Part shown: piece by piece, positions 1-64,000 of the stretch
How the letters are laid out: each line of letters begins with the position of its first letter
How positions within the stretch are numbered: the first letter of the stretch is position 1
Virus record (IMG/VR): IMGVR_UViG_3300042923_000601
Span: 62,001-126,000 of that record
Strand: one strand, 5' to 3'
DNA: 64,000 nt
Notes under the pieces: generated by a model
What the model saw: only the letters and a program-made list of their open reading frames with translations
Told to the model about the DNA's origin: nothing
Databases searched by the model: none
Position numbers and translations under genes: made by a program

Positions 1-10
1 GTAAAAAAGA

Positions 11-33
11 AAGTAGCTGGTTTTCACCAGCTA
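11..33 (-). terminator. Probable intrinsic terminator after terL
   Basis: Inverted repeat AGTAGCTGG/CCAGCTACT overlapping the terL stop, with an A-tract on + (U-tract on -) at 3-11. Confidence 0.6.
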
Positions 34-2195
34 CTCCCACTGTACCGATCTCCTAAACCGAAAATCTGGTTAGTCGTACGGTCAAGCCTAACCGCTGAGC
101 GTGCATTAAGCATTGCGATCGCATTTGGTTTCATGACCTTATTCATACCATGACCATCGGTTGTGAAGATGCTTGAGTTGTGATCGTTAGCCTCCAATTC
201 CCACAGTTCCTTCTCGCTATTACGCTCTAAATCTTCTACGAAGAGAAGATCGTCGAACAGACCAGACAGGAATGGGTTATTCTTAGCTATCTTAGCGAAT
301 TTGGTTTTACGAAGGACTTTATCGAGGACATCCTCTTGGTTGTAGTCCCGTTCTTCCAGTTCATCGCCATTGAAATTATACCGATTAAACAGACCAAACC
401 GGCTAAGGTTACGCCCATAAAACATGACGTAGATACATGCCAAGTAAGCGAAGATGACGTCATCGTGCTTACCAGCTTGGTGATCGATGCGTTCTTCATT
501 CTTGTACTCCAAATAACGGAGTTGATCAACGAAGTCACGGCAAGCGATCTTTTGTTTATACTTATTGTCAGACACAAACTTCAGCAGCAGGTCCATCATC
601 TTCGGACGAGTGGCTGAGGTGACCTCATGACCATATACCAGCTTATCTTTATTCTTTGGCTTAATGACACCCTTCTTACGGCTCTCTTCAGCCAAGCGAT
701 AAGCGAAGTCATAGTACATAAAGTTCTTCAGTGGTGTGCGGAGTAAGTCTTCAATAACAGCCGAACCGACATAGTTACTTTCAATAACCAGTACAGAGTT
801 CGGGAAGTGTTCCATCATAAGCGTATATAAGAACCGCTTAAGTTCTGGAGATCGCATCGTGTTATTCTGGAACAAGGCAACCAGTTCAAGGGTTTCAGAG
901 TCTACGATCGCAACAGCAGTCGCATCCTTACCTACACCCTTCGACACGTCGACACCGACCAGGTAACGTTTAAATGGATCGATCTCTCTATATACATCTA
1001 CATAGTAGTGACCGTTGATCCGAATCGTGCGGATAGGCTCAGTTGCCATTTCAACCAGCGCTTCGATATCCTCTGCACTAAATGGAGAGTTATTCGACGC
1101 TTTATTCCACTGGAGAAGCAACTCACGACGGATTTTAACCCAGTTATTATTGAGGTTCTCACACTGCTCCGTATACCATTCCATGGTCTTACCCAGTTGT
1201 AAGAATGAGAACTTAATGTAGACCATTTTGTTGGAAGAGTTCTTCCGGAGCCAGGTCTCAACATATTCTGCGTCTTCATCATACAGGTTCTCTGTAAACG
1301 GAGCCGCATTTTTGATAAGCGTAAAGGCATAGTCACCGTGAGTTGTACCAAGGTCACCCGGTGTAGAGGTGATACATACACCGTATGGTTTGCCGTTCTT
1401 CGCCGCGTTCTCAGATGCACGAGAGAACGCTGGCATTGCGGCAGCGTGGATAACTTCATTGAACAGCATGTGGCCCAACTCGTCAAACCACAGGGATGCA
1501 ACGGTGAGACCGCGACCCGCCCGCTCTGCGTTTTGGGTGTTACGGGCAGAGGCTTTAGTCAGAATCTTATTTCCAAGACGTTTATTCTTGATTTCGTTTA
1601 CGTTGTCCGTCTGACTCTTCAGCTCACCTGTCTTTTCATCGAAATCTTTATTGAACTGGAGGTAGAGAGGAAGCAAAGCACGGCTTTCTTTTAGACGGGC
1701 CAAGTTACTTACCGACGCTGCCTTATCCATATTCATAAAGATCGTTGTGGACGAGGTGGCATTGAAGTTAAACTGCCAGAGGTAACGCTGCACGGCACCT
1801 GTCGTCTTACCGAACTGACGAGGCAGCTCTAGGTAGTGAGAGAGGTTATGTTCAAAGCACCAAGCTTGTGCCAAGTTACCCCGGTGTAGCATAAAGGGGG
1901 TACCGCCACCGATATCCGTGGAAGCACCCTCTTCGGGGATTCTGGCAATTTCACGTAGGAAGTACCAATAATTTCGAGACACTTCGACAACGACCTTACT
2001 CATTTCCGCAAAGGTAATGTCAGGATCGTAAGGATCGATATCCATCAGGTCTTTATCATACAGCTTGAGAAAAAAATCATAGTTCTTGACACCGGACATG
2101 TGTAGAAGGGTTGCAACCTTCATAAATGACATATTCGTCGTCTTCTTATGAATGTAATACTCGTCTTCCTCTAGTGTATACGGGCGAGCTAACAT
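24..2195 (-). CDS. terL: Terminase large subunit (723 aa)
   Basis: Walker A LELPRQFGKTT, Walker B LWFDELG, RNase H-like nuclease motifs YLVGVDVSKGVGKDATA and HDDVIFA; lies in the head module. Confidence 0.93.
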   Translation of the reverse strand: MLARPYTLEEDEYYIHKKTTNMSFMKVATLLHMSGVKNYDFFLKLYDKDLMDIDPYDPDITFAEMSKVVVEVSRNYWYFLREIARIPEEGASTDIGGGTPFMLHRGNLAQAWCFEHNLSHYLELPRQFGKTTGAVQRYLWQFNFNATSSTTIFMNMDKAASVSNLARLKESRALLPLYLQFNKDFDEKTGELKSQTDNVNEIKNKRLGNKILTKASARNTQNAERAGRGLTVASLWFDELGHMLFNEVIHAAAMPAFSRASENAAKNGKPYGVCITSTPGDLGTTHGDYAFTLIKNAAPFTENLYDEDAEYVETWLRKNSSNKMVYIKFSFLQLGKTMEWYTEQCENLNNNWVKIRRELLLQWNKASNNSPFSAEDIEALVEMATEPIRTIRINGHYYVDVYREIDPFKRYLVGVDVSKGVGKDATAVAIVDSETLELVALFQNNTMRSPELKRFLYTLMMEHFPNSVLVIESNYVGSAVIEDLLRTPLKNFMYYDFAYRLAEESRKKGVIKPKNKDKLVYGHEVTSATRPKMMDLLLKFVSDNKYKQKIACRDFVDQLRYLEYKNEERIDHQAGKHDDVIFAYLACIYVMFYGRNLSRFGLFNRYNFNGDELEERDYNQEDVLDKVLRKTKFAKIAKNNPFLSGLFDDLLFVEDLERNSEKELWELEANDHNSSIFTTDGHGMNKVMKPNAIAMLNARSAVRLDRTTNQIFGLGDRYSGSSW

Positions 2196-2207
2196 GGTAT
2201 ATCACCC

Positions 2208-3401
2208 TTACCCTTCGTATCCGTCAGGTACCTCAACGAAGACACCATATTTGCGCTTCGCGATCTTGGTGTCTTTAAGGATACCTGTCATCGCAACGAA
2301 CTTCTTCAGGTAATCCCAGACGATGGTATCCTTCGGATTCTTGTCCAGATACTTTTCGAGTGCAAAGATGTTATCGTAGATGCGATCAAGGACAGCCAGG
2401 CGTTCATAATTACTCGCCAGCCCGTCGATTTTGAAATTCAGGATATCCAGCTCACGCTGAAGGGCCGAATACGAGATGCGTTTATTCCCAAACTGAGAAC
2501 CGGAATCGGCTGCTTCCAAGATGGTAGAGGCCAGAGAATCAGTCTGCTTCCGCAGTTTGGTTGTAGCAGTCTCGTCCAATAGGCGATGTTCAAATGGCCG
2601 AAGGTCTTCTTCCTCCAATACCTCTGCACCGAAACGGTCTTCTTTTACCATCAGGTCAAGCCGAGGGAAGGCATTGAATACCTTGGTGTCATATTGAGCT
2701 TGCAGATAAAACATCAGTTCGTCATAGGCTCTGGTCACCTTGCGAGCTTTCTCACGAACCATTTTAACCAGATGCAGACCCATATTGGCATCAGCAATGG
2801 TTTCATTGTCCGCCATACTAAGGTTCAGATAATCAATGGATGCCATTTTTGTAAGGGCATCATTGAAATCTTCCTCAATGCCAAGGTCGATCAATAGACG
2901 GTCAGGTTCGTACATTTCTGTACCCGGAACGAGTGGAGTCTTAAACGTCCGGTTCGCAATGTCGAGGGCTGCCAAATCAACCATCTTACGGTCGAGGTTA
3001 AAGCCAGTGGTTACAACTTTACTGCTTGTAATCCGGCATGCTTTGAGCAGTGCCAGTTTAAGACGCTCGCCTACCGTAGAAGTGAGTACGTTGTGGCTGA
3101 TGTCATGGATAATCAATGCTGCCAGCTCAGAAGACGAAAATAGATCAATCGCCTGACGCTGGATTTCAATCGTATACTGCTTAGGTGTACCCCATTCACG
3201 GTTACCGTCAAGGTCAGGGTATACAACGATACCATAAAAGGAACTGGCCTTACCGGAATCGTTGATTGTCACGCTTACGCACTTTGAGGTTGGAATCTCA
3301 TTATTCAGCAGTGCGCAGATCGCCTCAACATTCTCGTATTTCTTAAACTGCTTGATTTCACTCAGTAAGTTTGTGAGCAGCTTAACAGTGTAACGGTTCA
3401 T
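2208..3401 (-). CDS. Probable virion head protein with degenerate zincin-like motif (HDISH)
   Basis: Start moved to MNRY at 3401 (AGGAGG SD). ELAALIIHDISH resembles EMVSLILHEIGH of 28148..29569. ILEA is a protease-type site. Lies between capsid and terminase. Confidence 0.55.
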   Translation of the reverse strand: MNRYTVKLLTNLLSEIKQFKKYENVEAICALLNNEIPTSKCVSVTINDSGKASSFYGIVVYPDLDGNREWGTPKQYTIEIQRQAIDLFSSSELAALIIHDISHNVLTSTVGERLKLALLKACRITSSKVVTTGFNLDRKMVDLAALDIANRTFKTPLVPGTEMYEPDRLLIDLGIEEDFNDALTKMASIDYLNLSMADNETIADANMGLHLVKMVREKARKVTRAYDELMFYLQAQYDTKVFNAFPRLDLMVKEDRFGAEVLEEEDLRPFEHRLLDETATTKLRKQTDSLASTILEAADSGSQFGNKRISYSALQRELDILNFKIDGLASNYERLAVLDRIYDNIFALEKYLDKNPKDTIVWDYLKKFVAMTGILKDTKIAKRKYGVFVEVPDGYEG

Positions 3402-3426
3402 ATCAATATCCTCCTTTTTATAAATA

Positions 3427-3458
3427 AAATACCCATAGCCCAATTAAGGGCTATGGGC
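3427..3458 (-). terminator. Intrinsic terminator downstream of major capsid gene
   Basis: Stem CCCATAGCCC/GGGCTATGGG with an adjacent A-rich tract on +. Confidence 0.65.
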
Positions 3459-3471
3459 AAGTCGCCGATGA

Positions 3472-5112
3472 TTAAGCGCCGTAGTTATCGTACAGCTCTT
3501 TGTTGTTGTGCTCGATAGTGATTTCGGCATTCACTGGGTAGTATTCCTGCGTTTTGTAGCGGCTTGCAACCATGATGGTTGGCAGCGCTGCATTGCGGCT
3601 GGAACGGTATTTGTTGGAAACGTAGTTAGCATAACGGTAGTGGTTAACCGTAATCATGTTGTTTTCGATGGAGTTAGGGATCAGGTGAACGTATACTTTA
3701 CCTGGAGGAACGCGGTCCGTGGACAGGTAGAATACAGTGTTACCAGATGTTACGACAGCGAAGTCGTATTCCATCTTAACAGCGCCAGCCATTTCTTGGT
3801 TCCGACGGAAGATGTATTCCTCACCGGAAGCGTTAGGAAGGCGGATATCCAGTGGGTTACCAACCACGCGGAAGTGGCAGTCATCCAGCTGAAGTTCGGA
3901 TTTCAAGCGAATGCACACGCGTTCGATGAACGGATGGAACTGACGTTTAATCCATTCTTCGCTACCGTATGCAAATCCAGCGTCAGGTTCGCAGTCGAAA
4001 GTTGCCTTAACGAGTGCGTCCACAGCCAGCTCTTTATGCTTAGTGAAGATGTCGATATCCTCAAGCTTCTCAACGGCGATACCCATCTGGTTAGTGTACT
4101 CTTCGAGTACATTGATACCCAGCATGCGGGAAGCGTCGTCAGTAAATTCTTGGGACAGCTCAACTTCGATATGGGTGTTATCAGGGATGTTGATGGTGTT
4201 GTTCTCATGCTCCATACCAACAACCATTGCAGCCAGGTGAGTCTCGGAAGACAGACGGGCCGAGAAGGTTACGGTTTTAACACGAGCGTCAGTTGCAGAC
4301 AGCGAAGTCACCTTGTTGGTGTTGAAATCCACGTTACCATGGATGATCGCTACCTTGTTGTCAGTACCGAATGTTACTTCGATATTGAAGTTACCGGTTT
4401 CGATGTCGATTTCACGCTTCTTGCCGGTAATTTTCAGAGCTGTAGCAGCAGTAGTACCATCGGCTTCAACTGCAGTGAAGGACTTCAGGTTGAAGTCAAC
4501 ACCCAGTTTGTTACGAGGGTCAATGCCGTTGGCAGCAAAAATGTCATACTGTGTGTTAGGAACGTTGATCGTTACGTCCAGACGATGGCGGATGTGTTGA
4601 GCCAGGTCGGAGTTCGTATTGAACGCGTCCACGAAGTACCGGCGTTTACCGGACAGGTCGATCAGATATTGTTTACGTTCAGTGATCTTGAACGATGGCT
4701 TTTCGGCTTGCAGGGTCTTGAAGGTACGGTGCATGACCGCCTTTACATAAGACCGGATTTGGAAACCGAAAGATGTCATCGAGATCGGACGCAACGCTGT
4801 CAGACCCTGTTGAGCGGATTCTTCAAGCAGTTCGTGTACAACAGCGCCCATGGCAACTGCACGCGCCTGTGCATCCTCACGGAGCACCGCGTGACGCAGG
4901 CCCTCGCCTTTGTACTGGTCAGCCTCAAGGATAGAGTTAACGGTATCCAGGAACCGCTGTGCATTAGCTTCAGTTTTGAAGATTGCCGTGGTATTGTTCG
5001 CATCGAAGCCATGGTTATAATTCTCCAACAGGCTGTCGAAAAACTTGGATACCGCGCCATCACGGGCAGTATTCTGACCCAGCGACATCTCCACAAATTC
5101 TCTTGCTGGCAT
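3472..5112 (-). CDS. Probable major capsid protein precursor (546 aa)
   Basis: Start moved to MPAREF at 5112 (AGGAGG SD; the upstream ATG lies inside a late promoter). Has its own promoter and terminator, and biased codons that give a long antisense ORF, as in highly expressed genes. N-terminal region has ILEA/LLEES sites. Sits next to terminase and prohead protease. The fold is not verified. Confidence 0.7.
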   Translation of the reverse strand: MPAREFVEMSLGQNTARDGAVSKFFDSLLENYNHGFDANNTTAIFKTEANAQRFLDTVNSILEADQYKGEGLRHAVLREDAQARAVAMGAVVHELLEESAQQGLTALRPISMTSFGFQIRSYVKAVMHRTFKTLQAEKPSFKITERKQYLIDLSGKRRYFVDAFNTNSDLAQHIRHRLDVTINVPNTQYDIFAANGIDPRNKLGVDFNLKSFTAVEADGTTAATALKITGKKREIDIETGNFNIEVTFGTDNKVAIIHGNVDFNTNKVTSLSATDARVKTVTFSARLSSETHLAAMVVGMEHENNTINIPDNTHIEVELSQEFTDDASRMLGINVLEEYTNQMGIAVEKLEDIDIFTKHKELAVDALVKATFDCEPDAGFAYGSEEWIKRQFHPFIERVCIRLKSELQLDDCHFRVVGNPLDIRLPNASGEEYIFRRNQEMAGAVKMEYDFAVVTSGNTVFYLSTDRVPPGKVYVHLIPNSIENNMITVNHYRYANYVSNKYRSSRNAALPTIMVASRYKTQEYYPVNAEITIEHNNKELYDNYGA

Positions 5113-5156
5113 ATTAATTGCCTCCTTTTCGATCCTTTGTAGTATAGGAATGGATT

Positions 5157-5168
5157 TATACATATGTT
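5157..5168 (-). promoter_or_regulatory. Late-type phage promoter AACA-N6-TA
   Basis: Minus strand reads AACA-TATGTA-TA, 45 nt upstream of the capsid ATG. Confidence 0.65.
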
Positions 5169-5189
5169 ACAATCTTTACGCTACAAGCA

Positions 5190-5912
5190 TTACTTTTCAG
5201 TTGTGATTTTGGAAATTTGCTCTAACGTTTGTTGAATCGTTCGCTTTTCCAGCACAAACTGCATGTAATTCTGGTAGTTGACCTCAAGGCTATTCGTTGA
5301 ATACCGATATAAAATATAATCAGTCAATTTGTCCGACAGCTTGGCTGAGGCCGAATTACAAATATCAATAATCTCACGCGCTTCATCCGACAGCGTGGGA
5401 ATGGATGATATGCCGGATATCATATTTCCAACAGAATCTTTAAGGGCACGGTACTGTCTAAGGGCTCGATATCCTAAAACTGCACGGGAGGTTGCATCCA
5501 ATGGAAGCAATTCCCCAGCGGGCGGTTTAGGTTCTTCTTCTCCCTCTAGATCGGCGTCACCGTCCTCACTGCCGTCTCCTAATCCACCCCCTTCATCAGT
5601 ACCATCATCGGTTCCGTCTTGGGTTCCGTCATCTGTACCATCTCCTAAATCGTCTGAAGTGGCTGGGTCACTGTCAGTAGGATCAGCCTGACCTTCGTCA
5701 TCGGTCTGACCCGACACATCGGACCCATCACCACTCGCAGCATCATTGGAGTCTGAATCTGATGAATCAGTATCGGCACCATCAGGGTCGGTCTGATCAT
5801 CATCATTATCATCATTTGGTTGTTCTGAAGACAGGTCATACTTGTCCTCTGCCTCTAGCATGAGGCCGCCTTCTCGAATCATTCGGAGACTTTTTTGAAC
5901 ATCTATTCCCAT
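5190..5912 (-). CDS. Acidic internal head/scaffold-like protein
   Basis: Start MGIDVQ at 5912 with SD. N-terminal LRMIREG followed by MLEA. About 110 aa of D/G/S-rich low-complexity linker, then a helical C-terminal domain. Confidence 0.5.
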   Translation of the reverse strand: MGIDVQKSLRMIREGGLMLEAEDKYDLSSEQPNDDNDDDQTDPDGADTDSSDSDSNDAASGDGSDVSGQTDDEGQADPTDSDPATSDDLGDGTDDGTQDGTDDGTDEGGGLGDGSEDGDADLEGEEEPKPPAGELLPLDATSRAVLGYRALRQYRALKDSVGNMISGISSIPTLSDEAREIIDICNSASAKLSDKLTDYILYRYSTNSLEVNYQNYMQFVLEKRTIQQTLEQISKITTEK

Positions 5913-5925
5913 GAAGTATTCCTCC

Positions 5926-6963
5926 TTATCGCTGTGCAAGACCGAACGTTACCCGATCAATCGCACGAGAAACTTGGTTCTCGGTCCGCATCAGTTTATA
6001 TTTAGCATCCATGTCACCTTTGGACTCGGCGTCTTTAATCTTCTCCTGAAGAATCTGCTTCTCAAACTTCAGGTCAGCCAGTACAAGCTTCCGGTGTTTG
6101 TCTTGGGTGCGTTTATCCAGTGCAAACTTTGTCAAGACAGTAAGAACCGCAGTGACAATACCGACCGACACCCCGCCGGGTACAAGCAGTGCTACACCAG
6201 CACCTGTAAGGGACGCTGTAAGTAGTGTCTTTAGCATTGCGGACAGGTTAAAGGTCTCCTGTACGATCTTGTCGTAAGTTGCAACCCGTTTATTCTCCCG
6301 ATAATCTTGGAGGAACCGGTTGAACTTCTCGTTAAACCGGGTAGACACCTCACGGTCTTTCATTGTAAATCGAGTAACCTTGGTGGCAACGGCATCAACC
6401 GCTTTACGCATTCTAGCGCCCTCAAGTTGAACAGTCCCATCCGTTAACTCTTGGCACATTTCCAGCATAGCATCGACTACAGCCGCGAAATGAATGTCTG
6501 AATTGTTATCAAACATCATCTCAAGGTCTGAAGATTCAATGTCGCTAGGTGCTTTTTGAGTCATCATAGTAAGATGGGTCAGCACGATGTTGGCACACTC
6601 CACCCCGATATAAAGGGCTGGATGTGATGAACCTGCGGCTGCCATAAACTGCTTGATCTTAATGACTCCATTGTAGGCGAGTTGGTACTCAGCCGGGTCG
6701 ATGGTCTTAACAATCTCACCCAGACACTGAACAATGGGCTGTATGGTATCATACGCCTTATTTCGCACTGCGTGTTGAATCAGACAATTAGACAGGTCCA
6801 AATACTTGGTAAAGTTCCCATCGTAATCGTCAAAAATGGCGGTTACATCTTCAGGTGTAAGGATTTTCTTATCCTTGGAGTACGTATCGATGTATCCATT
6901 CAGTACAGCAATAGATTTTACCGATTCGAGCATCACAAGTGGAAGCCCAATAAATTGTGACAT
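5926..6963 (-). CDS. Probable internal head protein with hydrophobic hairpin (345 aa)
   Basis: GGGAGG SD, late promoter at 6995-7006, QLEG site, hydrophobic stretch LLTASLTGAGVALLVPGGVSVGIVTAVLTVL followed by a coiled-coil-like tail. Confidence 0.5.
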   Translation of the reverse strand: MSQFIGLPLVMLESVKSIAVLNGYIDTYSKDKKILTPEDVTAIFDDYDGNFTKYLDLSNCLIQHAVRNKAYDTIQPIVQCLGEIVKTIDPAEYQLAYNGVIKIKQFMAAAGSSHPALYIGVECANIVLTHLTMMTQKAPSDIESSDLEMMFDNNSDIHFAAVVDAMLEMCQELTDGTVQLEGARMRKAVDAVATKVTRFTMKDREVSTRFNEKFNRFLQDYRENKRVATYDKIVQETFNLSAMLKTLLTASLTGAGVALLVPGGVSVGIVTAVLTVLTKFALDKRTQDKHRKLVLADLKFEKQILQEKIKDAESKGDMDAKYKLMRTENQVSRAIDRVTFGLAQR

Positions 6964-6994
6964 GACTAAACCTCCCTGCTTTATTCATTGTAAT

Positions 6995-7006
6995 TATTGT
7001 GATGTT
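6995..7006 (-). promoter_or_regulatory. Late-type promoter AACA-N6-TA
   Basis: Minus strand reads AACA-TCACAA-TA upstream of 6963. Confidence 0.6.
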
Positions 7007-7076
7007 TCGAATATACCGGATAGTTCCCGAAGGGTGCGAACACCTTATAAACTATTCCTGTATAGGAGGATTCCCA

Positions 7077-7940
7077 ATGATTAAGACATCGCTCGCAACA
7101 ACGTTCCCGCTTTTCTATATTGTGGAGGCTGCAGTGAACCCTGATGATATTAAGACTACAATTATCAGGGAAAACACAGTCACCACGGCTGAAGGTGGGA
7201 CTATTAAGACCATAACTGCGGATGCTACTCTGCAGAGTTTCATGATGCTGAACTGGAATGGTCGTACCTACCCGGCTGCAGTTGTCATGGAAGGTATGGA
7301 TGGCAACCCAAAGATTCAGAATGATATTCGTCACAAGCAGTTTGCTGGTGAATGGGGTCATCCGGACTCCAAGGATATGGTTCGCCAGTCCCAAATCTTA
7401 CCGGAATACACATCCCACTACATCGATTCGTACCGCAGAGAAGGAAACCTGCTTAAAGGGCATGTCACTTCGGCTCCGTTCGGTCGTGGACTTTGGATGT
7501 ACAACACCATTATGGCAGGTCGCCCATGGGCATTCTCTCTTCGGGCATTCGGTGCAGTGGACTCTAACAACCAAGCTATCCGACCACTGACTGTCATTAC
7601 CTATGATCAAGTCAACCGCCCGTCCCACAAAGAAGCATATGCAACATCGGGTGACGTGGTGGGTGCTCAGTCGTACTCCGATTCCATGCTGAAAGAATGC
7701 TCCACTTCGATCATGCTGGAATCCAGTACAATCGTTACCGACATCACTAACTTCGTTCTTGAGAAGTCGGATAACGTTAAGATCGCCAAGGAACTGTTTG
7801 GCCTTCAAGAAAGCGCTGGCTTCTTTAACGGAAAAAATAACATCATCCTTGAAGGTAACTACCTGGGTAACTCCATCAAGGTAACTGTGCCTCTTGAAAG
7901 CTATGTACGTGATATCTACCGCGACATCCTTACGTTTTAA
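7077..7940 (+). CDS. Prohead protease, T4 gp21-like
   Basis: Start at 7077 (AGGAGG SD). Motifs NWNGRTYP, GEWGHP, SHYID and FSLRAFG match the gp21-type pattern NxNGRxYP / GELGHP / SH / SSRG. Confidence 0.85.
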   Translation: MIKTSLATTFPLFYIVEAAVNPDDIKTTIIRENTVTTAEGGTIKTITADATLQSFMMLNWNGRTYPAAVVMEGMDGNPKIQNDIRHKQFAGEWGHPDSKDMVRQSQILPEYTSHYIDSYRREGNLLKGHVTSAPFGRGLWMYNTIMAGRPWAFSLRAFGAVDSNNQAIRPLTVITYDQVNRPSHKEAYATSGDVVGAQSYSDSMLKECSTSIMLESSTIVTDITNFVLEKSDNVKIAKELFGLQESAGFFNGKNNIILEGNYLGNSIKVTVPLESYVRDIYRDILTF

Positions 7941-7952
7941 GGAGGGAATAGC

Positions 7953-8669
7953 ATGCAACTAAATACCATTCTGGACATCATCTTAAATCAACGACTTGGT
8001 GTTGTAGAGTATGGTATCGATGAACTTTATCCTGAAATTCATGCGAACCTGCTTAACAATACCCTGCCTATCTTCTCGCAGTATTTCCCTTGTGAGCGGA
8101 GATACAATTACGAGCCGGAGGATCACCCAACGGAAACCAAGTGGGAATACTATCTCAATATCCCGGAACTCAAAGAAGCTGGGCTTGAGATGATCTCTGT
8201 TGCAGAGGTACTCCCGCAATCAACCGTTATTGACTCCATCTATTATGACGGTAGACGGCCGGTTAATATGCGGATCGAGGATGTCATCATGAACTCCTTG
8301 GTTACCAATACTGCGTCGCTCGTCAAGGCCAGTTACAAGATGTTCCGGTTCATCCCACCTAACCGGATTAGCCTTCGGGGGTTTGGGACTAATAAACTTA
8401 GACTCACCCTCAAGATCAAGTACCCGAGCTTCTCTTCGATTGAAGATTCGGTTATTGAGCAGTTCCTCGACCTCGCTACAGCGGACATCAAGATTTTCTT
8501 GTATAACAAGCTGAAGCACTATGATCAGTTGACTCTGCCTATCGGTAACATTGACCTTAAACTTGATGAACTCTCGACTGGTAAAGACGACCGTAGAGAG
8601 GTTATCGACCGGTTTAATAGCAAAGGCTTCCCGAATAAGGCGATCTCGAACTACTACAAGTACGAATAA
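7953..8669 (+). CDS. Hypothetical structural protein (possible neck/head completion)
   Basis: 238-aa ORF with SD, co-transcribed with the protease. Function is inferred from context only. Confidence 0.4.
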   Translation: MQLNTILDIILNQRLGVVEYGIDELYPEIHANLLNNTLPIFSQYFPCERRYNYEPEDHPTETKWEYYLNIPELKEAGLEMISVAEVLPQSTVIDSIYYDGRRPVNMRIEDVIMNSLVTNTASLVKASYKMFRFIPPNRISLRGFGTNKLRLTLKIKYPSFSSIEDSVIEQFLDLATADIKIFLYNKLKHYDQLTLPIGNIDLKLDELSTGKDDRREVIDRFNSKGFPNKAISNYYKYE

Positions 8670-8679
8670 AAGCAAAAAA

Positions 8680-8710
8680 AATACACATGGCGAAATCCGC
8701 CATGTGTATT
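8680..8710. terminator. Bidirectional terminator between convergent genes
   Basis: 12-bp stem ATACACATGGCG/CGCCATGTGTAT with an A-tract on the left and T residues on the right. Confidence 0.7.
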
Positions 8711-8723
8711 TGTCGTTTAAACG

Positions 8724-10577
8724 TTATTGGGTCTCACCGCGACGGACTGCTTTCTCTTCCAGATATTCTGGTCTAAAGACAAGCTTTGGTCGCATATCAT
8801 TGATCAGTCTCAGCTTAATATATCCTTGCTCATTCCGGACATACGGGATGAACCTTGGCTTCATCGTAAGACGAATATAGCCATCATCATTACGAACATG
8901 GGCTGGACGTACGAGCTGAATGTAGCCCTCTTCATTTCTGAAGCCGGAATACTTCGCTGCCCATACTCTACGTTCATGGAAGTGCTTGGCTGCCATGCGA
9001 TTGTTGCGGAGCCGAAGATAGTATGCACCGTCTTCCCGCCCTTTGATCTTGGCAATGCGTTTCTTCAGTTTCTTCTCGTAGTTTCCTTTGGCTACTGATT
9101 CTGTATCACCAAAGTAACCGCCGTCATAAATCTTACAGAATGGGGTCAGCATACCCGATGCCCCCGGTGAGCTAGGCGAGATCGCGTTGAGTTCAAACCG
9201 TCCCAGATGGGATGGGTACACGTCACGCTGCTCGTCTGTAATACGGTCAGACCGGAGACCTTGCTCTCCAGTAACGGAGAACTTCAGTCCATTCAGTGCC
9301 TGCAGATCGTTCACGTCGATGTTGTAACGGAACAACGGACAAGCATTCGCCCCGCCGAATAGACTCTTGAACAGAGAGTACTCGTCGAACCGAAGTTGTC
9401 TTGCAATGGAGCCTGCTTCAGGGTTAGATAGATTGAGGATATAGTTGAGCTTGTACTTCGCAATCTTCCCGAAGTAGGCCGCGATATACTCATTCGTCCG
9501 AACCCGGCGATTCTCCAGATCGTTATTGTCAATATTGCGAAGATAGTTGAATTCTCTCAGCACCCAGCGGCATACTGCATAGGAATCGATCTTATCCTTA
9601 TCATCAATCCGCAGAATGTTACGGGTGGTAGTATCCAGCACGTTCTTAAATGATCTCAGAACGTCATGACCTTTATTAAGCTGGCTATTCGCCGACTTTG
9701 TGAACTGTGCACCAAGACGTTTCTTCCAGACATCAGGATCATAGAGCGTATCGATGCGATCTTTCTTAAACATGCCGATCAACATTCCGACGAAGATACG
9801 GAAGAAGTTGTCCGACTCAAATAGCATCCGCTCAGCCTGAATCATAAGGTTAGAATTGATCTTGAAGTAATGATACATCTCGGCATCCTTTACCTCTGTC
9901 GTGATGTCGCAGAATTTAGAGTAGCCAAAGTACGAGATCGTATCAAGGATACTCATTTTTCCCACGAAATAATGCAGCGGGTTAAAGGTTTTCTTGAATA
10001 GGTTGATGATCATGGTATCAACCTTGATAATCTCACCTGTAGTGACATCCAGCAGGGATACTTTCTTCTTCGTATCCTTATTAAACTTCGCCCGAATGTG
10101 TGTCTTCAGGATGACATCGCCCTTCTGATTATAGATGGCATTGTCTACAACCTGGAACATGACGAGTGTCTTATTGCCATTCACAAGGAAGTGGTACCGG
10201 TCAATATACTTTGGAATCAGAATCGTATTCTCAATGTAATTAAGACCCGTATCCTTATCCTTATAGCCGTTGATTTGAATCTTAAACCGCAGAGCGTCGA
10301 ACGCGGTATACTGAATCGGAATTAGCTTTTCGATCTTCTGCTTGAGAATCTTCTTACTCTTGATGTTATTCCGATTGAGCCGGACGTCAAGCTTAGATGG
10401 GTCGGTAATATACTCCACATCTTTCAAGTACACACCCGGTATCATCTCAAATGACTTCAGATCATCAACGATGAATTCATACACTTGCTTACCGAGCCGT
10501 CTGTCAAATAGCTCCTCATTTACGTCTCCTGTCAAACTGTCGGAATACTCTGCTACCATCTTCCCAAGGAAACCCAT
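8724..10577 (-). CDS. Multisubunit RNA polymerase beta subunit, N-terminal part (probably non-virion RNAP)
   Basis: RDVYPSHLGRFELNAISPSSPGASG matches the RpoB motif RDVHxSHYGRxCPIETPEG. The ORF ends shortly after this region with a repetitive tail. Confidence 0.85.
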   Translation of the reverse strand: MGFLGKMVAEYSDSLTGDVNEELFDRRLGKQVYEFIVDDLKSFEMIPGVYLKDVEYITDPSKLDVRLNRNNIKSKKILKQKIEKLIPIQYTAFDALRFKIQINGYKDKDTGLNYIENTILIPKYIDRYHFLVNGNKTLVMFQVVDNAIYNQKGDVILKTHIRAKFNKDTKKKVSLLDVTTGEIIKVDTMIINLFKKTFNPLHYFVGKMSILDTISYFGYSKFCDITTEVKDAEMYHYFKINSNLMIQAERMLFESDNFFRIFVGMLIGMFKKDRIDTLYDPDVWKKRLGAQFTKSANSQLNKGHDVLRSFKNVLDTTTRNILRIDDKDKIDSYAVCRWVLREFNYLRNIDNNDLENRRVRTNEYIAAYFGKIAKYKLNYILNLSNPEAGSIARQLRFDEYSLFKSLFGGANACPLFRYNIDVNDLQALNGLKFSVTGEQGLRSDRITDEQRDVYPSHLGRFELNAISPSSPGASGMLTPFCKIYDGGYFGDTESVAKGNYEKKLKKRIAKIKGREDGAYYLRLRNNRMAAKHFHERRVWAAKYSGFRNEEGYIQLVRPAHVRNDDGYIRLTMKPRFIPYVRNEQGYIKLRLINDMRPKLVFRPEYLEEKAVRRGETQ

Positions 10578-10660
10578 TTTACTCCTCCTTTATATGCAAA
10601 AAAGTAAGGAAGGATAATGCTACTTCCCTACCCTTATATAATATCTAACCTAGTTTGCGT

Positions 10661-11431
10661 TTACCAATCGGCACTGATAACTTGAGATACCGGTATTGTA
10701 TTGTCATTAATGACCCAAGCTACATAGCCACTAGCTCGTAATGCAGGGACAATGGAATCATCGGATAATTCATCAATTACACCAGTATTAAAATCGCTGG
10801 ATAGCTTATCTAAAATTCCCCCGAGCTGTTCAGGCGTCGCATTGGTTGTAAATCTATAATCATAACCCTTACCTTGAATACTAACCGCACGAACGTCACG
10901 GTACTGTCTAACTTTACGCGAAACCTCGATGCCCTCGCATAACCTATCCAATGTCACACGGTTAACCTGGTCAATGGTGAGCTTAGGATTGATACGAAGC
11001 ATGGCGAGGCGTAGTTGATCAAGTGTAGCAAAGGCCAGGTCTACCGGTAACCCATCCACTGGATCGACAGGCGTGTCGTTACGCGGTGTAACTAGTTCAT
11101 CCATAGATGAGCATATCGCTTCAGTCATCATGTACATTGGACTACCGTCAGGGAAATGAGTGCGTCTAAGCTCAACCTCAAATCCGTTACCCTGTGCAAG
11201 TAAACCGCGCATAAAGATATCCTTACCTTCAACAGTGGCACATGCCGTTTGCATCATATCAAAGCAATTTGCATGAAACTGACAATACAGTTCCTCCTTG
11301 CCGTTCATACCTCTCGGGTAGAGGGTAGTAGGTTCTGAGCCGCAGATTCCTTCAGGGCTCCACTCATGGTTCTTATGAAAGTCACATACTCCGAAATGTT
11401 CTGACACTTGACAACATCCCCTTTTAGCCAA
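10661..11431 (-). CDS. Hypothetical protein with Cys/His-rich N-terminus
   Basis: 256-aa ORF with CC..CDFH..C..CQFHANC. The start codon is uncertain. Confidence 0.5.
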   Translation of the reverse strand: MAKRGCCQVSEHFGVCDFHKNHEWSPEGICGSEPTTLYPRGMNGKEELYCQFHANCFDMMQTACATVEGKDIFMRGLLAQGNGFEVELRRTHFPDGSPMYMMTEAICSSMDELVTPRNDTPVDPVDGLPVDLAFATLDQLRLAMLRINPKLTIDQVNRVTLDRLCEGIEVSRKVRQYRDVRAVSIQGKGYDYRFTTNATPEQLGGILDKLSSDFNTGVIDELSDDSIVPALRASGYVAWVINDNTIPVSQVISADW

Positions 11432-11453
11432 AATAAATAGAATGCGAAAGTAT

Positions 11454-11483
11454 CCCCACTATAGGATACCTATAGTGGGGTTT
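11454..11483 (-). terminator. Probable terminator
   Basis: Stem CCCCACTATAGG/CCTATAGTGGGG just downstream of the 11496 stop. Confidence 0.6.
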
Positions 11484-11495
11484 CGTTGTATAAGA

Positions 11496-12200
11496 TTACG
11501 CCATGCTTTCAACCAGGCGGTCGTTCTTGATCGCTTGTTTGAATTCCTTGCTGGCGACAAATCCAATTTGCCATTTGTCCTTAACCCGTTCGATGGTGTA
11601 AGTGCCTTCACCCTGAACTTCATACTTGATTGGCTTCTCAGGGTCTTTGCTGGTGGCAAGGACATGCAAGATTGTTGATACATGAATAGCGACCATCATC
11701 TGCGCCATGTACCGGTCGAGAGCGACACCACGATCGTTTTCGTTAGGGCGTTGTACCCATTCACCTTTGATGGTGTCGTACTCGTCAAGCTGGCAGCAGT
11801 GAATAACCGTATTCAGGAAGATTTCATCCGTGATTTGCTCTTGGATTTCTTCCACCAACGAGAGGTTTTCATACGGTTTTTCTTCGAACTTGTCGAACTT
11901 AGCCATAAGGGCTTTTTCGTTAGTGAGAGAGAACGTCGGGTTCAGTGTATGGGAATCACCGGTTTTCCGGAGTGCTACACCGTAACGGAATGGTCCAACA
12001 TCCAGCGTCTTTTCATCGCTAGGGTCTTTTTCCATCATCAGATATAGGGACCGACCGATTGCGGCGGAAATGCCTGCGTCCACCATTGCTTGAACCGGGA
12101 TATCGACTACAGCCGCTTTCGCAGTGCCGTTTTCTTGGCGTTCGCATTGCGTAACATGAGTTGCTGTAAGATTTGTCAATTCAATAAACGATTTTGCCAT
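11496..12200 (-). CDS. Hypothetical protein, paralog of 13233..14000, HU/IHF-like motifs
   Basis: SD present and early promoter at 12279-12289. C-terminus GEGTYTIE..IGFVASKEFKQAIKND. Confidence 0.55.
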   Translation of the reverse strand: MAKSFIELTNLTATHVTQCERQENGTAKAAVVDIPVQAMVDAGISAAIGRSLYLMMEKDPSDEKTLDVGPFRYGVALRKTGDSHTLNPTFSLTNEKALMAKFDKFEEKPYENLSLVEEIQEQITDEIFLNTVIHCCQLDEYDTIKGEWVQRPNENDRGVALDRYMAQMMVAIHVSTILHVLATSKDPEKPIKYEVQGEGTYTIERVKDKWQIGFVASKEFKQAIKNDRLVESMA

Positions 12201-12449
12201 TTGAAATCTCTCCTTTATACATGGGTAGTAGTTATTTGGACAGCCTATGAATACAATTTACTGTCTCTTATACACTTAAATAATATATACTTGTATTCCA
12301 TTGTTGCTGATTAACATGGGCGTTTCTTTGTTAAGCGGGTTTAGGGCGAATGCGGATCACCTAAACGTCACCTCCCAATATAGTTACTGGTCAATATAAA
12401 GTCAAGCTACAAATCATTATTTAGACACTGGCGTATTCTCCTTCACGAG

Positions 12450-12962
12450 TTAGTTGGCATGTGATTCACTGATATAATATATATTCAAATTCTCGTCCTT
12501 GGCCAACTTTACCGGTACTCTATCGAGTACACGATGGACAAATGTACCATGTCTGAGAAGCATACATTTAGAGGATTTGACCAGCTCGGCAAGCCCAGCT
12601 TTAACTATTCCTCTAGCTAATGCTTCTGGCGAAATGTAATGATGATTAGGCTCAGGCGGAAATGCATGGGTCGTATTGTCTGGGGTTGTGTACTCCAAGA
12701 CACACCCATAGTCTGAATTAACGATAACACCCGTCTCAAGATCAAATGCCCTCTGAACGAGTGGTACCCAGTGAACGATAACCGTGTTATTATTTTCATC
12801 TATGGTACGGATATTCACATGATACCTAGATTTCATGATCTCTCTAAACCCATGTGCAATTTGAGAGTTGCTGGCACAGGCACCGAGACCATTCGAAGGG
12901 TATACACATGGTTCAAGCGTTTTCGTCTTAGGATCATAGACGTCATATCTGATTCTACGCAT
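12450..12962 (-). CDS. Hypothetical protein (170 aa)
   Basis: ORF with AAGGAGG SD; no recognised motif. Confidence 0.6.
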   Translation of the reverse strand: MRRIRYDVYDPKTKTLEPCVYPSNGLGACASNSQIAHGFREIMKSRYHVNIRTIDENNNTVIVHWVPLVQRAFDLETGVIVNSDYGCVLEYTTPDNTTHAFPPEPNHHYISPEALARGIVKAGLAELVKSSKCMLLRHGTFVHRVLDRVPVKLAKDENLNIYYISESHAN

Positions 12963-13026
12963 AAAAATAAAGTCCTCCTTGGTAGATATACTAATATAAC
13001 GTCCACTCTTCCATAAATTTCAAGAA

Positions 13027-13054
13027 AAAAGAATCCCGGTTAAGGGATTCTTTT
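13027..13054 (-). terminator. Intrinsic terminator
   Basis: AAAAGAATCCC/GGGATTCTTTT stem immediately after the small peptide ORFs. Confidence 0.65.
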
Positions 13055-13056
13055 CA

Positions 13057-13125
13057 TTAGTGATCATCATCGTCAGTCATCATAAGGACTATAGCCAATA
13101 TACATAGGCCGACTATCACAAGCAC
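13057..13125 (-). CDS. Small hydrophobic peptide (22 aa, MLVIVGLCILAIVLMMTDDDDH)
   Basis: Absent from the ORF track. GTG start overlaps the upstream TAG, with GGAGG upstream. One TM-like stretch and an acidic tail. Confidence 0.45.
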   Translation of the reverse strand: MLVIVGLCILAIVLMMTDDDDH

Positions 13126-13229
13126 TACCGTTTTCGCCTCCGATTAACGACTAGACTGACTAGCCAAAAAGCAATTATAGCCAGCACGCTATTTAATGCA
13201 AGTACGGATATCATTCCTAAGTCAGCCAT
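13125..13229 (-). CDS. Small single-pass membrane peptide (34 aa, MADLGMISVLALNSVLAIIAFWLVSLVVNRRRKR)
   Basis: Absent from the ORF track. ATG is 3 nt after the stop of 13233..14000. TM helix followed by a basic tail. Confidence 0.6.
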   Translation of the reverse strand: MADLGMISVLALNSVLAIIAFWLVSLVVNRRRKR

Positions 13230-13232
13230 TGA

Positions 13233-14000
13233 TTATTCGGCTTCCTCTGTAAGCTCAAGTGCTAATTCATCGTTCTTGATTGCCATTTTATATTCCTTGG
13301 ATGGAACGAAGGCAATCTTCATTGACTCACCAGCATCTCCAGGTACGATTCCTTCCAGTACATAGGTACCTTCAGGCAGGGGAAGTTTATGTGCTTCGCT
13401 GGTATTTTCCGATACCAACAGGAAGCAGATTGTACAAGCGTACACAGATACGATCACCGCAAGATCGTCCAAATTATATTGCAACCCCTCGACGATTGGA
13501 TCATTCTGAATCCATTCTTCGGTTGCTGGATCGAATACCTTGAAGTCCAGATAGTTACGTAGGACGTTCAAGTAGTCATCCCGTTCAAAGAGAACGTCTG
13601 CAAAGATATCGATCAACTGCTCGTTCACCATGTCGTGTACAGGCTTCTCAAAGAGGTGTACCGGCCAGTATTCACCAGCAGTATCTGTGGATGAGAAACT
13701 TGGTTGGAATACGATATTGTCACCCGACTCACGCTGGCTGATTTCATATGTGAACGGCCCGATTGTCAGCGAAGGTGTTGCGGAGCTATCGCCATTAGCC
13801 AGTGTCAACCGCAAGAATGTCGGGATAGACTGGGCGATTGAATGTATAATATGGTTGGTGACATCGAGCATAACCTCACGATGCTCTACACTAAGGTTGT
13901 CGAAGTCTTCTACCTTAATAGGAAGTTTCACAGAATCCTCCGTGAAACGTTTAATTCCTTTCAGCATCAGTTCGTTAAAGTAGTGGTTTTTCGTAGTCAT
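13233..14000 (-). CDS. Hypothetical protein, paralog of 11496..12200, HU/IHF-like motifs
   Basis: SD and early promoter at 14040-14050. C-terminus PEGTYVLE..IAFVPSKEYKMAIKND. Confidence 0.55.
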   Translation of the reverse strand: MTTKNHYFNELMLKGIKRFTEDSVKLPIKVEDFDNLSVEHREVMLDVTNHIIHSIAQSIPTFLRLTLANGDSSATPSLTIGPFTYEISQRESGDNIVFQPSFSSTDTAGEYWPVHLFEKPVHDMVNEQLIDIFADVLFERDDYLNVLRNYLDFKVFDPATEEWIQNDPIVEGLQYNLDDLAVIVSVYACTICFLLVSENTSEAHKLPLPEGTYVLEGIVPGDAGESMKIAFVPSKEYKMAIKNDELALELTEEAE

Positions 14001-14039
14001 AGGTGTAGCCTCCTAAATAGTATGTGTGTATTACTCTTA

Positions 14040-14050
14040 TATAATATATA
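14040..14050 (-). promoter_or_regulatory. Early-type promoter TATATATTATA
   Basis: The same motif recurs upstream of about 10 non-structural genes (see findings). Confidence 0.65.
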
Positions 14051-14082
14051 AGTAGGTTTGCTAGTATGTACTATTTCAATTC

Positions 14083-14130
14083 AAAAAAAACGTAAAAATC
14101 CCACACCGGCCATGTAATAGCCGGTGTGGG
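14083..14130 (-). terminator. Intrinsic terminator
   Basis: 11-bp stem CCCACACCGGC/GCCGGTGTGGG followed on - by U5 and U8 tracts. Confidence 0.75.
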
Positions 14131-14436
14131 TAAAATCATACGTAGTGTCACCTAACGTAGTAAGACTTCAGATTCTACTTGAGTTATCCTCCATAATCAA
14201 GTGTGGGTCAGGGCATATCAAATCACGAATGGCCTCGACGTCATAGCGCGTTTACCGTTGTAGTTCTTCAGGAGGATGCACACGGACCAACGTCATCATC
14301 CTATTCTCACCGCAAGGTAGTCATAGCGTAATGGTCTGCTCTAGCAGCTGACGATTTATAAGGGTGCACGAATGATAAGTATCCGGGACCGTAATAATTA
14401 TTTTATGAGGTGTCTCACACCAGAATCTTCCATCTT
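14090..14436 (-). ncRNA. Candidate structured non-coding RNA (~350 nt)
   Basis: Bounded by a late promoter (14436-14447) and a terminator. No ORF longer than about 15 codons from any ATG read. Several hairpins. No known RNA family recognised. Confidence 0.4.
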
Positions 14437-14445
14437 ATTAATCTG

Positions 14446-16686
14446 TTACACAGAATCAATTTTATACTTCTCAAGGAATTCAGCCAGCGTATAAATCGGT
14501 TTATTTGACTTACGCGCAGCTTTCGCCTTGGTACCACCTAACCGTTCAGGGGTCACGACAAGAATATCGTACTTCCCACTATCGGTTATCTTATAGTTCA
14601 GAGAATCGCAAATCTTGTTAAACTCATCATTTGACCGGAAGCCAGATACGAGGACAACCTTGTCGTACTTCTTATTTTCCTCGTAAGTGACGGTAATCAT
14701 CCCGCAGAGTTCGTTCCACTCGTCATATTTCTCCACGAGTGCTCGTGCAAACTTAGGGGCATTGTCCTTTATTCCCGGTACGGATGCGATAGCTTGTGTA
14801 AATTCTCTCATTGCAGGTGAATGTTCTGAGCCTGTGGATTCAGCAACCAGCGCGTTTGTCCACATGGTTGTAAACCCAAGTAACCCTAAATGATCGATGA
14901 TCTTCTTAGCTGTAGACGTCCGAAGGTTCGGAATCCGAAGAAGGTCGATCGCCTTTGAGGCTGGGAGTGGGGCTGATATTTTAGCCTGATGTTCTTCCCA
15001 TGCCTTATCTAGGTTAAGGCCCGTGAGGACTTTGGACAGGTCTTCCTTGTCCATCTCTAGGAATTTCATCGTATTTGTAATGCCAATATCAACTAGACCT
15101 TTAGCAGTTTCTTCACCGAAGAAGTCGATGCCGAATACTCGAATGGTCTCAAGTACTCGTCCAACCGCTGTACCTGGACAGTCTGGATTATCACACACCA
15201 GCATATCCTTCCGAGTAGCTAGTGGGGATTCACAGTGGATACACTTTGTTGGAAGCTTGATTTTGGCACCACTTAAATTAGGCTTACAGGTAGCATCCTT
15301 GTCGATATATCCCATGACGTCAGCGTTGTAGGATACGATGACTTCATCGCCTACCCGAAGATCGAGCCGTTCAAACCGGGTTACGTTATTGACAGGTGCT
15401 TTGTCATAGACAACCCCGTTGAATTCGATCTCATCAAATAGAATATTGTGACCCATGAACCCTTGGCGACCTTGGGTTGTCAGGATACCTTTAACATGCG
15501 TCCGCTTAACCATTGCATCAAATTTATATGCAATCTGCCAGCGGTTTTTGTTATTGGATCGACCAAGTGCTTTCCGATCTTCGCTATCGCTCAGTGTCAG
15601 TACCACACCGTCGATGCTGAAGTCCAGACTGCTACGCTTCTCGCTAACGATCTGAATGTACTCCTGAATGCGAGTAAGCAGATCATCAATATCACCATAA
15701 ATGGTCTGGATAGGTTCTGGGGTGAATTCATACGACGCCCTAGCCTTTAATCCATTCATTACAGGAACCCAGTCGACATGCTTAACCGCTTCGTCGTCTA
15801 CACCGATTGGAACCAGTGACAGACAGGACGCATAGTCGGCGAATTCCTCTTTGCTCATGGAGTCATTCCCGTAAGCTGTGACCATTCGTTTAATAGCGGC
15901 TGCAGCTGCTGCCCGTCGAGTCTTATATGTAACCCCGGTAAGCTCACTCAGCCGTTTACGGCCACTTTCCGTCACCAGCGCCTCATATTGAATCCCAATT
16001 CTCACAGGGGCAGCATAGGGAACCAGCCCGGATGGTGTAAGGAAAGGCCGTCTGTTGATTACGGTCCCCGTCATATCAACCCCGAGGTTATTAACAATAT
16101 CGCCTCTGGAAGTTGCCTTAGTGGGACGGTAGCCTTCGATGGTATCACCCGGTTTCACGTTCCCTGTAATCAGTACACAGGTTGCCGATACCGAGCTACC
16201 ATCAAACTTCAAATCAAGCGAGACGTTCAGTTTCTTCTTACCCAGCTCAGCCATAGCTCTCCGAAGGAACTTCTCGACACTCATCTTATCGCCGATGTCA
16301 TAAACATCGTACGCCTTGTCAAGTGTACCCACAAGCTCCGGGAAGTCATGAGCTACATTTCTAAGCCCTGCACTTGAACTGGATTGGAACGGTTCGTCGT
16401 GATCCTGCTTATATCTCTCCAGCATATTGTCATAGATATAGTCTGGGAGAAGCTTGATCGTCATATCACCGCCGAGTGTCCAGTTGAAATCATAGATGGC
16501 TTTACTGGCCATGATGAGGTTTGCGGCTGCCTGAATATCATCATTTGACAACCCTGCGTCATCGGACTGTGCAAACCGGACTGCAAACTCTTCAGTTTCT
16601 TTTGCGTTAATGAATCCGGCAGCGACAAGATATTTCTTATCCTGTACTGCATCCACAGCCTTTTTTGCTTTTTTGTGCGCTGACAT
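14446..16686 (-). CDS. ligA: NAD-dependent DNA ligase
   Basis: DLKFDG adenylation motif, TSRGD, IDGVV, RWQIAYKF, C4 zinc finger (CIHC..C..C), HhH region, C-terminal BRCT-like domain. Confidence 0.95.
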   Translation of the reverse strand: MSAHKKAKKAVDAVQDKKYLVAAGFINAKETEEFAVRFAQSDDAGLSNDDIQAAANLIMASKAIYDFNWTLGGDMTIKLLPDYIYDNMLERYKQDHDEPFQSSSSAGLRNVAHDFPELVGTLDKAYDVYDIGDKMSVEKFLRRAMAELGKKKLNVSLDLKFDGSSVSATCVLITGNVKPGDTIEGYRPTKATSRGDIVNNLGVDMTGTVINRRPFLTPSGLVPYAAPVRIGIQYEALVTESGRKRLSELTGVTYKTRRAAAAAAIKRMVTAYGNDSMSKEEFADYASCLSLVPIGVDDEAVKHVDWVPVMNGLKARASYEFTPEPIQTIYGDIDDLLTRIQEYIQIVSEKRSSLDFSIDGVVLTLSDSEDRKALGRSNNKNRWQIAYKFDAMVKRTHVKGILTTQGRQGFMGHNILFDEIEFNGVVYDKAPVNNVTRFERLDLRVGDEVIVSYNADVMGYIDKDATCKPNLSGAKIKLPTKCIHCESPLATRKDMLVCDNPDCPGTAVGRVLETIRVFGIDFFGEETAKGLVDIGITNTMKFLEMDKEDLSKVLTGLNLDKAWEEHQAKISAPLPASKAIDLLRIPNLRTSTAKKIIDHLGLLGFTTMWTNALVAESTGSEHSPAMREFTQAIASVPGIKDNAPKFARALVEKYDEWNELCGMITVTYEENKKYDKVVLVSGFRSNDEFNKICDSLNYKITDSGKYDILVVTPERLGGTKAKAARKSNKPIYTLAEFLEKYKIDSV

Positions 16687-16735
16687 GTAGTGTACTCCTT
16701 TCAGTTAAAAGGCGGGACCCGGAGGTCCCGTCCGT

Positions 16736-17080
16736 TTAAACAGCTTCTTTTATAGCTGCAATAAGGCTCTGTGTAGAGAATGTACTCGACACCCATGAAA
16801 CTATCGTAGGCTCAGAGCTAGTCTCATTACCTGCTACCGAGATAGACAGCTTGAGTCCTGACGTTTTGTTAGGTGCGATAGAATACGTCACGTTACCTCG
16901 GATATATGTCCAAGGTTGCTGCTCCGAGCTTATCAAGGTGGTCATTTCATCCACCATTTGAGGCGTGAGCATCATAACGATTGGGGCTACATCCGGGGAT
17001 GCACTTGCAACCTCGAATACATATTCATTAGATTGCTTTCTAACCCGGACCTCAGTCCCATACTGATTAGCATCTGCCAT
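16736..17080 (-). CDS. Hypothetical protein (114 aa)
   Basis: ORF with AAGGAGG SD. Confidence 0.55.
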   Translation of the reverse strand: MADANQYGTEVRVRKQSNEYVFEVASASPDVAPIVMMLTPQMVDEMTTLISSEQQPWTYIRGNVTYSIAPNKTSGLKLSISVAGNETSSEPTIVSWVSSTFSTQSLIAAIKEAV

Positions 17081-17111
17081 AGTTTAACCTCCTTACATAT
17101 TTATATTACGT

Positions 17112-19223
17112 TCACTTCTTCTTAGCAAGATATTCCGGCTTGAAGACCAGTCGGATATCCTTCTTGGACATGTGTGAGATGCTATCTACCACCTGATCCT
17201 TAACCGGAGTCAAATCGTTGAACTTGAACTTCAACTTAAGCCCACAGGTCAGGAATGTGGCATTAAACATGTCAACAACGCGAGAGTTATGGTTGTCCAT
17301 GTCAATTTCAAGGTCCTCTTTGAAGATGTCTACGTTAAGCAGACGGTTGAACTCGCGGCGACCTACGACCGATGTGCAATAGAGCCGGGTCATGTAGTTA
17401 ATCGCTGCTGGGTCATTACAGAGATCAAGAACGTCCATTTCCATATTACCAAGACGGATCGCCTGATTGTTAAACAGGGCTGTCCCTCTGCTATAGGCAT
17501 TGGACTTAATCGGCAGGAAGGTACGTGGATTGATTGTACCCTTCGATCTGGCTGAGAACTTTGTAATCGGTTCGTGCTTCAACCGGTATACATAGGTCGG
17601 AGCCACAATAACCTTACGCTGGATCGTTGAAGTCGTACCGTCTGGGTTCTTAAGGATCAAACGGGACTTCTTCGGATCAAACTTCTCAATCAACTTCTGA
17701 TAATTCTTAAAGCTGACGCTGTGTTCAGCCGATTGGAAGATGACGAAATCCTTTGTGATTTCAGCCAAGAACTGCTTGCGCTCATCGGCTTTCAGGGATT
17801 CATACATCCGTTCAACCTGCTTACCTTGCTTTGGATTAACCAGCGCGAGGAAGTCAAGAATCCCCTCGTACTTCTTCTTCGGAGATTCATCACTGTTCAG
17901 AATCTGATCCATAATCCAGTTTTCTTCGTGCTCACTCGACTGTGCAGGGTTGAGCCGCCCAACCATACTAAGCGCGTTGTATTCGATCTCAATATGCTTC
18001 CCAGTCTTCTTGTCGATAGGCATCATGTCGTCAGGGACGATCTCACTGATAACCCCCTTGTTACCAAACCGCCCAACCAGCTTAGAGCCTTGCTTCACTT
18101 TGGATGTGCTGGCTACTGTAATAACGATAATCATATTGTCGAACACTGAAGACATCTCCGTATTCCACCGGGTATGTTTACCGATACTCAAAGCATCCTT
18201 TGCACGAGCGTAATAGATACCCATCGTGTCGGAGTAGCTATTCTTCGGGTCAGATGATATCTCTTCGACTGTGTCACGAATCTCTCTCCAGAAATTTGTG
18301 ATCGAGTCCAGATACCAGTTTACCTGCTTGTGGGCAGCGTCAGTTGGAAGCTCATCGTGCGGGGTATTGCAATAGATGTCAATATCAACAACACGGGAGC
18401 ATGGGCTACTTTCTGTTACGTACGTTGTATCCCCGAACCTACGCTCTCTAAGGTTCTTATTCTTCAAACCGTAGAGGGCATTGCTATAATCCACACGCCG
18501 CCGTGCTACCAGAATTCGATCCTTTACCTTTTCACCGATATCAGGAAACGCTTTATACGACCCAGTGTTGCCGCCGTACAGGTTAAGGAAGATATCGTTA
18601 TTATTCTTAGGGATGGTAAACTGATCGACCGATGTTGTTTCTAGCTTAGTCCGCAGCGATTCCGAAATGCGAAGCGCATCCTCAACTAGAGCAACGTCGG
18701 ATAGATAGGCTGTTTCTGCATTCACGCCGAGGCGATAGTTCATATCGTCATCATATGCGTTCGATTTATACACAACATCGCCTTTCTTGATCGTAGAACC
18801 CACTTTCTTGGAGTCCATATACTCATTATTGATAAGAGTACCGCTAGATTCAGCGAAGGATTCCACTTCATTTCGAACGAGTAGGTCATATCGGTTGCTG
18901 TTCTTATCCTTTACGACAAGAACGTATACCATATCACTACCCTTGAACTTCTGAATCTTCTTCACAATCTCATAGTTCTTGTCTGCCTTCTGAAAAGAAG
19001 TTGACCGGTCGCCGTACATTTTCTCCCACCCTGTAGACATGCGGGCGATCTCCGGATTATTAAGATTCTTAGCCTGTGGTATTTGAGAATATACCATCGC
19101 GGCCCGAGATGAGTTAACGTGATTGGCAAGCGGTGTCATCAGTCCGCTACCATACACATAGTCCATGTTCTTGATGCCTGCAGCTATTCGGTGCAAGTCC
19201 TCCATCTGTTCGGGTTTAATCAT
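17112..19223 (-). CDS. RNA polymerase beta subunit, C-terminal part (probably non-virion RNAP)
   Basis: NHVNSSRAAMVYSQ, GSKLVGRFGNKGVIS, YRLKH, RLGNMEMDVL (RpoB DPBB and C-terminal motifs). Early promoter at 19293-19303. Confidence 0.92.
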   Translation of the reverse strand: MIKPEQMEDLHRIAAGIKNMDYVYGSGLMTPLANHVNSSRAAMVYSQIPQAKNLNNPEIARMSTGWEKMYGDRSTSFQKADKNYEIVKKIQKFKGSDMVYVLVVKDKNSNRYDLLVRNEVESFAESSGTLINNEYMDSKKVGSTIKKGDVVYKSNAYDDDMNYRLGVNAETAYLSDVALVEDALRISESLRTKLETTSVDQFTIPKNNNDIFLNLYGGNTGSYKAFPDIGEKVKDRILVARRRVDYSNALYGLKNKNLRERRFGDTTYVTESSPCSRVVDIDIYCNTPHDELPTDAAHKQVNWYLDSITNFWREIRDTVEEISSDPKNSYSDTMGIYYARAKDALSIGKHTRWNTEMSSVFDNMIIVITVASTSKVKQGSKLVGRFGNKGVISEIVPDDMMPIDKKTGKHIEIEYNALSMVGRLNPAQSSEHEENWIMDQILNSDESPKKKYEGILDFLALVNPKQGKQVERMYESLKADERKQFLAEITKDFVIFQSAEHSVSFKNYQKLIEKFDPKKSRLILKNPDGTTSTIQRKVIVAPTYVYRLKHEPITKFSARSKGTINPRTFLPIKSNAYSRGTALFNNQAIRLGNMEMDVLDLCNDPAAINYMTRLYCTSVVGRREFNRLLNVDIFKEDLEIDMDNHNSRVVDMFNATFLTCGLKLKFKFNDLTPVKDQVVDSISHMSKKDIRLVFKPEYLAKKK

Positions 19224-19306
19224 GCCACACTCTCCTTATTAGTAGGTCAAATAGACGCGAGAGATGAGCGGTAGCCCATCTCTCTGCATTGTTATAATAT
19301 ATATTT

Positions 19307-20617
19307 TTAATCAAAATCTACCCAGCCAAGCTTCTTAGCTTCCTCAACGTCGCGCTGATGATCTTCAAGAGCCAGATACATAGCGTCAAGACGTTGACTG
19401 GATGTTTCCTCTGCACCGCGACCAGTGTCAGTAGACAGCATGGATTGCAGTGAAGGCAGAGCGGCTTCAACCAAAGCCATCATAACTTCCGGATCGCGCA
19501 GGGCGACTTCTTCAAACGTTTTACGGGTGAACCGTGTGCGTTGAAGACCCGGGATGAATAACTGCGTGCTTGGACCTTGAAGTAAGCCCAGCTGGTGTAC
19601 ATAATGAAGCAGCGTCAGCGCTTTGGAGAATCCACCGCGACGTTGGTCGAAGATCATTTCGATTGGCACATTAGACGCGTTTGTACGAGATTTCAGCATA
19701 CGGGCTTCAGCAATGAATCCCGGGATACCATACTCACACTTGTCCGACTTGCTCATATCGAACTTCTTGAGAACCTTGAGTTTAATGATGTTATTCGCCA
19801 AATACAAGCTCGCCGAACCACCCGGCATCGACTCGTCCTGAGTCAAATACATATGCTGGGATGGCTTAGGCAAGAAGCCTGTGTTAACGTTAGGGTTAAG
19901 ATGGTTGACACAGTTCAAGGATACGTTGGCTGTTTTGCCATATCCAATCATCTGAGTCAGTACACCTTTATTGAACTTTGCGGACTGTGCTGCGATCATG
20001 TTATGCGTTACGTTATCAACCGTTGTGTCCTTCTTGGACAGGTCAATATCTTCCGACTTAAACATGGCAAGCGAGTCCAGCAAAACAGCGGACGGGTAGT
20101 ACTCCCAGATGTCTTCGTTGTATAGATTCTTGACCCCGGTATTATAGTAGTACTCTTTCCGGTTGTCAATCTTAACCTTACAGTGGTCGGCAAACATGTC
20201 AACCACCGTTTCAGCACCGCGTTCCCGGTACATTTCATACGTATTACGCAGAAGTGATGGAGGGATACGCAGTATCTTCATCGGACGCTGCATGGTGGAT
20301 GCCATTTCAAGGTCATGATGCTGTACTGCTGACATATCGCCAAATTTATGGATACCGGATGCTGACAGCTCAATAGCCAGCGCCGATTTACCTGTACCCG
20401 ATAGGCCAATTGTAGTGGTCATGGTGCCATTTACCAGACCAATCAGGTCAGTATACCCAGTTGGTCGGTCGTATTCGTCATACGCTGTTACCCGGACCCC
20501 GTTTGCGTAGTCGAGCGGTAGGAACCCAGAGGGAGTCGAAATCTCCGTAACAATTTGATTACTTGCACCCTTTTTCTTGCCTTTTCGTTCGTCACTTACC
20601 TTCGATAATAGGGACAT
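19307..20617 (-). CDS. uvsX: RecA/UvsX-like recombinase
   Basis: Walker A GLSGTGKS, Walker B LLDSLA, VNHL and PGGSASLYLA motifs of the RecA fold. Confidence 0.85.
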   Translation of the reverse strand: MSLLSKVSDERKGKKKGASNQIVTEISTPSGFLPLDYANGVRVTAYDEYDRPTGYTDLIGLVNGTMTTTIGLSGTGKSALAIELSASGIHKFGDMSAVQHHDLEMASTMQRPMKILRIPPSLLRNTYEMYRERGAETVVDMFADHCKVKIDNRKEYYYNTGVKNLYNEDIWEYYPSAVLLDSLAMFKSEDIDLSKKDTTVDNVTHNMIAAQSAKFNKGVLTQMIGYGKTANVSLNCVNHLNPNVNTGFLPKPSQHMYLTQDESMPGGSASLYLANNIIKLKVLKKFDMSKSDKCEYGIPGFIAEARMLKSRTNASNVPIEMIFDQRRGGFSKALTLLHYVHQLGLLQGPSTQLFIPGLQRTRFTRKTFEEVALRDPEVMMALVEAALPSLQSMLSTDTGRGAEETSSQRLDAMYLALEDHQRDVEEAKKLGWVDFD

Positions 20618-20700
20618 GTATGAGTGCTCCTTTCCTTGATTTATAGCGTGTTGGGTAACTCATTTAATTTCAAGAAAAAAGGAATAGAGGCGAATCGCCT

Positions 20701-21384
20701 CTATTCTTCCGTTGGTACTGGAGTAAGCGCCTGTGCCAGCTTAGTTGCCGATCCCAGATAAATACCCTTATCGATAAGCTCTGCCATAAAATCTGCTGGT
20801 GCCAGCTTAACCAGCGGCTGCTCATACGTTTGTGTTGCCTTAGTGATGTCCATGTTCAGTCTAGGCTTACTTGCTGGTGGATATACGACTTTACGCTTAG
20901 CTACAAAGAAACTACCCGGGAACCCATACTCATACTCGAAAGAAAGTGGTTGGGTCCGATCGATATCAACCAGTACCAGTGTCAGCCGATGTGAAAATCC
21001 TTCATCAGCCAATTCAAACCCGACGACATAGCCGTTTGTGATAGTCACAGCGGTGATAGCTTCAATACTCCGTGTTTCGACATTGAACGCGACTACCGTA
21101 CGGTCAGTGTGTTCGTCGGCGGAAGTAAGATATAGTACATCTTCACCATCGGCATCGTCACGAGCAATGAAGGTTACAGGTGCTGTCGGGTGGATGCTAC
21201 CCGGTAAGGTAATGTCGAGGAAATGTTCAGGGTCGATGTTAATCTTGAACTGTGAGTTCTCGAACCCGTTGATTCCTACCCAGTATGTAGGCGTACTACC
21301 ATCAGGGCTCTTTCCGATATTTACATTCCAGCCCAGCTGGTCGGAATCTCTATCATTGTCAGTCAAATCGAGCACTCTAAGCAT
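20701..21384 (-). CDS. Hypothetical protein (227 aa, beta-rich)
   Basis: ORF with SD, flanked by terminator-like hairpins at 20675-20706 and 21415-21450. Confidence 0.55.
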   Translation of the reverse strand: MLRVLDLTDNDRDSDQLGWNVNIGKSPDGSTPTYWVGINGFENSQFKINIDPEHFLDITLPGSIHPTAPVTFIARDDADGEDVLYLTSADEHTDRTVVAFNVETRSIEAITAVTITNGYVVGFELADEGFSHRLTLVLVDIDRTQPLSFEYEYGFPGSFFVAKRKVVYPPASKPRLNMDITKATQTYEQPLVKLAPADFMAELIDKGIYLGSATKLAQALTPVPTEE

Positions 21385-21457
21385 AGTAATTCAGTCCTCT
21401 CCATTAAAATTAGGAAAAAAATAAAGGCGGTGTAAACCAACCGCCCTTATTGCTGTG

Positions 21458-22489
21458 TTACCGTTTGTTTGATACGGGTTTCTTTTTATCAGACACCCGA
21501 AGCTGATCCAGATATGTTGCATACAGCGCTCCGTTTTTCTTCGCAAGCTTCTTGCACATCTTCGTGATCTTCGGATAATCATCCTTACTAATGGATGAGA
21601 ACCGAATCCGCCGTTCGATGACCTTGTCGCTTTCTTCACGCCGACGCGCGCTGCAATACTTCTGGAGAATGTCTTTAACTTCATCTTTGGAAAGTGCCTC
21701 GATTTCATCCAGTGCGATGTTGGTGAGTAGAGAGTATAATTCCTTGTCGATCCAAGACGGCACTTGATTTCGTTTATCGAGGAGAAGGTAGAGTCCCACG
21801 GTCGGCAACTCTTTCTTGCTGTACATACGCTTAAGGAGCTTAAGCACCTTATCGTAGTTATGAGTCTTGACCTCCCGGTACAAGACCCCTGCAGCCGCCC
21901 ATACGGTATATTTAGGGGCACCGTGCGAGAATAGAGCCAGACGCAGCGCCTGTTCCCATTCCACTCCAGGTACATTCAAATCCCGAATCCGGCGGATGCG
22001 CTCTTCGTTCAAATCTTCGTACAGGTTAGTGTATATAGCGATAGCTTCGCGGTGATGGGATAGTCCTTTGCCGAAAGGCTTAGACAACTCTGCTACACCC
22101 CGAGCCAATACCTCGCTGAATTCCTCCCCGTTTTCTTCAATCAATTCTTTATGCTGCTTCACAAGTTTCGGAAGAGCAGATGCGAAAGCGAAGTCCATAA
22201 GCATATTGTAGATATACTTAGGTTCCTTTGCATCCTTTACACGATTCCGCCAATCACGGTAGTGTTGGAACATCGTGGTAAAATGTTCCTCGATAGACAC
22301 TTCTATCACCCCCAAATCTCGTTTAAGCATTTCTTTCGGATTGTTATACGCCTCTGTCAAGTCCTTAAAGGACATGCCTCTTCGGCGATTTTGATTGCGA
22401 TTATTCCCATTCCGGGAACCGCCCTCACCGCCGGATTGACCGCCCTTTTTAGAAGAACCTGAAGAGGGGGGTAAAATTTTGACTTGCAT
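21458..22489 (-). CDS. Hypothetical helical protein with disordered basic N-terminus, downstream of tubulin
   Basis: 343 aa; N-terminus GSSKKGGQSGGEGGSRNGNNRNQNRRR. Confidence 0.6.
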   Translation of the reverse strand: MQVKILPPSSGSSKKGGQSGGEGGSRNGNNRNQNRRRGMSFKDLTEAYNNPKEMLKRDLGVIEVSIEEHFTTMFQHYRDWRNRVKDAKEPKYIYNMLMDFAFASALPKLVKQHKELIEENGEEFSEVLARGVAELSKPFGKGLSHHREAIAIYTNLYEDLNEERIRRIRDLNVPGVEWEQALRLALFSHGAPKYTVWAAAGVLYREVKTHNYDKVLKLLKRMYSKKELPTVGLYLLLDKRNQVPSWIDKELYSLLTNIALDEIEALSKDEVKDILQKYCSARRREESDKVIERRIRFSSISKDDYPKITKMCKKLAKKNGALYATYLDQLRVSDKKKPVSNKR

Positions 22490-22529
22490 TCGTTACGCCC
22501 CCTTCGTGATGTTCAAGTTCATCGTCTAA

Positions 22530-23732
22530 TTAAAATTCTTCCAAGAAAGTGTCGCCGGAACCGCGTTGATTCGAGGAACCATCGCCAGCAAAGGTCAACT
22601 TCTCGTTATTGCGTTTGATCTCAGGTAACCGATCTTTTTCCTTCTGGCTGGATTCTTCAGCGATGCGGGTTTCAATCTGTTTAAACCGTTCGACAGGAGC
22701 TGCCGTTCCAGTTACAATGATACCAAACTCCGGACCTTGCTTGATGCTGTCCGAGCGCTGTTGCAAATGCTTGAATACCAAGCCTTCACTCGGACGACCA
22801 ATAGTGTCCTGAATGTCATTGAAGGTGGTGTCGATTTGACGATACACGTCGTTATGAGTGCTCATAAAGATACCGTATGCCGATGGGTCTTTGGTAAATA
22901 CGGCGGTGCTGTTGTCGATAGCCGCTTTAACACGCGGTACCAGATCAACTGTTTCTTCTGCTACTGTAATATTCAATCTGTCGATAGTAACGACCGAGAG
23001 CAATCCTGAGAAAGATGTGAGACGTGCATAGTCTCTTCCGTCAATATTGCTTCTCGTGTTCTCCACGAAGTATTCTTTGGTGAGCAGGCGGATTGCATTG
23101 ACAGCGTCATGATTGACGGCTTCATATACATCATCACCTACTTTTCCTCTGACACGGTTGTTGTCAAATAGCATGTATGGCGCTCCTGCGGTCTTGGTTT
23201 CAAGATCGGACAGGAAGTCCCGCATGTTTTCTTGCGATTGGCGAGGCTCTTTCAAGCTACCAAGCAGTCCAACTGCGATAATTGTTTTATTAGGGAATTC
23301 ACGTTTAAGGAAGTTAGTGACCATGACAGATACGATCGTACCTGTACCGCCACCACCGGTTCCTACCACGTAGATGAGATCATGAGCGACCAGTTCCTGT
23401 GTCTTCTCATCTTCAAAGAAGCTTTTATAGTATTGCTTAAACTGAGTTGCTGAGAAGTTCCGGTCTTGCCCGGAGCCGTTGATTCCTGTAATGGCGAATT
23501 TGCCCAGTACATTCAGAGCCTTCATATCAGCCTCAGTTGTATTCAGTGCGATTGTATAGTAATCATATTCTGTCAGCAAGTGTGCTACGTTACCGCCGCC
23601 TGCACCTACTCCAATTACTCCTGCTAATTTCTTCGGCATGTTGCCTACCCCTCTCATCTGCTGAATTGCTTGACGTGCAGGTTGATTTTCTTTCAACCCT
23701 TCAAGTAAACGTTGCGAGGCTTCATTTGACAT
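22530..23732 (-). CDS. Tubulin/FtsZ-family GTPase (PhuZ/TubZ-like)
   Basis: GVGAGGGN (T1), GSGQDR (T3), GGGGTGT (T4), NIDGRD (T7). Start MSNE at 23732 with SD; early promoter at 23790-23800. Confidence 0.92.
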   Translation of the reverse strand: MSNEASQRLLEGLKENQPARQAIQQMRGVGNMPKKLAGVIGVGAGGGNVAHLLTEYDYYTIALNTTEADMKALNVLGKFAITGINGSGQDRNFSATQFKQYYKSFFEDEKTQELVAHDLIYVVGTGGGGTGTIVSVMVTNFLKREFPNKTIIAVGLLGSLKEPRQSQENMRDFLSDLETKTAGAPYMLFDNNRVRGKVGDDVYEAVNHDAVNAIRLLTKEYFVENTRSNIDGRDYARLTSFSGLLSVVTIDRLNITVAEETVDLVPRVKAAIDNSTAVFTKDPSAYGIFMSTHNDVYRQIDTTFNDIQDTIGRPSEGLVFKHLQQRSDSIKQGPEFGIIVTGTAAPVERFKQIETRIAEESSQKEKDRLPEIKRNNEKLTFAGDGSSNQRGSGDTFLEEF

Positions 23733-23887
23733 GAATAATTTCCTCCTAATAGTTCGAATTCTGACCAATTATGTATGGTCATACATCTCTATAATATATA
23801 AGTAATAAATCAATTGACGGTACGAACTCTCCGGCTAACTCTGCCGGAGAGCGACCTATTAGGAAGAGCCCTAAGACTCCTTTCTGA

Positions 23888-24784
23888 TTAGTTTAGTTGA
23901 GGTGCTGTAATAGCTACTTTGTTTAAAGTTAGTGAAGAATTTTTTTCTAATTTTGTGGATACGATATTGGCATATTTTTGACCAAGTTCGCCTCCATTAT
24001 ATCGAATCAGTGCCTTTTGGACACCGTATTCTTTGACCAAATCAGACAAGTAGTTAATCGAAATTGTAGCATTAATCCGCTTGTCCGTACCCATGGTACT
24101 ATGATTATATGTACCTAGGTGAAGTGAATCTTCGTAAATCCATTTGGCCGTGCCTTTAATGACTTGGCCCCACCCGGATGCGGACGACGATTTACTTTTC
24201 GCCTTAGAGTTATAACCACTCTCTAGTTCTACTAATGAGAACCAGAGATGCGGGTTCACTACTCCACCTGCCTCCTTGGTAATGGAAATAATCATTTTAA
24301 TATCATCTATAGTGAAATCCGAAGTCGGATAGTTAAGGACGTATCCATACTCTTTTTCGAGGGATACATTAGCTTCTTTCTTCTTATTCTCAGTGACAAG
24401 CGAGTTGTACTTGTCCTGAACTTCTTTATACTTGGATTCGTAGTATGACTTTTCATAATTGGATGTGTAGTACTTGTCATTCAGCTCGTCAGCTTTCTCG
24501 GTGACGGTTGTTAACTGTGCTTTAAGTTCTTCAACAAAAACATCTTCATCAAGTGCCATAACGCGAGTTGATCTACCGGCTTCAAATACATATGTGGCAG
24601 GCTGTACTTCCACAGCCTGAACTTCTTCTTCGGGATGTGTAACGGTGGCGTATACGACTTGTACGCCCATGGTAGCCAGGCAGATCAATGCTACAGCCAA
24701 AGTTGCAATTACAGCAGATGCCATCGTAAACCGCTTGCGATCTACAACGCGGTACCGTGCTTTATTGTTTTTAAGTGTAAACAT
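23888..24784 (-). CDS. Membrane-anchored lytic transglycosylase (SLT family)
   Basis: N-terminal TM helix, coiled coil, then LVELESGYN..SSASGWGQV..ALIRYNGG. Start moved to 24784 (SD). Confidence 0.85.
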   Translation of the reverse strand: MFTLKNNKARYRVVDRKRFTMASAVIATLAVALICLATMGVQVVYATVTHPEEEVQAVEVQPATYVFEAGRSTRVMALDEDVFVEELKAQLTTVTEKADELNDKYYTSNYEKSYYESKYKEVQDKYNSLVTENKKKEANVSLEKEYGYVLNYPTSDFTIDDIKMIISITKEAGGVVNPHLWFSLVELESGYNSKAKSKSSSASGWGQVIKGTAKWIYEDSLHLGTYNHSTMGTDKRINATISINYLSDLVKEYGVQKALIRYNGGELGQKYANIVSTKLEKNSSLTLNKVAITAPQLN

Positions 24785-24837
24785 TTGTATCACTCCTGTG
24801 TGTGAGTTCAAAAGAAAGGGTAATGCCATAAAAGGCA

Positions 24838-24978
24838 TTATCCCTTTTGTTTGATCTGGTTTTCGTTAAGCTGTTGGCCGGACAGAATGTTGCCAATGGC
24901 AACTTCTTGAATCAGCCCTACTTGTGGCAAGGGTTGTTTCGGGTCCTTTTTATCAGACACCGCTTTCTCATTTGTCAT
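24838..24978 (-). CDS. Small protein (46 aa, MTNEKAV...)
   Basis: AAGGAGG SD before the ATG at 24978; its stop abuts the SLT gene leader. Confidence 0.5.
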   Translation of the reverse strand: MTNEKAVSDKKDPKQPLPQVGLIQEVAIGNILSGQQLNENQIKQKG

Positions 24979-25142
24979 AGCAATCCTCCTTCTCAATTTG
25001 GTTGGCAGCCGCGTCCGAAAGCCTTCACACCTTTGGTGATTAGGCAACGAATAAAGTACGAAAAAGTAAAACTCAAGTAGGACCGGCGCAATACCTCCTA
25101 TATATCTAGTGTTGGCCGGTTCTACTTTTGTAAAATTTGGTA

Positions 25143-25877
25143 TTAGTCGTTATATATCTTACCGCCGCGAGAAATCGTAATAGGCAGCATGCCGTTAGGG
25201 TCAACAAGGTCAGACTCATACCCGGCTGCCAAGAGAAGGAAGTTCATATAATTGAGAGATGTCTTGTTCTCCGGACTACTTGGAAGTTCATCCAGAGACA
25301 CACTACCCTTACGCTGAATCTGGTACAGCATTTCATTCTGCATCACAAGATCATCCGCGCGTGGCCCATAAAACTCCGCCAGTGTGTTGGGTGAGTTCTG
25401 AACGAACAGCTGGTACATTTCACTATTCGAGATACGAGCGTTCTTATCCTCGTCGATAACCTGATTCGTTTTCGGGTTTCGCTTGTCACTAGAAGTGGAC
25501 AAGTGGTTTTTAACCGACAGGGACTGTTGTACCCGGCGTTGTGGAGCGTATCCAATAAAGACCTTTTCGTTCGAGACATACGGATTATCCTTGTCCTCAC
25601 TGATGTGAGGGAGAACGAGATAGTCCTCAACCAATACGTTAGCTGTTTGAGCTGCGGTATTGATTTCCTCAACGGTCAGGTTATCCTCAAAGTGATCCAG
25701 TTCTATGAAGAAGCGTTCGGTTGGGTCTAAGAGAAACTCCTTAAATACCTTCTTGAACTCTTCCTCGGACAAACCGTCATAATATTCTTTATACTTCTGT
25801 GTATTTGCACCCGACTTATCCAAACCGTCAATAACGGAGTAGATGTAGTCAAGCAATGGCTGATGTTTCTTTGCCAT
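25143..25877 (-). CDS. RNA polymerase beta extreme C-terminal fragment (probably virion RNAP subunit)
   Basis: VFIGYAPQRRVQQ..KNH..TNQV..ARISNSEMYQL..GPRADD..LLLAAGY aligns by eye with RpoB VGYMYMLKLxH..TQQP..QRFGEMEVWAL..TVKSDD..LQSLG. Lies in an operon behind a late promoter. Confidence 0.7.
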   Translation of the reverse strand: MAKKHQPLLDYIYSVIDGLDKSGANTQKYKEYYDGLSEEEFKKVFKEFLLDPTERFFIELDHFEDNLTVEEINTAAQTANVLVEDYLVLPHISEDKDNPYVSNEKVFIGYAPQRRVQQSLSVKNHLSTSSDKRNPKTNQVIDEDKNARISNSEMYQLFVQNSPNTLAEFYGPRADDLVMQNEMLYQIQRKGSVSLDELPSSPENKTSLNYMNFLLLAAGYESDLVDPNGMLPITISRGGKIYND

Positions 25878-25891
25878 GTTAACTCCTCCTA

Positions 25892-26860
25892 TCAGAATAC
25901 ATCTTCACCCTTCGTAAAGAACGAGTGGATAATGACTCCGCCGAGGGGTGTAAAGCTAAACCCTGCAGAGTCTTTATGCCCACCGGATGAGAGTAGTGGT
26001 GTAAGTTTAGTCTCAATACGTTTAATGACGTCAAGTGAGTTAATGGACGAAGTGGCCTTAGCCCGGATCGACCCGGTTCTTGTCAGCATATTAAGCCCAA
26101 TCACATAGTCCAGGTTGTTATCCACAATGAGCTGATTGAATGCCTTGGACACCCAGTCGTAGCGCTCAGCTGTAACGTACCCGTACCGATATCCATTCTC
26201 GTCAGTCATAATAATCATCGTATCCTGCAGACTTGCAACATACCGATCCCGATTCAATTCAAAGGTATCGATGGCTGCTTGTTCAGCTGCATCAAACGTC
26301 AACTCCATGCGGGTAGTGAAACGATTTACAAAGTAGGGTCTGCCCAATGCATAGAACAACGTGTTCAGCTGGGCAGACTTCGGATGCTTATGCTTCCATG
26401 TATCCCAATCGTCGACTAGTGTCACGAAATCACCAAGCGCCTCAATGAGGAGCGGATTTACGACTGCAGAAGCAAGCGTATCCACCATATAGTCGTAGAA
26501 AATCTTTGTAGCGCATGTGCCGATCTCGATATATACCCGATCGGACATCATGTCCTTCAGTTGGGAACTAGCATGATGATCAAATACGTATACGTCAACA
26601 CCCCGCTCAATCAACAAACTGTATGTATCGAGCGTAGGGCTATGATCACAAATGTAAACAGTTCGACCATCAAGTTCGCCCATAGTGAGTAGGCTTCGGA
26701 TTGTGATATCCAAAATCGCATTATCAACGTAATACGCCTCTGGAGCCGTATCCATTAAGACACGGTATACAACCTCTGGACCAATACCATCCAGATCAGT
26801 ATGAAGAATCATTATTTCGGGTTTTGTCAAATCGGTTACCATTACACTCGCCCCAATCAT
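25892..26860 (-). CDS. DHH/DHHA1-family phosphoesterase
   Basis: HTDLDG, ICDH, FDHH and GGHKDSAGF motifs. Confidence 0.88.
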   Translation of the reverse strand: MIGASVMVTDLTKPEIMILHTDLDGIGPEVVYRVLMDTAPEAYYVDNAILDITIRSLLTMGELDGRTVYICDHSPTLDTYSLLIERGVDVYVFDHHASSQLKDMMSDRVYIEIGTCATKIFYDYMVDTLASAVVNPLLIEALGDFVTLVDDWDTWKHKHPKSAQLNTLFYALGRPYFVNRFTTRMELTFDAAEQAAIDTFELNRDRYVASLQDTMIIMTDENGYRYGYVTAERYDWVSKAFNQLIVDNNLDYVIGLNMLTRTGSIRAKATSSINSLDVIKRIETKLTPLLSSGGHKDSAGFSFTPLGGVIIHSFFTKGEDVF

Positions 26861-26863
26861 GGA

Positions 26864-28057
26864 TTATTTGGCAGCGCGGCTAATCTCATGCACGAAAGCC
26901 AAGAATATTGCCTTTCGATATGCATTCAGCGTGGCGGCGCGGACGAACTGATTGCCGAATTTCTTCGATCCGTCCTCTATCCATTTGTCAAGTGTTTCCT
27001 TAATTCCTATAACCTTAGGGCGAGTTGAGTTGGTCTTGTATAAGCTATACGAGTGGGTAAGGAATTTGATCCCGGAGATTTCGTCGATCTTGTTTCCACC
27101 CTCTACGATATACAGCTCAATGATATCAGATACAAACCGGTCCAAATCGCGGCGATACATCTCAATGACGTTATCCAGAATCTGAGTAAGCTTCTGAACG
27201 GACACACTGACATCGCTACGTGCGGCTCTCTCAATTGAAGTGTGATTAAATCGATAGCTGGATAAGCTGGTGGCTACCTTAGATGAAATCTTCGCAATCC
27301 CAAGCATGGTGTTATCGCTGAGGTGGAAGTTGTTTTCGTCATAGGAGTCAGAGTCCTTATTCAGGTAGTTATTGGCCTTATGGTCTTCGTAGAAATAGGT
27401 CGAAAGGTTCTTCATATTCGACCCAATACGAGTCCGAATGGCAGATAGGTAGGTATTCAGCTCAAGGTCAGTACACTCACCCACAAGGCTTCCGATATAG
27501 AACTGATGGGACGTGATCCCTGTATATCGGATCATACCGAAGATTGTGCCTTCCTTTTTGATGATAAAGCTGTTGATGACCTTAGGGTTCTTATTCAAGG
27601 TGTAGTCCATGATCTCCTTATTAGGGAGATGGGGGAAGCTTCGACTGTGCATCAGAGTATAGAACAAGCAGGATACGAATAGGTTGCAGAGCGCAGCCTC
27701 TTCCTCCATCTTATGGATGGCGAAGTACCGAATGCAAAGTGCCATACACACGGTAAACGGGTTGGATACCCAGTTGACATGTCCAATGTCAGGTGACCGG
27801 GTGATAATAGCGTTGATTTCACGCTCTTTCATTCCAAGTAGGTTGAATATAAATGCCTTATCCAAATCACTTAGGATCAACCGGACGGAAAAGTTGGTTG
27901 AAAACAGGATTTCATTATTTCGGTCAATGTATCTTCCGATATAATCTTTAAGCTTCTTCACATTAGCCGGGTTAGAAAAGGCTTTTTCCACAGCAGGATA
28001 GAGATTGTCTTTCACATAGGTGGCCTGAACCTCTGATACAGGCGCAGTAGCTGGCAT
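26864..28057 (-). CDS. Hypothetical late protein (397 aa)
   Basis: Start MPATAP at 28057 (AGGAGG SD); late promoter at 28090-28101. Confidence 0.6.
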   Translation of the reverse strand: MPATAPVSEVQATYVKDNLYPAVEKAFSNPANVKKLKDYIGRYIDRNNEILFSTNFSVRLILSDLDKAFIFNLLGMKEREINAIITRSPDIGHVNWVSNPFTVCMALCIRYFAIHKMEEEAALCNLFVSCLFYTLMHSRSFPHLPNKEIMDYTLNKNPKVINSFIIKKEGTIFGMIRYTGITSHQFYIGSLVGECTDLELNTYLSAIRTRIGSNMKNLSTYFYEDHKANNYLNKDSDSYDENNFHLSDNTMLGIAKISSKVATSLSSYRFNHTSIERAARSDVSVSVQKLTQILDNVIEMYRRDLDRFVSDIIELYIVEGGNKIDEISGIKFLTHSYSLYKTNSTRPKVIGIKETLDKWIEDGSKKFGNQFVRAATLNAYRKAIFLAFVHEISRAAK

Positions 28058-28089
28058 GCGATTTCCTCCTTTGTACCGAATATAGGTTA

Positions 28090-28125
28090 TACTTAGCTGT
28101 TTTGGCATCGTGAAACAGCTGATTA
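28090..28125. promoter_or_regulatory. Back-to-back divergent late promoters
   Basis: AACA-GCTAAG-TA on - (28101-28090) and AACA-GCTGAT-TA on + (28114-28125). Confidence 0.65.
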
Positions 28126-28147
28126 ATATGACTAAGGAGTGATCACA

Positions 28148-29569
28148 TTGGACGTTCAAGAGAAGCTAAAATTAATCAGGGAAGGGTCGTATACAGAAAG
28201 CCCGCAACAGGTTCTGAATGAGGCGTACTACGGCAAGAACCCTGATTTGCTGGAGTGCGAGAAGCTCATGGAATTAGCGGTATACACACCTGGCGGGGAC
28301 ATTCAGTCCCTACGAAAGGTTACCGCAATTATGAAAAAGCTCTTCAACTTCAGTGATTTTGTTATTATACCTATTGGGCTATCTGGTCCGGCAGCTACAA
28401 TACCGATCACGACGTATAAGTTTAAGTATATTGTATCCAGGCTCGAAATGGAGAAGTCTGCAACCGGAATCCAGTTTAAATCTGGAGACAAGGTACAAGC
28501 AGTTATCATGATCGGGTTAACTGACTTTAGAATATTCAATCTGACCGGGGAAGAGATGGTGTCACTTATTCTCCATGAAATTGGGCATTCTATGCGTATG
28601 ATTCTCCCATCTACTCAGATTATGAATGCGGTTGGGGCCGTTGGTTTTACAACCGCCATATGGCCAGCAATTGTGTTTAACTTCTTTGGTGGTGCAGCGG
28701 TCGCTGTTGGTGGAGTCGTTACGGATATTAGAGATGGGATCAATCAGCTCCTTGGAAGTGCATCCGCCAGTGTCCACGACGTTATTAAGAAATTTTCGTA
28801 TATCGGCGGTAATATCGCTTCGCACTTCATGATAATAAAAAGTACTATTGCCCAGTTCAAAAATGCATCATTTGTATCTGCACTCGGGTCAATGATTAAG
28901 AATGGGGCTAAGGCTACATTTGGGATTGTAGATAAGATTTCTCCATTTGGATTGGCACGGGCGTTAGCAGGATTCACATTTAACGCCGGTAAATTCAAAG
29001 AAGAGCTTCTTGCTGACTTTGTTGCTACTGCTTATGGGTACGGCCCAGCACTATCGAGCGGTCTCGGCAAACTAACAACCGGCATGCATGATATGGCATC
29101 TAGCCCAATCGTTCGATTATTGTCATTGCCAGCTAATTTAATCAATACGATCCTCGATCCACACCCTAATAACATTTCCAGAATGAAGAAAGTGATCGAG
29201 TCCCTTGAAACGGAGCTTAGTAAAGGCATCAATGAGAAGGAATTTAGTTTAATCAAGGAAGACTTGGAAGCAGCCAAAAAAGAACTGGCTAAGTACGAAG
29301 CTGAAGTTGGTAAACGTAAGTTGACCCAATTTGACTTCATTATCTTCCGCAAGGTTATGGGTAAATTGATCAAGGGTAACGATGATGTAAGGGCGTTGTT
29401 CTTCGGTCTCACACCTAAAGACCTCGCAATGATGGATGGTCTGGAAGAGCTTCCAGTTAAAACGAAAGACCCTCAGGATATGCAGGAGTCGATCCAGCTC
29501 ATTGAAGAGGCTGCTCATATCCCATATGCAAGACGCAATCAGCTTATTGGCCTCATCTGCGAGGATTAA
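28148..29569 (+). CDS. Virion-associated zincin-like metallopeptidase with hydrophobic central region
   Basis: TTG start after AAGGAG. HEIGH plus EELLAD (M48-like third ligand), Gly-rich hydrophobic segments, N-terminal LKLIREG..VLNEA. Confidence 0.65.
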   Translation: MDVQEKLKLIREGSYTESPQQVLNEAYYGKNPDLLECEKLMELAVYTPGGDIQSLRKVTAIMKKLFNFSDFVIIPIGLSGPAATIPITTYKFKYIVSRLEMEKSATGIQFKSGDKVQAVIMIGLTDFRIFNLTGEEMVSLILHEIGHSMRMILPSTQIMNAVGAVGFTTAIWPAIVFNFFGGAAVAVGGVVTDIRDGINQLLGSASASVHDVIKKFSYIGGNIASHFMIIKSTIAQFKNASFVSALGSMIKNGAKATFGIVDKISPFGLARALAGFTFNAGKFKEELLADFVATAYGYGPALSSGLGKLTTGMHDMASSPIVRLLSLPANLINTILDPHPNNISRMKKVIESLETELSKGINEKEFSLIKEDLEAAKKELAKYEAEVGKRKLTQFDFIIFRKVMGKLIKGNDDVRALFFGLTPKDLAMMDGLEELPVKTKDPQDMQESIQLIEEAAHIPYARRNQLIGLICED

Positions 29570-29574
29570 ACGAA

Positions 29575-29610
29575 AAAAAAAGAGAGAACCGGTTTCCCGG
29601 TTCTCTTCTT
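29575..29610. terminator. Bidirectional terminator
   Basis: GAGAACCGG/CCGGTTCTC stem between convergent genes, with an A8 tract. Confidence 0.65.
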
Positions 29611-29611
29611 C

Positions 29612-32071
29612 CTATTCGATTACTCGAATTGGCTTCTCTCCACGGAGAGCATTGATCTTCTTATCGCCGTTAGACACCCGAGTCTTCACTGGGATATCTT
29701 CTACGACAATCTCCTTCACTTCACTACCCACCATGTACTTGATCGAAGTAACCTTAGGGTTTACGGCGAATACGGCATTCAAGGTTTCAGACTTGGATAC
29801 CAATGCTACGCCGCCAGTGCCTCTCTTCATATCAGTCAATGAGGTTTCGAGCGAGATACGCTTCATTTCTCCACGGTCGGCGATGGTGATAATGTGAGTG
29901 TCGCTAGGACTTACTACACATGCACCCATAACCTCGTCACCTTCCTCCAGCCTGATGCCGTTCACACCTGCGGTAGACCGCGAGGTAGTCGTTACATCCT
30001 TAGCATCAAAGAGGATGGACATACCGTTCTTGGTATAGATCAGGAACTTATCCCTGTCAGAGCGTAATGATACTACGCCTGCAAGGACATCGTCCGTCTT
30101 CAGTTTGATTGCAGACCCACCCTGTGATGCTCCGAAGTAGTCGGCCAGCTTAGTTTGCTTAACCGTACCGTTCTTGGTCACAAAGATCAGAGACGCTTTG
30201 GTATTTGCACCTGCCGACACCGCGCTTACGATCTCAAGGTTGTCATTCTTAACCAACCGTCTAAGGCTTACTCCAATACCAACGGTGTCAGAAGTCGAGA
30301 GTTTATATACAACCTCACTATACACGCGGCCAGTTGGGGTAAACATGAACAGCTTATCTTGGCTGGATACGTTATACTGCATATACACCAGCTTAGCGTC
30401 ACCCGGTAGCTCTCCATTCTCGAAGACACCTTCCGGTAGACGTTTGATGAATGCATTGTGTGTCACGGATATTGTATGTGGCGTATCCGTTTCACCTTCC
30501 TTGGCGAGATCAATCACCTCAGATATACGCTTGCGGGAGTACTTCTTGATCCCGGTGCGCATTTGCTCCTTGATGATGTCGTCAATGGCAGTATCACTGC
30601 GCAAGATGTCAGAGATTTTCTTCAGTGACGCTTGGAGAGCCTCTCTTTCCTCTACGTACTTCTCATAGCCCTCTCGGCCCAAGTTCCTTACTTTCATATC
30701 TGCAAGTTGCTCGGCCTGGTAGCTACTGATGTTAAAGGAATCGTAAATCTCGTCAATTGCGCCACGAGTTGATTTATTAGTCCGTATAATATTGATGAGA
30801 TCACCGATCTGGTCTTTCTCGAAGAGGTCAATCAGAGCGTCGAGTACATAGACTCGTTTAGATTCTTTACTCAACCGGAGGCGGTGCATCCGAATCAATA
30901 CACGACGACGGAATGCGATCCACTCCAGAATGGCCTCGCGGAGGCTGTAGTACTGAACGTTCTTGCTCATCATAACGTATACCTGAATGATCGGATATGT
31001 TTTCTCCAGATCAGTCATCTTGAACAGTCGCTCCATCACAATGTATGGATCATAGCCTTTCTTAACCTCGATCCACATTCTCGCAACGTCTGACTTGTTC
31101 GCCAGCGTAGGAATTGAGCCCGGTGCAGTTCTGATCTCAGCATGCACGATACCATCCAGTTTGCCTTTACTCACAAGCTCGATGATGCGGTCATAAACCG
31201 TTTGCATATTGATCTCGTATGGGGCGTTGAGTACCATGATATTACCATCGGCGTCAACTTCATATTTAGACCGGATTCGATATTTGAGATTCTCATCTTC
31301 TTTGCCCTTCTTGGGCTTGAAGTCAACAAGCTTCTTAAACACTTTCTTGTCAAGGATGGTACAGCCAGTAGGGTCTTCCGGATACAGGACAAACTTCGCA
31401 TTAGGATCATCAATGAGAAGAGTGACTGCGTTCATCGCGTCCTGTGGTAAGAACCCTGGTGTCATAGTGGACAATCCTTGACCGATCCCCTTAGTCCAGC
31501 TCATCAAGAACAGCGGATACTTAGCTGGGAGGTATACAGGTTCAACGGATTCACCGTTAAAGCTTGGCTTCATGTCAACAACATCAGACTTCAAATCCCA
31601 TTCGTTTGGATCAAAGAAGCAGTCACGGGCGAATTCTGTTAACCCGCACTCCGTATAACGCATTTGGGCGTATGTAGACGGATCACATGCTCGTCCATAG
31701 TTACCCTTGATGGCCACAAGTGGGAGTAGGTGTTTCCATGGTTGTCGCATAAAGATCATTGCTTCATAAGCGGCAGAGTCACTGTGTGGGTGAAGCGATA
31801 GAGTCTTACCCACTGCATCCGCCGACTTGCTCAGCTTTGTTTCAGTTAGTCCGGCACGTGCCATGCTGTATAGGATACGGCGATGGACAACTTTCAGGTT
31901 ATCATAGAAGAACGGGATATCCCGTTTCAGGTTTCGGTTCATACCATGGGAGGTCATGTGCTCCTCAACGAAGTCGCCAATATCCAATTCTTCGATATTA
32001 GGCTGCTCCCATGAATCAACTTTTGACTTAGAATAGATGTACTCGGGTTTAAACACTAATCTGAGACTCAT
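29612..32071 (-). CDS. gyrA: Type IIA topoisomerase subunit A (GyrA/ParC-like)
   Basis: LKVVHRRILYSM, HPHSDSAAYEAM, AQMRYTE (catalytic Tyr), C-terminal beta-pinwheel repeats. Confidence 0.92.
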   Translation of the reverse strand: MSLRLVFKPEYIYSKSKVDSWEQPNIEELDIGDFVEEHMTSHGMNRNLKRDIPFFYDNLKVVHRRILYSMARAGLTETKLSKSADAVGKTLSLHPHSDSAAYEAMIFMRQPWKHLLPLVAIKGNYGRACDPSTYAQMRYTECGLTEFARDCFFDPNEWDLKSDVVDMKPSFNGESVEPVYLPAKYPLFLMSWTKGIGQGLSTMTPGFLPQDAMNAVTLLIDDPNAKFVLYPEDPTGCTILDKKVFKKLVDFKPKKGKEDENLKYRIRSKYEVDADGNIMVLNAPYEINMQTVYDRIIELVSKGKLDGIVHAEIRTAPGSIPTLANKSDVARMWIEVKKGYDPYIVMERLFKMTDLEKTYPIIQVYVMMSKNVQYYSLREAILEWIAFRRRVLIRMHRLRLSKESKRVYVLDALIDLFEKDQIGDLINIIRTNKSTRGAIDEIYDSFNISSYQAEQLADMKVRNLGREGYEKYVEEREALQASLKKISDILRSDTAIDDIIKEQMRTGIKKYSRKRISEVIDLAKEGETDTPHTISVTHNAFIKRLPEGVFENGELPGDAKLVYMQYNVSSQDKLFMFTPTGRVYSEVVYKLSTSDTVGIGVSLRRLVKNDNLEIVSAVSAGANTKASLIFVTKNGTVKQTKLADYFGASQGGSAIKLKTDDVLAGVVSLRSDRDKFLIYTKNGMSILFDAKDVTTTSRSTAGVNGIRLEEGDEVMGACVVSPSDTHIITIADRGEMKRISLETSLTDMKRGTGGVALVSKSETLNAVFAVNPKVTSIKYMVGSEVKEIVVEDIPVKTRVSNGDKKINALRGEKPIRVIE

Positions 32072-32085
32072 GTGTCAGGTTCCTC

Positions 32086-34461
32086 CTACGTATCGATTTT
32101 CATCAGATCGAATTTGGCATTCTTCATGTGTTGCTTGCGGAGCTTTGCATACTTTTCTTTCTGGGATTGGTGCGTGGCCAGCTTTTCAAACGTAAGCTCA
32201 CCATTTCGAGCAACCAACCGTTGGCTATGTCTAGCTTTGCGATCAAGCATTGTTCTAGCCAAATCTTTACCGTCCATTTCACCCAAACCTTTATACCGTC
32301 GAACGACCTTAGGTTTATACTTATCAAAGTCAATGACGATCTGGTAGAGGCTCATGCCGTTTTCATTCTTATTGTCGATTGAATAGCCATAGAATGCATG
32401 ATCCTTGGTAATTTTCGACGCGGTATCTAAGAAGTCGTCAGCATATTCGAATCGGTTGAACTCGTCATTCTCAGTAGTTCCGATGATAGCGATGTGACCA
32501 TGGAATGGTTGTACCTTAAGGAAAGGGAACCGTGCCTTTAAAGCCTTCTGCCAAGTCGGAACTGTCTTTTCGGTAAAGCCAATGCCCACATTAGCAACAA
32601 GGAACTCACATAGTGTATCACTAATACCATGATGAACTGCTGCTCTGTGAATGTCATTCACGTATTCTTCCGTATCAACCAGCATGGAAATGACGTCTTC
32701 TTCAGGCATCTTTTTACCATTCAGGTATACAGAGTGTTTACTTGCAAAGTTATTCTGGGTAAGGGTCATAAAGTCGCGGGTAGAAGGTAGGAACTGTGTC
32801 TTCCCGTCCTTTATGATCTCATAAAGCGGAGGTACGACGCGATATACACGGCCAGCATCTACCAGAGGTCTGAAGAACTGGTATATGGTTGTCCCTAGCT
32901 GGGCCGCTATTTCACCACCGTCGCTATCTGCATCAGTAGCAAAGTTAATACGATCAAATGGGCAGTCTTCAAGATTAAATGTCTTTCCGATGCCACATTG
33001 CATGATATTGTGTAAGTGTTTTACTACTGCCTTATCATTCTTCAGCTTTGTCAGCACTTCAGTTGGTGTCATATCAAACGTGTTGTCATTCTTACCACGG
33101 ATTGACAGAAGTGCTTGAGAATGAGGGTCACACTCTGATTCCATACCGCCCTTTGCGGACTTCCCTTCAACGATAAAGAGTTCCTTGTAAGGGGATGTTG
33201 AAGTTTTGGATACTGGAGTATACTCCTCAATGCGATTTTCCGAAAACATGTTGGTTACGTCTTTCCTAACTTTCTTCCGACCAGACTCAGCTGCGATACG
33301 AGCCTTCGCATTTTGCTTAACAACAGAAGCCAGTTTATTCAGCTTAGCCGTGTCGAGCATGCGAATTGATCTCCGAACCGAATCCATAACAAATCGTTTT
33401 GCCAGTGCATCATCCAGAGCTTCTTTATGCTGGCCACGGAATTTACCTTCGACATTTTCCAGCCGAACGGATATAATCCCAACCAAACCAACACGGAAGT
33501 CTTCTGCCTTAAGCTTCATTCCTTTATCTTGACCTGTCAGGTAGACATCTTCCATATGCTTTCTGAGCACTGTGATAAGAGCCTCTACGAGACCGTCAGT
33601 ATGGGAACCACCGGACTTGTTGAAGATATTATTGGTGTATGCCAGAATGTCAGATTCGATTTCACTCTCCGGGTTGTAACCGAAGGTGAACTCCACTGCA
33701 TCCCCACCGAATACACCAATGCCTGATACGATAGGCTGGACAACTTTCTTCTGAGTCATGTAGTCCTTCAGGGAGTTATTCTTGAAGACCTTGGTAATTT
33801 CTTGACCATCGGCCTTCTTTCCCTTAAAGATGATAGTCGTTCTTGTACTGACATAACTCTTGGTCGTAACCAGATTGAGGATATCCTCACAGGTCACATT
33901 GCGGTCTTTAAAGAATCGGGTAGGGTCAAACGTCCACTCCAAGTAAGTACCGTGTTCTTTGGACTTACCAGTCTTGGTGGAAGTGCGAACACCGTCAACG
34001 TATTTGATTTCGGTGTACTTACCTTCACGCTCAGACCGGATGAACATTTCGGCAGTCAGGAAGTTGACCAATTTCAAACCTGTGCCGTGGACACCACCGG
34101 ACGAACCGTATGCTTTATTCTTACCCATCTTAGCACCGGTCGTTAAGACTTCACACATCTTGAAGATCATGTTATGCGGGAAGCCGCGACCTTCGTCTTG
34201 CACTGAACAAACTCGTGTTTTCTCATCATAGGTGATAATTACTTCGCTACCGACAGCGCCGAAGTTCTCGGTCTCGTCAATAGCGTTAGAGATGGCCTCA
34301 TCCGCCAAATGGATGATCCCTTCCTTATCAATATTCGGAAGGTAGTTGGTTGGGTTTTGACGAACCCGTAACCTATCTTCAGTGATAGACGTTACAGAGC
34401 TGTCATCATAAGCAAAAGGGTCGCCGCCAATGCGGTGGCGTCGATGGATGATAACTGTCAT
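32086..34461 (-). CDS. gyrB: Type IIA topoisomerase subunit B (GyrB/ParE-like)
   Basis: GHKL motifs EAISNAIDE, DEGRG, GVHGTG; TOPRIM motifs IVEGKSA and TDADSDG; RYKGLGEM. Confidence 0.94.
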   Translation of the reverse strand: MTVIIHRRHRIGGDPFAYDDSSVTSITEDRLRVRQNPTNYLPNIDKEGIIHLADEAISNAIDETENFGAVGSEVIITYDEKTRVCSVQDEGRGFPHNMIFKMCEVLTTGAKMGKNKAYGSSGGVHGTGLKLVNFLTAEMFIRSEREGKYTEIKYVDGVRTSTKTGKSKEHGTYLEWTFDPTRFFKDRNVTCEDILNLVTTKSYVSTRTTIIFKGKKADGQEITKVFKNNSLKDYMTQKKVVQPIVSGIGVFGGDAVEFTFGYNPESEIESDILAYTNNIFNKSGGSHTDGLVEALITVLRKHMEDVYLTGQDKGMKLKAEDFRVGLVGIISVRLENVEGKFRGQHKEALDDALAKRFVMDSVRRSIRMLDTAKLNKLASVVKQNAKARIAAESGRKKVRKDVTNMFSENRIEEYTPVSKTSTSPYKELFIVEGKSAKGGMESECDPHSQALLSIRGKNDNTFDMTPTEVLTKLKNDKAVVKHLHNIMQCGIGKTFNLEDCPFDRINFATDADSDGGEIAAQLGTTIYQFFRPLVDAGRVYRVVPPLYEIIKDGKTQFLPSTRDFMTLTQNNFASKHSVYLNGKKMPEEDVISMLVDTEEYVNDIHRAAVHHGISDTLCEFLVANVGIGFTEKTVPTWQKALKARFPFLKVQPFHGHIAIIGTTENDEFNRFEYADDFLDTASKITKDHAFYGYSIDNKNENGMSLYQIVIDFDKYKPKVVRRYKGLGEMDGKDLARTMLDRKARHSQRLVARNGELTFEKLATHQSQKEKYAKLRKQHMKNAKFDLMKIDT

Positions 34462-34550
34462 CGATGTACCTCCTATATAGTATGGTCTCTTGATTGTTGG
34501 GAGGGTTATAAAAATGCACGAAGGGGTATCCGAGGGTTTTTAAATGCGAT

Positions 34551-35177
34551 TTAATCACCCCGAACGGTACCCTCTACTGCATGCCACAGCGCTGGGAATT
34601 GATGCATTGCAAAAATGTCACAATGTGCTTCAAGGACATCCACGAATTGAATAAGGGATAGGTTAGTCTCGGTCATCCACTTATTCACGTATGATGGATG
34701 AAGCAAATCTCTAAGCCCGCGTGCATTCATATACATGCCATCCATCACGGCGAGCATATTAGCTGAGCGGAACCTACAGAAGTGGTAAACGTGACCCAAT
34801 TCATGTAGGAGCGTAAAGGCAAATAGCCGTTCTGGTGTCCAAGGAACGTTAAGCGAATCGAAGTACGAACCTGACCGCTGTTCCAGTGTGATAAAGCTCC
34901 ATCTGTCTAAAATATCCTCGATGTGCTTTGCAATATGGATGTGGGACTGTATATATTTAGAGGTTGGCTTCACGGTAATCTCACAGAACGCGCCTCCCAT
35001 CTTAATCAAAGCCCCTTCATTCAGGGCCTTAGCCTTTTCAGTATCATACATTGAAACCCGTACCTTAGCATCTGGGATTAAGTCATTTGCTACATTGAAT
35101 ATATGATCGGCACATGCTAAGTAAAACTCCTCTGGATCATATCTAGGCAACAAATGCCTCTTGTGGATGGTAATCAT
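34551..35177 (-). CDS. HExxH-containing protein (putative zinc metallopeptidase)
   Basis: LLHELGHVYH and EAHCDIFA; start moved to 35177 (AAGGAGG SD). Confidence 0.6.
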   Translation of the reverse strand: MITIHKRHLLPRYDPEEFYLACADHIFNVANDLIPDAKVRVSMYDTEKAKALNEGALIKMGGAFCEITVKPTSKYIQSHIHIAKHIEDILDRWSFITLEQRSGSYFDSLNVPWTPERLFAFTLLHELGHVYHFCRFRSANMLAVMDGMYMNARGLRDLLHPSYVNKWMTETNLSLIQFVDVLEAHCDIFAMHQFPALWHAVEGTVRGD

Positions 35178-35323
35178 GTGAATCCTCCTTGTAGTCTGTG
35201 TCATGTATATCATATATAATTAACGTTTGTCATGGTAAAAAAATTTAACGTAAATAAGTGGATACAGGAGTTATCCTGTATCCACTATGGTTGATCTTTT
35301 GTCGACAGAAGACCAAGCCGATA

Positions 35324-35821
35324 TTACCAGTTGATGCGTTTTGCTTTGTTCTTCTTCTTGCCTTTACCTTTACCCTTCTTCTTATCCTTGTCTTTCTTTT
35401 TCTTCTTGCCGCCCGAATTAGTTGCTTCTTGGATATCCTCGAATGTGCCAGGCAGGCTGCGAAGAATATCCTTATCGAATTGCTGCATCAGGAGTAACTG
35501 CTTGTCGCTCATCTGAATAGTACCGGCGGCCACATTGGCGCGCAGCTCAGACAGCATGGATTTTACAACTTCAACCGAAGCGTTAGTGGATTCCGGGCTG
35601 AGCATGTCTCTGTCGACCACAACCACGTCACCGCACTTCTTGCACTTCGCTTTTTCAACTTCGCCTTCCATGAAAGGAATCAGCCATGTTTTACCCTTCT
35701 TGGATACGTGAGGGCAAATAGACTGGAACGATGCAGCCTGCGCTGCAAGCTGTTCTTGGCCCTGCTGGAAGTCTTTTTGCAATTTCTTCATCTGCTTCTG
35801 AAGCTTCTTCATGTCTTTCAT
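35324..35821 (-). CDS. Basic protein with Zn-ribbon-like Cys/His and poly-Lys tail
   Basis: CPH..CKKC, N-terminal coiled coil, C-terminus KKKKKDKDKKKGKGKGKKKNKAKRINW; early promoter at 35905-35914. Confidence 0.65.
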   Translation of the reverse strand: MKDMKKLQKQMKKLQKDFQQGQEQLAAQAASFQSICPHVSKKGKTWLIPFMEGEVEKAKCKKCGDVVVVDRDMLSPESTNASVEVVKSMLSELRANVAAGTIQMSDKQLLLMQQFDKDILRSLPGTFEDIQEATNSGGKKKKKDKDKKKGKGKGKKKNKAKRINW

Positions 35822-36199
35822 TCTGTACTCCTCCTCATAGTTTCACTACTCCCATATAGAGAGATTAGTATTGGTGGTGAGCATATCAATGTCCCATACA
35901 CTACTATAATATATCATTGCGTGGCGATATGGGATAGAGATACACTTAGAACTCATTGAGTTGTTAAGAGACGATTTATTTCCTACATTTGCATGTCACC
36001 GCCTCCTTATGTGTCGAATCATTGGTGTTGTTACTCATCGATATAATATATAAGTCAAATTAATAACGCCACTGCAATTAAGCAGTGGCGTTACAGGGAG
36101 GATGGCAGGAGCCCGATGGCGGACCGCTGTATGCGTCGTCAGGGGGGACGAAATTGCAAGGCGGCATTGGCTCAATTACTTGTTAAGAGTAATAATAAT

Positions 36200-37390
36200 T
36201 TAACATGCGTAGATGGCGATATCCTTTCCTCGGGTTACCCCTGTATACCGAAGACGTCGCATAAAGTCCGCATCTGCTCTTGGCATATATTCATCCCAGT
36301 ATAATACCGATGGGAACTCAGACCCTTGAGCAATGTAACCTGTGATGGCGTGACCAAGCTCAAACTTGGCTCCTTTATTCCACCAATTATCAATCTTATC
36401 TGGCCCACATTCCGTCCGGAAGAAATCTACATCAATCGGTAGTCCAGCATAGTAATCCCAGTCAATATAGTCTGGACGGAAGTCAATCTTAATCGTGCGG
36501 TTACGTGTATCTATACTTCTCGGGTCTACGGCATGATGAACATAGCCTAATATCCCATTAGTCAAAGCAATATCCCCAAGCTTACGGTTCCAGTCATTCT
36601 TCCGGCAGATGATCTTATCACCCTTCACAGGAAGATTAGACTTAATGCCTAGTATTTGCCTACGGATACGATCATTGAAATAGTTCCGCATCTTGTTTGT
36701 AGCGCACACGACCATATCTACTTCCTCAAGGACAACATTGGTGATCTTATCCTTAGGAATGATAAAGGCGTTATTCTTAAACGAGTACTCCTTATTCGGT
36801 ATCTCTTGGCCGAGGCGGATTCGAGTTGCCAATTCAACAATACCCGAATCCTTTCCTTGGCGAGTGATCTCAGTCAAACTGTAATCTGGGTTCTGGAGGA
36901 AGTATGATTCCCCGAAAGGTGGACCCAGCTGGTGGATATCACCCGTGACACAAATAGGTAATCCGAATGATAACGCAACCTTGGCCATTTCAGTATCCAC
37001 AAACCCACCTTCATCAATAAAGAGCATCTTGGTGGATTTAGGTAAGAAATTCCTCTTCTTAAACGCCATAGAGGTTAGAGGTCGGCCATTCACATAAATA
37101 ATACGACCATCACTATCCGTCTTTGGCACATCAATAGTTTCCATAAGCTGAGAGTGCATGGAGTAGGCGGGCAAGCCCTTTAAACTTAAGTTAGATGCTG
37201 CCCTACCTGTGTATGCCATGCATAATACCTCGGTCTCAAGGTCAAGACCCGTTTTTCTGATCATCGGGGGTACTATGGTTGTTTTACCCGTACCCGCCGG
37301 ACCATCGTATTCAAACGTTTGCTGATTTTGCGTACGGTACCAACGTTGAAACTCGTGCATGCATTCTTTCTGGCCGTCAGTGTATTCCAT
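36200..37390 (-). CDS. dda: SF1B helicase (Dda/RecD-like)
   Basis: GPAGTGKT, FIDEG, GDIHQL, LTEITRQ, AQGSEF, YTGVTR. Start probably MEYTD at 37390, coupled to the upstream stop. Confidence 0.9.
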   Translation of the reverse strand: MEYTDGQKECMHEFQRWYRTQNQQTFEYDGPAGTGKTTIVPPMIRKTGLDLETEVLCMAYTGRAASNLSLKGLPAYSMHSQLMETIDVPKTDSDGRIIYVNGRPLTSMAFKKRNFLPKSTKMLFIDEGGFVDTEMAKVALSFGLPICVTGDIHQLGPPFGESYFLQNPDYSLTEITRQGKDSGIVELATRIRLGQEIPNKEYSFKNNAFIIPKDKITNVVLEEVDMVVCATNKMRNYFNDRIRRQILGIKSNLPVKGDKIICRKNDWNRKLGDIALTNGILGYVHHAVDPRSIDTRNRTIKIDFRPDYIDWDYYAGLPIDVDFFRTECGPDKIDNWWNKGAKFELGHAITGYIAQGSEFPSVLYWDEYMPRADADFMRRLRYTGVTRGKDIAIYAC

Positions 37391-37391
37391 A

Positions 37392-37883
37392 TTAACGTTT
37401 CTCAATCTTGTTATCAATTTGCAGGATATACCTGATAAGCCCTTTAAACGACTCGTGCCCCATTAGAGCTTTCAGAAGCAGGGCGCATTTTAATACCGAG
37501 ACATTCTTAACCCCCGTAAACTTGACTGTGCGGATGCGCCCGGTTTCGTCTTCGATGATCTTAAGCTCCCCATCGAACTTACCATCTGCAGCAGGCCGGT
37601 CGGTAAATACCGTTTCACAGTCCTGGATATGGGAAAACATATTAATGAAGAACTCTGAGTGTGCCTGGTTTACAAATGGCCTTGCAACAACACCCGAGTT
37701 CATTGCCGATAGGTATGATTTATATTCAGGCAAGATGAGGGGTTTATCCTTATATTGCAAGGGCCTAAAGCCCATCTCAAGCAGCTGGAAGTTAGAGCCG
37801 ATTTCAACATCCAAAAGATCAACAATCATTTTCGTCAGGTCGTATTCTTTGATGTGTACAAATCCTTTTTTCGTCTTATTCAT
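37392..37883 (-). CDS. Hypothetical protein
   Basis: ORF coupled to dda; start at 37883 has an AAAGGA SD. Confidence 0.55.
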   Translation of the reverse strand: MNKTKKGFVHIKEYDLTKMIVDLLDVEIGSNFQLLEMGFRPLQYKDKPLILPEYKSYLSAMNSGVVARPFVNQAHSEFFINMFSHIQDCETVFTDRPAADGKFDGELKIIEDETGRIRTVKFTGVKNVSVLKCALLLKALMGHESFKGLIRYILQIDNKIEKR

Positions 37884-37913
37884 TATTATCGATCCTTTCA
37901 AGGAGGTTTTAGT

Positions 37914-38261
37914 ATGTTACCTAAGTATAGTAGTTTAGATGTACGTGAGTATATGGTTGGTGTAGCGGTTCAGAGTTTCTCTGGATCAAGCAGTACAGTC
38001 AACGTTCACGTACCAGCTGTGATGCCTGACAAATCCCCCAGTTCATCTGGGCAAACCTCTGCCATTCCATCCTCACTTCTCGTATCACGAGAGAATATCG
38101 CGGTGGCTGGTAGTGTTAACAACCTGAATTATATCCAGGCTAAGATTTCTGATGCATTCCGCATGGTATATGCGAATAGGGTTTTCCCCCAAGGGTCTAA
38201 GGTGCGTATTTATTGCCCTGACCTTAATTTGAATGACGCCACCGTCGTCCCTATCACATAA
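37914..38261 (+). CDS. Probable baseplate/tail structural protein (OB-fold-like, tentative)
   Basis: Start MLPK at 37914 (AGGAGG SD), beta-rich, upstream of a gp53-like gene. Confidence 0.4.
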   Translation: MLPKYSSLDVREYMVGVAVQSFSGSSSTVNVHVPAVMPDKSPSSSGQTSAIPSSLLVSRENIAVAGSVNNLNYIQAKISDAFRMVYANRVFPQGSKVRIYCPDLNLNDATVVPIT

Positions 38262-38273
38262 GGAGGTATTCTG

Positions 38274-38657
38274 ATGGCCGCAAAGACTCTTGATGAATAT
38301 ATTGAGCAGACGAACAGAGATTTCTTCAATCTGCGTAAGACGTCAGTATTACTGACAGTTGACGGTTTTGAGACCATCCAGCGTAATGTACTGGAGGACT
38401 ACCTGCCTATTATCACTTCTCGGGCCGTAACGGTTACATTAACCGCAGCTGATATGAAGAAGTACTGGTATAAGCCTAGACTGCTGTCGAAGGTAATCTA
38501 CAATACAGAGAACCTGTATTATCTGATCCTTCAACTTAATAACCTCACAGTGGAAACCTTTACTCCTACGCAACTGATTCTTCTTGACCAGTCCAGCAGG
38601 GAAATTATTGAGAATATCATCAATAAAGAGATCAATCAAGGCACAATTACAGGATGA
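38274..38657 (+). CDS. Baseplate wedge protein, T4 gp53/LysM-like
   Basis: KPRLLSKVIYNTENLYYLILQLNNL pattern is typical of gp53/LysM-like baseplate proteins. Confidence 0.65.
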   Translation: MAAKTLDEYIEQTNRDFFNLRKTSVLLTVDGFETIQRNVLEDYLPIITSRAVTVTLTAADMKKYWYKPRLLSKVIYNTENLYYLILQLNNLTVETFTPTQLILLDQSSREIIENIINKEINQGTITG

Positions 38658-38665
38658 TGGTGGGA

Positions 38666-40588
38666 TTACCCCACCATCTCCTTTTGTTTTTGTCTATGAC
38701 GGTCATGAATAAATGATAGCACGATGCGGCCTTGAGTGTCGCGTACATATGCTCCTTTCGTATTCTCAGCAAACACCTTCTCAAAGGTGACAGCTGCAGA
38801 TTCATCACTGACCTTAGCGGTCTTATTTTCCATCCGTTTACGGATTCTAAAGGACTCTTCGATGGTATTAAAGTTAACAGTATCAGATTGAACCTCAATA
38901 ACCTGCTCTTGACGTTGGTTCGTAGGAAGTTCCTTACGTTCGCGCATCGAGCGATTTTTCTTGGTTACATTCTCGTTCATGTTATCATCAAGAGTTATTC
39001 GAGACAGAGGTTCAGCCAGATGGATATCGTCCATAAGCTTAATTCCGTTCTCAGGGTCAAATGGATGAGCCACATAGGACTCGAACATCTTCTTCTTATT
39101 CTTCTTCTTGAACTTCCCTGACTTACCACGGAATTTGATTTTCAGGAAGCACATATACTCGTTTCCATCTGTATCTTCTTCACGATGTACAAAGAAGGCC
39201 GCGTCAAGGTTCTTAAGCATCGCCCATGACTCGGAGATTGCACCCCGACCCAGTGAGCGAATGACGTCTGTCCGGTTACCTTCAACTTGAGAGTCGATAG
39301 TATCCGAACCTTTACGGTTGATCTGGCCTGCACCGATAACTGGAATTTGAAGGCGTTTGGACAACACGGCATAATCGTTAGCCACTTGTGCCAATTCCAG
39401 ACGAAGGTCAGGTAGGTTTGCAGATGAGCGAATACGTTCAATATAGTCATGGACAAGCGCGATAACTTCTCGTCCAGTATCTTCGATATCTTCAATGATG
39501 GAGTAGATGTCAACCGTGGAGATTTCCTTATCGTCATAGTACTTGATGATAAAGTCAATATCATCCTTGGTTGTGAGTTTGAACCCGCCTTTTGTTCTGA
39601 GTAAGTGAACCACTTCTTCTGGAGTGTAGTTAGACAGCTCATCAGCGGTAACGGTCATATTGAATAGCCGTTCCAGTGTTTCTGCGAGCGAGTTCTCCTG
39701 AGTGATATACAGAATTGCGGGTCTTGCTGTAGGGTCCTTTGGTACAACCTTATTATGGTTTCTAAGCCATTCACAGATGTTCAGGAGGACAACTGACTTA
39801 CCGACACCCGGTAAGCCAAAAAAGAGGAATGCACGAGCTGCTTCAAATCCTCCACCTAGTAATTCATTAATGGCTTGTGACCCTGTCTGTAGTCGGTTAC
39901 GAGGTGATTGTAATCGTTCAATTAACACCTTAGCTACCGACTCAAAGTTACCATCTGACAGGTCAAGGGTCATCATTTCATCATTGAAGTTCTCACTGGT
40001 TCGAATATCGTGCAGCATATCAATCAGGAGTTGCTTGAACCCCTGATTCCATTCACGAATAGACGTATAGTTAGATGCTTCAAGGTCTTCATACATTTTG
40101 AATACGGCTTCTTGATATCCAAACGCGAAGCCATTGGTTAACTTATCGGCGATCTTCAGATTCAAGTGATGTACCGCGCGGCTATTAAGCTTCACCTGAT
40201 TAATTTCAGGTACAACTTCTTCGCGGATCATCTCTGGGTTATCACAGTGCTCCATTGCATAGCTCAGCATCAACTTGCGGTTATTAAGACCTTCCGCAAG
40301 CCGAGCTGTCAGGAGCATGTCAAGGAAATTGATACGGGCTTTAATCCCCTGATTTCGTTTATACACATTCACATTGACCATTTGGACAAGCGAGTGTAAG
40401 TTAATCAGAGCAGCCCGGGTGATATGGGCTGATGTTACATCATATGCAAAGGCAATGAAGTTATCTAGTGTCTCAATATCGAAAGGAATTGGAACTTTCT
40501 TAAACCGGATACCCGGATGTGGCTTTATTTTTCCCGCAGTACCGTTTGCGACGGCAGCCATAAAGTCCTGCTCTTCGACCTGTATCAT
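38666..40588 (-). CDS. dnaB: DnaB-like replicative helicase
   Basis: FGLPGVGKS, HDYIE, GAGQINR and ISESWAML (SF4 motifs). Confidence 0.88.
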   Translation of the reverse strand: MIQVEEQDFMAAVANGTAGKIKPHPGIRFKKVPIPFDIETLDNFIAFAYDVTSAHITRAALINLHSLVQMVNVNVYKRNQGIKARINFLDMLLTARLAEGLNNRKLMLSYAMEHCDNPEMIREEVVPEINQVKLNSRAVHHLNLKIADKLTNGFAFGYQEAVFKMYEDLEASNYTSIREWNQGFKQLLIDMLHDIRTSENFNDEMMTLDLSDGNFESVAKVLIERLQSPRNRLQTGSQAINELLGGGFEAARAFLFFGLPGVGKSVVLLNICEWLRNHNKVVPKDPTARPAILYITQENSLAETLERLFNMTVTADELSNYTPEEVVHLLRTKGGFKLTTKDDIDFIIKYYDDKEISTVDIYSIIEDIEDTGREVIALVHDYIERIRSSANLPDLRLELAQVANDYAVLSKRLQIPVIGAGQINRKGSDTIDSQVEGNRTDVIRSLGRGAISESWAMLKNLDAAFFVHREEDTDGNEYMCFLKIKFRGKSGKFKKKNKKKMFESYVAHPFDPENGIKLMDDIHLAEPLSRITLDDNMNENVTKKNRSMRERKELPTNQRQEQVIEVQSDTVNFNTIEESFRIRKRMENKTAKVSDESAAVTFEKVFAENTKGAYVRDTQGRIVLSFIHDRHRQKQKEMVG

Positions 40589-40601
40589 TAGTTAATCCTC
40601 C

Positions 40602-41762
40602 CTATAGTAAATCGTCCGAGTGGAGAAGTATCTTTAGTTTTTCCAGCGGAATATCTTCAGCATATTCCTCTTTAATGTATCGCTGGAGTTTCTCCTCAAA
40701 CGGAATGCTTTTATCGATCAAATACTTCTTGCTTTCGTCAATAGAACTCTCGACGGAGTCTATCAACTCAGCTTCTTTCTTACTAAGTGCTTTCAGTTTA
40801 ATTTTAGTCACTCTGCTGTCCCGGTTAAGATAAGACCTTATAATCTGGAGCTTGGCAAGATTTGCATCGCTTGCCGTGTAGGTTAACTCCAGTGTCAAAC
40901 GGTCTACCCGAAACTCGCTCACGAACTTACTGATGCGTTTAATAATCTCATCTGCATCGTATTTGTCGAATACATGATGTTTAATCTCATACAGGTTGAA
41001 GTTCAGAGCCAGGTCGTTAATCACTCGCTCTGCAATATACTCACCTGTCTGCGGGATGTATGCGGTAAGCATCCATCCTTTATCGCCCTCTTCGGCATGG
41101 GCGAACCGTTCAAACGAGCTGATGTAGTATAAGCGCTTCTGGATTTGCATATAGGTATGAATATGGCCAAATAGAATTGGCCCCTTACACATCCGAAGAA
41201 GTTGCTTAGTATTGTATATGATATTCTTAGTAATAGCGTGCTCGGACTCCTGTTTCATGAACTGAGTTTCCGTTACACTCCCATGCCCCAGTATCATATC
41301 GAAATGATTATCTGGGTATTCATAGATCGCAGCCTCATCTTCGGGCTTAATATGAATATCGGGAAGGCAGTAGAACCGCATTCCCTTTGTTTCGATAATA
41401 GTCGGCTCCTCCGCAAAGTATATTTCAACCTTATCGCGGTAGTGCTTGACGTTATCCATCTGATCGTTGTCATGGGATATTGTCCCCTTTACAACGATAA
41501 CAACCGCACCTTTCGTCTGTGCGATCTCAATAACCGTGTCAAAAAGCCAAATGTATACTTCCGCATACTTTGAGTTGAAAGAGAATGCGAGGTCAGCCAC
41601 ATCTCCATTTATCGTGATATAATCGAGGATAGCCATCGCTCGGATGGGCTTAATAAATCTTTCATATAGACGGTGCTTAAGGTCTTCTGCAGGTATTGCC
41701 TTTACGCCCAAATGAATGTCAGCAATATGGGCTCCTATGCGTATTCGATCGCGGTAGGTCAC
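40602..41762 (-). CDS. sbcD: SbcD/Mre11 (T4 gp47)-like nuclease
   Basis: Calcineurin-like motifs ADIHLG, NGDVAD, GHG and GHIH. Confidence 0.85.
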   Translation of the reverse strand: MTYRDRIRIGAHIADIHLGVKAIPAEDLKHRLYERFIKPIRAMAILDYITINGDVADLAFSFNSKYAEVYIWLFDTVIEIAQTKGAVVIVVKGTISHDNDQMDNVKHYRDKVEIYFAEEPTIIETKGMRFYCLPDIHIKPEDEAAIYEYPDNHFDMILGHGSVTETQFMKQESEHAITKNIIYNTKQLLRMCKGPILFGHIHTYMQIQKRLYYISSFERFAHAEEGDKGWMLTAYIPQTGEYIAERVINDLALNFNLYEIKHHVFDKYDADEIIKRISKFVSEFRVDRLTLELTYTASDANLAKLQIIRSYLNRDSRVTKIKLKALSKKEAELIDSVESSIDESKKYLIDKSIPFEEKLQRYIKEEYAEDIPLEKLKILLHSDDLL

Positions 41763-41888
41763 AGCTTCTCATCTCCCAATAAGGTGTGATCTGAAATTTA
41801 CTCTTAATATCTTGTCAGCGCCTTATTTTATTTTCTTTCCGAGGTAAAAAAAAGAGAGCAACGCGGGCTCTCTTTTGAGTATATAAAA

Positions 41889-42173
41889 TTAGTACCCAAC
41901 ACGCTCATTCAAGAGCTTTGTTACATACCGGATCAGCATCACTTCATAATTACCTGAGCGAAACTCATAGAACTGCAGGTTGCTATGCGTGATAAGATTG
42001 CCATTGCCCTCAGTAATCAGTTTCTTCACGCTTGCTTTAGCACTATTAATGTCGCTCCATTCGGCATCTGTAAATTGTGCCTTGTCCTGATCAACATCAG
42101 TGTTTAGGTAAAGTTCAACGAAATCCCGTGGGATCAGTAACGTGCGATAAGTAGGGTTGCATGCAATAGACAT
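41889..42173 (-). CDS. Hypothetical protein (94 aa)
   Basis: ORF with GGAGG SD, followed by a terminator hairpin at 41845-41880. Confidence 0.55.
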   Translation of the reverse strand: MSIACNPTYRTLLIPRDFVELYLNTDVDQDKAQFTDAEWSDINSAKASVKKLITEGNGNLITHSNLQFYEFRSGNYEVMLIRYVTKLLNERVGY

Positions 42174-42245
42174 AATTCATACCTCCGAGTTAGTTAGGTT
42201 TATGGTATAAGAGTTAAGGGCTCCTATATAAGCGAGCCCATTATA

Positions 42246-42593
42246 CTAGAAGCCGTTGCTTCTGGTGTAGATGCTGCTGATTTCGGTACGCTGATTAAAG
42301 TCAGGTGCACCCGGCCCAATGATAACAGGAGCCATCACATTCATGAAATAAGGCAATGCTACCTCATGCTTCATGAATGTATTTGTAAGAGTGGTGAAGG
42401 TTTCACCGTGTTCATTAGTGGATTCCTTCCGGTCTACACCAGCAGGATAATAAATCTCCACGTTCTCACCCTGTTGTCGAACGTTCACGGCTTCCCGTGC
42501 TCCGTCCCACTGGGTGATAATTGCTCTGTTATACTCATACCGACGCATAGCAGATTTAATTGCGATATTGTGAATCAGGTTAGGTGTTTGCAT
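42246..42593 (-). CDS. Hypothetical protein (115 aa)
   Basis: ORF with GGAGG SD. Confidence 0.55.
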   Translation of the reverse strand: MQTPNLIHNIAIKSAMRRYEYNRAIITQWDGAREAVNVRQQGENVEIYYPAGVDRKESTNEHGETFTTLTNTFMKHEVALPYFMNVMAPVIIGPGAPDFNQRTEISSIYTRSNGF

Positions 42594-42720
42594 TATAAAG
42601 TACCTCCGGTATAGTAGGGTTCTGAATAAGCTTGTACTTATTCGTGATTATGATATATAGCCGGGGTATAGCAAAATTACGGATAAACCCACAGCGTATG
42701 ATAACGCTGTGGGTAGATGA

Positions 42721-43176
42721 TTATAAACGAATAAGTCCGATTGTAGAAGGTACTTTGTTAGAGTACACGATGTTTTCAATGACACTCACAACAGCCTTGA
42801 CTTCCTTATTATCTGATATACGGATCAGTCGAAGCTCGTGGATATTACCTTTAGCGCATTTGCGATGTACTCTATCACCATATTGTGATACCCGAACGAA
42901 TGGTTGGGCTGCAAGATAATCAAATTTTTCGATTGAGTCTGTGTTCCGCAGCTCTTCAACAATATAACCGTCAACCCGCCGCTCGATACGGTAATCGTCC
43001 AACTCTACACCTATTCTCTCTAGAATCTCGGTTCTTAGTTGGGCAACACGATTATATCGGTCGGAACCCGGGACACGGCACTCTTCATACTCACCCAGAA
43101 GCAGATCGACAATATCAGATGAATCAACATCTTCCGGTGATACTGCATCATACGACTTTACCAATTGGTCTGCCAT
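42721..43176 (-). CDS. Hypothetical protein
   Basis: Start moved to MADQ at 43176 (GGGGG SD); terminator hairpin at 42686-42715. Confidence 0.5.
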   Translation of the reverse strand: MADQLVKSYDAVSPEDVDSSDIVDLLLGEYEECRVPGSDRYNRVAQLRTEILERIGVELDDYRIERRVDGYIVEELRNTDSIEKFDYLAAQPFVRVSQYGDRVHRKCAKGNIHELRLIRISDNKEVKAVVSVIENIVYSNKVPSTIGLIRL

Positions 43177-43246
43177 TTTTAATTTCCCCCTAAGGTTATT
43201 TATAACCATGTTGCCTGAACACTCCCCAGTGTAGGTCATGGCTAGA

Positions 43247-43690
43247 TTACCAGTTTATCTTACGCTTAGGCATTTTATCTATACATATCTGTATCGTGAT
43301 GTCGGTGTCTGCAAACACTGTCTGGATCAGTTTTGACACTGTATCCCAGTCTAGTTTATCTAGATTACACCCAATCGTGGCCATAGCCAAATGGGTAATG
43401 CCATTTTCAAGGACCTGTGTCTTCATTAGTAGTAGCGATGCGGCGAGTGTCTTGTACGTTGGCTTCATATAGTAGAGTTTTTTCGTTACAAGATTGAACA
43501 CCCGACCGACTAAGATGCAGTCTGGGTATGTATGGTCTCCAATTTCATTGAGCTGGCGTTTTAAATCAAATAATCTCTCAAAGTCAACGGCGATTCCAGC
43601 GCCGAGCTTATAATCTGAGCTGACACAGTGTGTCAGATAAAAATGGTCAGGTACATCAAATAGGTCCATATATACCACACGGTATTCCAT
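43247..43690 (-). CDS. TARG1/OARD1(Poa1)-like macrodomain, ADP-ribose glycohydrolase
   Basis: DLF..HCVSSDYKLGAGIAVDF..LVTK..KPTY..IGCNLDKLDW matches the TARG1 pattern, including the catalytic Lys (LxTK) and Asp (LD). Confidence 0.88.
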   Translation of the reverse strand: MEYRVVYMDLFDVPDHFYLTHCVSSDYKLGAGIAVDFERLFDLKRQLNEIGDHTYPDCILVGRVFNLVTKKLYYMKPTYKTLAASLLLMKTQVLENGITHLAMATIGCNLDKLDWDTVSKLIQTVFADTDITIQICIDKMPKRKINW

Positions 43691-43786
43691 ATATTTCCCT
43701 CCTCAATACCAAGTTCAGGGAGAGATAAAATTAGATTGGCCAATATACAGACTTTTACATTTCATGAAGTCGAGAAAACCGTACTG

Positions 43787-44518
43787 TCACATGGACAGTA
43801 CGGGCTCTTCATTTTTCTTTTTAATCAGGTCAATATTCCAGTATGATTGGTTAATATAATACCAGCTGTGGTAGAAGTCTACAAGTTCTTTAAAGCATTT
43901 CCGGTACATTGTCATTTCGTCTGGGTCGTCACATATTTTAACCTGCGCCTCACGACCAGATTTCTTGTCGAGCAACACAACCATGTACTGCTCAACTTCA
44001 ATACCATAGGTTTCCCATAAAAGAAGGTCATAACCTGCGATCTGAAGGAACATGGACGGGTAGAACGCCTTACTTGTCTTATAGTCGCCGATGGTTCGTT
44101 TTCCTTTAAACCGGGTAAGGGCATCGAGTGTGCCACCATACCGCTTACCACTCATCTGCATCTCTGTCTGTTCAAATACCCAGTCATGTTTGACCTTGTT
44201 ATAGAACTGCAGAAATGATGCGAATGCGTTTTTAACACATATCCGTTCTACCGGATTAAGCGCTTCAACAGGGTCGATTGCATACCGGTTATGTACCGTG
44301 TATTCTTCAATTAATGCATGTGTATGGGTACCGATGGTACCGGCAATATCCAGCTGCGACTTAACACTCTTCTTATTAAACCCTAACCAATTTGCCCAGT
44401 GGATAAGTTCCGGCTTATTAATGATCGATAGTATAGTAGTGATAGATGGAACGATTTCGCCACTGGTATTCTTGTAGACGGTGTGATCACGAAGTTCAGT
44501 AAACATAGGTTTTCCCAT
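43787..44518 (-). CDS. PD-(D/E)XK (Cas4/exonuclease-like) nuclease
   Basis: VPSITTILS, GTHTHALIE, YGGTLDA, GDYKTS, QIAGY. Confidence 0.82.
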   Translation of the reverse strand: MGKPMFTELRDHTVYKNTSGEIVPSITTILSIINKPELIHWANWLGFNKKSVKSQLDIAGTIGTHTHALIEEYTVHNRYAIDPVEALNPVERICVKNAFASFLQFYNKVKHDWVFEQTEMQMSGKRYGGTLDALTRFKGKRTIGDYKTSKAFYPSMFLQIAGYDLLLWETYGIEVEQYMVVLLDKKSGREAQVKICDDPDEMTMYRKCFKELVDFYHSWYYINQSYWNIDLIKKKNEEPVLSM

Positions 44519-44622
44519 TATGACATCCTCCTAAAAGTATACGGTAATCTGTAGTTGGTACCAGAATCATTTGGTAGTTGGACATTAAAATATAACCTAT
44601 TAATAGAAAGGTGGCAATTCAA

Positions 44623-45279
44623 ATGGATGTTAAGGGAACGCTTAAATTAATTCAAGAAGGCGCTAGTATGGAGGAACTTCAAGAAGCCTCTGAACAGGAA
44701 GACCGCGATCTGATTACTGAAGCCGTTATGGACATCTTCATTTCCGAGACCAACTGCTCATTCCTGACGGAATCTGCTACGGGTGGTCTTGACCTCGTTG
44801 GTGTATTTAACGAGGCCGCATCCGATTCTCCGGGATTCTGGTCAAAATTAAAACAAAACCTTGGTTACCTTGTATCCTCGTTCGATCCATATGACGGTAT
44901 CCGTCAGCTTCGTTTGGTGAATGAGTTGATTAAGGATGACCAAGTTGAGGCTGCGGCTAATCGGACTGGCGATGTGTTTAAACATGATGACCCAACCACG
45001 AACAAGCAGCTTCTTGCAAATCAATTGATCTCTGCAACATCACTGGCTGTCACAGTATACTCTAAGGCTTCCAAGTATAAGAACTTCGACCCTGATCTGG
45101 CTAAGAAGTACATCAAGGAAGCTGAAATCTTCCATGACAAACTTGTTGATCTCCGCGATGCTGCTATCAAAGCAGGCAACAAGACCCTGGGCAAGCGTTA
45201 CAACCGCCAAGCGAACCGTCTGCATATCCATATCAACACCTTTGAGTCCCGTGCCATTAATAAAGCAAAATTTGTGTAG
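44623..45279 (+). CDS. Probable internal head protein with acidic propeptide
   Basis: MDVKGTLKLIQEG, then LQEA, ITEA, LTES and FNEA sites, followed by a basic helical region. Confidence 0.55.
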   Translation: MDVKGTLKLIQEGASMEELQEASEQEDRDLITEAVMDIFISETNCSFLTESATGGLDLVGVFNEAASDSPGFWSKLKQNLGYLVSSFDPYDGIRQLRLVNELIKDDQVEAAANRTGDVFKHDDPTTNKQLLANQLISATSLAVTVYSKASKYKNFDPDLAKKYIKEAEIFHDKLVDLRDAAIKAGNKTLGKRYNRQANRLHIHINTFESRAINKAKFV

Positions 45280-45325
45280 GCATGGTCGAACAGGTAAGTA
45301 ATCTATAAATAAGGAGGATTTACCC

Positions 45326-46015
45326 ATGGATAAACTGGAACAAATCAAAGCATTACTGACTGAATCAAGCGATGAAAGCGTAGCTGCTAAAATTAGAGCT
45401 ATTATGACTGAAGGCAGCAAAGAGGCTGATGAAGATACTGAGCCTGCGGATCACGAGGATGTTCTCCCGGATGAGCTGACAGATGCTGATGACCTCGAAA
45501 AACTGTTTGCCGAGGCGTCGTTCGATATTCTCGTTGCTGAAACCTCATTGAAGCCGCTGCAGGAATCCATTACTAATGGAGCAACACTGTCTGACCTTAT
45601 CACAGAAGCTGCTGCTGCAGACGGCGAACCTGGAAAGGTAAAAGCTGCGCTTGATAAAATCAAAGACAAGCTCAGATCGCTGGCTAACACTTCTGACCCT
45701 AACACTGCTATCAAAGAATTGCAGCTGGCTCGTCGTAGTCTGGCTGAAAACTTGGGCGTTTGGGGAGCTGCTGGCGCAAGTTTCTACTTCTTGGGCCCAC
45801 TTATCGGTTTATTCATGACTGTTATCGCCGCGAATATCGCAACCAAGTCGATCAGCCAGGACACCCTGAAAGCGTATATCGCTGAGGCCAAGGCGCTGCT
45901 CGCTACACTCGAAAAGGCAAAAGAAAAGGCCGATGTTAGTCAGGCTGCTGTGTTGACTAAGAAAATCAGCAAGCTTAAGAAGCTGATTAGCACACACGAA
46001 AGACGACTGAGATAA
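45326..46015 (+). CDS. Probable internal head protein with hydrophobic hairpin
   Basis: Acidic N-half with LTES, MTEG, LQES and ITEA; hydrophobic LGVWGAAGASFYFLGPLIGLFMTVIAA; basic tail. Confidence 0.55.
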   Translation: MDKLEQIKALLTESSDESVAAKIRAIMTEGSKEADEDTEPADHEDVLPDELTDADDLEKLFAEASFDILVAETSLKPLQESITNGATLSDLITEAAAADGEPGKVKAALDKIKDKLRSLANTSDPNTAIKELQLARRSLAENLGVWGAAGASFYFLGPLIGLFMTVIAANIATKSISQDTLKAYIAEAKALLATLEKAKEKADVSQAAVLTKKISKLKKLISTHERRLR

Positions 46016-46016
46016 T

Positions 46017-46054
46017 TGCGGGAAGAGACGTTTGTGCGTCTCTTCCTTTCCCGC
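46017..46054 (+). terminator. Terminator-like hairpin
   Basis: GGAAGAGACG/CGTCTCTTCC stem, followed by a late promoter at 46059-46070. Confidence 0.55.
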
Positions 46055-46100
46055 GTAAAACAGCTAATTAAAGTAAATCGAAATATAGGAGGGTATTCAT

Positions 46101-47051
46101 ATGGCACTTAAGCCCCTTAATCTAACGTCCCTGTATCGGTATGCAGAACAGGGCGGTGGTAAAGGTATCACAGATGTAGTCATGGCATATAGCCTTGGAA
46201 AAAACGGTACAATTCGTGTAGAAGGTGAAATGATCGAGGACGTTATGCGGGATATTACTTCTCGTACATCGCCATTCTTCGCTAAGTATGCGATCGAGCG
46301 CTTGGTCAAAAACGGAAAGATTCAGATCGTATATAACGATACGCTCAGACTCACCAATGCAGTTCTCTTCTTCCGTAAGCGCGAAGGGTCAAAAGAAGTT
46401 GTGGTGGTTAATATCACAAACTTCTCCTCCATGCGTCAGGACGGCACAATCAAGATTAACAGCAACGACTTCTATGCTATCCTGCTAACGGCGGCATTCT
46501 CCCTTACACTGGATAGCAGTATCATGTCCTATACCAGAGATGCATATGTAATGTATGCTAGACTCTTCACCAACGTGATCTCCAGTCTGGCGTCGTATAT
46601 GGACAACGTAAAAAAAGAAAAGATTCAATATCTCGCCACTAACTTCTTCCTTTATAATGTATATGGGCCGGACCGGGCTTTCGTTAACCCAATGAAATCA
46701 ACCCTTCGGTACAATAGCAAGGAAACGATGATGGCGCTTGAGACCAAGTTCCCTATGTACACAGAGAACTCAGCGTACGAAAGCTTGGAAACCTTTATTC
46801 AGGCTATCGCTACCGCTTTCCCTGAAATGAAGCAGCTTACGCTGAAGAACTTTGTCGATCGCTGGTGTAAGGCGTACGGTTCGGCTGCACTGTTTGCACC
46901 AGAACACATCCCGTACTTCTTCTTCATGATTATCGCTACGGCGTGCATGAGTGATACAATCAACGTGCGAAAGATTTCGACTGAAATCCAGACGAACCTG
47001 ACCGGGATGTACAAACGGATTGAGCAGCAGGTTGACGAATACGCCAATTAA
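46101..47051 (+). CDS. Hypothetical late protein (316 aa)
   Basis: SD and late promoter AACA-GCTAAT-TA at 46059-46070. Confidence 0.6.
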   Translation: MALKPLNLTSLYRYAEQGGGKGITDVVMAYSLGKNGTIRVEGEMIEDVMRDITSRTSPFFAKYAIERLVKNGKIQIVYNDTLRLTNAVLFFRKREGSKEVVVVNITNFSSMRQDGTIKINSNDFYAILLTAAFSLTLDSSIMSYTRDAYVMYARLFTNVISSLASYMDNVKKEKIQYLATNFFLYNVYGPDRAFVNPMKSTLRYNSKETMMALETKFPMYTENSAYESLETFIQAIATAFPEMKQLTLKNFVDRWCKAYGSAALFAPEHIPYFFFMIIATACMSDTINVRKISTEIQTNLTGMYKRIEQQVDEYAN

Positions 47052-47061
47052 ACAAAAAAAG

Positions 47062-47093
47062 ACGAGTAGAGAGGATATCCTCTCTACTCGTTT
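47062..47093. terminator. Bidirectional terminator
   Basis: ACGAGTAGAGAGG/CCTCTCTACTCGT stem between convergent genes. Confidence 0.7.
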
Positions 47094-47977
47094 ACTATGG
47101 CGGTTGCGTATGAGCTGATCGCTCTATATAAGGTATATGATTTCTCGTTCATAAACGCTGCAAAATATACGTTCATGCCGTTCTCATCCTCTGAATAGAA
47201 GTCAATCAGGTCATCAATAGACGTCGCCTGCTTAGTGGTATAAAATTCAGCATGATAGTATAAGTTCAGGGATTCCCCGTCTCTCTCTACAGGCACGGCT
47301 GAAGATGATGTTGCAGAATACAGCCCTTCATACTCCATATTGAATACGTTATCGTATGAAGTTTGCGGGCTGGTCAAAAAGGCTTTTAATCTCGACATCT
47401 CAGACAAACTGTACCCACTTAAAGTCACATCTCGGAAGTCCGCCCCTGTAAGGTAAGGGGCACGTATGCCAATAACGGTGTTTGTCTTTTTATCAACATA
47501 CAACTCTCCGATAGGAAGACTGTTGGTACGACCATACATGTTATAGCGATGCACGCCATATTCTTCGGCGATATCATTACTATAGCTCTTAGCAACTTCA
47601 AACTCGAATTCATCTCTAAGGGATGACACGTCAAACTTCGTCCCAACCAGAGTTTCCAGCGAGTTATAGCTTACTGCTCTTTTTTCATGCAGAAAGTTTG
47701 CGTTATCGTAGGAAGAAAAGATATTATTGACAGTGTACTTGGCTCCATTCTCGTCAGTATACTCAGATACTGTCGCTGGGGAGTATATCATGTCCTTCGT
47801 GGTATCAAATTTCTCTACATAGAAATGGGCTGCGTAAAGGAGTCCAATCAATATAGCGAATATAATGAATCCACCCATTAGCACCTTCCGACCTTTATCG
47901 TCACCTTTGCGTCGTCTATACGGCAGTTTGTCTTGTCCAAATACGGCTTTTTTGTCATATTTAATCATCTTAAACAT
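47084..47977 (-). CDS. Membrane-anchored extracellular protein
   Basis: Basic N-terminus, then TM VLMGGFIIFAILIGLLYAAHFY; start probably 47977 (GGAGG SD). Confidence 0.6.
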   Translation of the reverse strand: MFKMIKYDKKAVFGQDKLPYRRRKGDDKGRKVLMGGFIIFAILIGLLYAAHFYVEKFDTTKDMIYSPATVSEYTDENGAKYTVNNIFSSYDNANFLHEKRAVSYNSLETLVGTKFDVSSLRDEFEFEVAKSYSNDIAEEYGVHRYNMYGRTNSLPIGELYVDKKTNTVIGIRAPYLTGADFRDVTLSGYSLSEMSRLKAFLTSPQTSYDNVFNMEYEGLYSATSSSAVPVERDGESLNLYYHAEFYTTKQATSIDDLIDFYSEDENGMNVYFAAFMNEKSYTLYRAISSYATAIVNE

Positions 47978-48114
47978 TGTTCGGTCCTCCATTTCTAGAT
48001 GCAGCCTTAGGGTAGTGTGTTCTGGGTGACTATATATATTAAGTCCAGAACCTGTAAAAGTTTATTTATGCAAAAATAATAGGCTACCGGGATTTCTCCC
48101 AGCAGCCCATACTA

Positions 48115-49032
48115 TTACTTACCATACTTAGACGATGGAATGTCTAAAGCATCGTTACCATAGCTATCTTCTAAATAATACCCATAGGTATCAATCAGAT
48201 AGTCATTGATATAATACAGGCTGAAGTCTCCGATTGTATCCACGATCTCATATATAATGTCCAATTGATCGTGAGTCCGGAGGTACTCCAACACTTCAGC
48301 ATCAGCAGTTGCATTCAACCGGCTATACCCAATGTGCTGTGCCATTTGGGAAAGGTTACCCAGTGCATCAGCATCAATGAGAAGATTTGCTTTCTGTTCA
48401 GTTGTAAGTCCTTTCAGTTTAAATAGGTCAGCAATGGTGTTTACGAAGCCCAGAGTATCATACATATAGATTTTGAACTCGTCACTGGATACTTCCCACA
48501 GGGCATACAGATCAGCACCACTGATATTTGTAAATTCTCTTTCCATCGCAGCGTCTGTGAAATAAGCATACACTTTCAGCTTTTCCGTAGGGGCAAGGGC
48601 TTTCCAAGCTTCTTGTCTAGCTTCAAGCAAAGTGTAGTACCCAGAGAAATTCTTTTCAGACGGAGCGACAGTGTTATTTGCACGGAACGTAATGAGAGCC
48701 TTAGCTGCAGAATATACGTAAGTAAACTTAGCTCTTTCTTTAAGTGGTTTGGTGTTGTTGCTCTTATACAGAGCAATGATTAGATCATCGCGAAGAGTGT
48801 CCATATCCACAGTATAACCAACTGCAGTCTTCTTCGCATATACACCATACGGGTTCACCCCATAAGCAGCATCCGTTGCGGATGTCTTATGGTAAACCGG
48901 AAGTGGAGTGTCCTCAGCAGGAACGCTAATGAAATTGATTTGAGGACTAGCTTGTATTGTATCAACGGCTCCACCGAGTGTCAGCATGACAACTACTACC
49001 AATGTGATTAAACCTTTTACCCAGTTTCTCAT
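48115..49032 (-). CDS. Secreted protein with signal peptide
   Basis: MRNWVKGLITLVVVVMLTLGGAVDTIQA signal-like N-terminus; start at 49032 (AAGGAG SD). Confidence 0.6.
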   Translation of the reverse strand: MRNWVKGLITLVVVVMLTLGGAVDTIQASPQINFISVPAEDTPLPVYHKTSATDAAYGVNPYGVYAKKTAVGYTVDMDTLRDDLIIALYKSNNTKPLKERAKFTYVYSAAKALITFRANNTVAPSEKNFSGYYTLLEARQEAWKALAPTEKLKVYAYFTDAAMEREFTNISGADLYALWEVSSDEFKIYMYDTLGFVNTIADLFKLKGLTTEQKANLLIDADALGNLSQMAQHIGYSRLNATADAEVLEYLRTHDQLDIIYEIVDTIGDFSLYYINDYLIDTYGYYLEDSYGNDALDIPSSKYGK

Positions 49033-49233
49033 GTAAATCATCTCCTTAGATTAGTTTATGTATCCTTGTTCACGGCTATCATATTTACCTCAATTCCAAA
49101 GTGACAGGACGTTTTTACTATATATATTGATGTCTCACGTGTATCATATATAACCCTATATGGTGTAATTTACGGCTGGTTTAACTATATATGATACACG
49201 TGTAACAACACCAACTATTTAGGAGGAACTGTA

Positions 49234-49908
49234 ATGAGTCAACCTGTATTCGTAGCAAAGAAAGCCGACACCATGGTATACTTTCAAGGAATGAGTCGCC
49301 CGTACGAGATCGCACTTGTAAACTGGCTGACATGGCTAAAGGCCAATGCAAAAGATCGGTATACTCCAATCACTGGATATGAGAAAGTGATTAAGGGACT
49401 TGATAAGAACGACGACTGGGAGATGACTCCTTTTGATAAGGACGAAACCCATCGTCAAATGGATACTGTGTTATCCGAGTGTGAGTTTCTTCGGAATCGG
49501 TTATCTCCGCAGATCGGTATGATACAAGACACGATCAACGAAATATCTCGATATTACCAGTCCTTTGCTCGCCCTAGACGGTTCGGTGATAAGAAAGGAT
49601 ACGTTGAGAATATTATGCCTACAGAGGAGTTTGAACTCCCTACTCGTATCGTGAATAATCTTGTAACCATCTGTGATATCGCTAAACCTTCAATGGCTAA
49701 TATTGCTTCTAAGCGCTCTGCGTTCCTCGGGAAATATCAGGAACTCAGAAATCAGGTAGACGAGGTCGTAAAGTATCCTAGTTATGTATGGAATCTATAT
49801 GGTGAATTATACACTACGATAGAGAAAAACTTTGTAGCTACGGATATTGCCTTATTCGATTGTGAGGAGTTCCTTGAAATCATCCTTCCTGTCATGCTGA
49901 ATAAATAA
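49234..49908 (+). CDS. Hypothetical protein (224 aa)
   Basis: AGGAGG SD; terminator at 49916-49952. Confidence 0.6.
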   Translation: MSQPVFVAKKADTMVYFQGMSRPYEIALVNWLTWLKANAKDRYTPITGYEKVIKGLDKNDDWEMTPFDKDETHRQMDTVLSECEFLRNRLSPQIGMIQDTINEISRYYQSFARPRRFGDKKGYVENIMPTEEFELPTRIVNNLVTICDIAKPSMANIASKRSAFLGKYQELRNQVDEVVKYPSYVWNLYGELYTTIEKNFVATDIALFDCEEFLEIILPVMLNK

Positions 49909-49952
49909 ACGGATAAAGTAGACTCCCTTAACCAGGAGTCTACTTCTTTTTT

Positions 49953-50525
49953 CTACTCGATGTAGAGACAGCCTTCGTCTCCATCACCTGACGAGAGTTC
50001 TACAACCTTATACTTAATAGCATCAGCATATTTAGTCTTGAGTGCTGATACCAGGTCATCTATTATCCAGCTAAGGGATTCGTTGACCTCTTGAGAACCC
50101 TCAATAATTTCAATATAGTCTCCGTTGTCTACATACGTAATGGAATAGGAGTCCTTTTCTAGCCCATCCTCGGCTAAACTTTTCTTACACTTAGCCTTGA
50201 CACTGTCATCAGACTTTAATTTTTGTACCATCTTCCTTACGTCGGCTTTCATTTCATTGATGATACGATCTTTAGGGTTATTCTTGAGAAAAGTTTCTTT
50301 TTCTTCTTTGGAATAGCCTGAATGTTCCTTGGCGTATTGACTGTGTAGTTGTACCTTTCTATCTGAAGCTGCTTTATGGCTCTTACTGGCCGACCAAATG
50401 CTACCTAAAAGTAAAGCAGCTATGGCTGTCATACCAAGAATAGCTGATTCGTTAAGTTCCCGGTAATCTACCCCGTCAAAGGTATAACCTTCCTTAATAA
50501 GTTTAAGGGCTCTGTTTAGTTCCAT
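49953..50525 (-). CDS. Probable head-associated protein, paralog of 50539..51183
   Basis: Start MELNR at 50525; ALKLIKEG..ELNES followed by a TM-like segment. Confidence 0.6.
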   Translation of the reverse strand: MELNRALKLIKEGYTFDGVDYRELNESAILGMTAIAALLLGSIWSASKSHKAASDRKVQLHSQYAKEHSGYSKEEKETFLKNNPKDRIINEMKADVRKMVQKLKSDDSVKAKCKKSLAEDGLEKDSYSITYVDNGDYIEIIEGSQEVNESLSWIIDDLVSALKTKYADAIKYKVVELSSGDGDEGCLYIE

Positions 50526-50607
50526 ACCAGTATCACCCCTACTCGATGTAGAGACAGCCTTCGTCTCCATCACCTGACGAGAGTTCTACAACCTTATACT
50601 TAATAGC
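49953..50607. repeat. 69-bp identical direct repeat (49953-50021 and 50539-50607)
   Basis: The 3' ends of the two paralogous genes are identical nucleotide for nucleotide. Confidence 0.9.
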
Positions 50608-51183
50608 GTCAGCGTATTTGGCCTTGAGTGCAGCTTCAAAGTCTTTAATAAGCCAATGAAGGGCTGATTTTACCTCTTGATCACCTTTGATGATCTCAAT
50701 AAAGTCGCCTTCATCATTATAGGTAATAGAGAACTTACCATTCTCCAAATCCTTCTTTGCCAGTGTTTGTTTACACTTAGCCTGAATCTCGGTGTTCTTC
50801 TTGGCTTCTGCTACCATCTTCTTAAGGTCAGTTCTCATCTCAGCGTGTATCTTTTCTGCAGAATTGTTTTTCTTGAATGCTTCAATCTCTGCATCAGATA
50901 CTTTAGAATTAGAAGAATTGCCCGCTTTACGGTTTTTGTAGTCTTCTATGGCCTTACGTCTTGCTACCACTTCTTTATGCATAGGGTGTTTAGGGTTAGC
51001 TGCTATTCTGTCATCCGTCATTTTATCCAGCTTAGCAGCACCTGCAATCATCCCAAATAGTATGCCACCAACAACTGTTAATCCAGCTATTGATGCTACT
51101 ACAGACTCATTAAGCTGTCTATAGTCTACTCCATCCAGTGTATACCCTTCTCTAATAAGTTGTAATGCTGCGTGTAGTTCCAT
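50539..51183 (-). CDS. Probable head-associated protein, paralog of 49953..50525
   Basis: ALQLIREG..QLNES followed by a TM-like segment; identical C-terminus ELSSGDGDEGCLYIE. Confidence 0.6.
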   Translation of the reverse strand: MELHAALQLIREGYTLDGVDYRQLNESVVASIAGLTVVGGILFGMIAGAAKLDKMTDDRIAANPKHPMHKEVVARRKAIEDYKNRKAGNSSNSKVSDAEIEAFKKNNSAEKIHAEMRTDLKKMVAEAKKNTEIQAKCKQTLAKKDLENGKFSITYNDEGDFIEIIKGDQEVKSALHWLIKDFEAALKAKYADAIKYKVVELSSGDGDEGCLYIE

Positions 51184-51349
51184 AGTTATAACAATCCTTT
51201 CTATATCGATTTATGGAATGTTTAAGTAAAAAGACTATCTCCCCCCTTAATAGAGAAGATAGTCCTAAAGATATGTATATGATAAATAAACTCGAACTTC
51301 TTTTAAGTATTCAAAATTTAACGGGTCCTTCCAGGAGGGGGTTTCACCT

Positions 51350-51545
51350 GTCTTTATTCTTTTAACCCTTTCTATTTTGTATCTATTATTTCTATCTCCT
51401 AGCTCCGCTTTTCTTTCTCTCTCCCCTTCGGGGATCTATCTTTCTTAACCCTTTTTATTATCTCTATTCTATTCCTCTTTTCTATCTCTCCGTTTTGTTT
51501 CTTTCTTTCACTATCCCGACCACCCGCCCCTCTGTCTCTGCCTGT
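51350..51545. repeat. Polypyrimidine/polypurine tract with imperfect ~85-bp tandem repeat
   Basis: The + strand is mostly C/T and very G-poor. TTAACCCTTT(C/T)TATT units start near 51362 and 51445. Confidence 0.7.
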
Positions 51546-51816
51546 AATGATTTGTTACTATGATATATTTTTATAACTATCAATCCCATTATTTAGCAGA
51601 ATAGAGCCTACATTATAATATAGTCATACATAAATCATTTAATTACTGGGAGGTTTTGTGTTAAGGTAGCTGAAGGCAGAATAACCCATTAGATTAATGC
51701 GGTGTTTGTTTATATAAACGTATGGTCAACTAAATTATTTTGAAACGTACATACTTATGACCTAAGTTATATATTATAATCATGTAATCAAACCCACTAT
51801 ATAGGAGGAATTATTA

Positions 51817-52449
51817 ATGAAGACTATTACGATTCGCAGGGACGACCGGTACACTTTAGAGAGTGCCATCAATTGGATGTGGAAAATCATATATAAGAAG
51901 GGTGGATATGTTGAAACGGGCATTGACAGTATTCTCAGATTTATTGATGCGCACAATGCGGAGTGCGGTATCGGTGATAAACTGAAATACAGTATAGCCG
52001 AGCTTATCGAGATTGATTCCAGATTTAACGGTGCTGTAGATATGGTTAAAGTTGAATTAATCAATACGACAGATAAGGCTAGAGTTAAGGTTGCAAAGAA
52101 TGTTATTAACCAGTTGAAGTATCAAGTATCTGCCGTGCACAATACGCACCCAGTGTCGTTGGACATTGATAAATTAGGCGGGGATGAAGCCCTTCAAGAT
52201 GTACTTAAAGTACTGAATGAATGTGAGGCTCTCATATCCAATGTAACATATAACGAGGTGCTCAGTGTACACAGGGAATTTAACACCCTTATCCATCTTA
52301 TTCAGGCTACGTACGAAGCACCCCCTCTTTTGAAGGCGTTGTTCGATGTAGATGTGGAGGATTATCCTAGGGATAATATCGTACATCACAATATTGAGGC
52401 CATAACAAAGAGCAGCATACTTTCACTAATATCTACTCTCGAAGCGTAA
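51817..52449 (+). CDS. Early hypothetical protein, paralog of 52513..53145
   Basis: Early promoter at 51768-51778, SD present; aligns with the next gene (see findings). Confidence 0.65.
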   Translation: MKTITIRRDDRYTLESAINWMWKIIYKKGGYVETGIDSILRFIDAHNAECGIGDKLKYSIAELIEIDSRFNGAVDMVKVELINTTDKARVKVAKNVINQLKYQVSAVHNTHPVSLDIDKLGGDEALQDVLKVLNECEALISNVTYNEVLSVHREFNTLIHLIQATYEAPPLLKALFDVDVEDYPRDNIVHHNIEAITKSSILSLISTLEA

Positions 52450-52459
52450 GGTCATGCTG

Positions 52460-53201
52460 AGGTGAGGGGGCTAAGTTCTCCTCACCATCTACTATATAGG
52501 AGGAATCTGTTAATGGGAATCAACACACGCGATAAGGTTATATCATTCATGGAGTTTAAAACGCTCAAGATTGCAGTGAATTGGGCAAATGATATGGCAT
52601 ATGGACCTAAGCCCAAAATTAAGACCGGAACGGGTGATATGATGTCGTTCTACATGAAATATTGTGACGTGTATAACGACTACGAAATCTTCAACCTTTT
52701 GACTTCTAAGAACGACCACTATCTCGATGAGCTTAATACTGGTGTACATGATTGTATCGAGCAGGCAAACGAAGGGCTGAGACGTGATGTCAGATTAAGT
52801 AACGCTCGATTGCTTAAGATGTTGATTGATGATATCCGTTATGATAAATTTAAGCATATTACTAACGTCACTCTTGAAGGCTGGGACGACGACACATTAC
52901 AGACCGCAGTACAGATACTTAAGTACTGCAAATCGATCGCAAGTAATCCGTTATACAAAGAATTGCTGAAATTGCATTCGTCATTCTACACTATGATACT
53001 AGAACTTCAATCAGCCGTTCGTATTGATGACCACATCAAGGGTCTCTTTAAGGTTAAACTTAAACCAAAGAAAGTCCTTAAGCATAATATGGCTATTCTT
53101 TCAACCGTGAACCTCGATTCGTTGATCAAAAATCTTAGCAATTAAGCTGCATTAAGGTGAGGGGACTAAGTTCTCCTCACCATCTACTATATAGGAGGAA
53201 T
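52460..53201 (+). repeat. 47-bp near-identical intergenic hairpin+RBS element (52460-52506, 53155-53201)
   Basis: AGGTGAGGGG(G/A)CTAAGTTCTCCTCACCATCTACTATATAGGAGGAAT, one mismatch. Confidence 0.9.
52513..53145 (+). CDS. Early hypothetical protein, paralog of 51817..52449
   Basis: Start MGINT at 52513 after the SD. Confidence 0.65.
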   Translation: MGINTRDKVISFMEFKTLKIAVNWANDMAYGPKPKIKTGTGDMMSFYMKYCDVYNDYEIFNLLTSKNDHYLDELNTGVHDCIEQANEGLRRDVRLSNARLLKMLIDDIRYDKFKHITNVTLEGWDDDTLQTAVQILKYCKSIASNPLYKELLKLHSSFYTMILELQSAVRIDDHIKGLFKVKLKPKKVLKHNMAILSTVNLDSLIKNLSN

Positions 53202-53206
53202 TAAAA

Positions 53207-53512
53207 ATGGACGATATTCAAACCGCTATTAAAGAAGCAAAGGGCGAGTTACAGTTGTGGAAAGAGTTATCCGAGGACTTAAAGGAAAAGCAACGTATGG
53301 ATGGACTGGATGTAGGATGGCTCCATACCCAGAGGGAAGTACATCTTGACCGGAAGATGTATAGGACTCAAGAATTGGCATCTTACGCAGATTCTATTAC
53401 CGCTGAAGATAGGGCGGTAATAGAGGAATTGATTGCAGTCCATGGTACTGTGGTTGATCAGATTAACCGAGAATTAAAATCACGTCTCGTTACAAAGGAG
53501 GAGTTGGACTGA
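53207..53512 (+). CDS. Hypothetical coiled-coil protein (101 aa)
   Basis: SD lies within the repeated element. Confidence 0.6.
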   Translation: MDDIQTAIKEAKGELQLWKELSEDLKEKQRMDGLDVGWLHTQREVHLDRKMYRTQELASYADSITAEDRAVIEELIAVHGTVVDQINRELKSRLVTKEELD

Positions 53513-53973
53513 TGAACGCTGAGATTAAACATACGGTGTATCCTATTGACTCGCAGCGACTTATAGATGATGCACCTTTTCTAGCTCGCGACGTTGCAGT
53601 TGTAATGAAGCGTTTAGGTCTTACATGTCCACTGGTTATGGTAACGTCCATCTTTGTACCCAAAGATAATCGATCTCAAGGAATCGGCAGCCGTCTAATT
53701 CAAGACCTATGCGAAAGGTATTCGCATGCTGTGATTGTTCTGGAGGCCGGGGCCTTGATGGAAGAAATGGGTACAATGACCTTTAAGGATGAAGAGGATG
53801 AAATTGAATTTGCGGTGCGTACACGAGATCGACTAGTTTCATTCTATACCCGATTAGGGTTTGTAGATTGTAATGATCACGTTGGCTGCTCCCAATACAA
53901 ACCATCTATGATTTATCCTAACACGAACGGTATTCAACTGGTTAACCATTTTAAATCTATAGTGAGAACCTGA
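53512..53973 (+). CDS. GNAT-family acetyltransferase
   Basis: IFVPKDNRSQGIGSRLI (acetyl-CoA motif A) and LVSFYTRLGF. Confidence 0.85.
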   Translation: MNAEIKHTVYPIDSQRLIDDAPFLARDVAVVMKRLGLTCPLVMVTSIFVPKDNRSQGIGSRLIQDLCERYSHAVIVLEAGALMEEMGTMTFKDEEDEIEFAVRTRDRLVSFYTRLGFVDCNDHVGCSQYKPSMIYPNTNGIQLVNHFKSIVRT

Positions 53974-53999
53974 GACACAGGCATAGGAGGAATTAAGAA

Positions 54000-54668
54000 A
54001 TGAAAAAGCCAGTCGCTTTTACCAAAGTTACAGCAACCAAGATTGGAGGTAAGGCTCGACCACATGTCGTTCTCACAATCGATTATGACACGTTTATTCA
54101 GCTCCGTGACGTTATTCCTGCTATACGTAAAACCTGCGAGCCGTTCGAACAATCACAGTTTGGGTTCATGAATATTCTCGGGACTCTGAATATGCTCTCA
54201 CACCACAAGCTGTGGGAGCGGTTTGAATACACTCCAGATGAAATCATGGGATGGGTAAATACATTTAGCGAAGATGCTATTACAAGATTCATATCAGCTG
54301 TGTTGTCAGAAGTTAATACCTCTGATCTGACTTCTATGGAAGCCTTAATCGGCCGTCATAAATCTATCATAGACAACACGACCGGTAATCATCATATTGA
54401 GATACTGCTTCCAGATAATATTTATGATAATATGGTCACCGTTCTTAGATGCTACCAAGATGTGTTTGGACAGCATGCGAAGACAGTAAACAAGATTCAC
54501 TCTCATTACAAACGTTTCATGAGCCATGTTGCAGGAAATGAACTTGGACTCCCTGCTGATGTAGCTATGTTTTATAAACGGGTTGAGACTATTGCAGATG
54601 GATTTAAAATATCGGACGTTCCATTTTATGATTTGGGTCACGTCACCCTGAAAGAAGGTTACAGGTAA
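54000..54668 (+). CDS. Hypothetical protein (222 aa)
   Basis: AGGAGG SD. Confidence 0.6.
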   Translation: MKKPVAFTKVTATKIGGKARPHVVLTIDYDTFIQLRDVIPAIRKTCEPFEQSQFGFMNILGTLNMLSHHKLWERFEYTPDEIMGWVNTFSEDAITRFISAVLSEVNTSDLTSMEALIGRHKSIIDNTTGNHHIEILLPDNIYDNMVTVLRCYQDVFGQHAKTVNKIHSHYKRFMSHVAGNELGLPADVAMFYKRVETIADGFKISDVPFYDLGHVTLKEGYR

Positions 54669-54952
54669 TGGAACTATACTTCAGAGTAAAGCTGATCACA
54701 CAGTATGGGATTCCCGTGATTTTGATAGTGGTTCTAATGCTGAGCATGCTACATCTCTTTGTAAAAGGGACATTTAAGTCTCGTTTAATGGAGAAGCTTG
54801 GTTATACGTATCAAAGCGGCTTAGGCAGTAACGTTGCCTATGAATTTCAGTCTCACTGGGTTAAAGGGAATACTAGAATCAACTGCCGTGAGATCAACTC
54901 TACTCCGTATCGGAAGATACGGAGCTATGTAGCAAGCAAAGAACGTCGCTGA
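54668..54952 (+). CDS. Small membrane protein (94 aa)
   Basis: N-terminal TM helix; coupled start. Confidence 0.55.
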   Translation: MELYFRVKLITQYGIPVILIVVLMLSMLHLFVKGTFKSRLMEKLGYTYQSGLGSNVAYEFQSHWVKGNTRINCREINSTPYRKIRSYVASKERR

Positions 54953-55011
54953 TCGATTGCATTATATATTATAGATATGAAAGACCACTTACTATTTAGG
55001 AGGAATTATTA

Positions 55012-55491
55012 ATGACCGAATCTAACCTGAACCAACAGCCAGACCCCGTTACGCCAAATGACGCCGGAATTGATCTCAGAGGCCCAGTCGATCTGGGTAT
55101 CCAAGTTATCCGGAGGGCACTAGCGGCCAAAGGCATGACAATGGACGATCTTCGCGATCGGTTCGATACTACTGAGGAGTTTGAGTTTGCTAAGCAGCAG
55201 ATTGAAACTCTGGCACCATTGACCGTTGCCCAGCTTGTCGATTACTGCGGTAAACTTGACATTGTACCCGGAGTTGTATTAGTCGACAAACCGGACTCAC
55301 CAATTCCAACTGTGCCAGCAAATCAACCGCCTGCTACTGCGATAACTGTCTTTGATAAAGTTGTGGTCGTAATTGATATGACATCGCAATTTACCGAGCA
55401 GAGTGTGCAGGTCATGCGTGACCATATGGTCACTATCGGTGAAGAACGAATCAGACCTATCGCCGCAAAGATGGGTATCAACCTGGACTAA
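55012..55491 (+). CDS. XRE-like HTH family paralog 1
   Basis: IRRALAAKGMTMDDLRDRF..LTVAQLVDYCGKLDIVPG; early promoter at 54963-54973. Confidence 0.55.
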   Translation: MTESNLNQQPDPVTPNDAGIDLRGPVDLGIQVIRRALAAKGMTMDDLRDRFDTTEEFEFAKQQIETLAPLTVAQLVDYCGKLDIVPGVVLVDKPDSPIPTVPANQPPATAITVFDKVVVVIDMTSQFTEQSVQVMRDHMVTIGEERIRPIAAKMGINLD

Positions 55492-55582
55492 TCTATTCGT
55501 ACACCGGATAAAGGTAGAGTGCTTTCCTCTACCTTTATTTATTTTTGCATTACCAACCACTTACTATTAGGAGGAATTATCA

Positions 55583-56494
55583 ATGAATCAATCGAAAAAT
55601 AATGACACTCTTACCACACTGGCTCCGCTTATCGACCGCTACGTTGTAGGCAATGGTATTAATCTGGATGAAATCGTCCTTGCTGCCGGGCAAGACCATG
55701 GTGCATTTAGCATGGCTGCACATCAGGTCCGGAATATGATACAGCAGCTGAAGACCGGAAATGGGTCATCGATCGGCACGCTGGGCCTATGGGCAGAACT
55801 CCTTGATTTCAATATCGATATCACCCTTACACCGAACAAACCGGAAGGTGTAGCCGTAAAGGTTAATTACAATCCCGCTGAAGGCACTGTATACTACAAC
55901 GCAGATACAGTGGCACCTGCTGCTGAGCATCCTGCCGATGGCGAGATTGTATCGTATGAACCAGTATACTCGCTCGAAGAACAATTGGCGAAGTATCCTG
56001 ATTATGAAACTAAAATCCGGGCTGCCGCCGAACTTATCGGGAAGAAAGTTGAACTTATCAGGCATGCTGACCCGCAAGGAGATCACATTCCACTCGGCAC
56101 AACAGGCGAAATCCTTGGATTTGCATCGGAGCCATTTGACGGGCTTGTTATGGCCCTTGGCGGCGGAGAGACTGATCTCGTGTATGCTGAAGAGGTTCGG
56201 GAACTGTTCGATATGAGGTTTACCTATGCAATGCTTACTGGTATCAGTGATATCATCGACAGGCAGGATTCTATGATCACCCAGATCGACTCCGTTGTTG
56301 GAAATGCTGCTGATTCCGAACGTCGCGACTTCCAAATTGCCAGCGAAGCAGCTATATTTTGCCGTACGGTAAATGCGGCTGCACAGGTAGCCACATCGAA
56401 CATCTCAGCCATTAATAATACTGCTCGGTCTAATATTATTACAAGTGAGGGTATCTCTGTCGGTATTGACCCTGATACTGACCCACGGTCTTAA
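55583..56494 (+). CDS. XRE-like HTH family paralog 2 with C-terminal extension
   Basis: LIDRYVVGNGINLDEI..SIGTLGLWAELLDFNIDITL. Confidence 0.45.
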   Translation: MNQSKNNDTLTTLAPLIDRYVVGNGINLDEIVLAAGQDHGAFSMAAHQVRNMIQQLKTGNGSSIGTLGLWAELLDFNIDITLTPNKPEGVAVKVNYNPAEGTVYYNADTVAPAAEHPADGEIVSYEPVYSLEEQLAKYPDYETKIRAAAELIGKKVELIRHADPQGDHIPLGTTGEILGFASEPFDGLVMALGGGETDLVYAEEVRELFDMRFTYAMLTGISDIIDRQDSMITQIDSVVGNAADSERRDFQIASEAAIFCRTVNAAAQVATSNISAINNTARSNIITSEGISVGIDPDTDPRS

Positions 56495-56518
56495 TAATCG
56501 GAGACGTAAATACATCGA

Positions 56519-57186
56519 AAGAAGTAGGCCAAGCGCCTACTTCTTTTTTACGTATCAACCAATACTGATTCTGAGTATATATTATAATAATGAATAAACC
56601 ATTTACCTACTAGGAGGAATTTATCATGAGTAACATTGATGAGACTCAAGAATCCGAACATCGGCATCCGTATAGTGAAAACGATGACCTCGGCATGCGC
56701 GCTATTCGGTTTGCGCTCAACGCCAAAGGCGTAACCTTTAAGCATTACAGAGACCGGTTTGCGTCAGAGCTTGAACTGCATAACGCAATGAAGCATGTGA
56801 CAACTGACCACATGTCGTTTACGAAGTTTCAAGAATACTGTAAACTACTTGATCTCGTACCCGGTATCGTTCTTATTGATAAGAAGGATGCAGTGTCGCC
56901 GATTATCGACGCACCACATCTGTCCGTCATTGTATTTGAAGACGTGTTTGTACCGTCCCAAATTAATGCTGTTACAACGGACGCTGCTGAATCCTCATTT
57001 CGTGACTTGCTAACACCTGAGAACGAAGCCACCCTTGAAATTCTTGCTCCTAAGCTCGGGTTGTCATGGGAAAGAATCAAGGGTGCACCTATTGAAGGGT
57101 GGGACACCGTGTGATATGAAGAAGTAGGCCAAGCGCCTACTTCTTTTTTACGTATCAACCAATACTGATTCTGAGTATATATTATA
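56519..57186 (+). repeat. 68-bp identical terminator+early promoter cassette (56519-56586, 57119-57186)
   Basis: AAGAAGTAGGCCAAGCGCCTACTTCTTTTTT..GAGTATATATTATA is repeated at exactly 600-bp spacing. Confidence 0.92.
56626..57114 (+). CDS. XRE-like HTH family paralog 3
   Basis: IRFALNAKGVTFKHYRDRF..MSFTKFQEYCKLLDLVPGIVLIDK; clearly aligns with 55012..55491. Confidence 0.6.
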   Translation: MSNIDETQESEHRHPYSENDDLGMRAIRFALNAKGVTFKHYRDRFASELELHNAMKHVTTDHMSFTKFQEYCKLLDLVPGIVLIDKKDAVSPIIDAPHLSVIVFEDVFVPSQINAVTTDAAESSFRDLLTPENEATLEILAPKLGLSWERIKGAPIEGWDTV

Positions 57187-57226
57187 GCCATAGAATAACC
57201 ACCTATTTAAGCCGACGAAGGAGAGA

Positions 57227-57787
57227 ATGACAATGTCTCAAGAAAAAGTACCGGTGAACGAATTGGATGATCTGCTGACGCGGGCGATTAAAGAGTACAT
57301 GAACAAAGCCGACATTGATCCTGAAGAGTTCAGAGGTAGTCATCCTGAACTGGTTACGAACCTGATTGATGGGCCGATGACTATTCTTGAATATAATAGC
57401 TGGAGCGACCTTTTGGGCGTAACCAGTATGCTTAGACTTGAAGGTGCTGAGGAGAATGTAATGGTGTCATATGAACCTAAGATTGAATTACCGTCTTACC
57501 TGAATCCACTCGAAGGTGACAGTTTCCTAACCGCTACGGTTAAGCGGTATTTCCGTGAATCCAATAAACTGCCTGAACGCTATATTCGTGCAGCAGGGAA
57601 AGCCCACTTTGACAACCCAACGCATTTCAATTCATTACTGGTTCGTCTTAAGTCCGGCGAGTTTATGAATGAGGTATCCTTTATGCAATGGGCGAGCATC
57701 GTTGGTCCAGCGCTTATGGAATGCCTACAGGACGTTGTGAATGATTATAGCACAGGTAACAAACCTGTTAGGCCACGGGACGTCTAG
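57227..57787 (+). CDS. XRE-like HTH family paralog 4 (possibly two degenerate domains)
   Basis: AIKEYMNKADID..MTILEYNSWSDLLG and VKRYFRESN..MNEVSFMQWASIVG. Confidence 0.45.
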   Translation: MTMSQEKVPVNELDDLLTRAIKEYMNKADIDPEEFRGSHPELVTNLIDGPMTILEYNSWSDLLGVTSMLRLEGAEENVMVSYEPKIELPSYLNPLEGDSFLTATVKRYFRESNKLPERYIRAAGKAHFDNPTHFNSLLVRLKSGEFMNEVSFMQWASIVGPALMECLQDVVNDYSTGNKPVRPRDV

Positions 57788-57796
57788 CCGATGTCC

Positions 57797-57823
57797 AAGA
57801 GTAGCTCACGCTACTCTTTTTTT
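57797..57823 (+). terminator. Intrinsic terminator ending the early block
   Basis: AGAGTAGC/GCTACTCT stem plus T-tract. Confidence 0.7.
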
Positions 57824-57883
57824 GGTTAATAACGTAACAAAAACAATCTAATAATGATACTGGGTTATTAGGAGGAGCCATGT

Positions 57884-60106
57884 ATGGAAAATATATTCAA
57901 TCAGATATACCAAAAGACATTAGCTTTGAAAGAGAAGATTGGTAATCGTGGGAATCATGTACGAATTGTCGTCCCAAACGCCCAAATTGAAAAGGCGAAG
58001 TATCTTCAATTCGCTGACAATGCAGCAATTCCACTGTATGGACAGTCAGTGGTGTATATCAATGAGCCTGTATTTCAGAATATTCCGATTAACCGGAAGT
58101 TCACGGTTCAGTATTCGAAGGTCTATACGCTGGTTGATTTCATTACTTTAACCAGAACGGCTATTCAGGTAAGCTCGAACGGTGTAATCGTTGATCCAAA
58201 CTTATGCCGGATTATTATGATTAACCGTGGACTCACTGCGATTGTCGTTGATCAAAATGTCACAAATGTATCCATTACCATGCTGCGAAATATCAAGTCC
58301 TTCACACGTTATGCTGGTAGTGGGTCAGTACCACTAACTACAACGTCCCAGTATTCTTATTTTTTGGTCGTAAACGGCATTGCGCGGTACGTTGAGCCTG
58401 TATTGTCAAACGGGACATACCAGCTACCAATCAGTGCAACCGGGGGCTGGGCAACTGTAATTCAATCCGATGATATACGGGTAGCACCAGCCACAGCTTT
58501 ACAGAATAGTAAGTACCGCTACGTGGCGTTACCAAGTGGGATTGGGTTTGCAAATACCCCGGATATCCACATCTTCCGCCCTAACAGCAACGCATTTTTT
58601 GAACCATCAGCCCATACACCATTGCTTGACGGTGTGATTGTACCTGATGCAAACACGTCATTTATGCTGATTACGTCAGCCCCCGTTCCGTCTTATACGG
58701 ATATGCGGCATACGTATAGTCAGTACAAAAACTACATGAACGAGTATCTGGCTAACACACTTCCGGCTACGATCGCATCGTATACGCCTTATAAACCAGA
58801 TGTAGATGCTGATACACCGGAGGCTGAATTCCAAGCTGAAATGAAGAAGTCACTCGAAGACTTTACAAACTTCTATCGTACGTATCTGGAAGAGCAGGCA
58901 TCATTCAGCCTAACAAGCTATCCGATCATAACGCCTTCTTCTATTATTACACGTACGAACCCAAACGGTATGTTATTCTTCAGTGATGGTATTAACATCG
59001 CACCGATAAGTATTACTCGGTCAGCCAACAGCATGTACGTTTCACGGTTTAAGGATTCGGACATTACAGCATCGTCGATTGTCGGTGTTGACATTGGTCG
59101 AACAGTTGACCCTTATGTGCAATATGGGAATATTACTTCGACTACCTTTATTGTCGGTCCGTCATCTCGGGTTACAAGTCATCCAACATACAAGGCATTC
59201 GTCACATCCCCAGGAACGACTCTTCGGAAATGCGATCCACTTCCGATTGTCTCTACGATCCTTGATCGAAACCTGGCGAAGTTACGGTTTAATCAAGCCG
59301 ATGTTGGTAAGCACATCCACGTTATTGGGGATCAGTATAACCGTATTTTAACCAAATCCAATAACCAGACAGGGTTACTCAAGGTTCCACTATGGGCCAG
59401 CTTTATTCCAAAGTCGGACATTTATGTCTTCCTCAATGGCCGATTGCAACCATCAGCTAGAACGTATATATTTGATCCATTCCGTTACACCGTCACTAAG
59501 GGTGATACGGTGTTGGTTACTGATCTTGATACTAATATTGCAACGGGAGAGGCATTTACTGTCCTGCTTAGCAATCAGCTATCTGAGGTCAACCATACGA
59601 TTACACTGGCAAATGGGAATAAGATTATCGAAATGACAAATAAAGCATTCCCTTTCAGCACCAAAACGCACTTGATTTTTGTGGACGGGAAGTTTATACA
59701 CCCTGATAAGATCAAGGTGATTGACAACTACCGGTTCTCACTTGATGTAAAGTCCACGAATAAACTTCGAATCGTTCGCAAGAATATGGCAGATACGTTC
59801 ACTCCTCTCCTTGAGAATGTCAAAGATAAGTGGACACAGTATCTTGCAACGTTATCGACAGCCGCAATCGAATCTCTGCTTGGTCCATTATTTACGGTTA
59901 CGAATCAGGAAAATAACGATCGTACCGTATACTATGGGGAGCGTCATTATTTTGAAATCCTCTATAATTACTGCTTGAAAGATAGACGGATGTTAACACC
60001 TGAAGATGCTGCCGCTATCCCAATTGAACTCCCGAATGTGCTCCTACCGGATGGTCGGATTCCGATCTCTTCTATTCGCCCCGGTGCACCACGGTATCCA
60101 TTATAA
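57884..60106 (+). CDS. Late structural protein (tail/baseplate-associated, 740 aa)
   Basis: Late promoter AACA-ATCTAA-TA at 57842-57853; beta-rich; upstream of the fibre genes. Confidence 0.55.
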   Translation: MENIFNQIYQKTLALKEKIGNRGNHVRIVVPNAQIEKAKYLQFADNAAIPLYGQSVVYINEPVFQNIPINRKFTVQYSKVYTLVDFITLTRTAIQVSSNGVIVDPNLCRIIMINRGLTAIVVDQNVTNVSITMLRNIKSFTRYAGSGSVPLTTTSQYSYFLVVNGIARYVEPVLSNGTYQLPISATGGWATVIQSDDIRVAPATALQNSKYRYVALPSGIGFANTPDIHIFRPNSNAFFEPSAHTPLLDGVIVPDANTSFMLITSAPVPSYTDMRHTYSQYKNYMNEYLANTLPATIASYTPYKPDVDADTPEAEFQAEMKKSLEDFTNFYRTYLEEQASFSLTSYPIITPSSIITRTNPNGMLFFSDGINIAPISITRSANSMYVSRFKDSDITASSIVGVDIGRTVDPYVQYGNITSTTFIVGPSSRVTSHPTYKAFVTSPGTTLRKCDPLPIVSTILDRNLAKLRFNQADVGKHIHVIGDQYNRILTKSNNQTGLLKVPLWASFIPKSDIYVFLNGRLQPSARTYIFDPFRYTVTKGDTVLVTDLDTNIATGEAFTVLLSNQLSEVNHTITLANGNKIIEMTNKAFPFSTKTHLIFVDGKFIHPDKIKVIDNYRFSLDVKSTNKLRIVRKNMADTFTPLLENVKDKWTQYLATLSTAAIESLLGPLFTVTNQENNDRTVYYGERHYFEILYNYCLKDRRMLTPEDAAAIPIELPNVLLPDGRIPISSIRPGAPRYPL

Positions 60107-60121
60107 TAGGAGGTATTCACG

Positions 60122-62242
60122 ATGGTTGATATTTCAAAGAGTCACTTTGCTAATTTTTTTGGTATATTTACAGACCCACAGGCAAGTCTTCAAACGCAAG
60201 AGCTGGGATTTACATCTGATTACCGGCTGGTATATAAGGACGCGTCCAATACGCTTCGTTACCTGCCTAGTATCTATGATTATCAGAATATCTATAATCC
60301 CGCAACGATTCAAATCACTCAAACGGCTAAGGATGCTACACTTGGCGTAGGAACCGAAGGTGACTTTTCAGCCAAAGTAACGACGTCAATTCCACATTCG
60401 CTGGTTGTTACCGCAACTGGTATCCATGAACGCCAAGTCCTTATCCAGTATAGCTCTACGAACGTAGTCAAGGATATTATGACACTTCCGGAGTATTTCT
60501 GTAAGATTGACACGGCAGCGGACGTCTTTGACGTGAATAAAGGGGTCATGACTGAGGCTGTTGCGAAGTACAAAATCTCTGCCCACTTGGGTAGAACCCA
60601 ACTTACCAACAACGCAACCTTTATCTTGGTTAAGGTAGAGAATACCACAACTCAGACAACGCTTGGATATCCCATGACAACCGAAGCAAATAAGGACAAT
60701 ATTGCAAATCGCAATCAATTGTACATTGATGCTGATGGCTTCCTGGTACTCATTAAGGACAAAGCAGTGACTGATTTGGATTATCCGATCTGGGTATTCA
60801 ATCGTCGGTCGGTTCCGATTGAAGTTAAGCTGCCGAATAAGTATTTCCTATTCGCAAAGAATGATAAGTTCTCTGTTAAGACGTATCGCCGGTATTCGGA
60901 TACTGCAATGGACACGACTTACCAGTTGGTTCGTGATAATGAGACCGTTCAACTGACACAGATCGTACAGTCTGATCAAGTAACCTCTATCCGGGTGTCG
61001 TCTGAGAAACTGGCGATCTCAGCAAATAAGAAGAGTATTACAGGGTTGGTACGTGAAAGTCACTATGAAATCGTGGTTCTAACCGATGAAGTGCGTACAA
61101 ATCCTACCTTCCAATATCAAATCCTTGACATTACAGACGGTTTCTTTAGCTATATGTACAGAGTCTTGAAGAATGTAAGTGACAACGGAAGTCGCGGGGT
61201 TGGCGGGTACGCATCGGCTGGTATTGCCAGTAAGAAATACCTCTTTGAATATACGTACATTGCCGAGGAAGCCGGAATTTCGTCATTTACCATCCCTGAG
61301 CAGCTATACGCTCCTGTGAATGGTGATAGAGAGTTCCTCTACTACCACGGTGTGCGAATGGAAAGAGGCATTGATTACACCGTTGTGAATATCGAGCGTC
61401 GAATCACGCTTAACTTCCAGCTTAACCAAGGCGACCAGATTCAAGCGATTATCTTTAAGTACGCCGATAATGGCGGTGAGATATACATGATCAGCGCACT
61501 TCAGAACTACGTGAACACGGTTAACGCTGATCTGACGGCATTTAAGGCACAGCTCGTATCAAACATGGGTGATGTGCCGAAATATAACATGCTCCCTGAT
61601 GCAGGACGGTTCATGGGTAGTGCAGTTGGGCGATTCGACCTAACGTCTACCGGAGCCTTTGATTCAGGTCTGCTGTTCAAGACTTTTAATAACTCGGTTC
61701 TCACCGATGCGGGTAAGTATACGTACAACACAACCTCGTTTGGTGGTGCAGGTGCGGCTATTCCTCAGACGATTATTGATTTGATGAATACCATGCCGAC
61801 TCGCGCAGGGTTAATTACCCGTCGTCGATATGCACCAGAATTTAGAGTACTGCAGATCGTGGCAGGTAATGGTACAACGGGTGGCTATGCTAGTAAATAC
61901 CCGATGACTACGAACGGAAGCATCATGCTCTCCGGGTCGGCCAACTACGTGACATTCTCGGCGTGGATGCGGGTTACTGCTGGTACAAGTGTAACAATCC
62001 CAGCGCTAACTTCCCCTAGCCGTATTGCGATTAACGGTACTCCACAGGCTGGAGACTATGTATTGACCTCAGCAGCAGGTTGGGTGCATGTTGAAATCAC
62101 CCTGCAAATCTTCGTTGGGACAGATGTATATTTCCCTAACCTCTATGGTACATCTGGAAGCACTATACAGATTGCTATGCCGGTATTGGTACCAGGAAGG
62201 CACGGTGTAGGGATTCATGAATCCCCAATTTCAGCCGTATAA
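60122..62242 (+). CDS. Probable tail fibre/receptor-binding protein (706 aa)
   Basis: Beta-rich, short helical linker, then a Gly/Thr-rich C-terminal domain starting NMLPDAGRF; terminator at 62258-62292. Confidence 0.55.
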   Translation: MVDISKSHFANFFGIFTDPQASLQTQELGFTSDYRLVYKDASNTLRYLPSIYDYQNIYNPATIQITQTAKDATLGVGTEGDFSAKVTTSIPHSLVVTATGIHERQVLIQYSSTNVVKDIMTLPEYFCKIDTAADVFDVNKGVMTEAVAKYKISAHLGRTQLTNNATFILVKVENTTTQTTLGYPMTTEANKDNIANRNQLYIDADGFLVLIKDKAVTDLDYPIWVFNRRSVPIEVKLPNKYFLFAKNDKFSVKTYRRYSDTAMDTTYQLVRDNETVQLTQIVQSDQVTSIRVSSEKLAISANKKSITGLVRESHYEIVVLTDEVRTNPTFQYQILDITDGFFSYMYRVLKNVSDNGSRGVGGYASAGIASKKYLFEYTYIAEEAGISSFTIPEQLYAPVNGDREFLYYHGVRMERGIDYTVVNIERRITLNFQLNQGDQIQAIIFKYADNGGEIYMISALQNYVNTVNADLTAFKAQLVSNMGDVPKYNMLPDAGRFMGSAVGRFDLTSTGAFDSGLLFKTFNNSVLTDAGKYTYNTTSFGGAGAAIPQTIIDLMNTMPTRAGLITRRRYAPEFRVLQIVAGNGTTGGYASKYPMTTNGSIMLSGSANYVTFSAWMRVTAGTSVTIPALTSPSRIAINGTPQAGDYVLTSAAGWVHVEITLQIFVGTDVYFPNLYGTSGSTIQIAMPVLVPGRHGVGIHESPISAV

Positions 62243-62369
62243 CGTATCGCACAAATCGAGAAGAGACGGTAAATACTGTCTCTTCTTTTTTGCATGAGAG
62301 TCTATTCGACAAAACAACATGATAAGTACATGTATCAAAATCATACTTACACGAAGGGGGATAAGCCCG

Positions 62370-64000
62370 ATGTCATTACCTTATGTGCTTTCTGAATTGG
62401 GGAAATTGAGCAACTCGCTCACAAATGTAATCCAGCAGATTGAAACTCAGCTGGGAAACGGCACGTTAACGTTAGACGGGCTGAAAAGTGATATCCAGGC
62501 TATCTTGAATAGCGCTGGTCAGGCGAATGGGCTGGCACCACTCAATGGTACAGCCACGATCAACAAGCAGTATCTGCCACCTATACAAGAGCTGGTTAAA
62601 CACGGCAACGAGTGGCATGACAAAGCGTATGTGACTCAGACCGAGATTGATACCTCGGTTAGCGCGTATGCGGCTAGACGGGACAACCCGAACGTCGTTA
62701 CAAAGGCACAGGTCGGTTTGAGTAACGTGGACAACGTTAAACAAGAACCCTACCGTAACCTTGGTCTGAACGCCAAATCGGCGACTGACTTGCCGAATAC
62801 CTACCCTGTAGGGATCAGCTATATGCTGGCTGATAGCACTAAAGGATTCCCATTTACCGGAGTCCATAATGGTGTAATGACTTACAACTTGAGCGATGGC
62901 ACCACATCTACTTACCAATTTGCATTCAATTATGAGAATGCAAGGGTTCCCCGTATACGCGTACGCTCAGCTACCCTGGGTAATACAGCATGGGGTGACT
63001 GGGCTGTTATGTATACCAGCGCAGAGCCTCCTACAAAGGCTGATCTGGGTCTTGGGAATGTACAGAACTACCCAGTTGCAACTGATGCTGAAGCAGCTGC
63101 TGGGGTATCTAACGTAACGTACATGACACCTGCCCGGACTAAAACTACTGTAGATGCTGCGGTTTCCAGTGTCAGCAATACACAGGTACTTGGCCCAGGT
63201 ACAAATCTTGTAACGGCTGGTAAAGAGGGCGCAGAGCTTGACCTGAAGGTTAATGGTCGCACCCTTGTAAATATTCTGGGTACAATGGGTAGTGGGGAGT
63301 CCGTGGCAAACTGGGGTATATCCGGTACAGCACCAACTATATCCACTACACAGAAACGGTCAGGAACAGCTTCGTTTAAATTCAGCACGACTGACACGTC
63401 AGGTGTGTTGGTCAAAGACCTTGCCATCCCACTGGATAAATCCAAGTATTATATGGTGACTTGCTGGGCGTATGTTGAATCGTATACTAGCGGTGGAGCA
63501 ACACTTAACATTCGTGAATACAATACATCAAATGTACGATACAATGTGAGTGTGAATACGACGAAAGTCGGCGAATGGCAGCAGCTTCTTCTTAAGGTAC
63601 CTAATAACAACACCATCTCTACCACTGAAGGGTTCCGTATCATTGCTGGTGTCAACACCACTGGTACAATGGTTGTATACTACGATGAACTTCGACTGTA
63701 TGAAGTTTCTGCAGCTGAATACGCCGCCATTGGTACTACGCTGGCCACACCAGAGCAGATCGACGCCTATTTCCCGTACGTGGATGGTAAACAACACGTT
63801 CAAGGCGTTGCTATTACGAAGCAGGGTAAGAACTTGCTGCTCCCACTGACTCAAAGAGGTACAAACAACGGTACTGTAATCGATGCGTATGCATTTGACC
63901 ATCCAGCACTCGTTGCCTTCGGTAATGGGTACATGACGTATGATGTAATTCCCAATACCGACTACGTTTTTTCTGCGGTGCCAGGTGCTACAGGTCAAAT
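62370..64000 (+). CDS. Tail fibre protein, partial (runs off window end)
   Basis: Absent from the ORF track because it is unterminated. ATG at 62370 after a GGGGG SD, late promoter at 62313-62324. Contains VTKAQVGLSNVDN and TKADLGLGNVQN fibre repeats, GRTLVNILG and a CBM-like beta domain. Confidence 0.85.
   Translation, partial: MSLPYVLSELGKLSNSLTNVIQQIETQLGNGTLTLDGLKSDIQAILNSAGQANGLAPLNGTATINKQYLPPIQELVKHGNEWHDKAYVTQTEIDTSVSAYAARRDNPNVVTKAQVGLSNVDNVKQEPYRNLGLNAKSATDLPNTYPVGISYMLADSTKGFPFTGVHNGVMTYNLSDGTTSTYQFAFNYENARVPRIRVRSATLGNTAWGDWAVMYTSAEPPTKADLGLGNVQNYPVATDAEAAAGVSNVTYMTPARTKTTVDAAVSSVSNTQVLGPGTNLVTAGKEGAELDLKVNGRTLVNILGTMGSGESVANWGISGTAPTISTTQKRSGTASFKFSTTDTSGVLVKDLAIPLDKSKYYMVTCWAYVESYTSGGATLNIREYNTSNVRYNVSVNTTKVGEWQQLLLKVPNNNTISTTEGFRIIAGVNTTGTMVVYYDELRLYEVSAAEYAAIGTTLATPEQIDAYFPYVDGKQHVQGVAITKQGKNLLLPLTQRGTNNGTVIDAYAFDHPALVAFGNGYMTYDVIPNTDYVFSAVPGATGQ

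What the first reader, a model, noticed from the sequence alone, without database searches (positions are those of the whole stretch)
5190..51183. Shared N-terminal LxLIxEG peptide on virion proteins: candidate capsid-targeting signal
Seen: five proteins begin almost identically: MGIDVQKSLRMIREG (5912), MDVQEKLKLIREG (28148), MDVKGTLKLIQEG (44623), MELNRALKLIKEG (50525) and MELHAALQLIREG (51183). MDKLEQIKALLTES (45326) is a weaker match. Apart from the 50525/51183 pair the rest of these proteins looks unrelated, and each motif is followed by [LIVMF]xE-[SAG] sites. Known: T4 internal proteins carry a short N-terminal capsid-targeting sequence removed by gp21. Inference: a portable head-import and processing tag in a Gram-positive jumbo phage, which could also be used for cargo loading.
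Basis: partly seen in the sequence, partly recalled or inferred. Interest (0 to 1): 0.7.

Follow-up and report, generated by a model that had tools for sequence, protein, structure and literature searches.

The report
Shared N-terminal leader on phage head proteins
A 13-residue N-terminal peptide is shared by 7 to about 17 otherwise unrelated late proteins in each genome of an uncultivated jumbo-phage clade, and it looks like a new version of phage T4's cleavable "capsid targeting sequence", so the proteins loaded into the head could be predicted from the genome alone.

Summary
The window lies in a 246.7-kb jumbo phage distantly related to Bacillus phage AR9. Seven proteins, five of them in the window, begin M-[DSN]-[IVL]-x-x-[KR]-L-[KRQ]-[LMF]-I-x-E-G, with the Leu 6-8 residues after the start. 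About 0.03 such matches are expected by chance.

Selection acts on the peptide, not the DNA. Three related IMG/VR genomes carry the tag on roughly 8-16 proteins each. About 20 diverged metagenomic homologues of one carrier family keep it.

The tag sits on at least 10 sequence families:
- the acidic scaffold-like protein beside the major capsid gene
- a zincin peptidase
- small membrane-segment proteins
- two paralogue families, of which the G family has an AR9 virion-protein homologue

The tag ends in I-x-E|G. It opens a stretch about five-fold enriched in hydrophobic-x-Glu|[SAGT] sites with conserved Glu residues. That is the site type used by T4 gp21-family prohead proteases, and one is encoded next door. 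Tagged genes carry AR9-type late promoters.

Best reading: a clade-specific, cleavable capsid-targeting propeptide like T4's (confidence about 0.6). Cleavage and head location are inferred, because no proteomics exists. I classify it as a new variant of a known kind.

The parts
5190..5912 (-). Carrier A. A 240-aa very acidic protein directly upstream of the major capsid gene, scaffold-like by position and composition. The tag is at 5868-5912 and is followed by G-LMLE|AEDKYDL.
   Evidence: Orthologues in G001-G003 all keep the tag and the LxLE|A..DKYD site. It is syntenic with AR9 g116.
28148..29569 (+). Carrier B. A 473-aa zincin (HEIGH) peptidase-like protein with a TTG start and one hydrophobic segment. 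The tag is at 28148-28186.
   Evidence: It is a homologue of AR9 g051, annotated 'zincin protease, M48'. Close homologues keep the tag, and distant ones have only a short leader before the conserved h-x-E-A-Y-Y-G-K.
44623..45279 (+). Carrier C. A 218-aa protein of the largest tagged paralogue family. The tag is at 44623-44661, followed by an acidic stretch of about 65 aa with four conserved h-x-E sites.
45326..46015 (+). Protein F. A paralogue of C with two degenerate tag-like units (IKALLTE|S and IRAIMTE|G), six h-x-E[SAGT] sites in its first 110 aa, and one hydrophobic segment.
49953..50525 (-). Carrier D. A 190-aa protein with the tag at 50487-50525, then LNE|S directly before a membrane-like segment.
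50539..51183 (-). Carrier E. A 214-aa protein, 50% identical to its paralogue D. The tag is at 51145-51183.
7077..7940 (+). Prohead (head maturation) serine protease, a distant member of the T4 gp21 (S77) / phiKZ gp175 (S80) family. It is the presumed enzyme that removes the tag. It carries its own N-terminal YIVE|AA site and C-terminal LQE|S and ILE|G sites.
3472..5112 (-). Major capsid protein precursor. The candidate maturation site LLEE|SAQQG lies just before the region conserved with AR9.
5926..6963 (-). A 345-aa head-module protein, first gene of the operon that continues into carrier A. It has no tag. It has an N-terminal LVMLE|S site and a membrane-like segment.
46101..47051 (+). Virion structural protein homologue immediately downstream of C and F.
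   Evidence: PHROG 21032, 4e-20. AR9 g281 'virion protein', 6e-17.
28114..28125 (+). AR9-type late-promoter motif AACA-N6-TA, 34 nt upstream of carrier B. Equivalent motifs lie at 45289-45300 (+, F), 46059-46070 (+), 6995-7006 (-, operon with A) and 5157-5168 (-, MCP). One-off variants lie at 44581-44592 (+, C) and 51212-51222 (-, E).
   Evidence: The consensus is from PMC5312081.

Best explanation
The motif is the first 12-13 residues of a cleavable N-terminal propeptide that marks late proteins for incorporation into the assembling prohead. It is a functional counterpart of the T4 capsid targeting sequence (CTS).

Proposed mechanism:
1. The leader forms a three-turn amphipathic helix. Its hydrophobic face is made by positions -4, 0 and +3 relative to the conserved Leu, and the invariant Gly caps it.
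2. This helix docks the carrier onto the scaffolding core while the shell closes. The scaffold-like protein carries the same leader.
3. The gp21-like prohead protease then cuts after the invariant Glu (I-x-E|G) and at the following hydrophobic-x-Glu|[SAGT] sites.
4. This frees the mature protein inside the head and breaks the leader into small peptides.

Shown: the motif, its fixed N-terminal position, selection at the protein level, conservation across the clade, presence on unrelated families, clustering and conservation of Glu sites, a gp21-family protease nearby, late-promoter motifs, and weak homology plus synteny of two carrier families to AR9 proteins annotated as virion proteins.

Inferred: that cleavage happens, that it happens at these sites, that carriers are inside the head, and that the leader is what takes them there.
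For: (1) Enrichment and position. There are 7 N-terminal matches in the genome against 0.028 expected.

(2) Protein-level selection.

(3) Conservation across the clade. I counted 42 tagged proteins in four genomes whose capsid proteins are 62-65% identical. E and G are invariant in 42/42, I in 41/42, and L/I in 42/42. In the C family, about 20 representatives below 50% mutual identity nearly all keep the tag. The least variable columns of that whole family are E12, E50, M1, G13, then E33, E64, L7 and I10. These are the tag plus the P1 Glu of four h-x-E sites.

(4) Portability. There are at least 10 sequence families. Tagged and untagged paralogues coexist. Zincin homologues at 38-64% identity keep the tag, while those at about 25% identity, and AR9 g051, lack it.

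(5) Cleavage logic. Site density is five-fold higher in the 80 aa after the tag. The capsid protein has the same site type at its presumed maturation point: LLEE|S here, MLTE|A in G003, ILQE|S in AR9.

(6) The protease. It matches PHROG head maturation protease at 4e-12, and Pfam S77 and S80 below their cut-offs. Its family profile finds T4 gp21 (5jbl) as the best PDB hit at E = 6e-4. His95, Ser154 and His184 are invariant. T4 and phiKZ-type prohead proteases cut after Glu (PMC9026906).

(7) Head and virion links. Carrier A lies between the protease and the capsid gene. The G family hits AR9 virion protein g216 (HMM 2e-5), and its untagged paralogues sit beside g214/g215 homologues. H hits AR9 virion protein g153 (9e-4) and sits beside the same RNAP gene. 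C and F precede a homologue of AR9 virion protein g281.

(8) Timing. AR9-type late promoters lie upstream of B, H, F, the A operon and structural genes. Early-type TATATATTATA lies upstream of 27 other genes, none of them tagged.

(9) Structure. AlphaFold2 puts the tag in an isolated helix at residues 3-11. In B a disordered linker follows.
Against: - No virion proteome or N-terminal data exist for this clade, which is known only from metagenomes.
- AR9 g051, the homologue of carrier B, is not annotated as a virion protein.
- The scaffold-like protein itself carries the tag, which is not how the T4 CTS is described.
- At least six other proteins with clustered h-x-E sites have no tag, so the tag is not required to be a substrate.
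- Virion RNA polymerase subunits, which must be packaged, lack the tag in G001-G003. In this genome one has only a degenerate copy with Ala in place of Glu.
- The tag pattern is absent from cultured relatives AR9 and Listeria phage LPJP1.
- The links to AR9 virion proteins are weak (E = 2e-5 and 9e-4 against a 304-protein database) and lean on synteny.
- The counts of tagged proteins include paralogues, which are not independent.
Confidence: 0.6

Rival explanations
1. The leader is only a processing module. It serves as a recognition element or pro-segment for the prohead protease, for example keeping the zincin or the membrane-active proteins inert until maturation. It has no role in getting the protein into the head.
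For: The most conserved positions are those expected of a cleavage site (I at P3, E at P1, G at P1') and the following Glu sites. Untagged proteins with similar site clusters exist. The protease's own termini carry such sites.
Against: A cleavage site alone needs about 3-4 residues. Here conservation extends 10 residues upstream with helical periodicity and a fixed distance from Met1. In T4 the same short peptide does both jobs, with distinct residues for each (PMC9026906). A prohead protease acts inside the prohead, so substrates must get there in any case.
Confidence: 0.17
2. The leader sends proteins to another place or partner. Candidates are the cell membrane, a replication or assembly compartment organised by the PhuZ-like tubulin, or a phage or host chaperone such as the GroEL homologue.
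For: B, D, E and F have a membrane-like segment. The genome encodes a PhuZ-like protein and a GroEL homologue. The T4 capsid protein N-terminus is reported to direct it to GroEL (reference listed in PMC10052503).
Against: The leader is charged and amphipathic with no signal-peptide core. A, C, G and H have no hydrophobic segment. The tag is on the scaffold-like protein in all four genomes and is followed by protease-type sites. Nothing links it to the tubulin.
Confidence: 0.1
3. The shared N-terminus has no function of its own. It reflects common descent of the 5' gene ends, repeated recombination of a start-region cassette, or a constraint on translation initiation.
For: Much of the count comes from paralogue expansions (family 0 has 26 members). 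All carriers have similar strong ribosome-binding sites.
Against: Third codon positions vary freely and upstream DNA is unrelated. Genomes of 34-45% GC keep the same peptide. The tag stays conserved while the rest of the protein falls to about 25-30% identity. The tag is on families whose distant homologues lack it.
Confidence: 0.04

Closest known systems
Capsid targeting sequence (CTS) of phage T4 internal proteins IPI, IPII, IPIII and Alt (Mullaney & Black 1996, as reviewed in PMC9026906 and PMC7411985)
   Same: Both are short N-terminal peptides of about 10-20 aa shared by otherwise dissimilar proteins. Both end in hydrophobic-x-Glu and are removed by a gp21-family prohead protease. In both, the N-terminal part would serve targeting and the last residues processing. 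Both are portable between proteins.
   Different: - I recognise no sequence similarity to the T4 peptide.
- The phage lineage is different: AR9-related, with multisubunit RNA polymerases.
- There are far more carriers per genome (7 to about 17).
- The leader is also on the scaffold-like protein, on a zincin and on proteins with membrane segments.
- An invariant Gly follows the Glu.
- The leader opens a longer multi-site propeptide instead of being the whole propeptide.
- Function is untested here.
N-terminal propeptides of head and ejection proteins in phiKZ, 201phi2-1 and SPN3US, cut by S80 proteases gp175/gp245 (PMC10052503, PMC7411985, PMC9026906)
   Same: Both involve giant phages with a diverged gp21-like protease. 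In both, many head proteins lose N-terminal propeptides, cleavage is after Glu, there are several redundant sites per propeptide, and a targeting role has been proposed for a propeptide (SPN3US gp47).
   Different: Those propeptides are mostly long (111-254 aa in SPN3US), and the papers read here do not report a shared leader for them. Their site motif is small-x-Glu, not hydrophobic-x-Glu. Here a stereotyped 13-aa leader is common to many families.
Cargo-loading (targeting) peptides of encapsulins (own knowledge, not tested here)
   Same: Both are short conserved terminal peptides on diverse cargo proteins that direct them into an HK97-fold shell.
   Different: The encapsulin peptide is usually C-terminal, is not cleaved, and binds the shell protein directly. 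Here the binding partner is unknown, and the one complex prediction that included the capsid protein gave no answer.
Short N-terminal leaders of AR9, LPJP1 and a more distant metagenomic clade
   Same: The superclade is the same. Head-module and virion proteins begin with 8-20 residues ending in three hydrophobic residues and Glu, for example LLLE|S, FLIIE|S, YIIME|S. One distant contig has five tandem genes sharing a different 20-aa leader ending CLME|AA.
   Different: These leaders are loose or restricted to tandem paralogues. The L-[KRQ]-[LMF]-I-x-E-G form is absent from AR9 and LPJP1.

Membership tests
T4-type capsid targeting sequence | Located at the extreme N-terminus and about 10-20 residues long | tested here: met
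   The conserved Leu lies 6-8 residues after Met1 in all 42 carriers, and the leader is 12-14 aa long.
T4-type capsid targeting sequence | Shared by proteins that are otherwise dissimilar | tested here: met
   There are at least 10 BLAST families. A, B, C, D/E, G and H have no similarity beyond the tag.
T4-type capsid targeting sequence | Ends in the prohead protease's site (hydrophobic-x-Glu) | tested here: met
   I-x-E is invariant or nearly so. This is shown at sequence level only.
T4-type capsid targeting sequence | The phage encodes a gp21-family prohead protease | tested here: met
   The protein at window 7077-7940 matches PHROG head maturation protease at 4e-12. Its profile hits T4 gp21 (5jbl) at 6e-4. 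Pfam S77 and S80 matches are below cut-off for this protein but on record for close homologues.
T4-type capsid targeting sequence | Sequence related to the T4 IP leader | not tested
   No T4 sequence was fetched. From memory the peptides are not alike. Membership is claimed by mechanism, not by homology.
T4-type capsid targeting sequence | Carriers are found inside the head, with the leader removed | not testable with these tools
   There is only indirect support: late promoters, head-module position, and weak homology plus synteny to AR9 virion proteins g153, g216 and g281.
T4-type capsid targeting sequence | The leader is sufficient to load a foreign protein | not testable with these tools
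   This needs an experiment.
Substrates of S77/S80 prohead proteases (multi-site propeptides) | Several cleavage-type sites with Glu at P1 clustered in the N-terminal region | tested here: met
   There are 2.65 sites per 100 aa in that region against 0.43-0.58 elsewhere. Conserved E12, E33, E50 and E64 occur in the C family.
Substrates of S77/S80 prohead proteases (multi-site propeptides) | Cleavage observed | not testable with these tools
   No proteomic data exist for this clade.
Sec/Tat-type signal peptide | Hydrophobic core after a short charged N-region | tested here: not met
   The leader is amphipathic and charged. A, C, G and H have no hydrophobic window at all.
Encapsulin cargo-loading peptide | Binds the HK97-fold shell protein | tested here: inconclusive
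   The complex prediction with capsid protein, protease and a 40-aa tagged peptide scored 0.01, verdict 'no answer'.

The most novel reading that the evidence does not exclude
The leader is a self-recognising assembly handle. Because the scaffold-like protein carries the same amphipathic helix as the cargo, cargo would enter the head by co-assembling helix-to-helix with the scaffold core. This differs from binding a separate receptor site, and the protease would then dissolve the whole lattice at the shared E|G. Any late protein that acquires these 13 residues would become head cargo. That would explain the rapid expansion to about 17 carriers in one genome, and the degenerate non-cleavable copy (Ala for Glu) on this phage's virion RNA polymerase subunit. 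The full set of packaged or ejected proteins of uncultivated phages could then be read from sequence, and the tag could be reused as a cargo-loading tag.
Probability: 0.2. Interest if true: 0.75.

Novelty: new variant of a known kind. Interest (0 to 1): 0.58.

Why it matters
Apart from T4's 10-residue CTS, the papers read here describe no short, portable signal that puts proteins inside a tailed-phage head.

A second, unrelated, sequence-recognisable leader in a different giant-phage lineage would have three consequences:
- It would suggest that short cleavable N-terminal targeting peptides are a general solution, not a T4 peculiarity.
- It would let the internal or ejected protein set be predicted directly from metagenomic genomes. 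Here that set includes a zincin peptidase, small membrane-segment proteins and large paralogue families, which are likely early-acting or host-directed factors.
- It would offer a compact tag for loading cargo into large capsids of phages whose nearest cultured relatives infect Gram-positive bacteria.

If the tag proves to be only a protease site, the result is still a useful marker of prohead-protease substrates in this clade.

Tried and rejected
- Pfam and PHROG scans of all carriers gave nothing informative beyond the zincin motif.
- A megablast of 8 kb of the window against the phage collection found no match.
- A search of this genome with Pfam PF03420 found no hit. The protease was found through AR9 g114 instead.
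- The complex prediction used the protease catalytic region, the capsid protein and the first 40 residues of carrier A. It scored 0.01, verdict 'no answer', and counts neither for nor against binding.
- The AlphaFold2 model of B against PDB gave no significant match, only weak M48 peptidase rows (BepA, ZMPSTE24) with E > 0.1.
- The AlphaFold2 model of C against BFVD gave nothing significant.
- HMM and phmmer searches of families 0, 1 and 4 against the AR9 proteome gave no hits.
- 'ATTAATA' as a shared promoter was replaced by the AR9 late consensus.
- Two further IMG/VR pattern hits (G004, G005) are internal chance matches in unrelated contigs.
- A DNA-level repeat or regulatory element was rejected on codon evidence.
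- Literature searches found no description of this motif.

Full report
**What the window is.** The window is bases 62,001-126,000 of a single 246,689-bp IMG/VR virus contig with 44.6% GC. It encodes the following:
- a large terminase (24-2195, minus strand)
- a major capsid protein (3472-5112, minus strand)
- subunits of multisubunit RNA polymerases
- a PhuZ-like tubulin
- topoisomerase II, helicases and a DNA ligase

The capsid protein's nearest named relatives are Listeria phage LPJP1, Bacillus phages AR9 and PBS1, the Staphylococcus jumbo phages and Yersinia phage phiR1-37. All are at only 23-26% identity. Gene order around the capsid gene matches AR9 g112-g121. AGGAGG-type ribosome-binding sites are strongly enriched upstream of genes. 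The phage is therefore a distant, uncultivated relative of the AR9 group. A Gram-positive host is plausible but not shown.

**The observation.** The one at 28148 is on the plus strand and starts with TTG.

A six-frame scan of the genome for L..I.EG finds seven matches that sit 6-8 residues after a start codon with a good ribosome-binding site. Five are in the window. The other two are P0008 at genome 197259+ and P0009 at genome 48155-. There is only one other in-ORF match. Chance predicts 0.028 such N-terminal matches (P = 2.5e-15).

At the invariant residues, codon positions 1-2 are 96% identical between copies and position 3 is 52% identical. The upstream DNA is unrelated. The peptide is what is conserved, not the DNA.

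**Conservation.** A degenerate DNA pattern for the tag and a capsid-protein search recovered three related IMG/VR genomes. These are G001 (215.8 kb), G002 (207.0 kb) and G003 (246.9 kb), with 34-41% GC and capsid proteins 62-65% identical to this one. They carry the tag on roughly 8 to 16 proteins each, always at the N-terminus.

Over the 42 carriers in the four genomes the consensus is M-[DSN]-[IVL]-x-x-[KR]-L-[KRQ]-[LMF]-I-x-E-G. E and G are invariant, I is present in 41 of 42, and L or I in 42 of 42. The hydrophobic positions are spaced i, i+4, i+7. AlphaFold2 places the tag in an isolated helix at residues 3-11, which in B is followed by a disordered linker.

A profile search of 1.84 billion representatives with the C family found about 20 short members below 50% mutual identity. 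Nearly all keep the tag. In their alignment the mean column identity is 30%. The least variable columns are E12 and E50, then M1, G13, P89 and E166, then L96, L200, E33, A167 and E64, then L7 and I10. Apart from P89, L96, E166, A167 and L200 in the mature domain, these are the tag plus the Glu of three further hydrophobic-x-Glu sites.

**Who carries it.** The carriers fall into at least ten BLAST families.
- **A** (5190-5912, minus strand) is a very acidic 240-aa protein between a 345-aa head-module protein and the capsid gene, so it is scaffold-like by position and composition. All four genomes keep the tag on it, followed by LxLE|A..DKYD.
- **B** (28148-29569) is a zincin with invariant HExxH and is homologous to AR9 g051. 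Homologues at 38-64% identity keep the tag. Homologues at about 25% identity, and AR9 g051, have only a short leader. All then begin the conserved domain with h-x-E-A-Y-Y-G-K.
- **C and F** (44623-46015) belong to a 26-member family whose 730-790-aa members lack the tag. F has two degenerate tag units.
- **D and E** (49953-51183) are paralogues with LNE|S just before a membrane-like segment.
- **G**, outside the window, belongs to a family whose untagged paralogues sit next to homologues of AR9 virion proteins g214 and g215. The family HMM hits AR9 virion protein g216 at 2e-5.
- **H**, outside the window, weakly matches AR9 virion protein g153 (9e-4). It lies next to the same non-virion RNA polymerase gene as g153 does.
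- C and F precede a homologue of AR9 virion protein g281.

Tag presence is therefore independent of protein family, which is what 'portable' means.

**Processing logic.** The tag ends in I-x-E|G. The 80 residues after it contain 2.65 [LIVMF]-x-E-[SAGT] sites per 100 aa. The rest of the same proteins has 0.43, and other proteins have 0.54-0.58. The Poisson P is 1e-31, inflated by paralogy.

The capsid protein has the same site type exactly where similarity to AR9 begins: LLEE|S here, MLTE|A in G003, ILQE|S in AR9.

A prohead protease lies 1.1 kb from carrier A, at 7077-7940.
- It matches PHROG head-maturation protease at 4e-12, and Pfam S77 (T4 gp21) and S80 (phiKZ gp175) below their cut-offs.
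- Close homologues have those Pfam hits on record.
- Its family profile finds T4 gp21 (5jbl) as the best PDB match at E = 6e-4.
- His95, Ser154 and His184 are invariant in 32 homologues. The protease's own termini carry YIVE|AA, LQE|S and ILE|G.

T4 gp21 and the phiKZ and SPN3US enzymes all cut after Glu (PMC9026906). The T4 CTS comprises the first 10 residues of IPIII, with targeting residues at positions 4 and 7 and processing residues at 8 and 10 (same source).

**Timing.** AR9 late promoters have the consensus AACA-N6-TA and early promoters AAATATATATTAT-N6-G (PMC5312081). In this genome AACA-N6-TA lies 27-75 nt upstream of 27 genes, where about 4 are expected. These include carriers B and H, protein F, the operon that holds A, the capsid gene and several virion-protein homologues. 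C and G have GACA-N6-TA, and E has AACA-N5-TA. D follows E in an operon. TATATATTATA precedes 27 other genes, mostly replication and transcription genes, and none of them is tagged.

**Limits and counter-evidence.**
- No proteomic data exist, and the clade is known only from metagenomes.
- AR9 g051 is not annotated as a virion protein.
- At least six proteins with clustered sites have no tag, so the tag is not needed to be a substrate.
- Virion RNA polymerase subunits lack it. The exception is a degenerate copy (LRAIQAG, Ala for Glu) on this genome's beta subunit, which is absent from the orthologues.
- The tag pattern is absent from AR9 and LPJP1. These instead have loose leaders ending in three hydrophobic residues and Glu.
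- A more distant clade, with protease 40-50% identical, has a different shared 20-aa leader on five tandem genes. Its scaffold-like protein keeps only the second site (VLAE|D, VLTE|A).
- The complex prediction gave no answer, and the fold searches were uninformative.

**Conclusion.** The shared peptide is real, selected and portable. It is most simply explained as a clade-specific, cleavable capsid-targeting leader that works like the T4 CTS, with overall confidence about 0.6. I am more confident that it is a prohead-protease propeptide than that it is the targeting element. It is not a homologue of the T4 peptide as far as I can tell, and it differs in carrier range and in being present on the scaffold-like protein. 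I classify it as a new variant of a known kind.

Noticed in passing
window 17112-19223 (upstream region) and 26 other genes genome-wide; late motifs e.g. window 28114-28125: The genome appears to use AR9-like promoters. TATATATTATA-N5-6-TG lies in front of 27 genes, including RNA polymerase, PhuZ-like and replication genes. AACA-N6-TA lies in front of 27 mostly structural genes. This suggests the AR9 two-polymerase transcription scheme is conserved at 25% capsid identity.
   Followed up: partly
genome 168847-173130 (-), i.e. window coordinates 106847-111130, outside the window: The 1427-aa homologue of the AR9 virion RNA polymerase beta subunit has an N-terminal extension of about 40 aa. It begins MNNLQDQLRAIQAG, a tag look-alike with Ala instead of the invariant Glu. 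The orthologues in G001-G003 lack the extension. It may be a non-cleavable or decaying tag.
   Followed up: partly
L066:17605-20448 (metagenomic contig ERZ28656477 scaffold_918): Five tandem genes in a more distant clade share a different 20-residue N-terminus (MININDYNREDLIASCLME|AA) ahead of divergent bodies. This may be a second, independent leader family in the same superclade.
   Followed up: no
window 2208-3401 (-): A 397-aa protein between the capsid and terminase genes has an HDISH motif. It is syntenic with AR9 g118 'zincin protease', which is PBS1 gene 4, annotated 'capsid maturation protease'. Sequence similarity to g118 is marginal. Its role relative to the serine protease is unclear.
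   Followed up: no
window 22530-23768 (-): A PhuZ-like tubulin hit (PHROG 4733, 8e-6) with an early-type promoter. I did not check whether this clade builds a nucleus-like compartment.
   Followed up: no
window 62319-64000 (+), continuing to genome 136330; also genome 174303-184685: Two giant ORFs of 4003 and 3460 aa. The second has an AACA-N6-TA motif and is conserved at its N-terminal end in G001-G003. Their functions were not examined.
   Followed up: no
window 24-2195 (-): The large terminase is one uninterrupted ORF here. In the AR9 record, the homologue g121 is annotated as joined from five pieces.
   Followed up: no
genome ~161802 (-), i.e. window coordinate ~99802, outside the window: This is the only non-N-terminal in-ORF match to L..I.EG (EALRNIKEGRQD). 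It lies about 20 codons before a stop in a roughly 217-codon frame. It is probably chance.
   Followed up: no
genome 214513-215472 (+) and 217906-218874 (+), outside the window: Two untagged proteins of about 320 aa have five h-x-E[SAGT] sites in their first 110 residues. They are candidate additional prohead-protease substrates.
   Followed up: no

Follow-up and report, generated by a model that had tools for sequence, protein, structure and literature searches.

The 64,000-nucleotide window analysed here, positions 62,001 to 126,000 of IMG/VR record IMGVR_UViG_3300042923_000601, derives from an uncultivated giant phage. It encodes a split non-virion RNA polymerase (nvRNAP) beta subunit, a GyrA-like topoisomerase subunit and a DnaB-like helicase. 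All genes are on the minus strand. The features relevant to this work are as follows.

8724-10577 (minus): gene for the nvRNAP beta-N half (617 aa), ortholog of AR9 gp105, ending in MRPKLVFRPEYLEEKAVRRGETQ
8727-9098 (minus): beta-N C-terminal extension (residues 494-617, pI 10.4); a long helix, three tandem units and the terminal motif
8913-8939 (minus): unit 1, RNEEGYIQL
8868-8894 (minus): unit 2, RNDDGYIRL
8850-8870 (minus): fourth, degenerate copy of the strand motif, LTMKPRF within IRLTMKPRFI
8811-8837 (minus): unit 3, RNEQGYIKL
8760-8789 (minus): terminal motif in beta-N, PKLVFRPEYL (LVFRPEY at 8763-8783), followed by 11 more residues
17112-19223 (minus): gene for the nvRNAP beta-C half (703 aa), ortholog of AR9 gp089, ending in KKDIRLVFKPEYLAKKK
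17115-17231 (minus): beta-C C-terminal extension (residues 665-703, pI 9.8)
17127-17156 (minus): motif in beta-C, IRLVFKPEYL, followed by AKKK and the stop codon
29612-32071 (minus): gene for the GyrA-like type II topoisomerase A subunit (819 aa), beginning MSLRLVFKPEYIYSK
32036-32065 (minus): motif at the GyrA N-terminus, residues 3-12, LRLVFKPEYI; an AGGAGG sequence lies 8-10 nt upstream of the ATG
38666-40588 (minus): gene for the DnaB-like replicative helicase (640 aa)
38717-38743 (minus): single unit in the DnaB C-terminal tail, RDTQGRIVL, within AYVRDTQGRIVLSF

The first-pass annotation had noted a short motif, [IL][RK]LVF[KR]PEY[LI], at the termini of beta-N, beta-C and topoisomerase A, and a related sequence in the DnaB tail. 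We confirmed that this observation is real. One detail differs; beta-N was said to end with the motif but runs 11 residues past it. The copy inside the beta-N repeats, IRLTMKPRFI, is an addition.

We next sought to understand if the recurrence could be due to chance. In a six-frame translation, LVF[KR]PEY had no other match. A relaxed pattern gave 4 hits in 3 proteins, compared to 0.00 in 300 shuffles. RLVFKPEY is the only exact 8-mer shared by different proteins of the window, apart from one tandem paralog pair (shuffle null 0.02). All 8 codons of RLVFKPEY differ between beta-C and GyrA. Hence, as proposed, conservation is at the protein level. The R[ND]xxG[YR]IxL unit, present three times in beta-N and once in the DnaB-like tail, hit only these two proteins in 94,343 aa of the window and related loci. 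The patterns were defined after seeing the data; their nulls are near zero but they remain post hoc. With respect to length and recurrence in unrelated proteins, the peptides behave as a short linear motif in the general sense. The first-pass annotation also listed an internal Dda sequence, IKIDFRPDYI (36467-36487), as a weaker copy that may just be part of the fold. This sequence is conserved in all 8 Dda orthologs, whatever happens to the terminal motifs. It is part of the Dda fold and is not a tag.

The claim that the peptides lie outside the conserved catalytic domains was also confirmed. In tblastn comparisons, beta-C was 35% identical to AR9 gp089, annotated as a non-virion RNAP subunit, and the alignment stopped at residue 664 of 703. 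Beta-C also matched Pfam RNA_pol_Rpb2_6 (PF00562). For beta-N, which had a PHROG 'polymerase' hit, similarity to AR9 gp105 (30% identity) and relatives covered residues 107-493 only. The carriers are therefore the split beta subunit of a multisubunit nvRNAP of the AR9/PBS1 type. In GyrA, the Pfam DNA_topoisoIV domain (3.7e-76) starts at residue 50, and DNA_gyraseA_C was also detected. In the helicase, the divDNAB match (3e-21) spans residues 204-538 of 640, and DnaB_C was also detected. The beta-N extension had no tblastn hit in 50,697 phage records, and only clade members were found among 1.84 billion representatives. AF2 gave a confident helix in this extension and pLDDT 53-77 for the repeats. 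For full-length beta-C, AF2 did not dock the tail, and pLDDT was 46-72 over the last ~150 residues. Both are monomer models with shallow alignments, which cannot separate a free tail from one that packs on beta' in the assembled enzyme.

We then examined conservation in homologs. The peptides keep their positions across about 15 related metagenomic genomes. The beta-C tail is kept in homologs P0002-P0018 and the GyrA N-terminal peptide in orthologs P0121-P0132. In the beta-N units, R, G and I are invariant in 15 orthologs. In seven paired genomes, all three proteins keep a basic strand peptide at the same terminus. The proposed link between the DnaB tail and the beta-N repeats is also right, and is clearer in relatives. 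Thus, all six DnaB orthologs seen in relatives carry YVRNxxG[YFLC]I at the same place, and the DnaB tail and beta-N units match as Y[VI]RNxxG[YF]I. In one subclade the match extends over about 13 residues (IKINEDGPF versus IKMNESFF). Some derived changes are shared within a genome. F to P occurs in both beta-N and GyrA of contig 93484, and P to Q occurs in both beta-N and beta-C of the 215-kb genome. Within-genome similarity exceeded that of permuted pairings (p about 0.014). However, in the more distant members of the window's own clade (contigs 210198, 246901 and 257735) the three termini share only a generic basic-strand character, and part of the permutation signal could come from slow lineages simply keeping an ancestral state.

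Three AT-rich sister clades, labelled L020, L023 and L024, each carry their own version of the peptide, x-P-V/F/M-x-[RK]-hydrophobic. It is found on beta-N and beta-C tails, a ligase insertion, Zn-ribbon N-termini and an HNH endonuclease C-terminus. The L020 version, [SC]PV.., gave 7 hits in 5 proteins. The L023 version, [NV]PF.., gave 6 hits in 3 proteins. The L024 version, [NQKT]PM.., gave 9 hits in 6 proteins, plus one more Zn-ribbon protein in a further related locus, L025. Shuffle nulls were at most 0.07. The matrix of genomes against versions was diagonal apart from one P-V-type hit in L023. The two ligase copies sit at aligned orthologous positions and follow each genome's version. An HNH/endonuclease VII-type protein, found only in L024, ends in LINPMRF, matching the VNPMRF end of beta-C. 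The set of carriers differs between clades. GyrA carries the peptide here but not in L026. Conversely, ligase carries it in the AT-rich clades but not here.

Taken together, these data are best explained by a portable, lineage-specific short linear docking motif, a reading that we consider somewhat more likely than not. In this view, the peptides are a short basic beta-strand or hairpin, with a hydrophobic or aromatic anchor next to a proline, displayed on flexible terminal extensions. The beta halves, with several copies, would give multivalent, high-avidity binding. Other DNA-transaction proteins carry one copy at an N- or C-terminus: GyrA and the DnaB-like helicase in this genome, and ligase, Zn-ribbon proteins and an HNH endonuclease in sister clades. 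All copies in one genome would be read by one receptor that co-evolves with them. This would bring the late RNA polymerase together with replication and repair enzymes on the phage DNA. Our analysis establishes the recurrence, terminal position, low-confidence modelling, conservation and concerted genome-specific variation of the peptides; that they bind a protein pocket, and that co-localisation results, we infer. The first-pass annotation had inferred a phage-specific docking or localisation tag gathering RNAP, topoisomerase and helicase on a common hub, such as a nucleoid protein, clamp, tubulin-positioned factory or compartment importer. That interpretation is partly supported. There is comparative support for a tag read by one common partner, rather than part of each enzyme's fold, but no sliding clamp, chimallin or other obvious hub was found among about 45 window proteins screened with Pfam and PHROGs; about 82 kb of the 246,689-bp genome was read. 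The closest working analogy for the putative receptor is a sliding-clamp or PCNA-type hub, as in T4 gp45 with gp33/gp55 and the polymerase. A tubulin-associated adaptor, a nucleoid protein, a site on the RNA polymerase itself or a host protein are equally possible. No description of such a tag was found in the literature searched.

If one receptor reads these tags, a large and almost wholly uncultivated group of jumbo phages organises transcription, replication and repair through a private peptide code. This group has a split multisubunit RNA polymerase and a divergent tubulin, and its nearest isolates are AR9 and PBS1. The peptide, of 8-14 residues, is directly usable for pull-downs, reporter fusions and multimer modelling. 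The natural versions (LVFKPEY, P-V, P-F and P-M) provide specificity controls and a co-evolution signal for finding the receptor. A mobile HNH endonuclease carries its genome's version, which hints that the code matters for access to phage DNA and could be a barrier between phages. By contrast with the phage nucleus, in chimalliviruses no linear signal could be found.

A first alternative, which we regard as unlikely, is that the peptides are a sorting signal. They would direct proteins into, or onto, a phage-built replication compartment or tubulin-organised factory, and be read by an importer or adaptor. This is a special case of a common receptor but the outcome, localisation across a barrier rather than assembly on a hub, is different. 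Consistent with this, the tags sit at extreme N- or C-termini, as classical signals do, and the clients are all proteins that must reach phage DNA. They include the apparently mobile HNH endonuclease that carries its genome's version. A PhuZ-like tubulin is encoded in the same conserved block in every tag-bearing clade seen (the window, L010, L020, L023, L024 and L027), although this link rests on co-occurrence only. Genome-specific versions recall the species-specific import seen in chimalliviruses (PMC11087766). Conversely, no chimallin, PicA/Imp factor or other importer homolog was detected in the window or the flanks read, which exclude most of the genome. The nearest isolates (PBS1, PALS_2 and phiR1-37) encode msRNAPs but no chimallin (bioRxiv 10.1101/2023.02.24.529968). 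UvsX, Dda, GyrB and ligase in this genome have no tag, and gyrase in the L024/L026 genome has none. Tandem copies and internal ligase copies are also unusual for a sorting signal. In its strongest form, similarly unlikely, the peptide would be a portable address label and the first linear sorting signal known in a bacteriophage. It would send the nvRNAP, gyrase, helicase, ligase, small Zn-ribbon factors and even selfish HNH endonucleases to a phage-built, tubulin-organised replication and transcription site, in a jumbo-phage lineage that lacks chimallin. Each lineage would use its own private version, so that proteins of co-infecting relatives are kept out.

Direct binding of nucleic acid by the tails is also improbable. 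Here, basic beta-hairpin arms would tether DNA-transaction enzymes to phage DNA or RNA without a protein receptor. The tails are strongly basic (pI 10.4 for beta-N, 9.8 for beta-C and 9.7 for DnaB), all clients act on DNA, and the repeats look like two-stranded basic ribbons with an invariant Arg. However, what changes in concert between genomes is a hydrophobic anchor (V, F or M after the proline; LVF...Y here), which is what a protein pocket, not a DNA backbone, reads. Furthermore, the first 28 residues of GyrA, which hold the motif, are not basic overall (pI 5.2). Resemblance to HU/IHF (DNABII) arms or other DNA-binding families was tested and not supported. There was no Pfam Bac_DNA_binding hit up to E=10, an hhalign probability of 0.3 against AR9 HU, shuffle z-scores at or below 0.05, and no PDB hit.

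Equally doubtful is a model without a separate receptor. The peptides would pair with each other, strand to strand, or with a strand of the RNA polymerase, holding the split beta halves together and pulling single-copy clients into a polymerase-centred cluster. In every clade the constant, multi-copy carriers are the two beta halves, whilst other clients vary. The window motif IRLVFKP resembles the last conserved body strand of beta-C (GLKLKFKF here, GLRLVFER in L024), and mutual pairing would also force concerted change. However, AR9 assembles its split beta without such tails (PMC9209446), and pairing of like-charged basic strands is unfavourable. In L027 the beta-C tail is acidic while the beta-N tail keeps basic repeats, which does not fit same-with-same pairing.

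Recognition sites for a protease, unfoldase or chaperone, as terminal degrons or Hsp70-type sites that control turnover or folding of these enzymes, suggested by the terminal location and by a hydrophobic core flanked by basic residues as in ClpX N- and C-motifs and DnaK sites, or by KPE|Y as a possible Glu-specific prohead-protease site, are very unlikely; tandem copies on an essential polymerase and internal ligase copies are not expected of degrons, such sites tolerate much variation and would not need identical 8-mers, and orthology of the carrier polymerase to the non-virion AR9 enzyme makes prohead processing unlikely.

The peptides can be compared with several established systems. In the sliding-clamp systems (the bacterial beta-clamp motif QL[SD]LF, the PCNA PIP box QxxLxxFF, and the gp45-binding acidic LxxLF C-terminal tails of T4/RB69 gp43, gp33 and gp55), one pocket on one hub reads a short peptide at a terminus or in a loop of many unrelated DNA-transaction proteins, including polymerase, ligase, nucleases and transcription factors. 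T4 couples its late RNA polymerase to the clamp in this way. None of [IL][RK]LVF[KR]PEY[LI], RNxxGYIxL or x-P-[VFM]-x-[RK]-hydrophobic fits these consensus sequences. The tag sequence has no Gln and a different spacing, and it needs a proline and basic residues. Here, the RNA polymerase catalytic subunit itself carries tandem copies. With the SSB C-terminal tip (DDDIPF) and the T4 gp32 acidic tail, one short peptide organises many genome-maintenance enzymes, as is proposed here, but the hub carries the peptide and the enzymes carry the pockets. Those peptides are acidic, whereas these are basic and hydrophobic. Import into the chimallivirus nucleus by PicA/Imp factors shares with the proposed tag system selective, species-specific handling of nvRNAP, replication and recombination proteins, and even a homing endonuclease, and those phages also encode tubulin; the present clade is nearest to PBS1/AR9, which lack chimallin (10.1101/2023.02.24.529968). 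The T4 capsid targeting sequence, the N-terminal ~10 residues of internal proteins cut after Glu by the prohead protease, is likewise a portable terminal peptide, and the GyrA copy MSLRLVFKPE is 10 residues long and ends in Glu. However, the beta-N and beta-C copies are C-terminal, and the carriers are orthologs of a non-virion polymerase and replication enzymes, not virion internal proteins. Finally, the C-terminal domain heptad repeats of eukaryotic RNA polymerase II are also tandem short repeats on a tail of a multisubunit RNA polymerase subunit, flexible there and presumably here, and the tails here could similarly serve as a recruitment platform. The subunit is different (beta, not beta'/Rpb1), the sequences are unrelated, and here the same peptide also occurs on the presumed partner enzymes.

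The window forms part of the 246,689-bp uncultivated viral contig IMGVR_UViG_3300042923_000601 (about contig positions 62,001-126,000, same orientation). The G+C content is about 45%. The genes of interest lie on the minus strand, in a replication and transcription block.
Start of the window (-): terminase and major head protein genes
8724-10577 (-): nvRNAP beta-N
14446-16686 (-): NAD-dependent ligase
17112-19223 (-): nvRNAP beta-C
19307-20617 (-): UvsX-like recombinase
22530-23768 (-): PhuZ-like tubulin
29612-32071 (-): GyrA-like subunit
32086-34461 (-): GyrB-like subunit
36200-37417 (-): Dda/RecD-like helicase
38666-40588 (-): divergent DnaB-like helicase

The nearest named phages are the uracil-DNA jumbo phages AR9 and PBS1. 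Identity is about 35% to AR9 gp089, annotated in its record as the non-virion RNAP beta C-terminal subunit, and about 30% to gp105, the beta N-terminal subunit. A 544-aa ORF at 3508-5142 (+) runs antisense to the major head protein gene (3472-5163, -). This is most likely a shadow ORF and not a gene. Extending the analysis along the contig added about 18 kb of flank, which contained only structural genes without tags. A giant ORF of 3,986 aa, as called in the source records, starts just before the end of the window (~62370 to the end, +) and continues in the adjoining locus L006.

We first sought to confirm that the short peptides reported by the first-pass annotation are present. The translations show them where they had been placed. 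Thus, beta-N ends in VRNEQGYIKLRLINDMRPKLVFRPEYLEEKAVRRGETQ, beta-C ends in HMSKKDIRLVFKPEYLAKKK, GyrA starts with MSLRLVFKPEYIYSK and the DnaB-like protein ends in AYVRDTQGRIVLSFIHDRHRQKQKEMVG. The observation therefore holds. We next asked if this recurrence exceeds chance, and several results show that it does. In the six-frame translation, LVF[KR]PEY has exactly three matches, in beta-N, beta-C and GyrA. A relaxed pattern adds a fourth copy, IRLTMKPRFI, inside the beta-N repeats. This gives 4 hits in 3 proteins, against 0.00 in 300 shuffles. Note that the regex patterns, here and in the sections below, were defined after inspection of the sequences. In an unbiased scan for exact k-mers, RLVFKPEY is the only 8-mer shared by different window proteins, other than one tandem paralog pair (null 0.02). 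That pair (49953-50573 and 50539-51183, both -) has no known function and shares 19 exact 8-mers at the C-termini (KYADAIKYKVVELSSGDGDEGCLYIE). Conversely, k-mer sharing with a reduced alphabet was too noisy to use. All eight codons of RLVFKPEY differ between beta-C and GyrA. Hence, a DNA repeat or gene conversion is excluded. The pattern [RK][NDSTG]..G[YFLCMRW][IVR].[LIV] hits only beta-N tails and DnaB tails in 94,343 residues of window and related-locus ORFs. A scan of all of IMG/VR with the motif alignment found only 13 stretches of [RK]LVF[KR]PEY, at least one of them in this contig. This exact form therefore appears to be rare in IMG/VR.

The first-pass annotation also listed an internal Dda sequence, IKIDFRPDYI, as a weaker copy that might simply reflect the Dda fold. 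This sequence is conserved in all eight Dda orthologs, regardless of what happens to the terminal peptides. Hence, it belongs to the Dda fold and was rejected as a tag. Two unrelated small proteins of the window share a different ending; those encoded at 35324-35821 (-) and 43247-43690 (-) end in KRINW and KRKINW respectively. The first is a coiled-coil protein with a long poly-lysine tail, possibly a nucleoid-type DNA binder, and its orthologs keep the lysine tail and an aromatic end.

We next examined where the peptides sit. Homology to AR9 ends at residue 664 of 703 in beta-C and at residue 493 of 617 in beta-N. The AR9 proteins stop about 20 residues after that. The 138-residue beta-N tail has no tblastn match in 50,697 phage records. 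Among 1.84 billion protein representatives, it finds only members of its own clade. In GyrA the Pfam domain begins at residue 50 and, in the DnaB-like protein, the domain ends at residue 538 of 640. The tails are basic, with pI values of 10.4, 9.8 and 9.7 for beta-N, beta-C and DnaB. AF2 models the beta-N tail as one long confident helix, followed by repeats at pLDDT 53-77 with no compact fold. In a full-length beta-C model (pTM 0.75) the last ~150 residues, tail included, are at pLDDT 46-72 and the tail is not docked. These monomer models show no cis fold and no confident packing of the tails, but they are not decisive and cannot exclude packing in the assembled enzyme. GyrB has a conserved ~16-residue basic and hydrophobic N-terminal extension (34411-34461, -; MTVIIHRRHRIG here and MTIRILWYMRKDK in relatives). 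In one subclade both GyrB and GyrA start with MTIR. The extension may be a further, divergent tag, or the known N-terminal strap of GyrB.

To assess conservation within the clade of the window, we compared about 15-18 metagenomic relatives (47-88% identity), which keep all the features. The beta-C homologs P0002-P0018 end in M[SD]KK.[IV][KR][LIV][VF]F, followed by KPEY, KQSY, KDN or GGWDKL. GyrA orthologs start with MWRIVPKPEYL, MYRLRFKPEF, MYRLKLKTRF, MTIRVRPIPGFF or MTYIIRPKKGFW. The beta-N orthologs keep 3-4 tandem RNxxG[YF]I units, with R, G and I invariant, plus a terminal basic strand. All six DnaB orthologs seen carry one unit, KYVRNE[KR]G[FLC]I or LYVRNPNGYIRL. In one subclade the DnaB tail (YVRNSNGFIVIKMNESFF) and the beta-N end (YIRNNDGFIEIKINEDGPF) match over the unit plus about 13 further residues. 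Among the DnaB and UvsX orthologs of loci L012-L018, one subclade has DnaB tails that end in EW[QR][DE]F and UvsX tails that gain ..NRKK[FY]W[YF]K... These look like further terminal peptides of another type, with aromatic and acidic or aromatic and basic tips. We then paired the proteins by contig, which showed derived changes shared within a genome. Contig 93484 has RIVPKP in both beta-N and GyrA. The 215-kb genome has K-Q in both beta-N (RLVRKQN) and beta-C (KLVFKQS). Within-genome similarity exceeds permuted pairings (p about 0.014), although this test can be inflated by slow lineages keeping an ancestral state. In the three most distant genomes the termini share only a generic basic-strand character.

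The strongest evidence comes from sister clades. More distant beta-C homologs (about 30% identity) end in tandem repeats such as PVKRLRRDVVRR or NPFMRIT. We retrieved three such loci, L020, L023 and L024, with extensions L025 and L026. They have 25-27% G+C and the same gene order: tubulin, a ~300-aa protein, UvsX, beta-C, ligase, a ~200-aa paralog-family protein, beta-N and then Zn-ribbon proteins. About 20-40 kb of each relative was read. Each genome has its own version of one peptide, x-P-[V/F/M]-x-[RK]-hydrophobic. In L020 (SPVKRL type) there are 7 hits in 5 proteins: beta-C twice, the beta-N tail, ligase twice, and the N-termini of a 56-aa ORF and of an 89-aa Zn-ribbon protein (MISPVRRL). 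In L023 (NPFMRI type) there are 6 hits in 3 proteins: beta-C three times, ligase twice and the beta-N tail. In L024 (NPMRF type) there are 9 hits in 6 proteins: beta-C, including its C-terminus VNPMRF; the beta-N tail twice; ligase twice; a 134-aa ORF; a Zn-ribbon N-terminus (MINPMKF); and an HNH/endonuclease VII-type protein ending in LINPMRF. A second Zn-ribbon protein starts MNPMIM. The HNH/endonuclease VII-type gene (L024, 12153-12860) is inserted between beta-C and ligase in this sister genome only. It looks like a mobile homing endonuclease that has acquired the tag of that genome at its C-terminus. Shuffle nulls are 0.00-0.07. Apart from one P-V-type copy in L023, each version is absent from the other genomes. 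The two ligase copies lie at aligned, orthologous positions in a ~57-residue insertion. They read ICPVKKI/ISPVVRM, INPFVRI/VNPFARV and VNPMRYI/INPMRMR in the three genomes. A hydrophobic anchor that switches V/F/M in all carriers of a genome at once is what is expected when a single pocket reads them all. A fifth locus, L027 (beta-C 39% identity), keeps basic G-R-hydrophobic-hydrophobic-I-H repeats on beta-N but has an acidic beta-C tail.

Taken together, we conclude that the LVF[KR]PEY and RNxxGYIxL peptides of the window are the local version of a family-wide, portable, putative docking motif. In this view, the motif is multi-copy on the two beta halves of the late polymerase and single-copy on a changing set of DNA-transaction proteins. 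The analysis establishes the recurrence, position, conservation and concerted variation of the peptides. Conversely, that they bind a protein pocket, and that co-localisation results, is inferred. The first-pass proposal of a phage-specific docking or localisation tag that gathers these enzymes on a common hub is thus partly supported. The closest working analogy is a hub of the clamp or PCNA type, including the coupling of T4 late transcription to gp45 through the tails of gp33 and gp55. However, the sequences do not fit any clamp motif, and no clamp gene was seen in the about 82 kb of this genome that was read. The principle of a short peptide read by a hub is established. This family of peptides, its carriers (a polymerase catalytic subunit with tandem copies) and its genome-specific versions appear not to have been described. 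In the paper library searched, no paper joins jumbo phages with short linear motifs, or the phage nucleus with a localisation-signal motif. For chimalliviruses, the literature states that no conserved signal sequence could be found in nuclear proteins, and that recognition is by folded surfaces (PMC11087766).

An alternative is that the peptides are a sorting signal for a compartment or tubulin-organised factory. The tagged endonuclease and the ever-present tubulin make this attractive. The tubulin of the window is a very divergent PhuZ-like protein (Pfam Tubulin 2.4e-4, PHROG 'tubulin PhuZ' 8e-6) with no tblastn match in 50,697 phage genomes. It is conserved next to the tagged genes in every related clade and has a conserved aromatic C-terminal tip (FLEEF). 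However, the nearest isolates lack chimallin (10.1101/2023.02.24.529968), several DNA enzymes carry no tag, and tandem or internal copies are unusual for a signal. A 740-aa ORF looks like a virion or fibre protein, not chimallin. A second alternative is direct nucleic-acid binding. The tails are basic, but the residue that changes in concert is hydrophobic. An HU/IHF-like origin was tested for the RNxxGYIxL units and was not supported. A third possibility is tag-to-tag, or polymerase-internal, strand pairing. Against this, AR9 assembles without such tails and L027 pairs an acidic tail with a basic one. A degron or chaperone site was the remaining alternative considered.

Finally, we examined two conserved neighbours of the tagged genes. 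A ~300-343-aa protein (21458-22489, -) is encoded right after the tubulin in all clades and has a low-complexity N-terminus. Its structural neighbours in the Atlas are helical-repeat (TPR/MIF4G-like) proteins at TM about 0.4, from a low-confidence model. This is only a lead for a peptide-binding partner. The second neighbour is a paralog family of 200-255 aa, with 1-5 copies per genome in the loci read, always near beta-N. Members are encoded at 11496-12200 (-) and 13233-14000 (-) in the window, in the related loci L008, L009 and L010, and at 16127-16720 in L020, 17412-18029 in L023 and 17743-18339 in L024. The family has no Pfam, PHROG or PDB match, and the Atlas again gave only low-confidence leads. 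An HU-like reading of the 234/255-aa proteins was tested and not supported. The conserved C-terminus of the family (..EGTYT..IGFV.SKE[FY]K.AIKND) loosely resembles the tag of the same lineage (SKEFKQAIK compared with KPEYLAKKK, and EMKRLIKDD compared with PVKRLRRDV).

What the first reader, a model, noticed from the sequence alone, without database searches (positions are those of the whole stretch)
14083..14447. Candidate late non-coding RNA with its own promoter and terminator, and a GGAGG-loop hairpin
Seen: an exact late promoter overlaps the ligA stop (predicted +1 at 14436), followed by about 345 nt with only very short ORFs and a strong terminator. Hairpins include CTTGA-TTAT-[GGAGG]-ATAA-C-TCAAG (14201-14178), GGATG..CATCC and TACGT..ACGTA, and CGCTATGAC occurs twice. 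It lacks tRNA, tmRNA and RNase P signatures. Known: CsrA/RsmA binds GGA in hairpin loops, and Bacillus CsrA represses flagellin translation. Inference: a structural RNA, an SD/CsrA decoy, or a virion/packaging RNA.
Basis: partly seen in the sequence, partly recalled or inferred. Interest (0 to 1): 0.65.

Follow-up and report, generated by a model that had tools for sequence, protein, structure and literature searches.

The report
Structured late RNA after phage ligase
The gene-free stretch after the DNA ligase gene of this uncultivated AR9-like giant phage most likely encodes a folded RNA of about 340 bases, in no RNA database, with its own late promoter and terminator; relatives carry a counterpart, its function is unknown, and the proposed GGAGG/CsrA decoy role is not supported.

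Summary
The window is part of a 246.7-kb AR9/PBS1-like jumbo phage from soil. An AR9-type late promoter (AACA-N6-TA, +1 at 14436) overlaps the ligA stop. About 340 nt without an ORF follow, then a 14-bp terminator with a T run (14130-14083), then an AR9-type early promoter for the next gene.

Fourteen distinct loci (ligase 43-57% identical; one found through the neighbouring gene) keep this layout. Thirteen of the 14 have the exact late motif.

A covariance model built only from three relatives finds window 14250-14322(-) as its only significant hit (E about 5e-4). In five sequences that arm is 90% paired, with compensatory changes in 15 of 22 pairs. The predicted 5' end pairs with +240 to +285. 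A sister clade has its own well-covarying about 330-nt RNA at the same place; homology between the clades is not shown.

Rfam and ARAGORN (tRNA, tmRNA) find nothing. A near relative carries frame-breaking indels.

So a discrete structured non-coding RNA is well supported by sequence; no expression data exist. Only the GGAGG pentamer is conserved. Function is unknown.

The parts
14436..14447 (-). AR9-type late promoter AACA-N6-TA. AACA is 14447-14444 and overlaps the ligA stop; the predicted +1 is A14436.
   Evidence: Sequence read. Consensus from PMC5312081. The motif is 3.7-fold enriched upstream of ORFs in this genome. It is present at the same place in 13 of 14 related loci.
14083..14436 (-). 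Predicted non-coding transcript, about 340-354 nt.
   Evidence: No ORF of 25 aa or more lies wholly inside on this strand. A roughly 94%-identical contig has indels of 1, 2 and 3 nt. From +1 to the end of the terminator stem is 300-384 nt in the twelve loci where the automatic scan found a clear terminator.
14422..14436 (-). P1, 5' strand (transcript nt 1-15).
   Evidence: Pairs with 14162-14176 in the minimum-energy fold. Duplex energy is -19.0 kcal/mol; 0 of 1000 shuffles and 0 of 180 other windows reach it. Equivalent helices exist in L105, L106 and L107 and, from the scan, in L004, L005, L007, L112 and L118.
14162..14176 (-). P1, 3' strand (transcript nt 261-275).
14334..14352 (-). P2 hairpin (CUGC-UAGA-GCAG core), inside the block best conserved with L145.
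   Evidence: That alignment block is 23 of 25 identical with L145. A hairpin stands at the same transcript position in L105-L107 with different sequence.
14250..14322 (-). Arm M: a long irregular hairpin with a conserved internal loop (5' GAGAA 14308-14304, 3' AAGA 14268-14265) around a covarying hairpin (14303-14269).
   Evidence: Covariance model R2, built from L105-L107 only, gives this as its single significant hit: 23.2 bits, E 5.4e-4 in 164 kb. Across five sequences 90.1% of cells are paired, 15 of 22 pairs have changes on both sides, 0 of 500 shuffles reach this, and slid controls give about 41%. The motif starts at +122 to +129 in four of the RNAs (WIN, L105-L107).
14177..14202 (-). 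The pentamer is conserved; the hairpin is not.
   Evidence: GGAGG lies at +212 to +245 in all five RNAs. The hairpin is absent in L145. In L105-L107 GGAGG is predicted paired with a 5' CU-rich strand.
14139..14159 (-). Small 3' hairpin TACGTTAG/CTACGTA, in the poorly conserved 3' third.
   Evidence: A 94%-identical contig has indels at 14135-14153. Identity with L145 is about 42% over alignment columns 201-325.
14083..14130 (-). Intrinsic terminator: stem-loop 14130-14100 followed by the T-rich tail 14099-14083.
   Evidence: 14 pairs, 9 G-C. Local hairpin energy -25.9 kcal/mol. A hairpin of -18.6 to -25.9 kcal/mol with a T-rich tail was found at the same place in 11 of the 14 related loci.
14240..14248 (-). 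Second copy of CGCTATGAC (the first is at 14328-14320). Judged to be chance.
   Evidence: 16% of shuffles hold an exact repeat of 9 nt or more. The repeat is not kept in L145.
14034..14053 (-). Boundary feature, not part of the RNA: AR9-type early promoter ACTTATATATTAT-N6-G for the next gene (13233-14000).
   Evidence: Consensus from PMC5312081. The core TATATTAT is 10.7-fold enriched upstream of ORFs. It is present before the next gene in 13 of 14 related loci.
14446..16686 (-). Upstream neighbour: NAD-dependent DNA ligase gene (746 aa).
   Evidence: Pfam PF01653, with weaker matches to PF03120 and PF14520 below their cut-offs. tblastn matches to ligases of AR9, PBS1 and phiR1-37.

Best explanation
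Proposal: 14436-14083(-) is a self-contained transcription unit for a structured non-coding RNA of about 340 nt.

Shown by sequence analysis:
- It begins at an AR9-type late promoter and ends at a strong intrinsic terminator.
- It has no conserved reading frame.
- Its 5' end pairs with nt +240 to +285 (helix P1), which closes the molecule.
- Inside are a short hairpin (P2) and a long arm (arm M). The arm's purine-rich internal loop, GWGAA opposite AAGA, is conserved, while the helices around it covary.
- A GGAGG pentamer at +212 to +245 is conserved in all five members of the subfamily.
- The same layout sits after ligA in every relative recovered.

Inferred:
- The phage's non-virion RNA polymerase makes the RNA late in infection. 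ligA read-through may add to it earlier.
- The paired ends and the terminator hairpin make it stable.
- It acts in trans as a protein-binding scaffold or decoy. The conserved internal loop and the GGAGG element would be the recognition sites. The fast-changing 3' third would be mostly spacer.

The partner and the purpose are unknown.
For: Phage type:
- The non-virion RNA polymerase beta subunit is 35% identical to those of AR9 and PBS1.
- The AR9 early and late promoter consensus sequences (PMC5312081) are 10.7-fold and 3.7-fold enriched upstream of ORFs in this genome.

Conserved layout:
- Fourteen distinct loci have a gap of 405-593 nt at this place.
- Thirteen of the 14 have an exact AACA-N6-T[AG] at its start, and 13 of the 14 have the early core at its end.

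An independent module:
- In L005, ligA has its own terminator upstream of the RNA promoter.
- In L118, an ORF is inserted between ligA and the RNA, and the promoter stays with the RNA.
- In L145, two tandem terminators follow the RNA and a glycosyltransferase gene separates it from the 255-aa gene.

Homology:
- Model R2, built without the window, hits 14250-14322(-) at E 5.4e-4. It also hits L145 at E 1.5e-4.

Structure:
- Arm M is 90% paired, with 15 of 22 pairs compensatory and 0 of 500 shuffles as good.
- Many G-U pairs fix the strand as '-'.
- P1 beats the shuffles in all four RNAs tested.
- The sister clade's RNA has 76 predicted pairs, 29 of them with compensatory changes.

Non-coding nature:
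- There are no ORFs.
- A 94%-identical contig has indels of 1-3 nt.
- Against L145 the alignment has frame-breaking gaps, whereas the flanking genes show third-position bias of 91/46/279 differences by codon phase.
Against: - There is no expression evidence. No RNA run holds this sequence, so the start site, the 3' end and the late timing are all inferred from motifs.
- The late motif is short: 195 copies in the genome.
- The structural evidence for the window's own subfamily rests on five sequences, and the alignment used for the pair counts was fitted to the model.
- The sister-clade model R1 does not detect the window. Clade-wide homology therefore rests on position, size and architecture only.
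- P1 is weak in the closest relative L145 (-13.4 kcal/mol, no better than shuffles).
- For the region between P1 and the junction, the window's local hairpins and a long inter-strand stem have about the same energy.
- Nothing identifies a binding partner. The neighbouring genes have no recognisable function.
Confidence: 0.6

Rival explanations
1. Late 5' leader or attenuator. The late promoter at 14436 serves the downstream genes (13233-14000 and beyond). The structured 340 nt plus terminator form a regulated premature-termination leader, riboswitch-like or protein-controlled. The short RNA is its by-product.
For: In AR9, continuously expressed genes have both an early and a late promoter in front of them, and 5' UTRs reach 491 nt (PMC5312081). 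Here the order is late promoter, structured RNA, terminator, early promoter, gene. Most small RNAs reported in jumbo phage 201phi2-1 are 5'-UTR premature-termination products (PMC11512511). In the window, nt 14-21 could pair with the 5' half of the terminator; I checked this by hand on the sequence.
Against: No known aptamer class matches. The possible anti-terminator pairing is not kept in L145, where GGTGTG becomes GGCCGG. L145 has two tandem terminators and a different gene, a glycosyltransferase, after the RNA. P1 closes the 5' end onto the 3' part, as in stable RNAs. The terminator is very strong (-25.9 kcal/mol).
Confidence: 0.13
2. SD or CsrA decoy. The RNA titrates CsrA or 30S subunits through GGAGG displayed in a hairpin loop.
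For: GGAGG lies at +212 to +245 in all five subfamily members, against 0.26-0.62 expected per RNA. The phage relies on strong SD sequences: 96 of 248 crude gene calls have GGAGG at -22 to -4. In the window the pentamer sits in a 5-nt loop on a stem of 9-10 pairs.
Against: The hairpin is specific to the window. L145 lacks it, and in L105-L107 GGAGG is predicted to be base-paired. There is one site per RNA (a second copy in L105 and L145), whereas known sponges hold many. GGA is not enriched (6 against 4.9). The host, and whether it has CsrA, are unknown.
Confidence: 0.07
3. Passive ligA 3' UTR. The stretch is a spacer plus the operon terminator, and the late motif is fortuitous.
For: The terminator would end ligA transcripts in any case. 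The late motif is only six specified bases and overlaps the stop codon, so part of it is constrained by coding.
Against: The motif is kept where it does not overlap the ligA stop (L145, L107, L003, L004, L007, L111-L113). It is also kept where ligA has its own terminator (L005) or where another ORF intervenes (L118). P1 starts at the predicted +1 in WIN, L105 and L107 and at +3 in L106. Covariation shows selection on the fold.
Confidence: 0.05
4. DNA-level element (replication origin, iterons) or a tiny protein gene.
For: The stretch lies in a replication and recombination module: UvsX-like recombinase, ligase and a polymerase-like protein. It holds a repeated 9-mer. A short ATG ORF starts at +4 (11 aa in the window, 13 aa in L145).
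Against: The repeat is chance and is not conserved. Compensatory changes that include G-U pairs point to a single-stranded RNA of the - strand. A 1-nt indel shifts the +4 ORF between the window and L145, and L105 has no ATG there.
Confidence: 0.04

Closest known systems
AR9 late transcription units (Lavysh et al. 2017, PMC5312081)
   Same: The promoter grammar is the same: late AACA-N6-TA/G with the last base as the start site, and early AAATATATATTAT-N6-G. Both motifs are enriched upstream of genes in this genome.
   Different: The passages of the AR9 study read here describe no such non-coding unit. In AR9, a gene follows ligA within about 45 nt on the opposite strand, leaving no gap. phiR1-37 and Staphylococcus phage PALS_2 have no gap either.
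Jumbo-phage small RNAs defined by a start site closely followed by a terminator (201phi2-1 sRNA005 and its phiKZ, EL and PA3 counterparts; PMC11512511)
   Same: They are phage-polymerase transcripts bounded by a promoter and an intrinsic terminator. They are conserved by genomic position among related giant phages, have a conserved predicted fold, and their function is unknown.
   Different: Those were selected as units under 250 bp, and most derive from 5' UTRs. This one is about 340 nt, lies between a ligase gene and an early promoter, and belongs to a different phage lineage. Sequence homology to them was not tested.
CsrB/RsmY-type CsrA sponge RNAs
   Same: One GGA-containing loop in the window copy.
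   Different: Sponges carry many GGA loops. Here GGA is at the expected frequency and the loop is not conserved. No Rfam match.
phi29 pRNA (packaging RNA)
   Same: A phage-encoded structured RNA that acts as part of a protein machine.
   Different: Rfam reported no family here, pRNA included if it holds one. This RNA is about twice the size of pRNA (about 174 nt, from my own knowledge). It lies in a replication module rather than next to packaging genes. No loop-loop complementarity was looked for.
Stable bacterial RNAs with paired termini (6S, SRP and RNase P RNAs)
   Same: The 5' and 3' regions pair to close the molecule, there are long irregular helices with conserved internal loops, and a terminator hairpin sits at the 3' end.
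   Different: No match to any of these Rfam models at E up to 10.

Membership tests
AR9-type late transcription unit | AACA-N6-T(A/G) promoter, with the last base as the start site | tested here: met
   Exact match at 14447-14436. The motif is enriched upstream of ORFs and conserved in 13 of 14 loci. Whether the promoter is active was not testable.
AR9-type late transcription unit | Transcript detected late in infection | not testable with these tools
   No RNA run holds the sequence.
Intrinsic terminator | G+C-rich hairpin followed by a T run | tested here: met
   14 pairs, 9 of them G-C, then ATTTTTACGTTTTTTTT. Energy -25.9 kcal/mol.
Structured non-coding RNA (generic) | Conserved secondary structure supported by compensatory changes in homologues | tested here: met
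   Arm M has 15 of 22 pairs with changes on both sides, and 0 of 500 shuffles reach this. P1 is supported in WIN, L105, L106 and L107. Only five sequences were available.
Structured non-coding RNA (generic) | No conserved reading frame | tested here: met
Any Rfam 15 family (tRNA, tmRNA, RNase P, 6S, SRP, riboswitches, ribozymes, GOLLD/ROOL) | Covariance-model score at or above the gathering threshold | tested here: not met
   Nothing at gathering score in the whole window. Nothing inside the RNA at E up to 10 in 13500-15000. Nothing at the RNA position in the relatives that were scanned. ARAGORN finds none.
CsrA-binding sponge RNA (CsrB/RsmY type) | Multiple GGA motifs displayed in hairpin loops | tested here: not met
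   6 GGA against 4.9 expected. One GGAGG loop, and it is not conserved in L145.
Sister-clade post-ligA RNA (L002, L003, L004, L005, L007) | Match to covariance model R1 (201 positions, 66 pairs) | tested here: not met
   No hit at the locus, with default filters or with filters off. Position, promoter, terminator, size and overall layout (paired ends enclosing a short hairpin and a long arm) are shared. The window RNA is therefore a positional counterpart whose homology is unproven.
Window subfamily (L105, L106, L107, L145) | Match to covariance model R2, built without the window | tested here: met
   23.2 bits, E 5.4e-4, the only significant hit in 164 kb. L145 scores 24.3 bits.
Riboswitch or attenuator leader | Alternative anti-terminator pairing conserved among homologues | tested here: inconclusive
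   A possible 8-bp pairing of nt 14-21 with the terminator's 5' half exists in the window (my reading), but it is lost in L145. This was not examined systematically.

The most novel reading that the evidence does not exclude
A whole clade of uncultivated AR9-like jumbo phages carries, always just after ligA, a fast-evolving structured late RNA of about 330 nt. It would be an essential trans-acting ribonucleoprotein component or decoy. One possibility is that it engages the translation apparatus through its invariant GGAGG. Another is that it neutralises a host defence, which would explain why everything except a small core changes quickly. The three sequence groups found here would be one ancient family.
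Probability: 0.25. Interest if true: 0.8.

Novelty: new variant of a known kind. Interest (0 to 1): 0.6.

Why it matters
Structured phage RNAs of this size are rare, and few have a known function. This is a new family, absent from Rfam. It has clear boundaries, a defined conserved core, and natural variants in at least five, and by position fourteen, giant-phage genomes. Those phages use their own multisubunit RNA polymerases. The family gives a concrete target for asking what non-coding RNAs do late in jumbo-phage infection. It also gives a compact test substrate for late promoters and terminators of AR9-type polymerases. The main limit is that no member comes from a cultured phage.

Tried and rejected
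- DNA search of the phage collection with the region found no match.
- The first viral-contig pattern scan was mis-specified by one base, and its 25 loci are chance. The corrected scan gave 71 loci, but model R1 confirmed only the five known sister-clade RNAs and their duplicates.
- R1 against the window and against L105-L107 gave nothing at the locus, with or without filters.
- A strict pattern taken from the window and L145 arm found no further copy in viral contigs.
- The metagenome scan with the ligase alignment added only duplicates and more distant ligases.
- mafft-qinsi was not usable, so structural alignment outside arm M was done helix by helix.
- The genome search on the window's own genome with R2 missed the true site in its first look and gave only a weak hit elsewhere, E 0.59. 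I set that result aside.
- No RNA sequencing run was found. The contigs laid on the region showed indels, but most substitutions inside the RNA were not listed.
- Pfam, PHROGs and the ESM Atlas gave no function for the neighbouring 255-aa gene.
- Considered and rejected: the repeated 9-mer as iterons (chance); a CsrA sponge; the 11-aa ORF at +4 (frame not conserved). A K-turn, C/D-box or hammerhead reading of the GWGAA/CUGAAGA loop does not fit the consensus registers by my own inspection, and Rfam has no match.
Full report
**Context.** The window is bases 62001-126000 of a 246,689-bp virus record that CheckV rates as complete. DNA runs that hold it come from soil, and a relative of about 94% identity comes from silage. 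Genes around the finding lie on the - strand. They include a UvsX-like recombinase (19307-20617) and a split RNA-polymerase beta-like subunit (17112-19223, PF00562). That subunit is 35% identical to the non-virion polymerase subunit of Bacillus phages AR9 and PBS1. A 114-aa ORF follows, then an NAD-dependent ligase (14446-16686), the gap, and several ORFs of unknown function. The phage is therefore a distant, uncultivated relative of AR9. The DNA of the region matches nothing in the phage collection.

**The observation.**
- AACA-gattaa-TA lies at 14447-14436, overlapping the ligA stop.
- No ORF of 25 aa or more lies wholly within the transcript on its own strand.
- A 14-bp terminator stem (14130-14100) is followed by a T-rich tail down to 14083.
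- The three hairpins and the two CGCTATGAC copies are present.

The published AR9 consensus is AACA-N6-TA/G for late promoters and AAATATATATTAT-N6-G for early ones (PMC5312081). In this genome the late motif is 3.7-fold enriched, and the early core 10.7-fold enriched, within 120 nt upstream of ORFs. The phage very probably uses the same promoter grammar. Just past the terminator sits a near-consensus early promoter (14053-14034) for the next gene. The gap is the fourth largest gene-free stretch in a genome that is 92% coding. The 9-mer repeat is not significant, because 16% of shuffles hold one. The fold energy z-score is -2.5 on either strand, which decides nothing.

**Relatives.** I collected related loci by three routes:
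- ligase-based searches of viral contigs, metagenome contigs and the large protein collection;
- one lookup through the 255-aa neighbour;
- these gave fourteen distinct loci with ligases 43-57% identical.

All have a gap of 405-593 nt at this place. Thirteen of the 14 have an exact late motif at its start, and L005 has AACA-N6-CG. Thirteen of the 14 have the early core at its end. In eleven of them the automatic scan found a strong hairpin (-18.6 to -25.9 kcal/mol) with a T-rich tail. From +1 to the end of the terminator stem is 300-384 nt in twelve loci.

Three rearrangements show that the unit is independent of its neighbours:
- In L005, ligA has its own terminator, and the RNA promoter lies about 170 nt further on.
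- In L118, a 174-aa ORF separates ligA from the RNA, and the promoter stays with the RNA.
- In L145, the RNA is followed by two tandem terminators and an inserted glycosyltransferase gene.

Cultured relatives AR9, phiR1-37 and PALS_2 have no such gap.

**Structure in the sister clade.** In L002, L003, L004, L005 and L007 the gap holds a strongly conserved element. RNAalifold gives 76 pairs, of which 29 show compensatory changes. A covariance model of its core (R1) recovers only those five sequences and their duplicates. It does not detect the window or its closer relatives, even with filters off. Homology between that RNA and the window's RNA is therefore not demonstrated.

**Structure in the window's own subfamily.** The window, L105, L106 and L107 share one conserved block: GWGAAKAG, a hairpin, then CTGAAGA. 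It starts at +122 to +129 from the predicted start in all four.

- Model R2 was built from L105-L107 only, with a structure I specified. It gives window 14250-14322(-) as its only significant hit in 164 kb on both strands: 23.2 bits, E 5.4e-4 with rough calibration. This is an independent test of homology, and the window passes.
- R2 also finds L145 (24.3 bits), the closest copy available.
- In the five-sequence alignment, 90.1% of cells are paired. Fifteen of 22 pairs have changes on both sides. No shuffle out of 500 reaches any measure. Sliding the partners drops pairing to about 41%. The alignment was fitted to the model, which favours the structure, but the margin is large.
- Frequent G-U pairs fix the strand as '-'.
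- The first 25 nt of each predicted transcript pair with +240 to +285. Energies are -19 to -26 kcal/mol, better than every other window of the same RNA and better than 968-1000 of 1000 shuffles. The helix begins at +1 in three of the four and at +3 in L106. This supports the predicted start site.
- Comparable 5'/3' pairing appears in L004, L005, L007, L112 and L118. It is weak in L145.
- Minimum-energy folds of L105, L106, L107 and L145 show a long irregular stem formed by the 5' and 3' thirds. That stem closes a junction holding the short hairpin P2 and arm M. In the window, this stem and a set of local hairpins have about the same energy.

**Non-coding nature.** Against L145 the RNA is 61% identical with frame-breaking gaps. 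The first 200 alignment columns are 71.5% identical, with blocks of 84-92%. Columns 201-325 are about 42% identical. The flanking genes are 72-74% identical, with differences of 91/46/279 by codon phase, the usual coding signature. A contig about 94% identical has indels of 1, 2 and 3 nt between 14082 and 14214. A short ORF at +4 changes frame between the window and L145. It is absent in L105.

The core claim, a non-coding RNA with its own late promoter and terminator, is supported. The decoy idea is not:
- The 9-10-bp hairpin with GGAGG in its loop lies in the fastest-evolving part and is not kept in L145.
- In L105-L107 the GGAGG is predicted to pair with a CU-rich 5' strand.
- GGA is at chance frequency.

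What does hold is that a GGAGG pentamer lies at +212 to +245 in all five RNAs, against 0.26-0.62 expected per RNA. This is modest evidence, noticed after the fact, that the pentamer itself matters. The phage relies on strong SD sequences. An interaction with the 16S 3' end therefore cannot be excluded, but nothing tests it here.

**Mechanism.**
- Shown: the boundaries, the conservation, the fold of arm M and P1, the strand, and the lack of coding.
- Inferred: late synthesis by the non-virion polymerase, stability from paired ends, and trans action through protein binding at the conserved purine-rich internal loop and at GGAGG.

The main rival is a late leader with regulated premature termination for the downstream genes. 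AR9's habit of placing both promoter types before one gene fits that reading, and so does the origin of most 201phi2-1 small RNAs. Several points weigh against it. No known aptamer class matches. The candidate anti-terminator is not conserved. L145 has tandem terminators. The downstream gene is interchangeable.

**Known relatives and novelty.** Rfam 15 has no match at the RNA position in the window or in the scanned relatives. ARAGORN finds nothing. The nearest known kind is the set of jumbo-phage small RNAs that are bounded by a start site and a terminator and conserved by position (PMC11512511). This RNA is larger, intergenic, from another lineage, and better supported by covariation. I file it as a new family within a known kind. 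Interest is moderate to high for phage RNA biology. It is limited by the lack of expression data and of a cultured host.

Noticed in passing
L002:6087-6440, L003:6236-6580, L004:6110-6455, L005:6435-6775, L007:3899-4245: The sister clade carries a strongly conserved structured RNA of about 330 nt at the same post-ligA position. Conserved blocks include TCTTTGAAAAACT, CTCGGATTTTTCT and GTGAAGAG..CTTGCTGAAGT..CAGAAAGAG. It has 76 predicted pairs, 29 of them compensatory. It is not in Rfam and is not detectably homologous to the window RNA.
   Followed up: yes
L145:1582-1960: This is the closest copy of the RNA. It is followed by two tandem terminators, and a glycosyltransferase gene (2030-3262) is inserted before the homologue of the 255-aa gene.
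   Followed up: partly
L118:5656-6180: A 174-aa ORF made of internal repeats is inserted between ligA and the RNA unit. The late motif overlaps the stop of this ORF instead of the ligA stop.
   Followed up: no
window 14078-14089: In a strain about 98% identical (run X2), contigs break here and continue with unrelated sequence. This is a mosaic joint immediately after the terminator's T run.
   Followed up: no
G000:C1:155886-156148 (outside the window): A second gap has the same layout on the - strand: a late motif, then about 190 nt later a -18.7 kcal/mol hairpin with a T run, then the early core. It is another candidate short late RNA.
   Followed up: no
window 35822-36199 and 51184-51816: Two other large gene-free gaps. 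The first holds two late and two early promoter motifs on the - strand. The second is a 633-nt divergent region with promoter motifs on both strands and a strong hairpin.
   Followed up: no
window 14034-14053 and genome-wide: The AR9 early-promoter core TATATTAT occurs 39 times in the genome, and 25 of those lie within 120 nt upstream of ORFs. The early-promoter grammar of AR9 therefore holds in a phage of about 45% G+C whose polymerase subunit is only 35% identical to AR9's.
   Followed up: partly
window 3472-5163: A 563-aa ORF on the - strand is shadowed over almost its whole length by a 544-aa ORF on the + strand (3508-5142). This is probably a compositional artefact.
   Followed up: no
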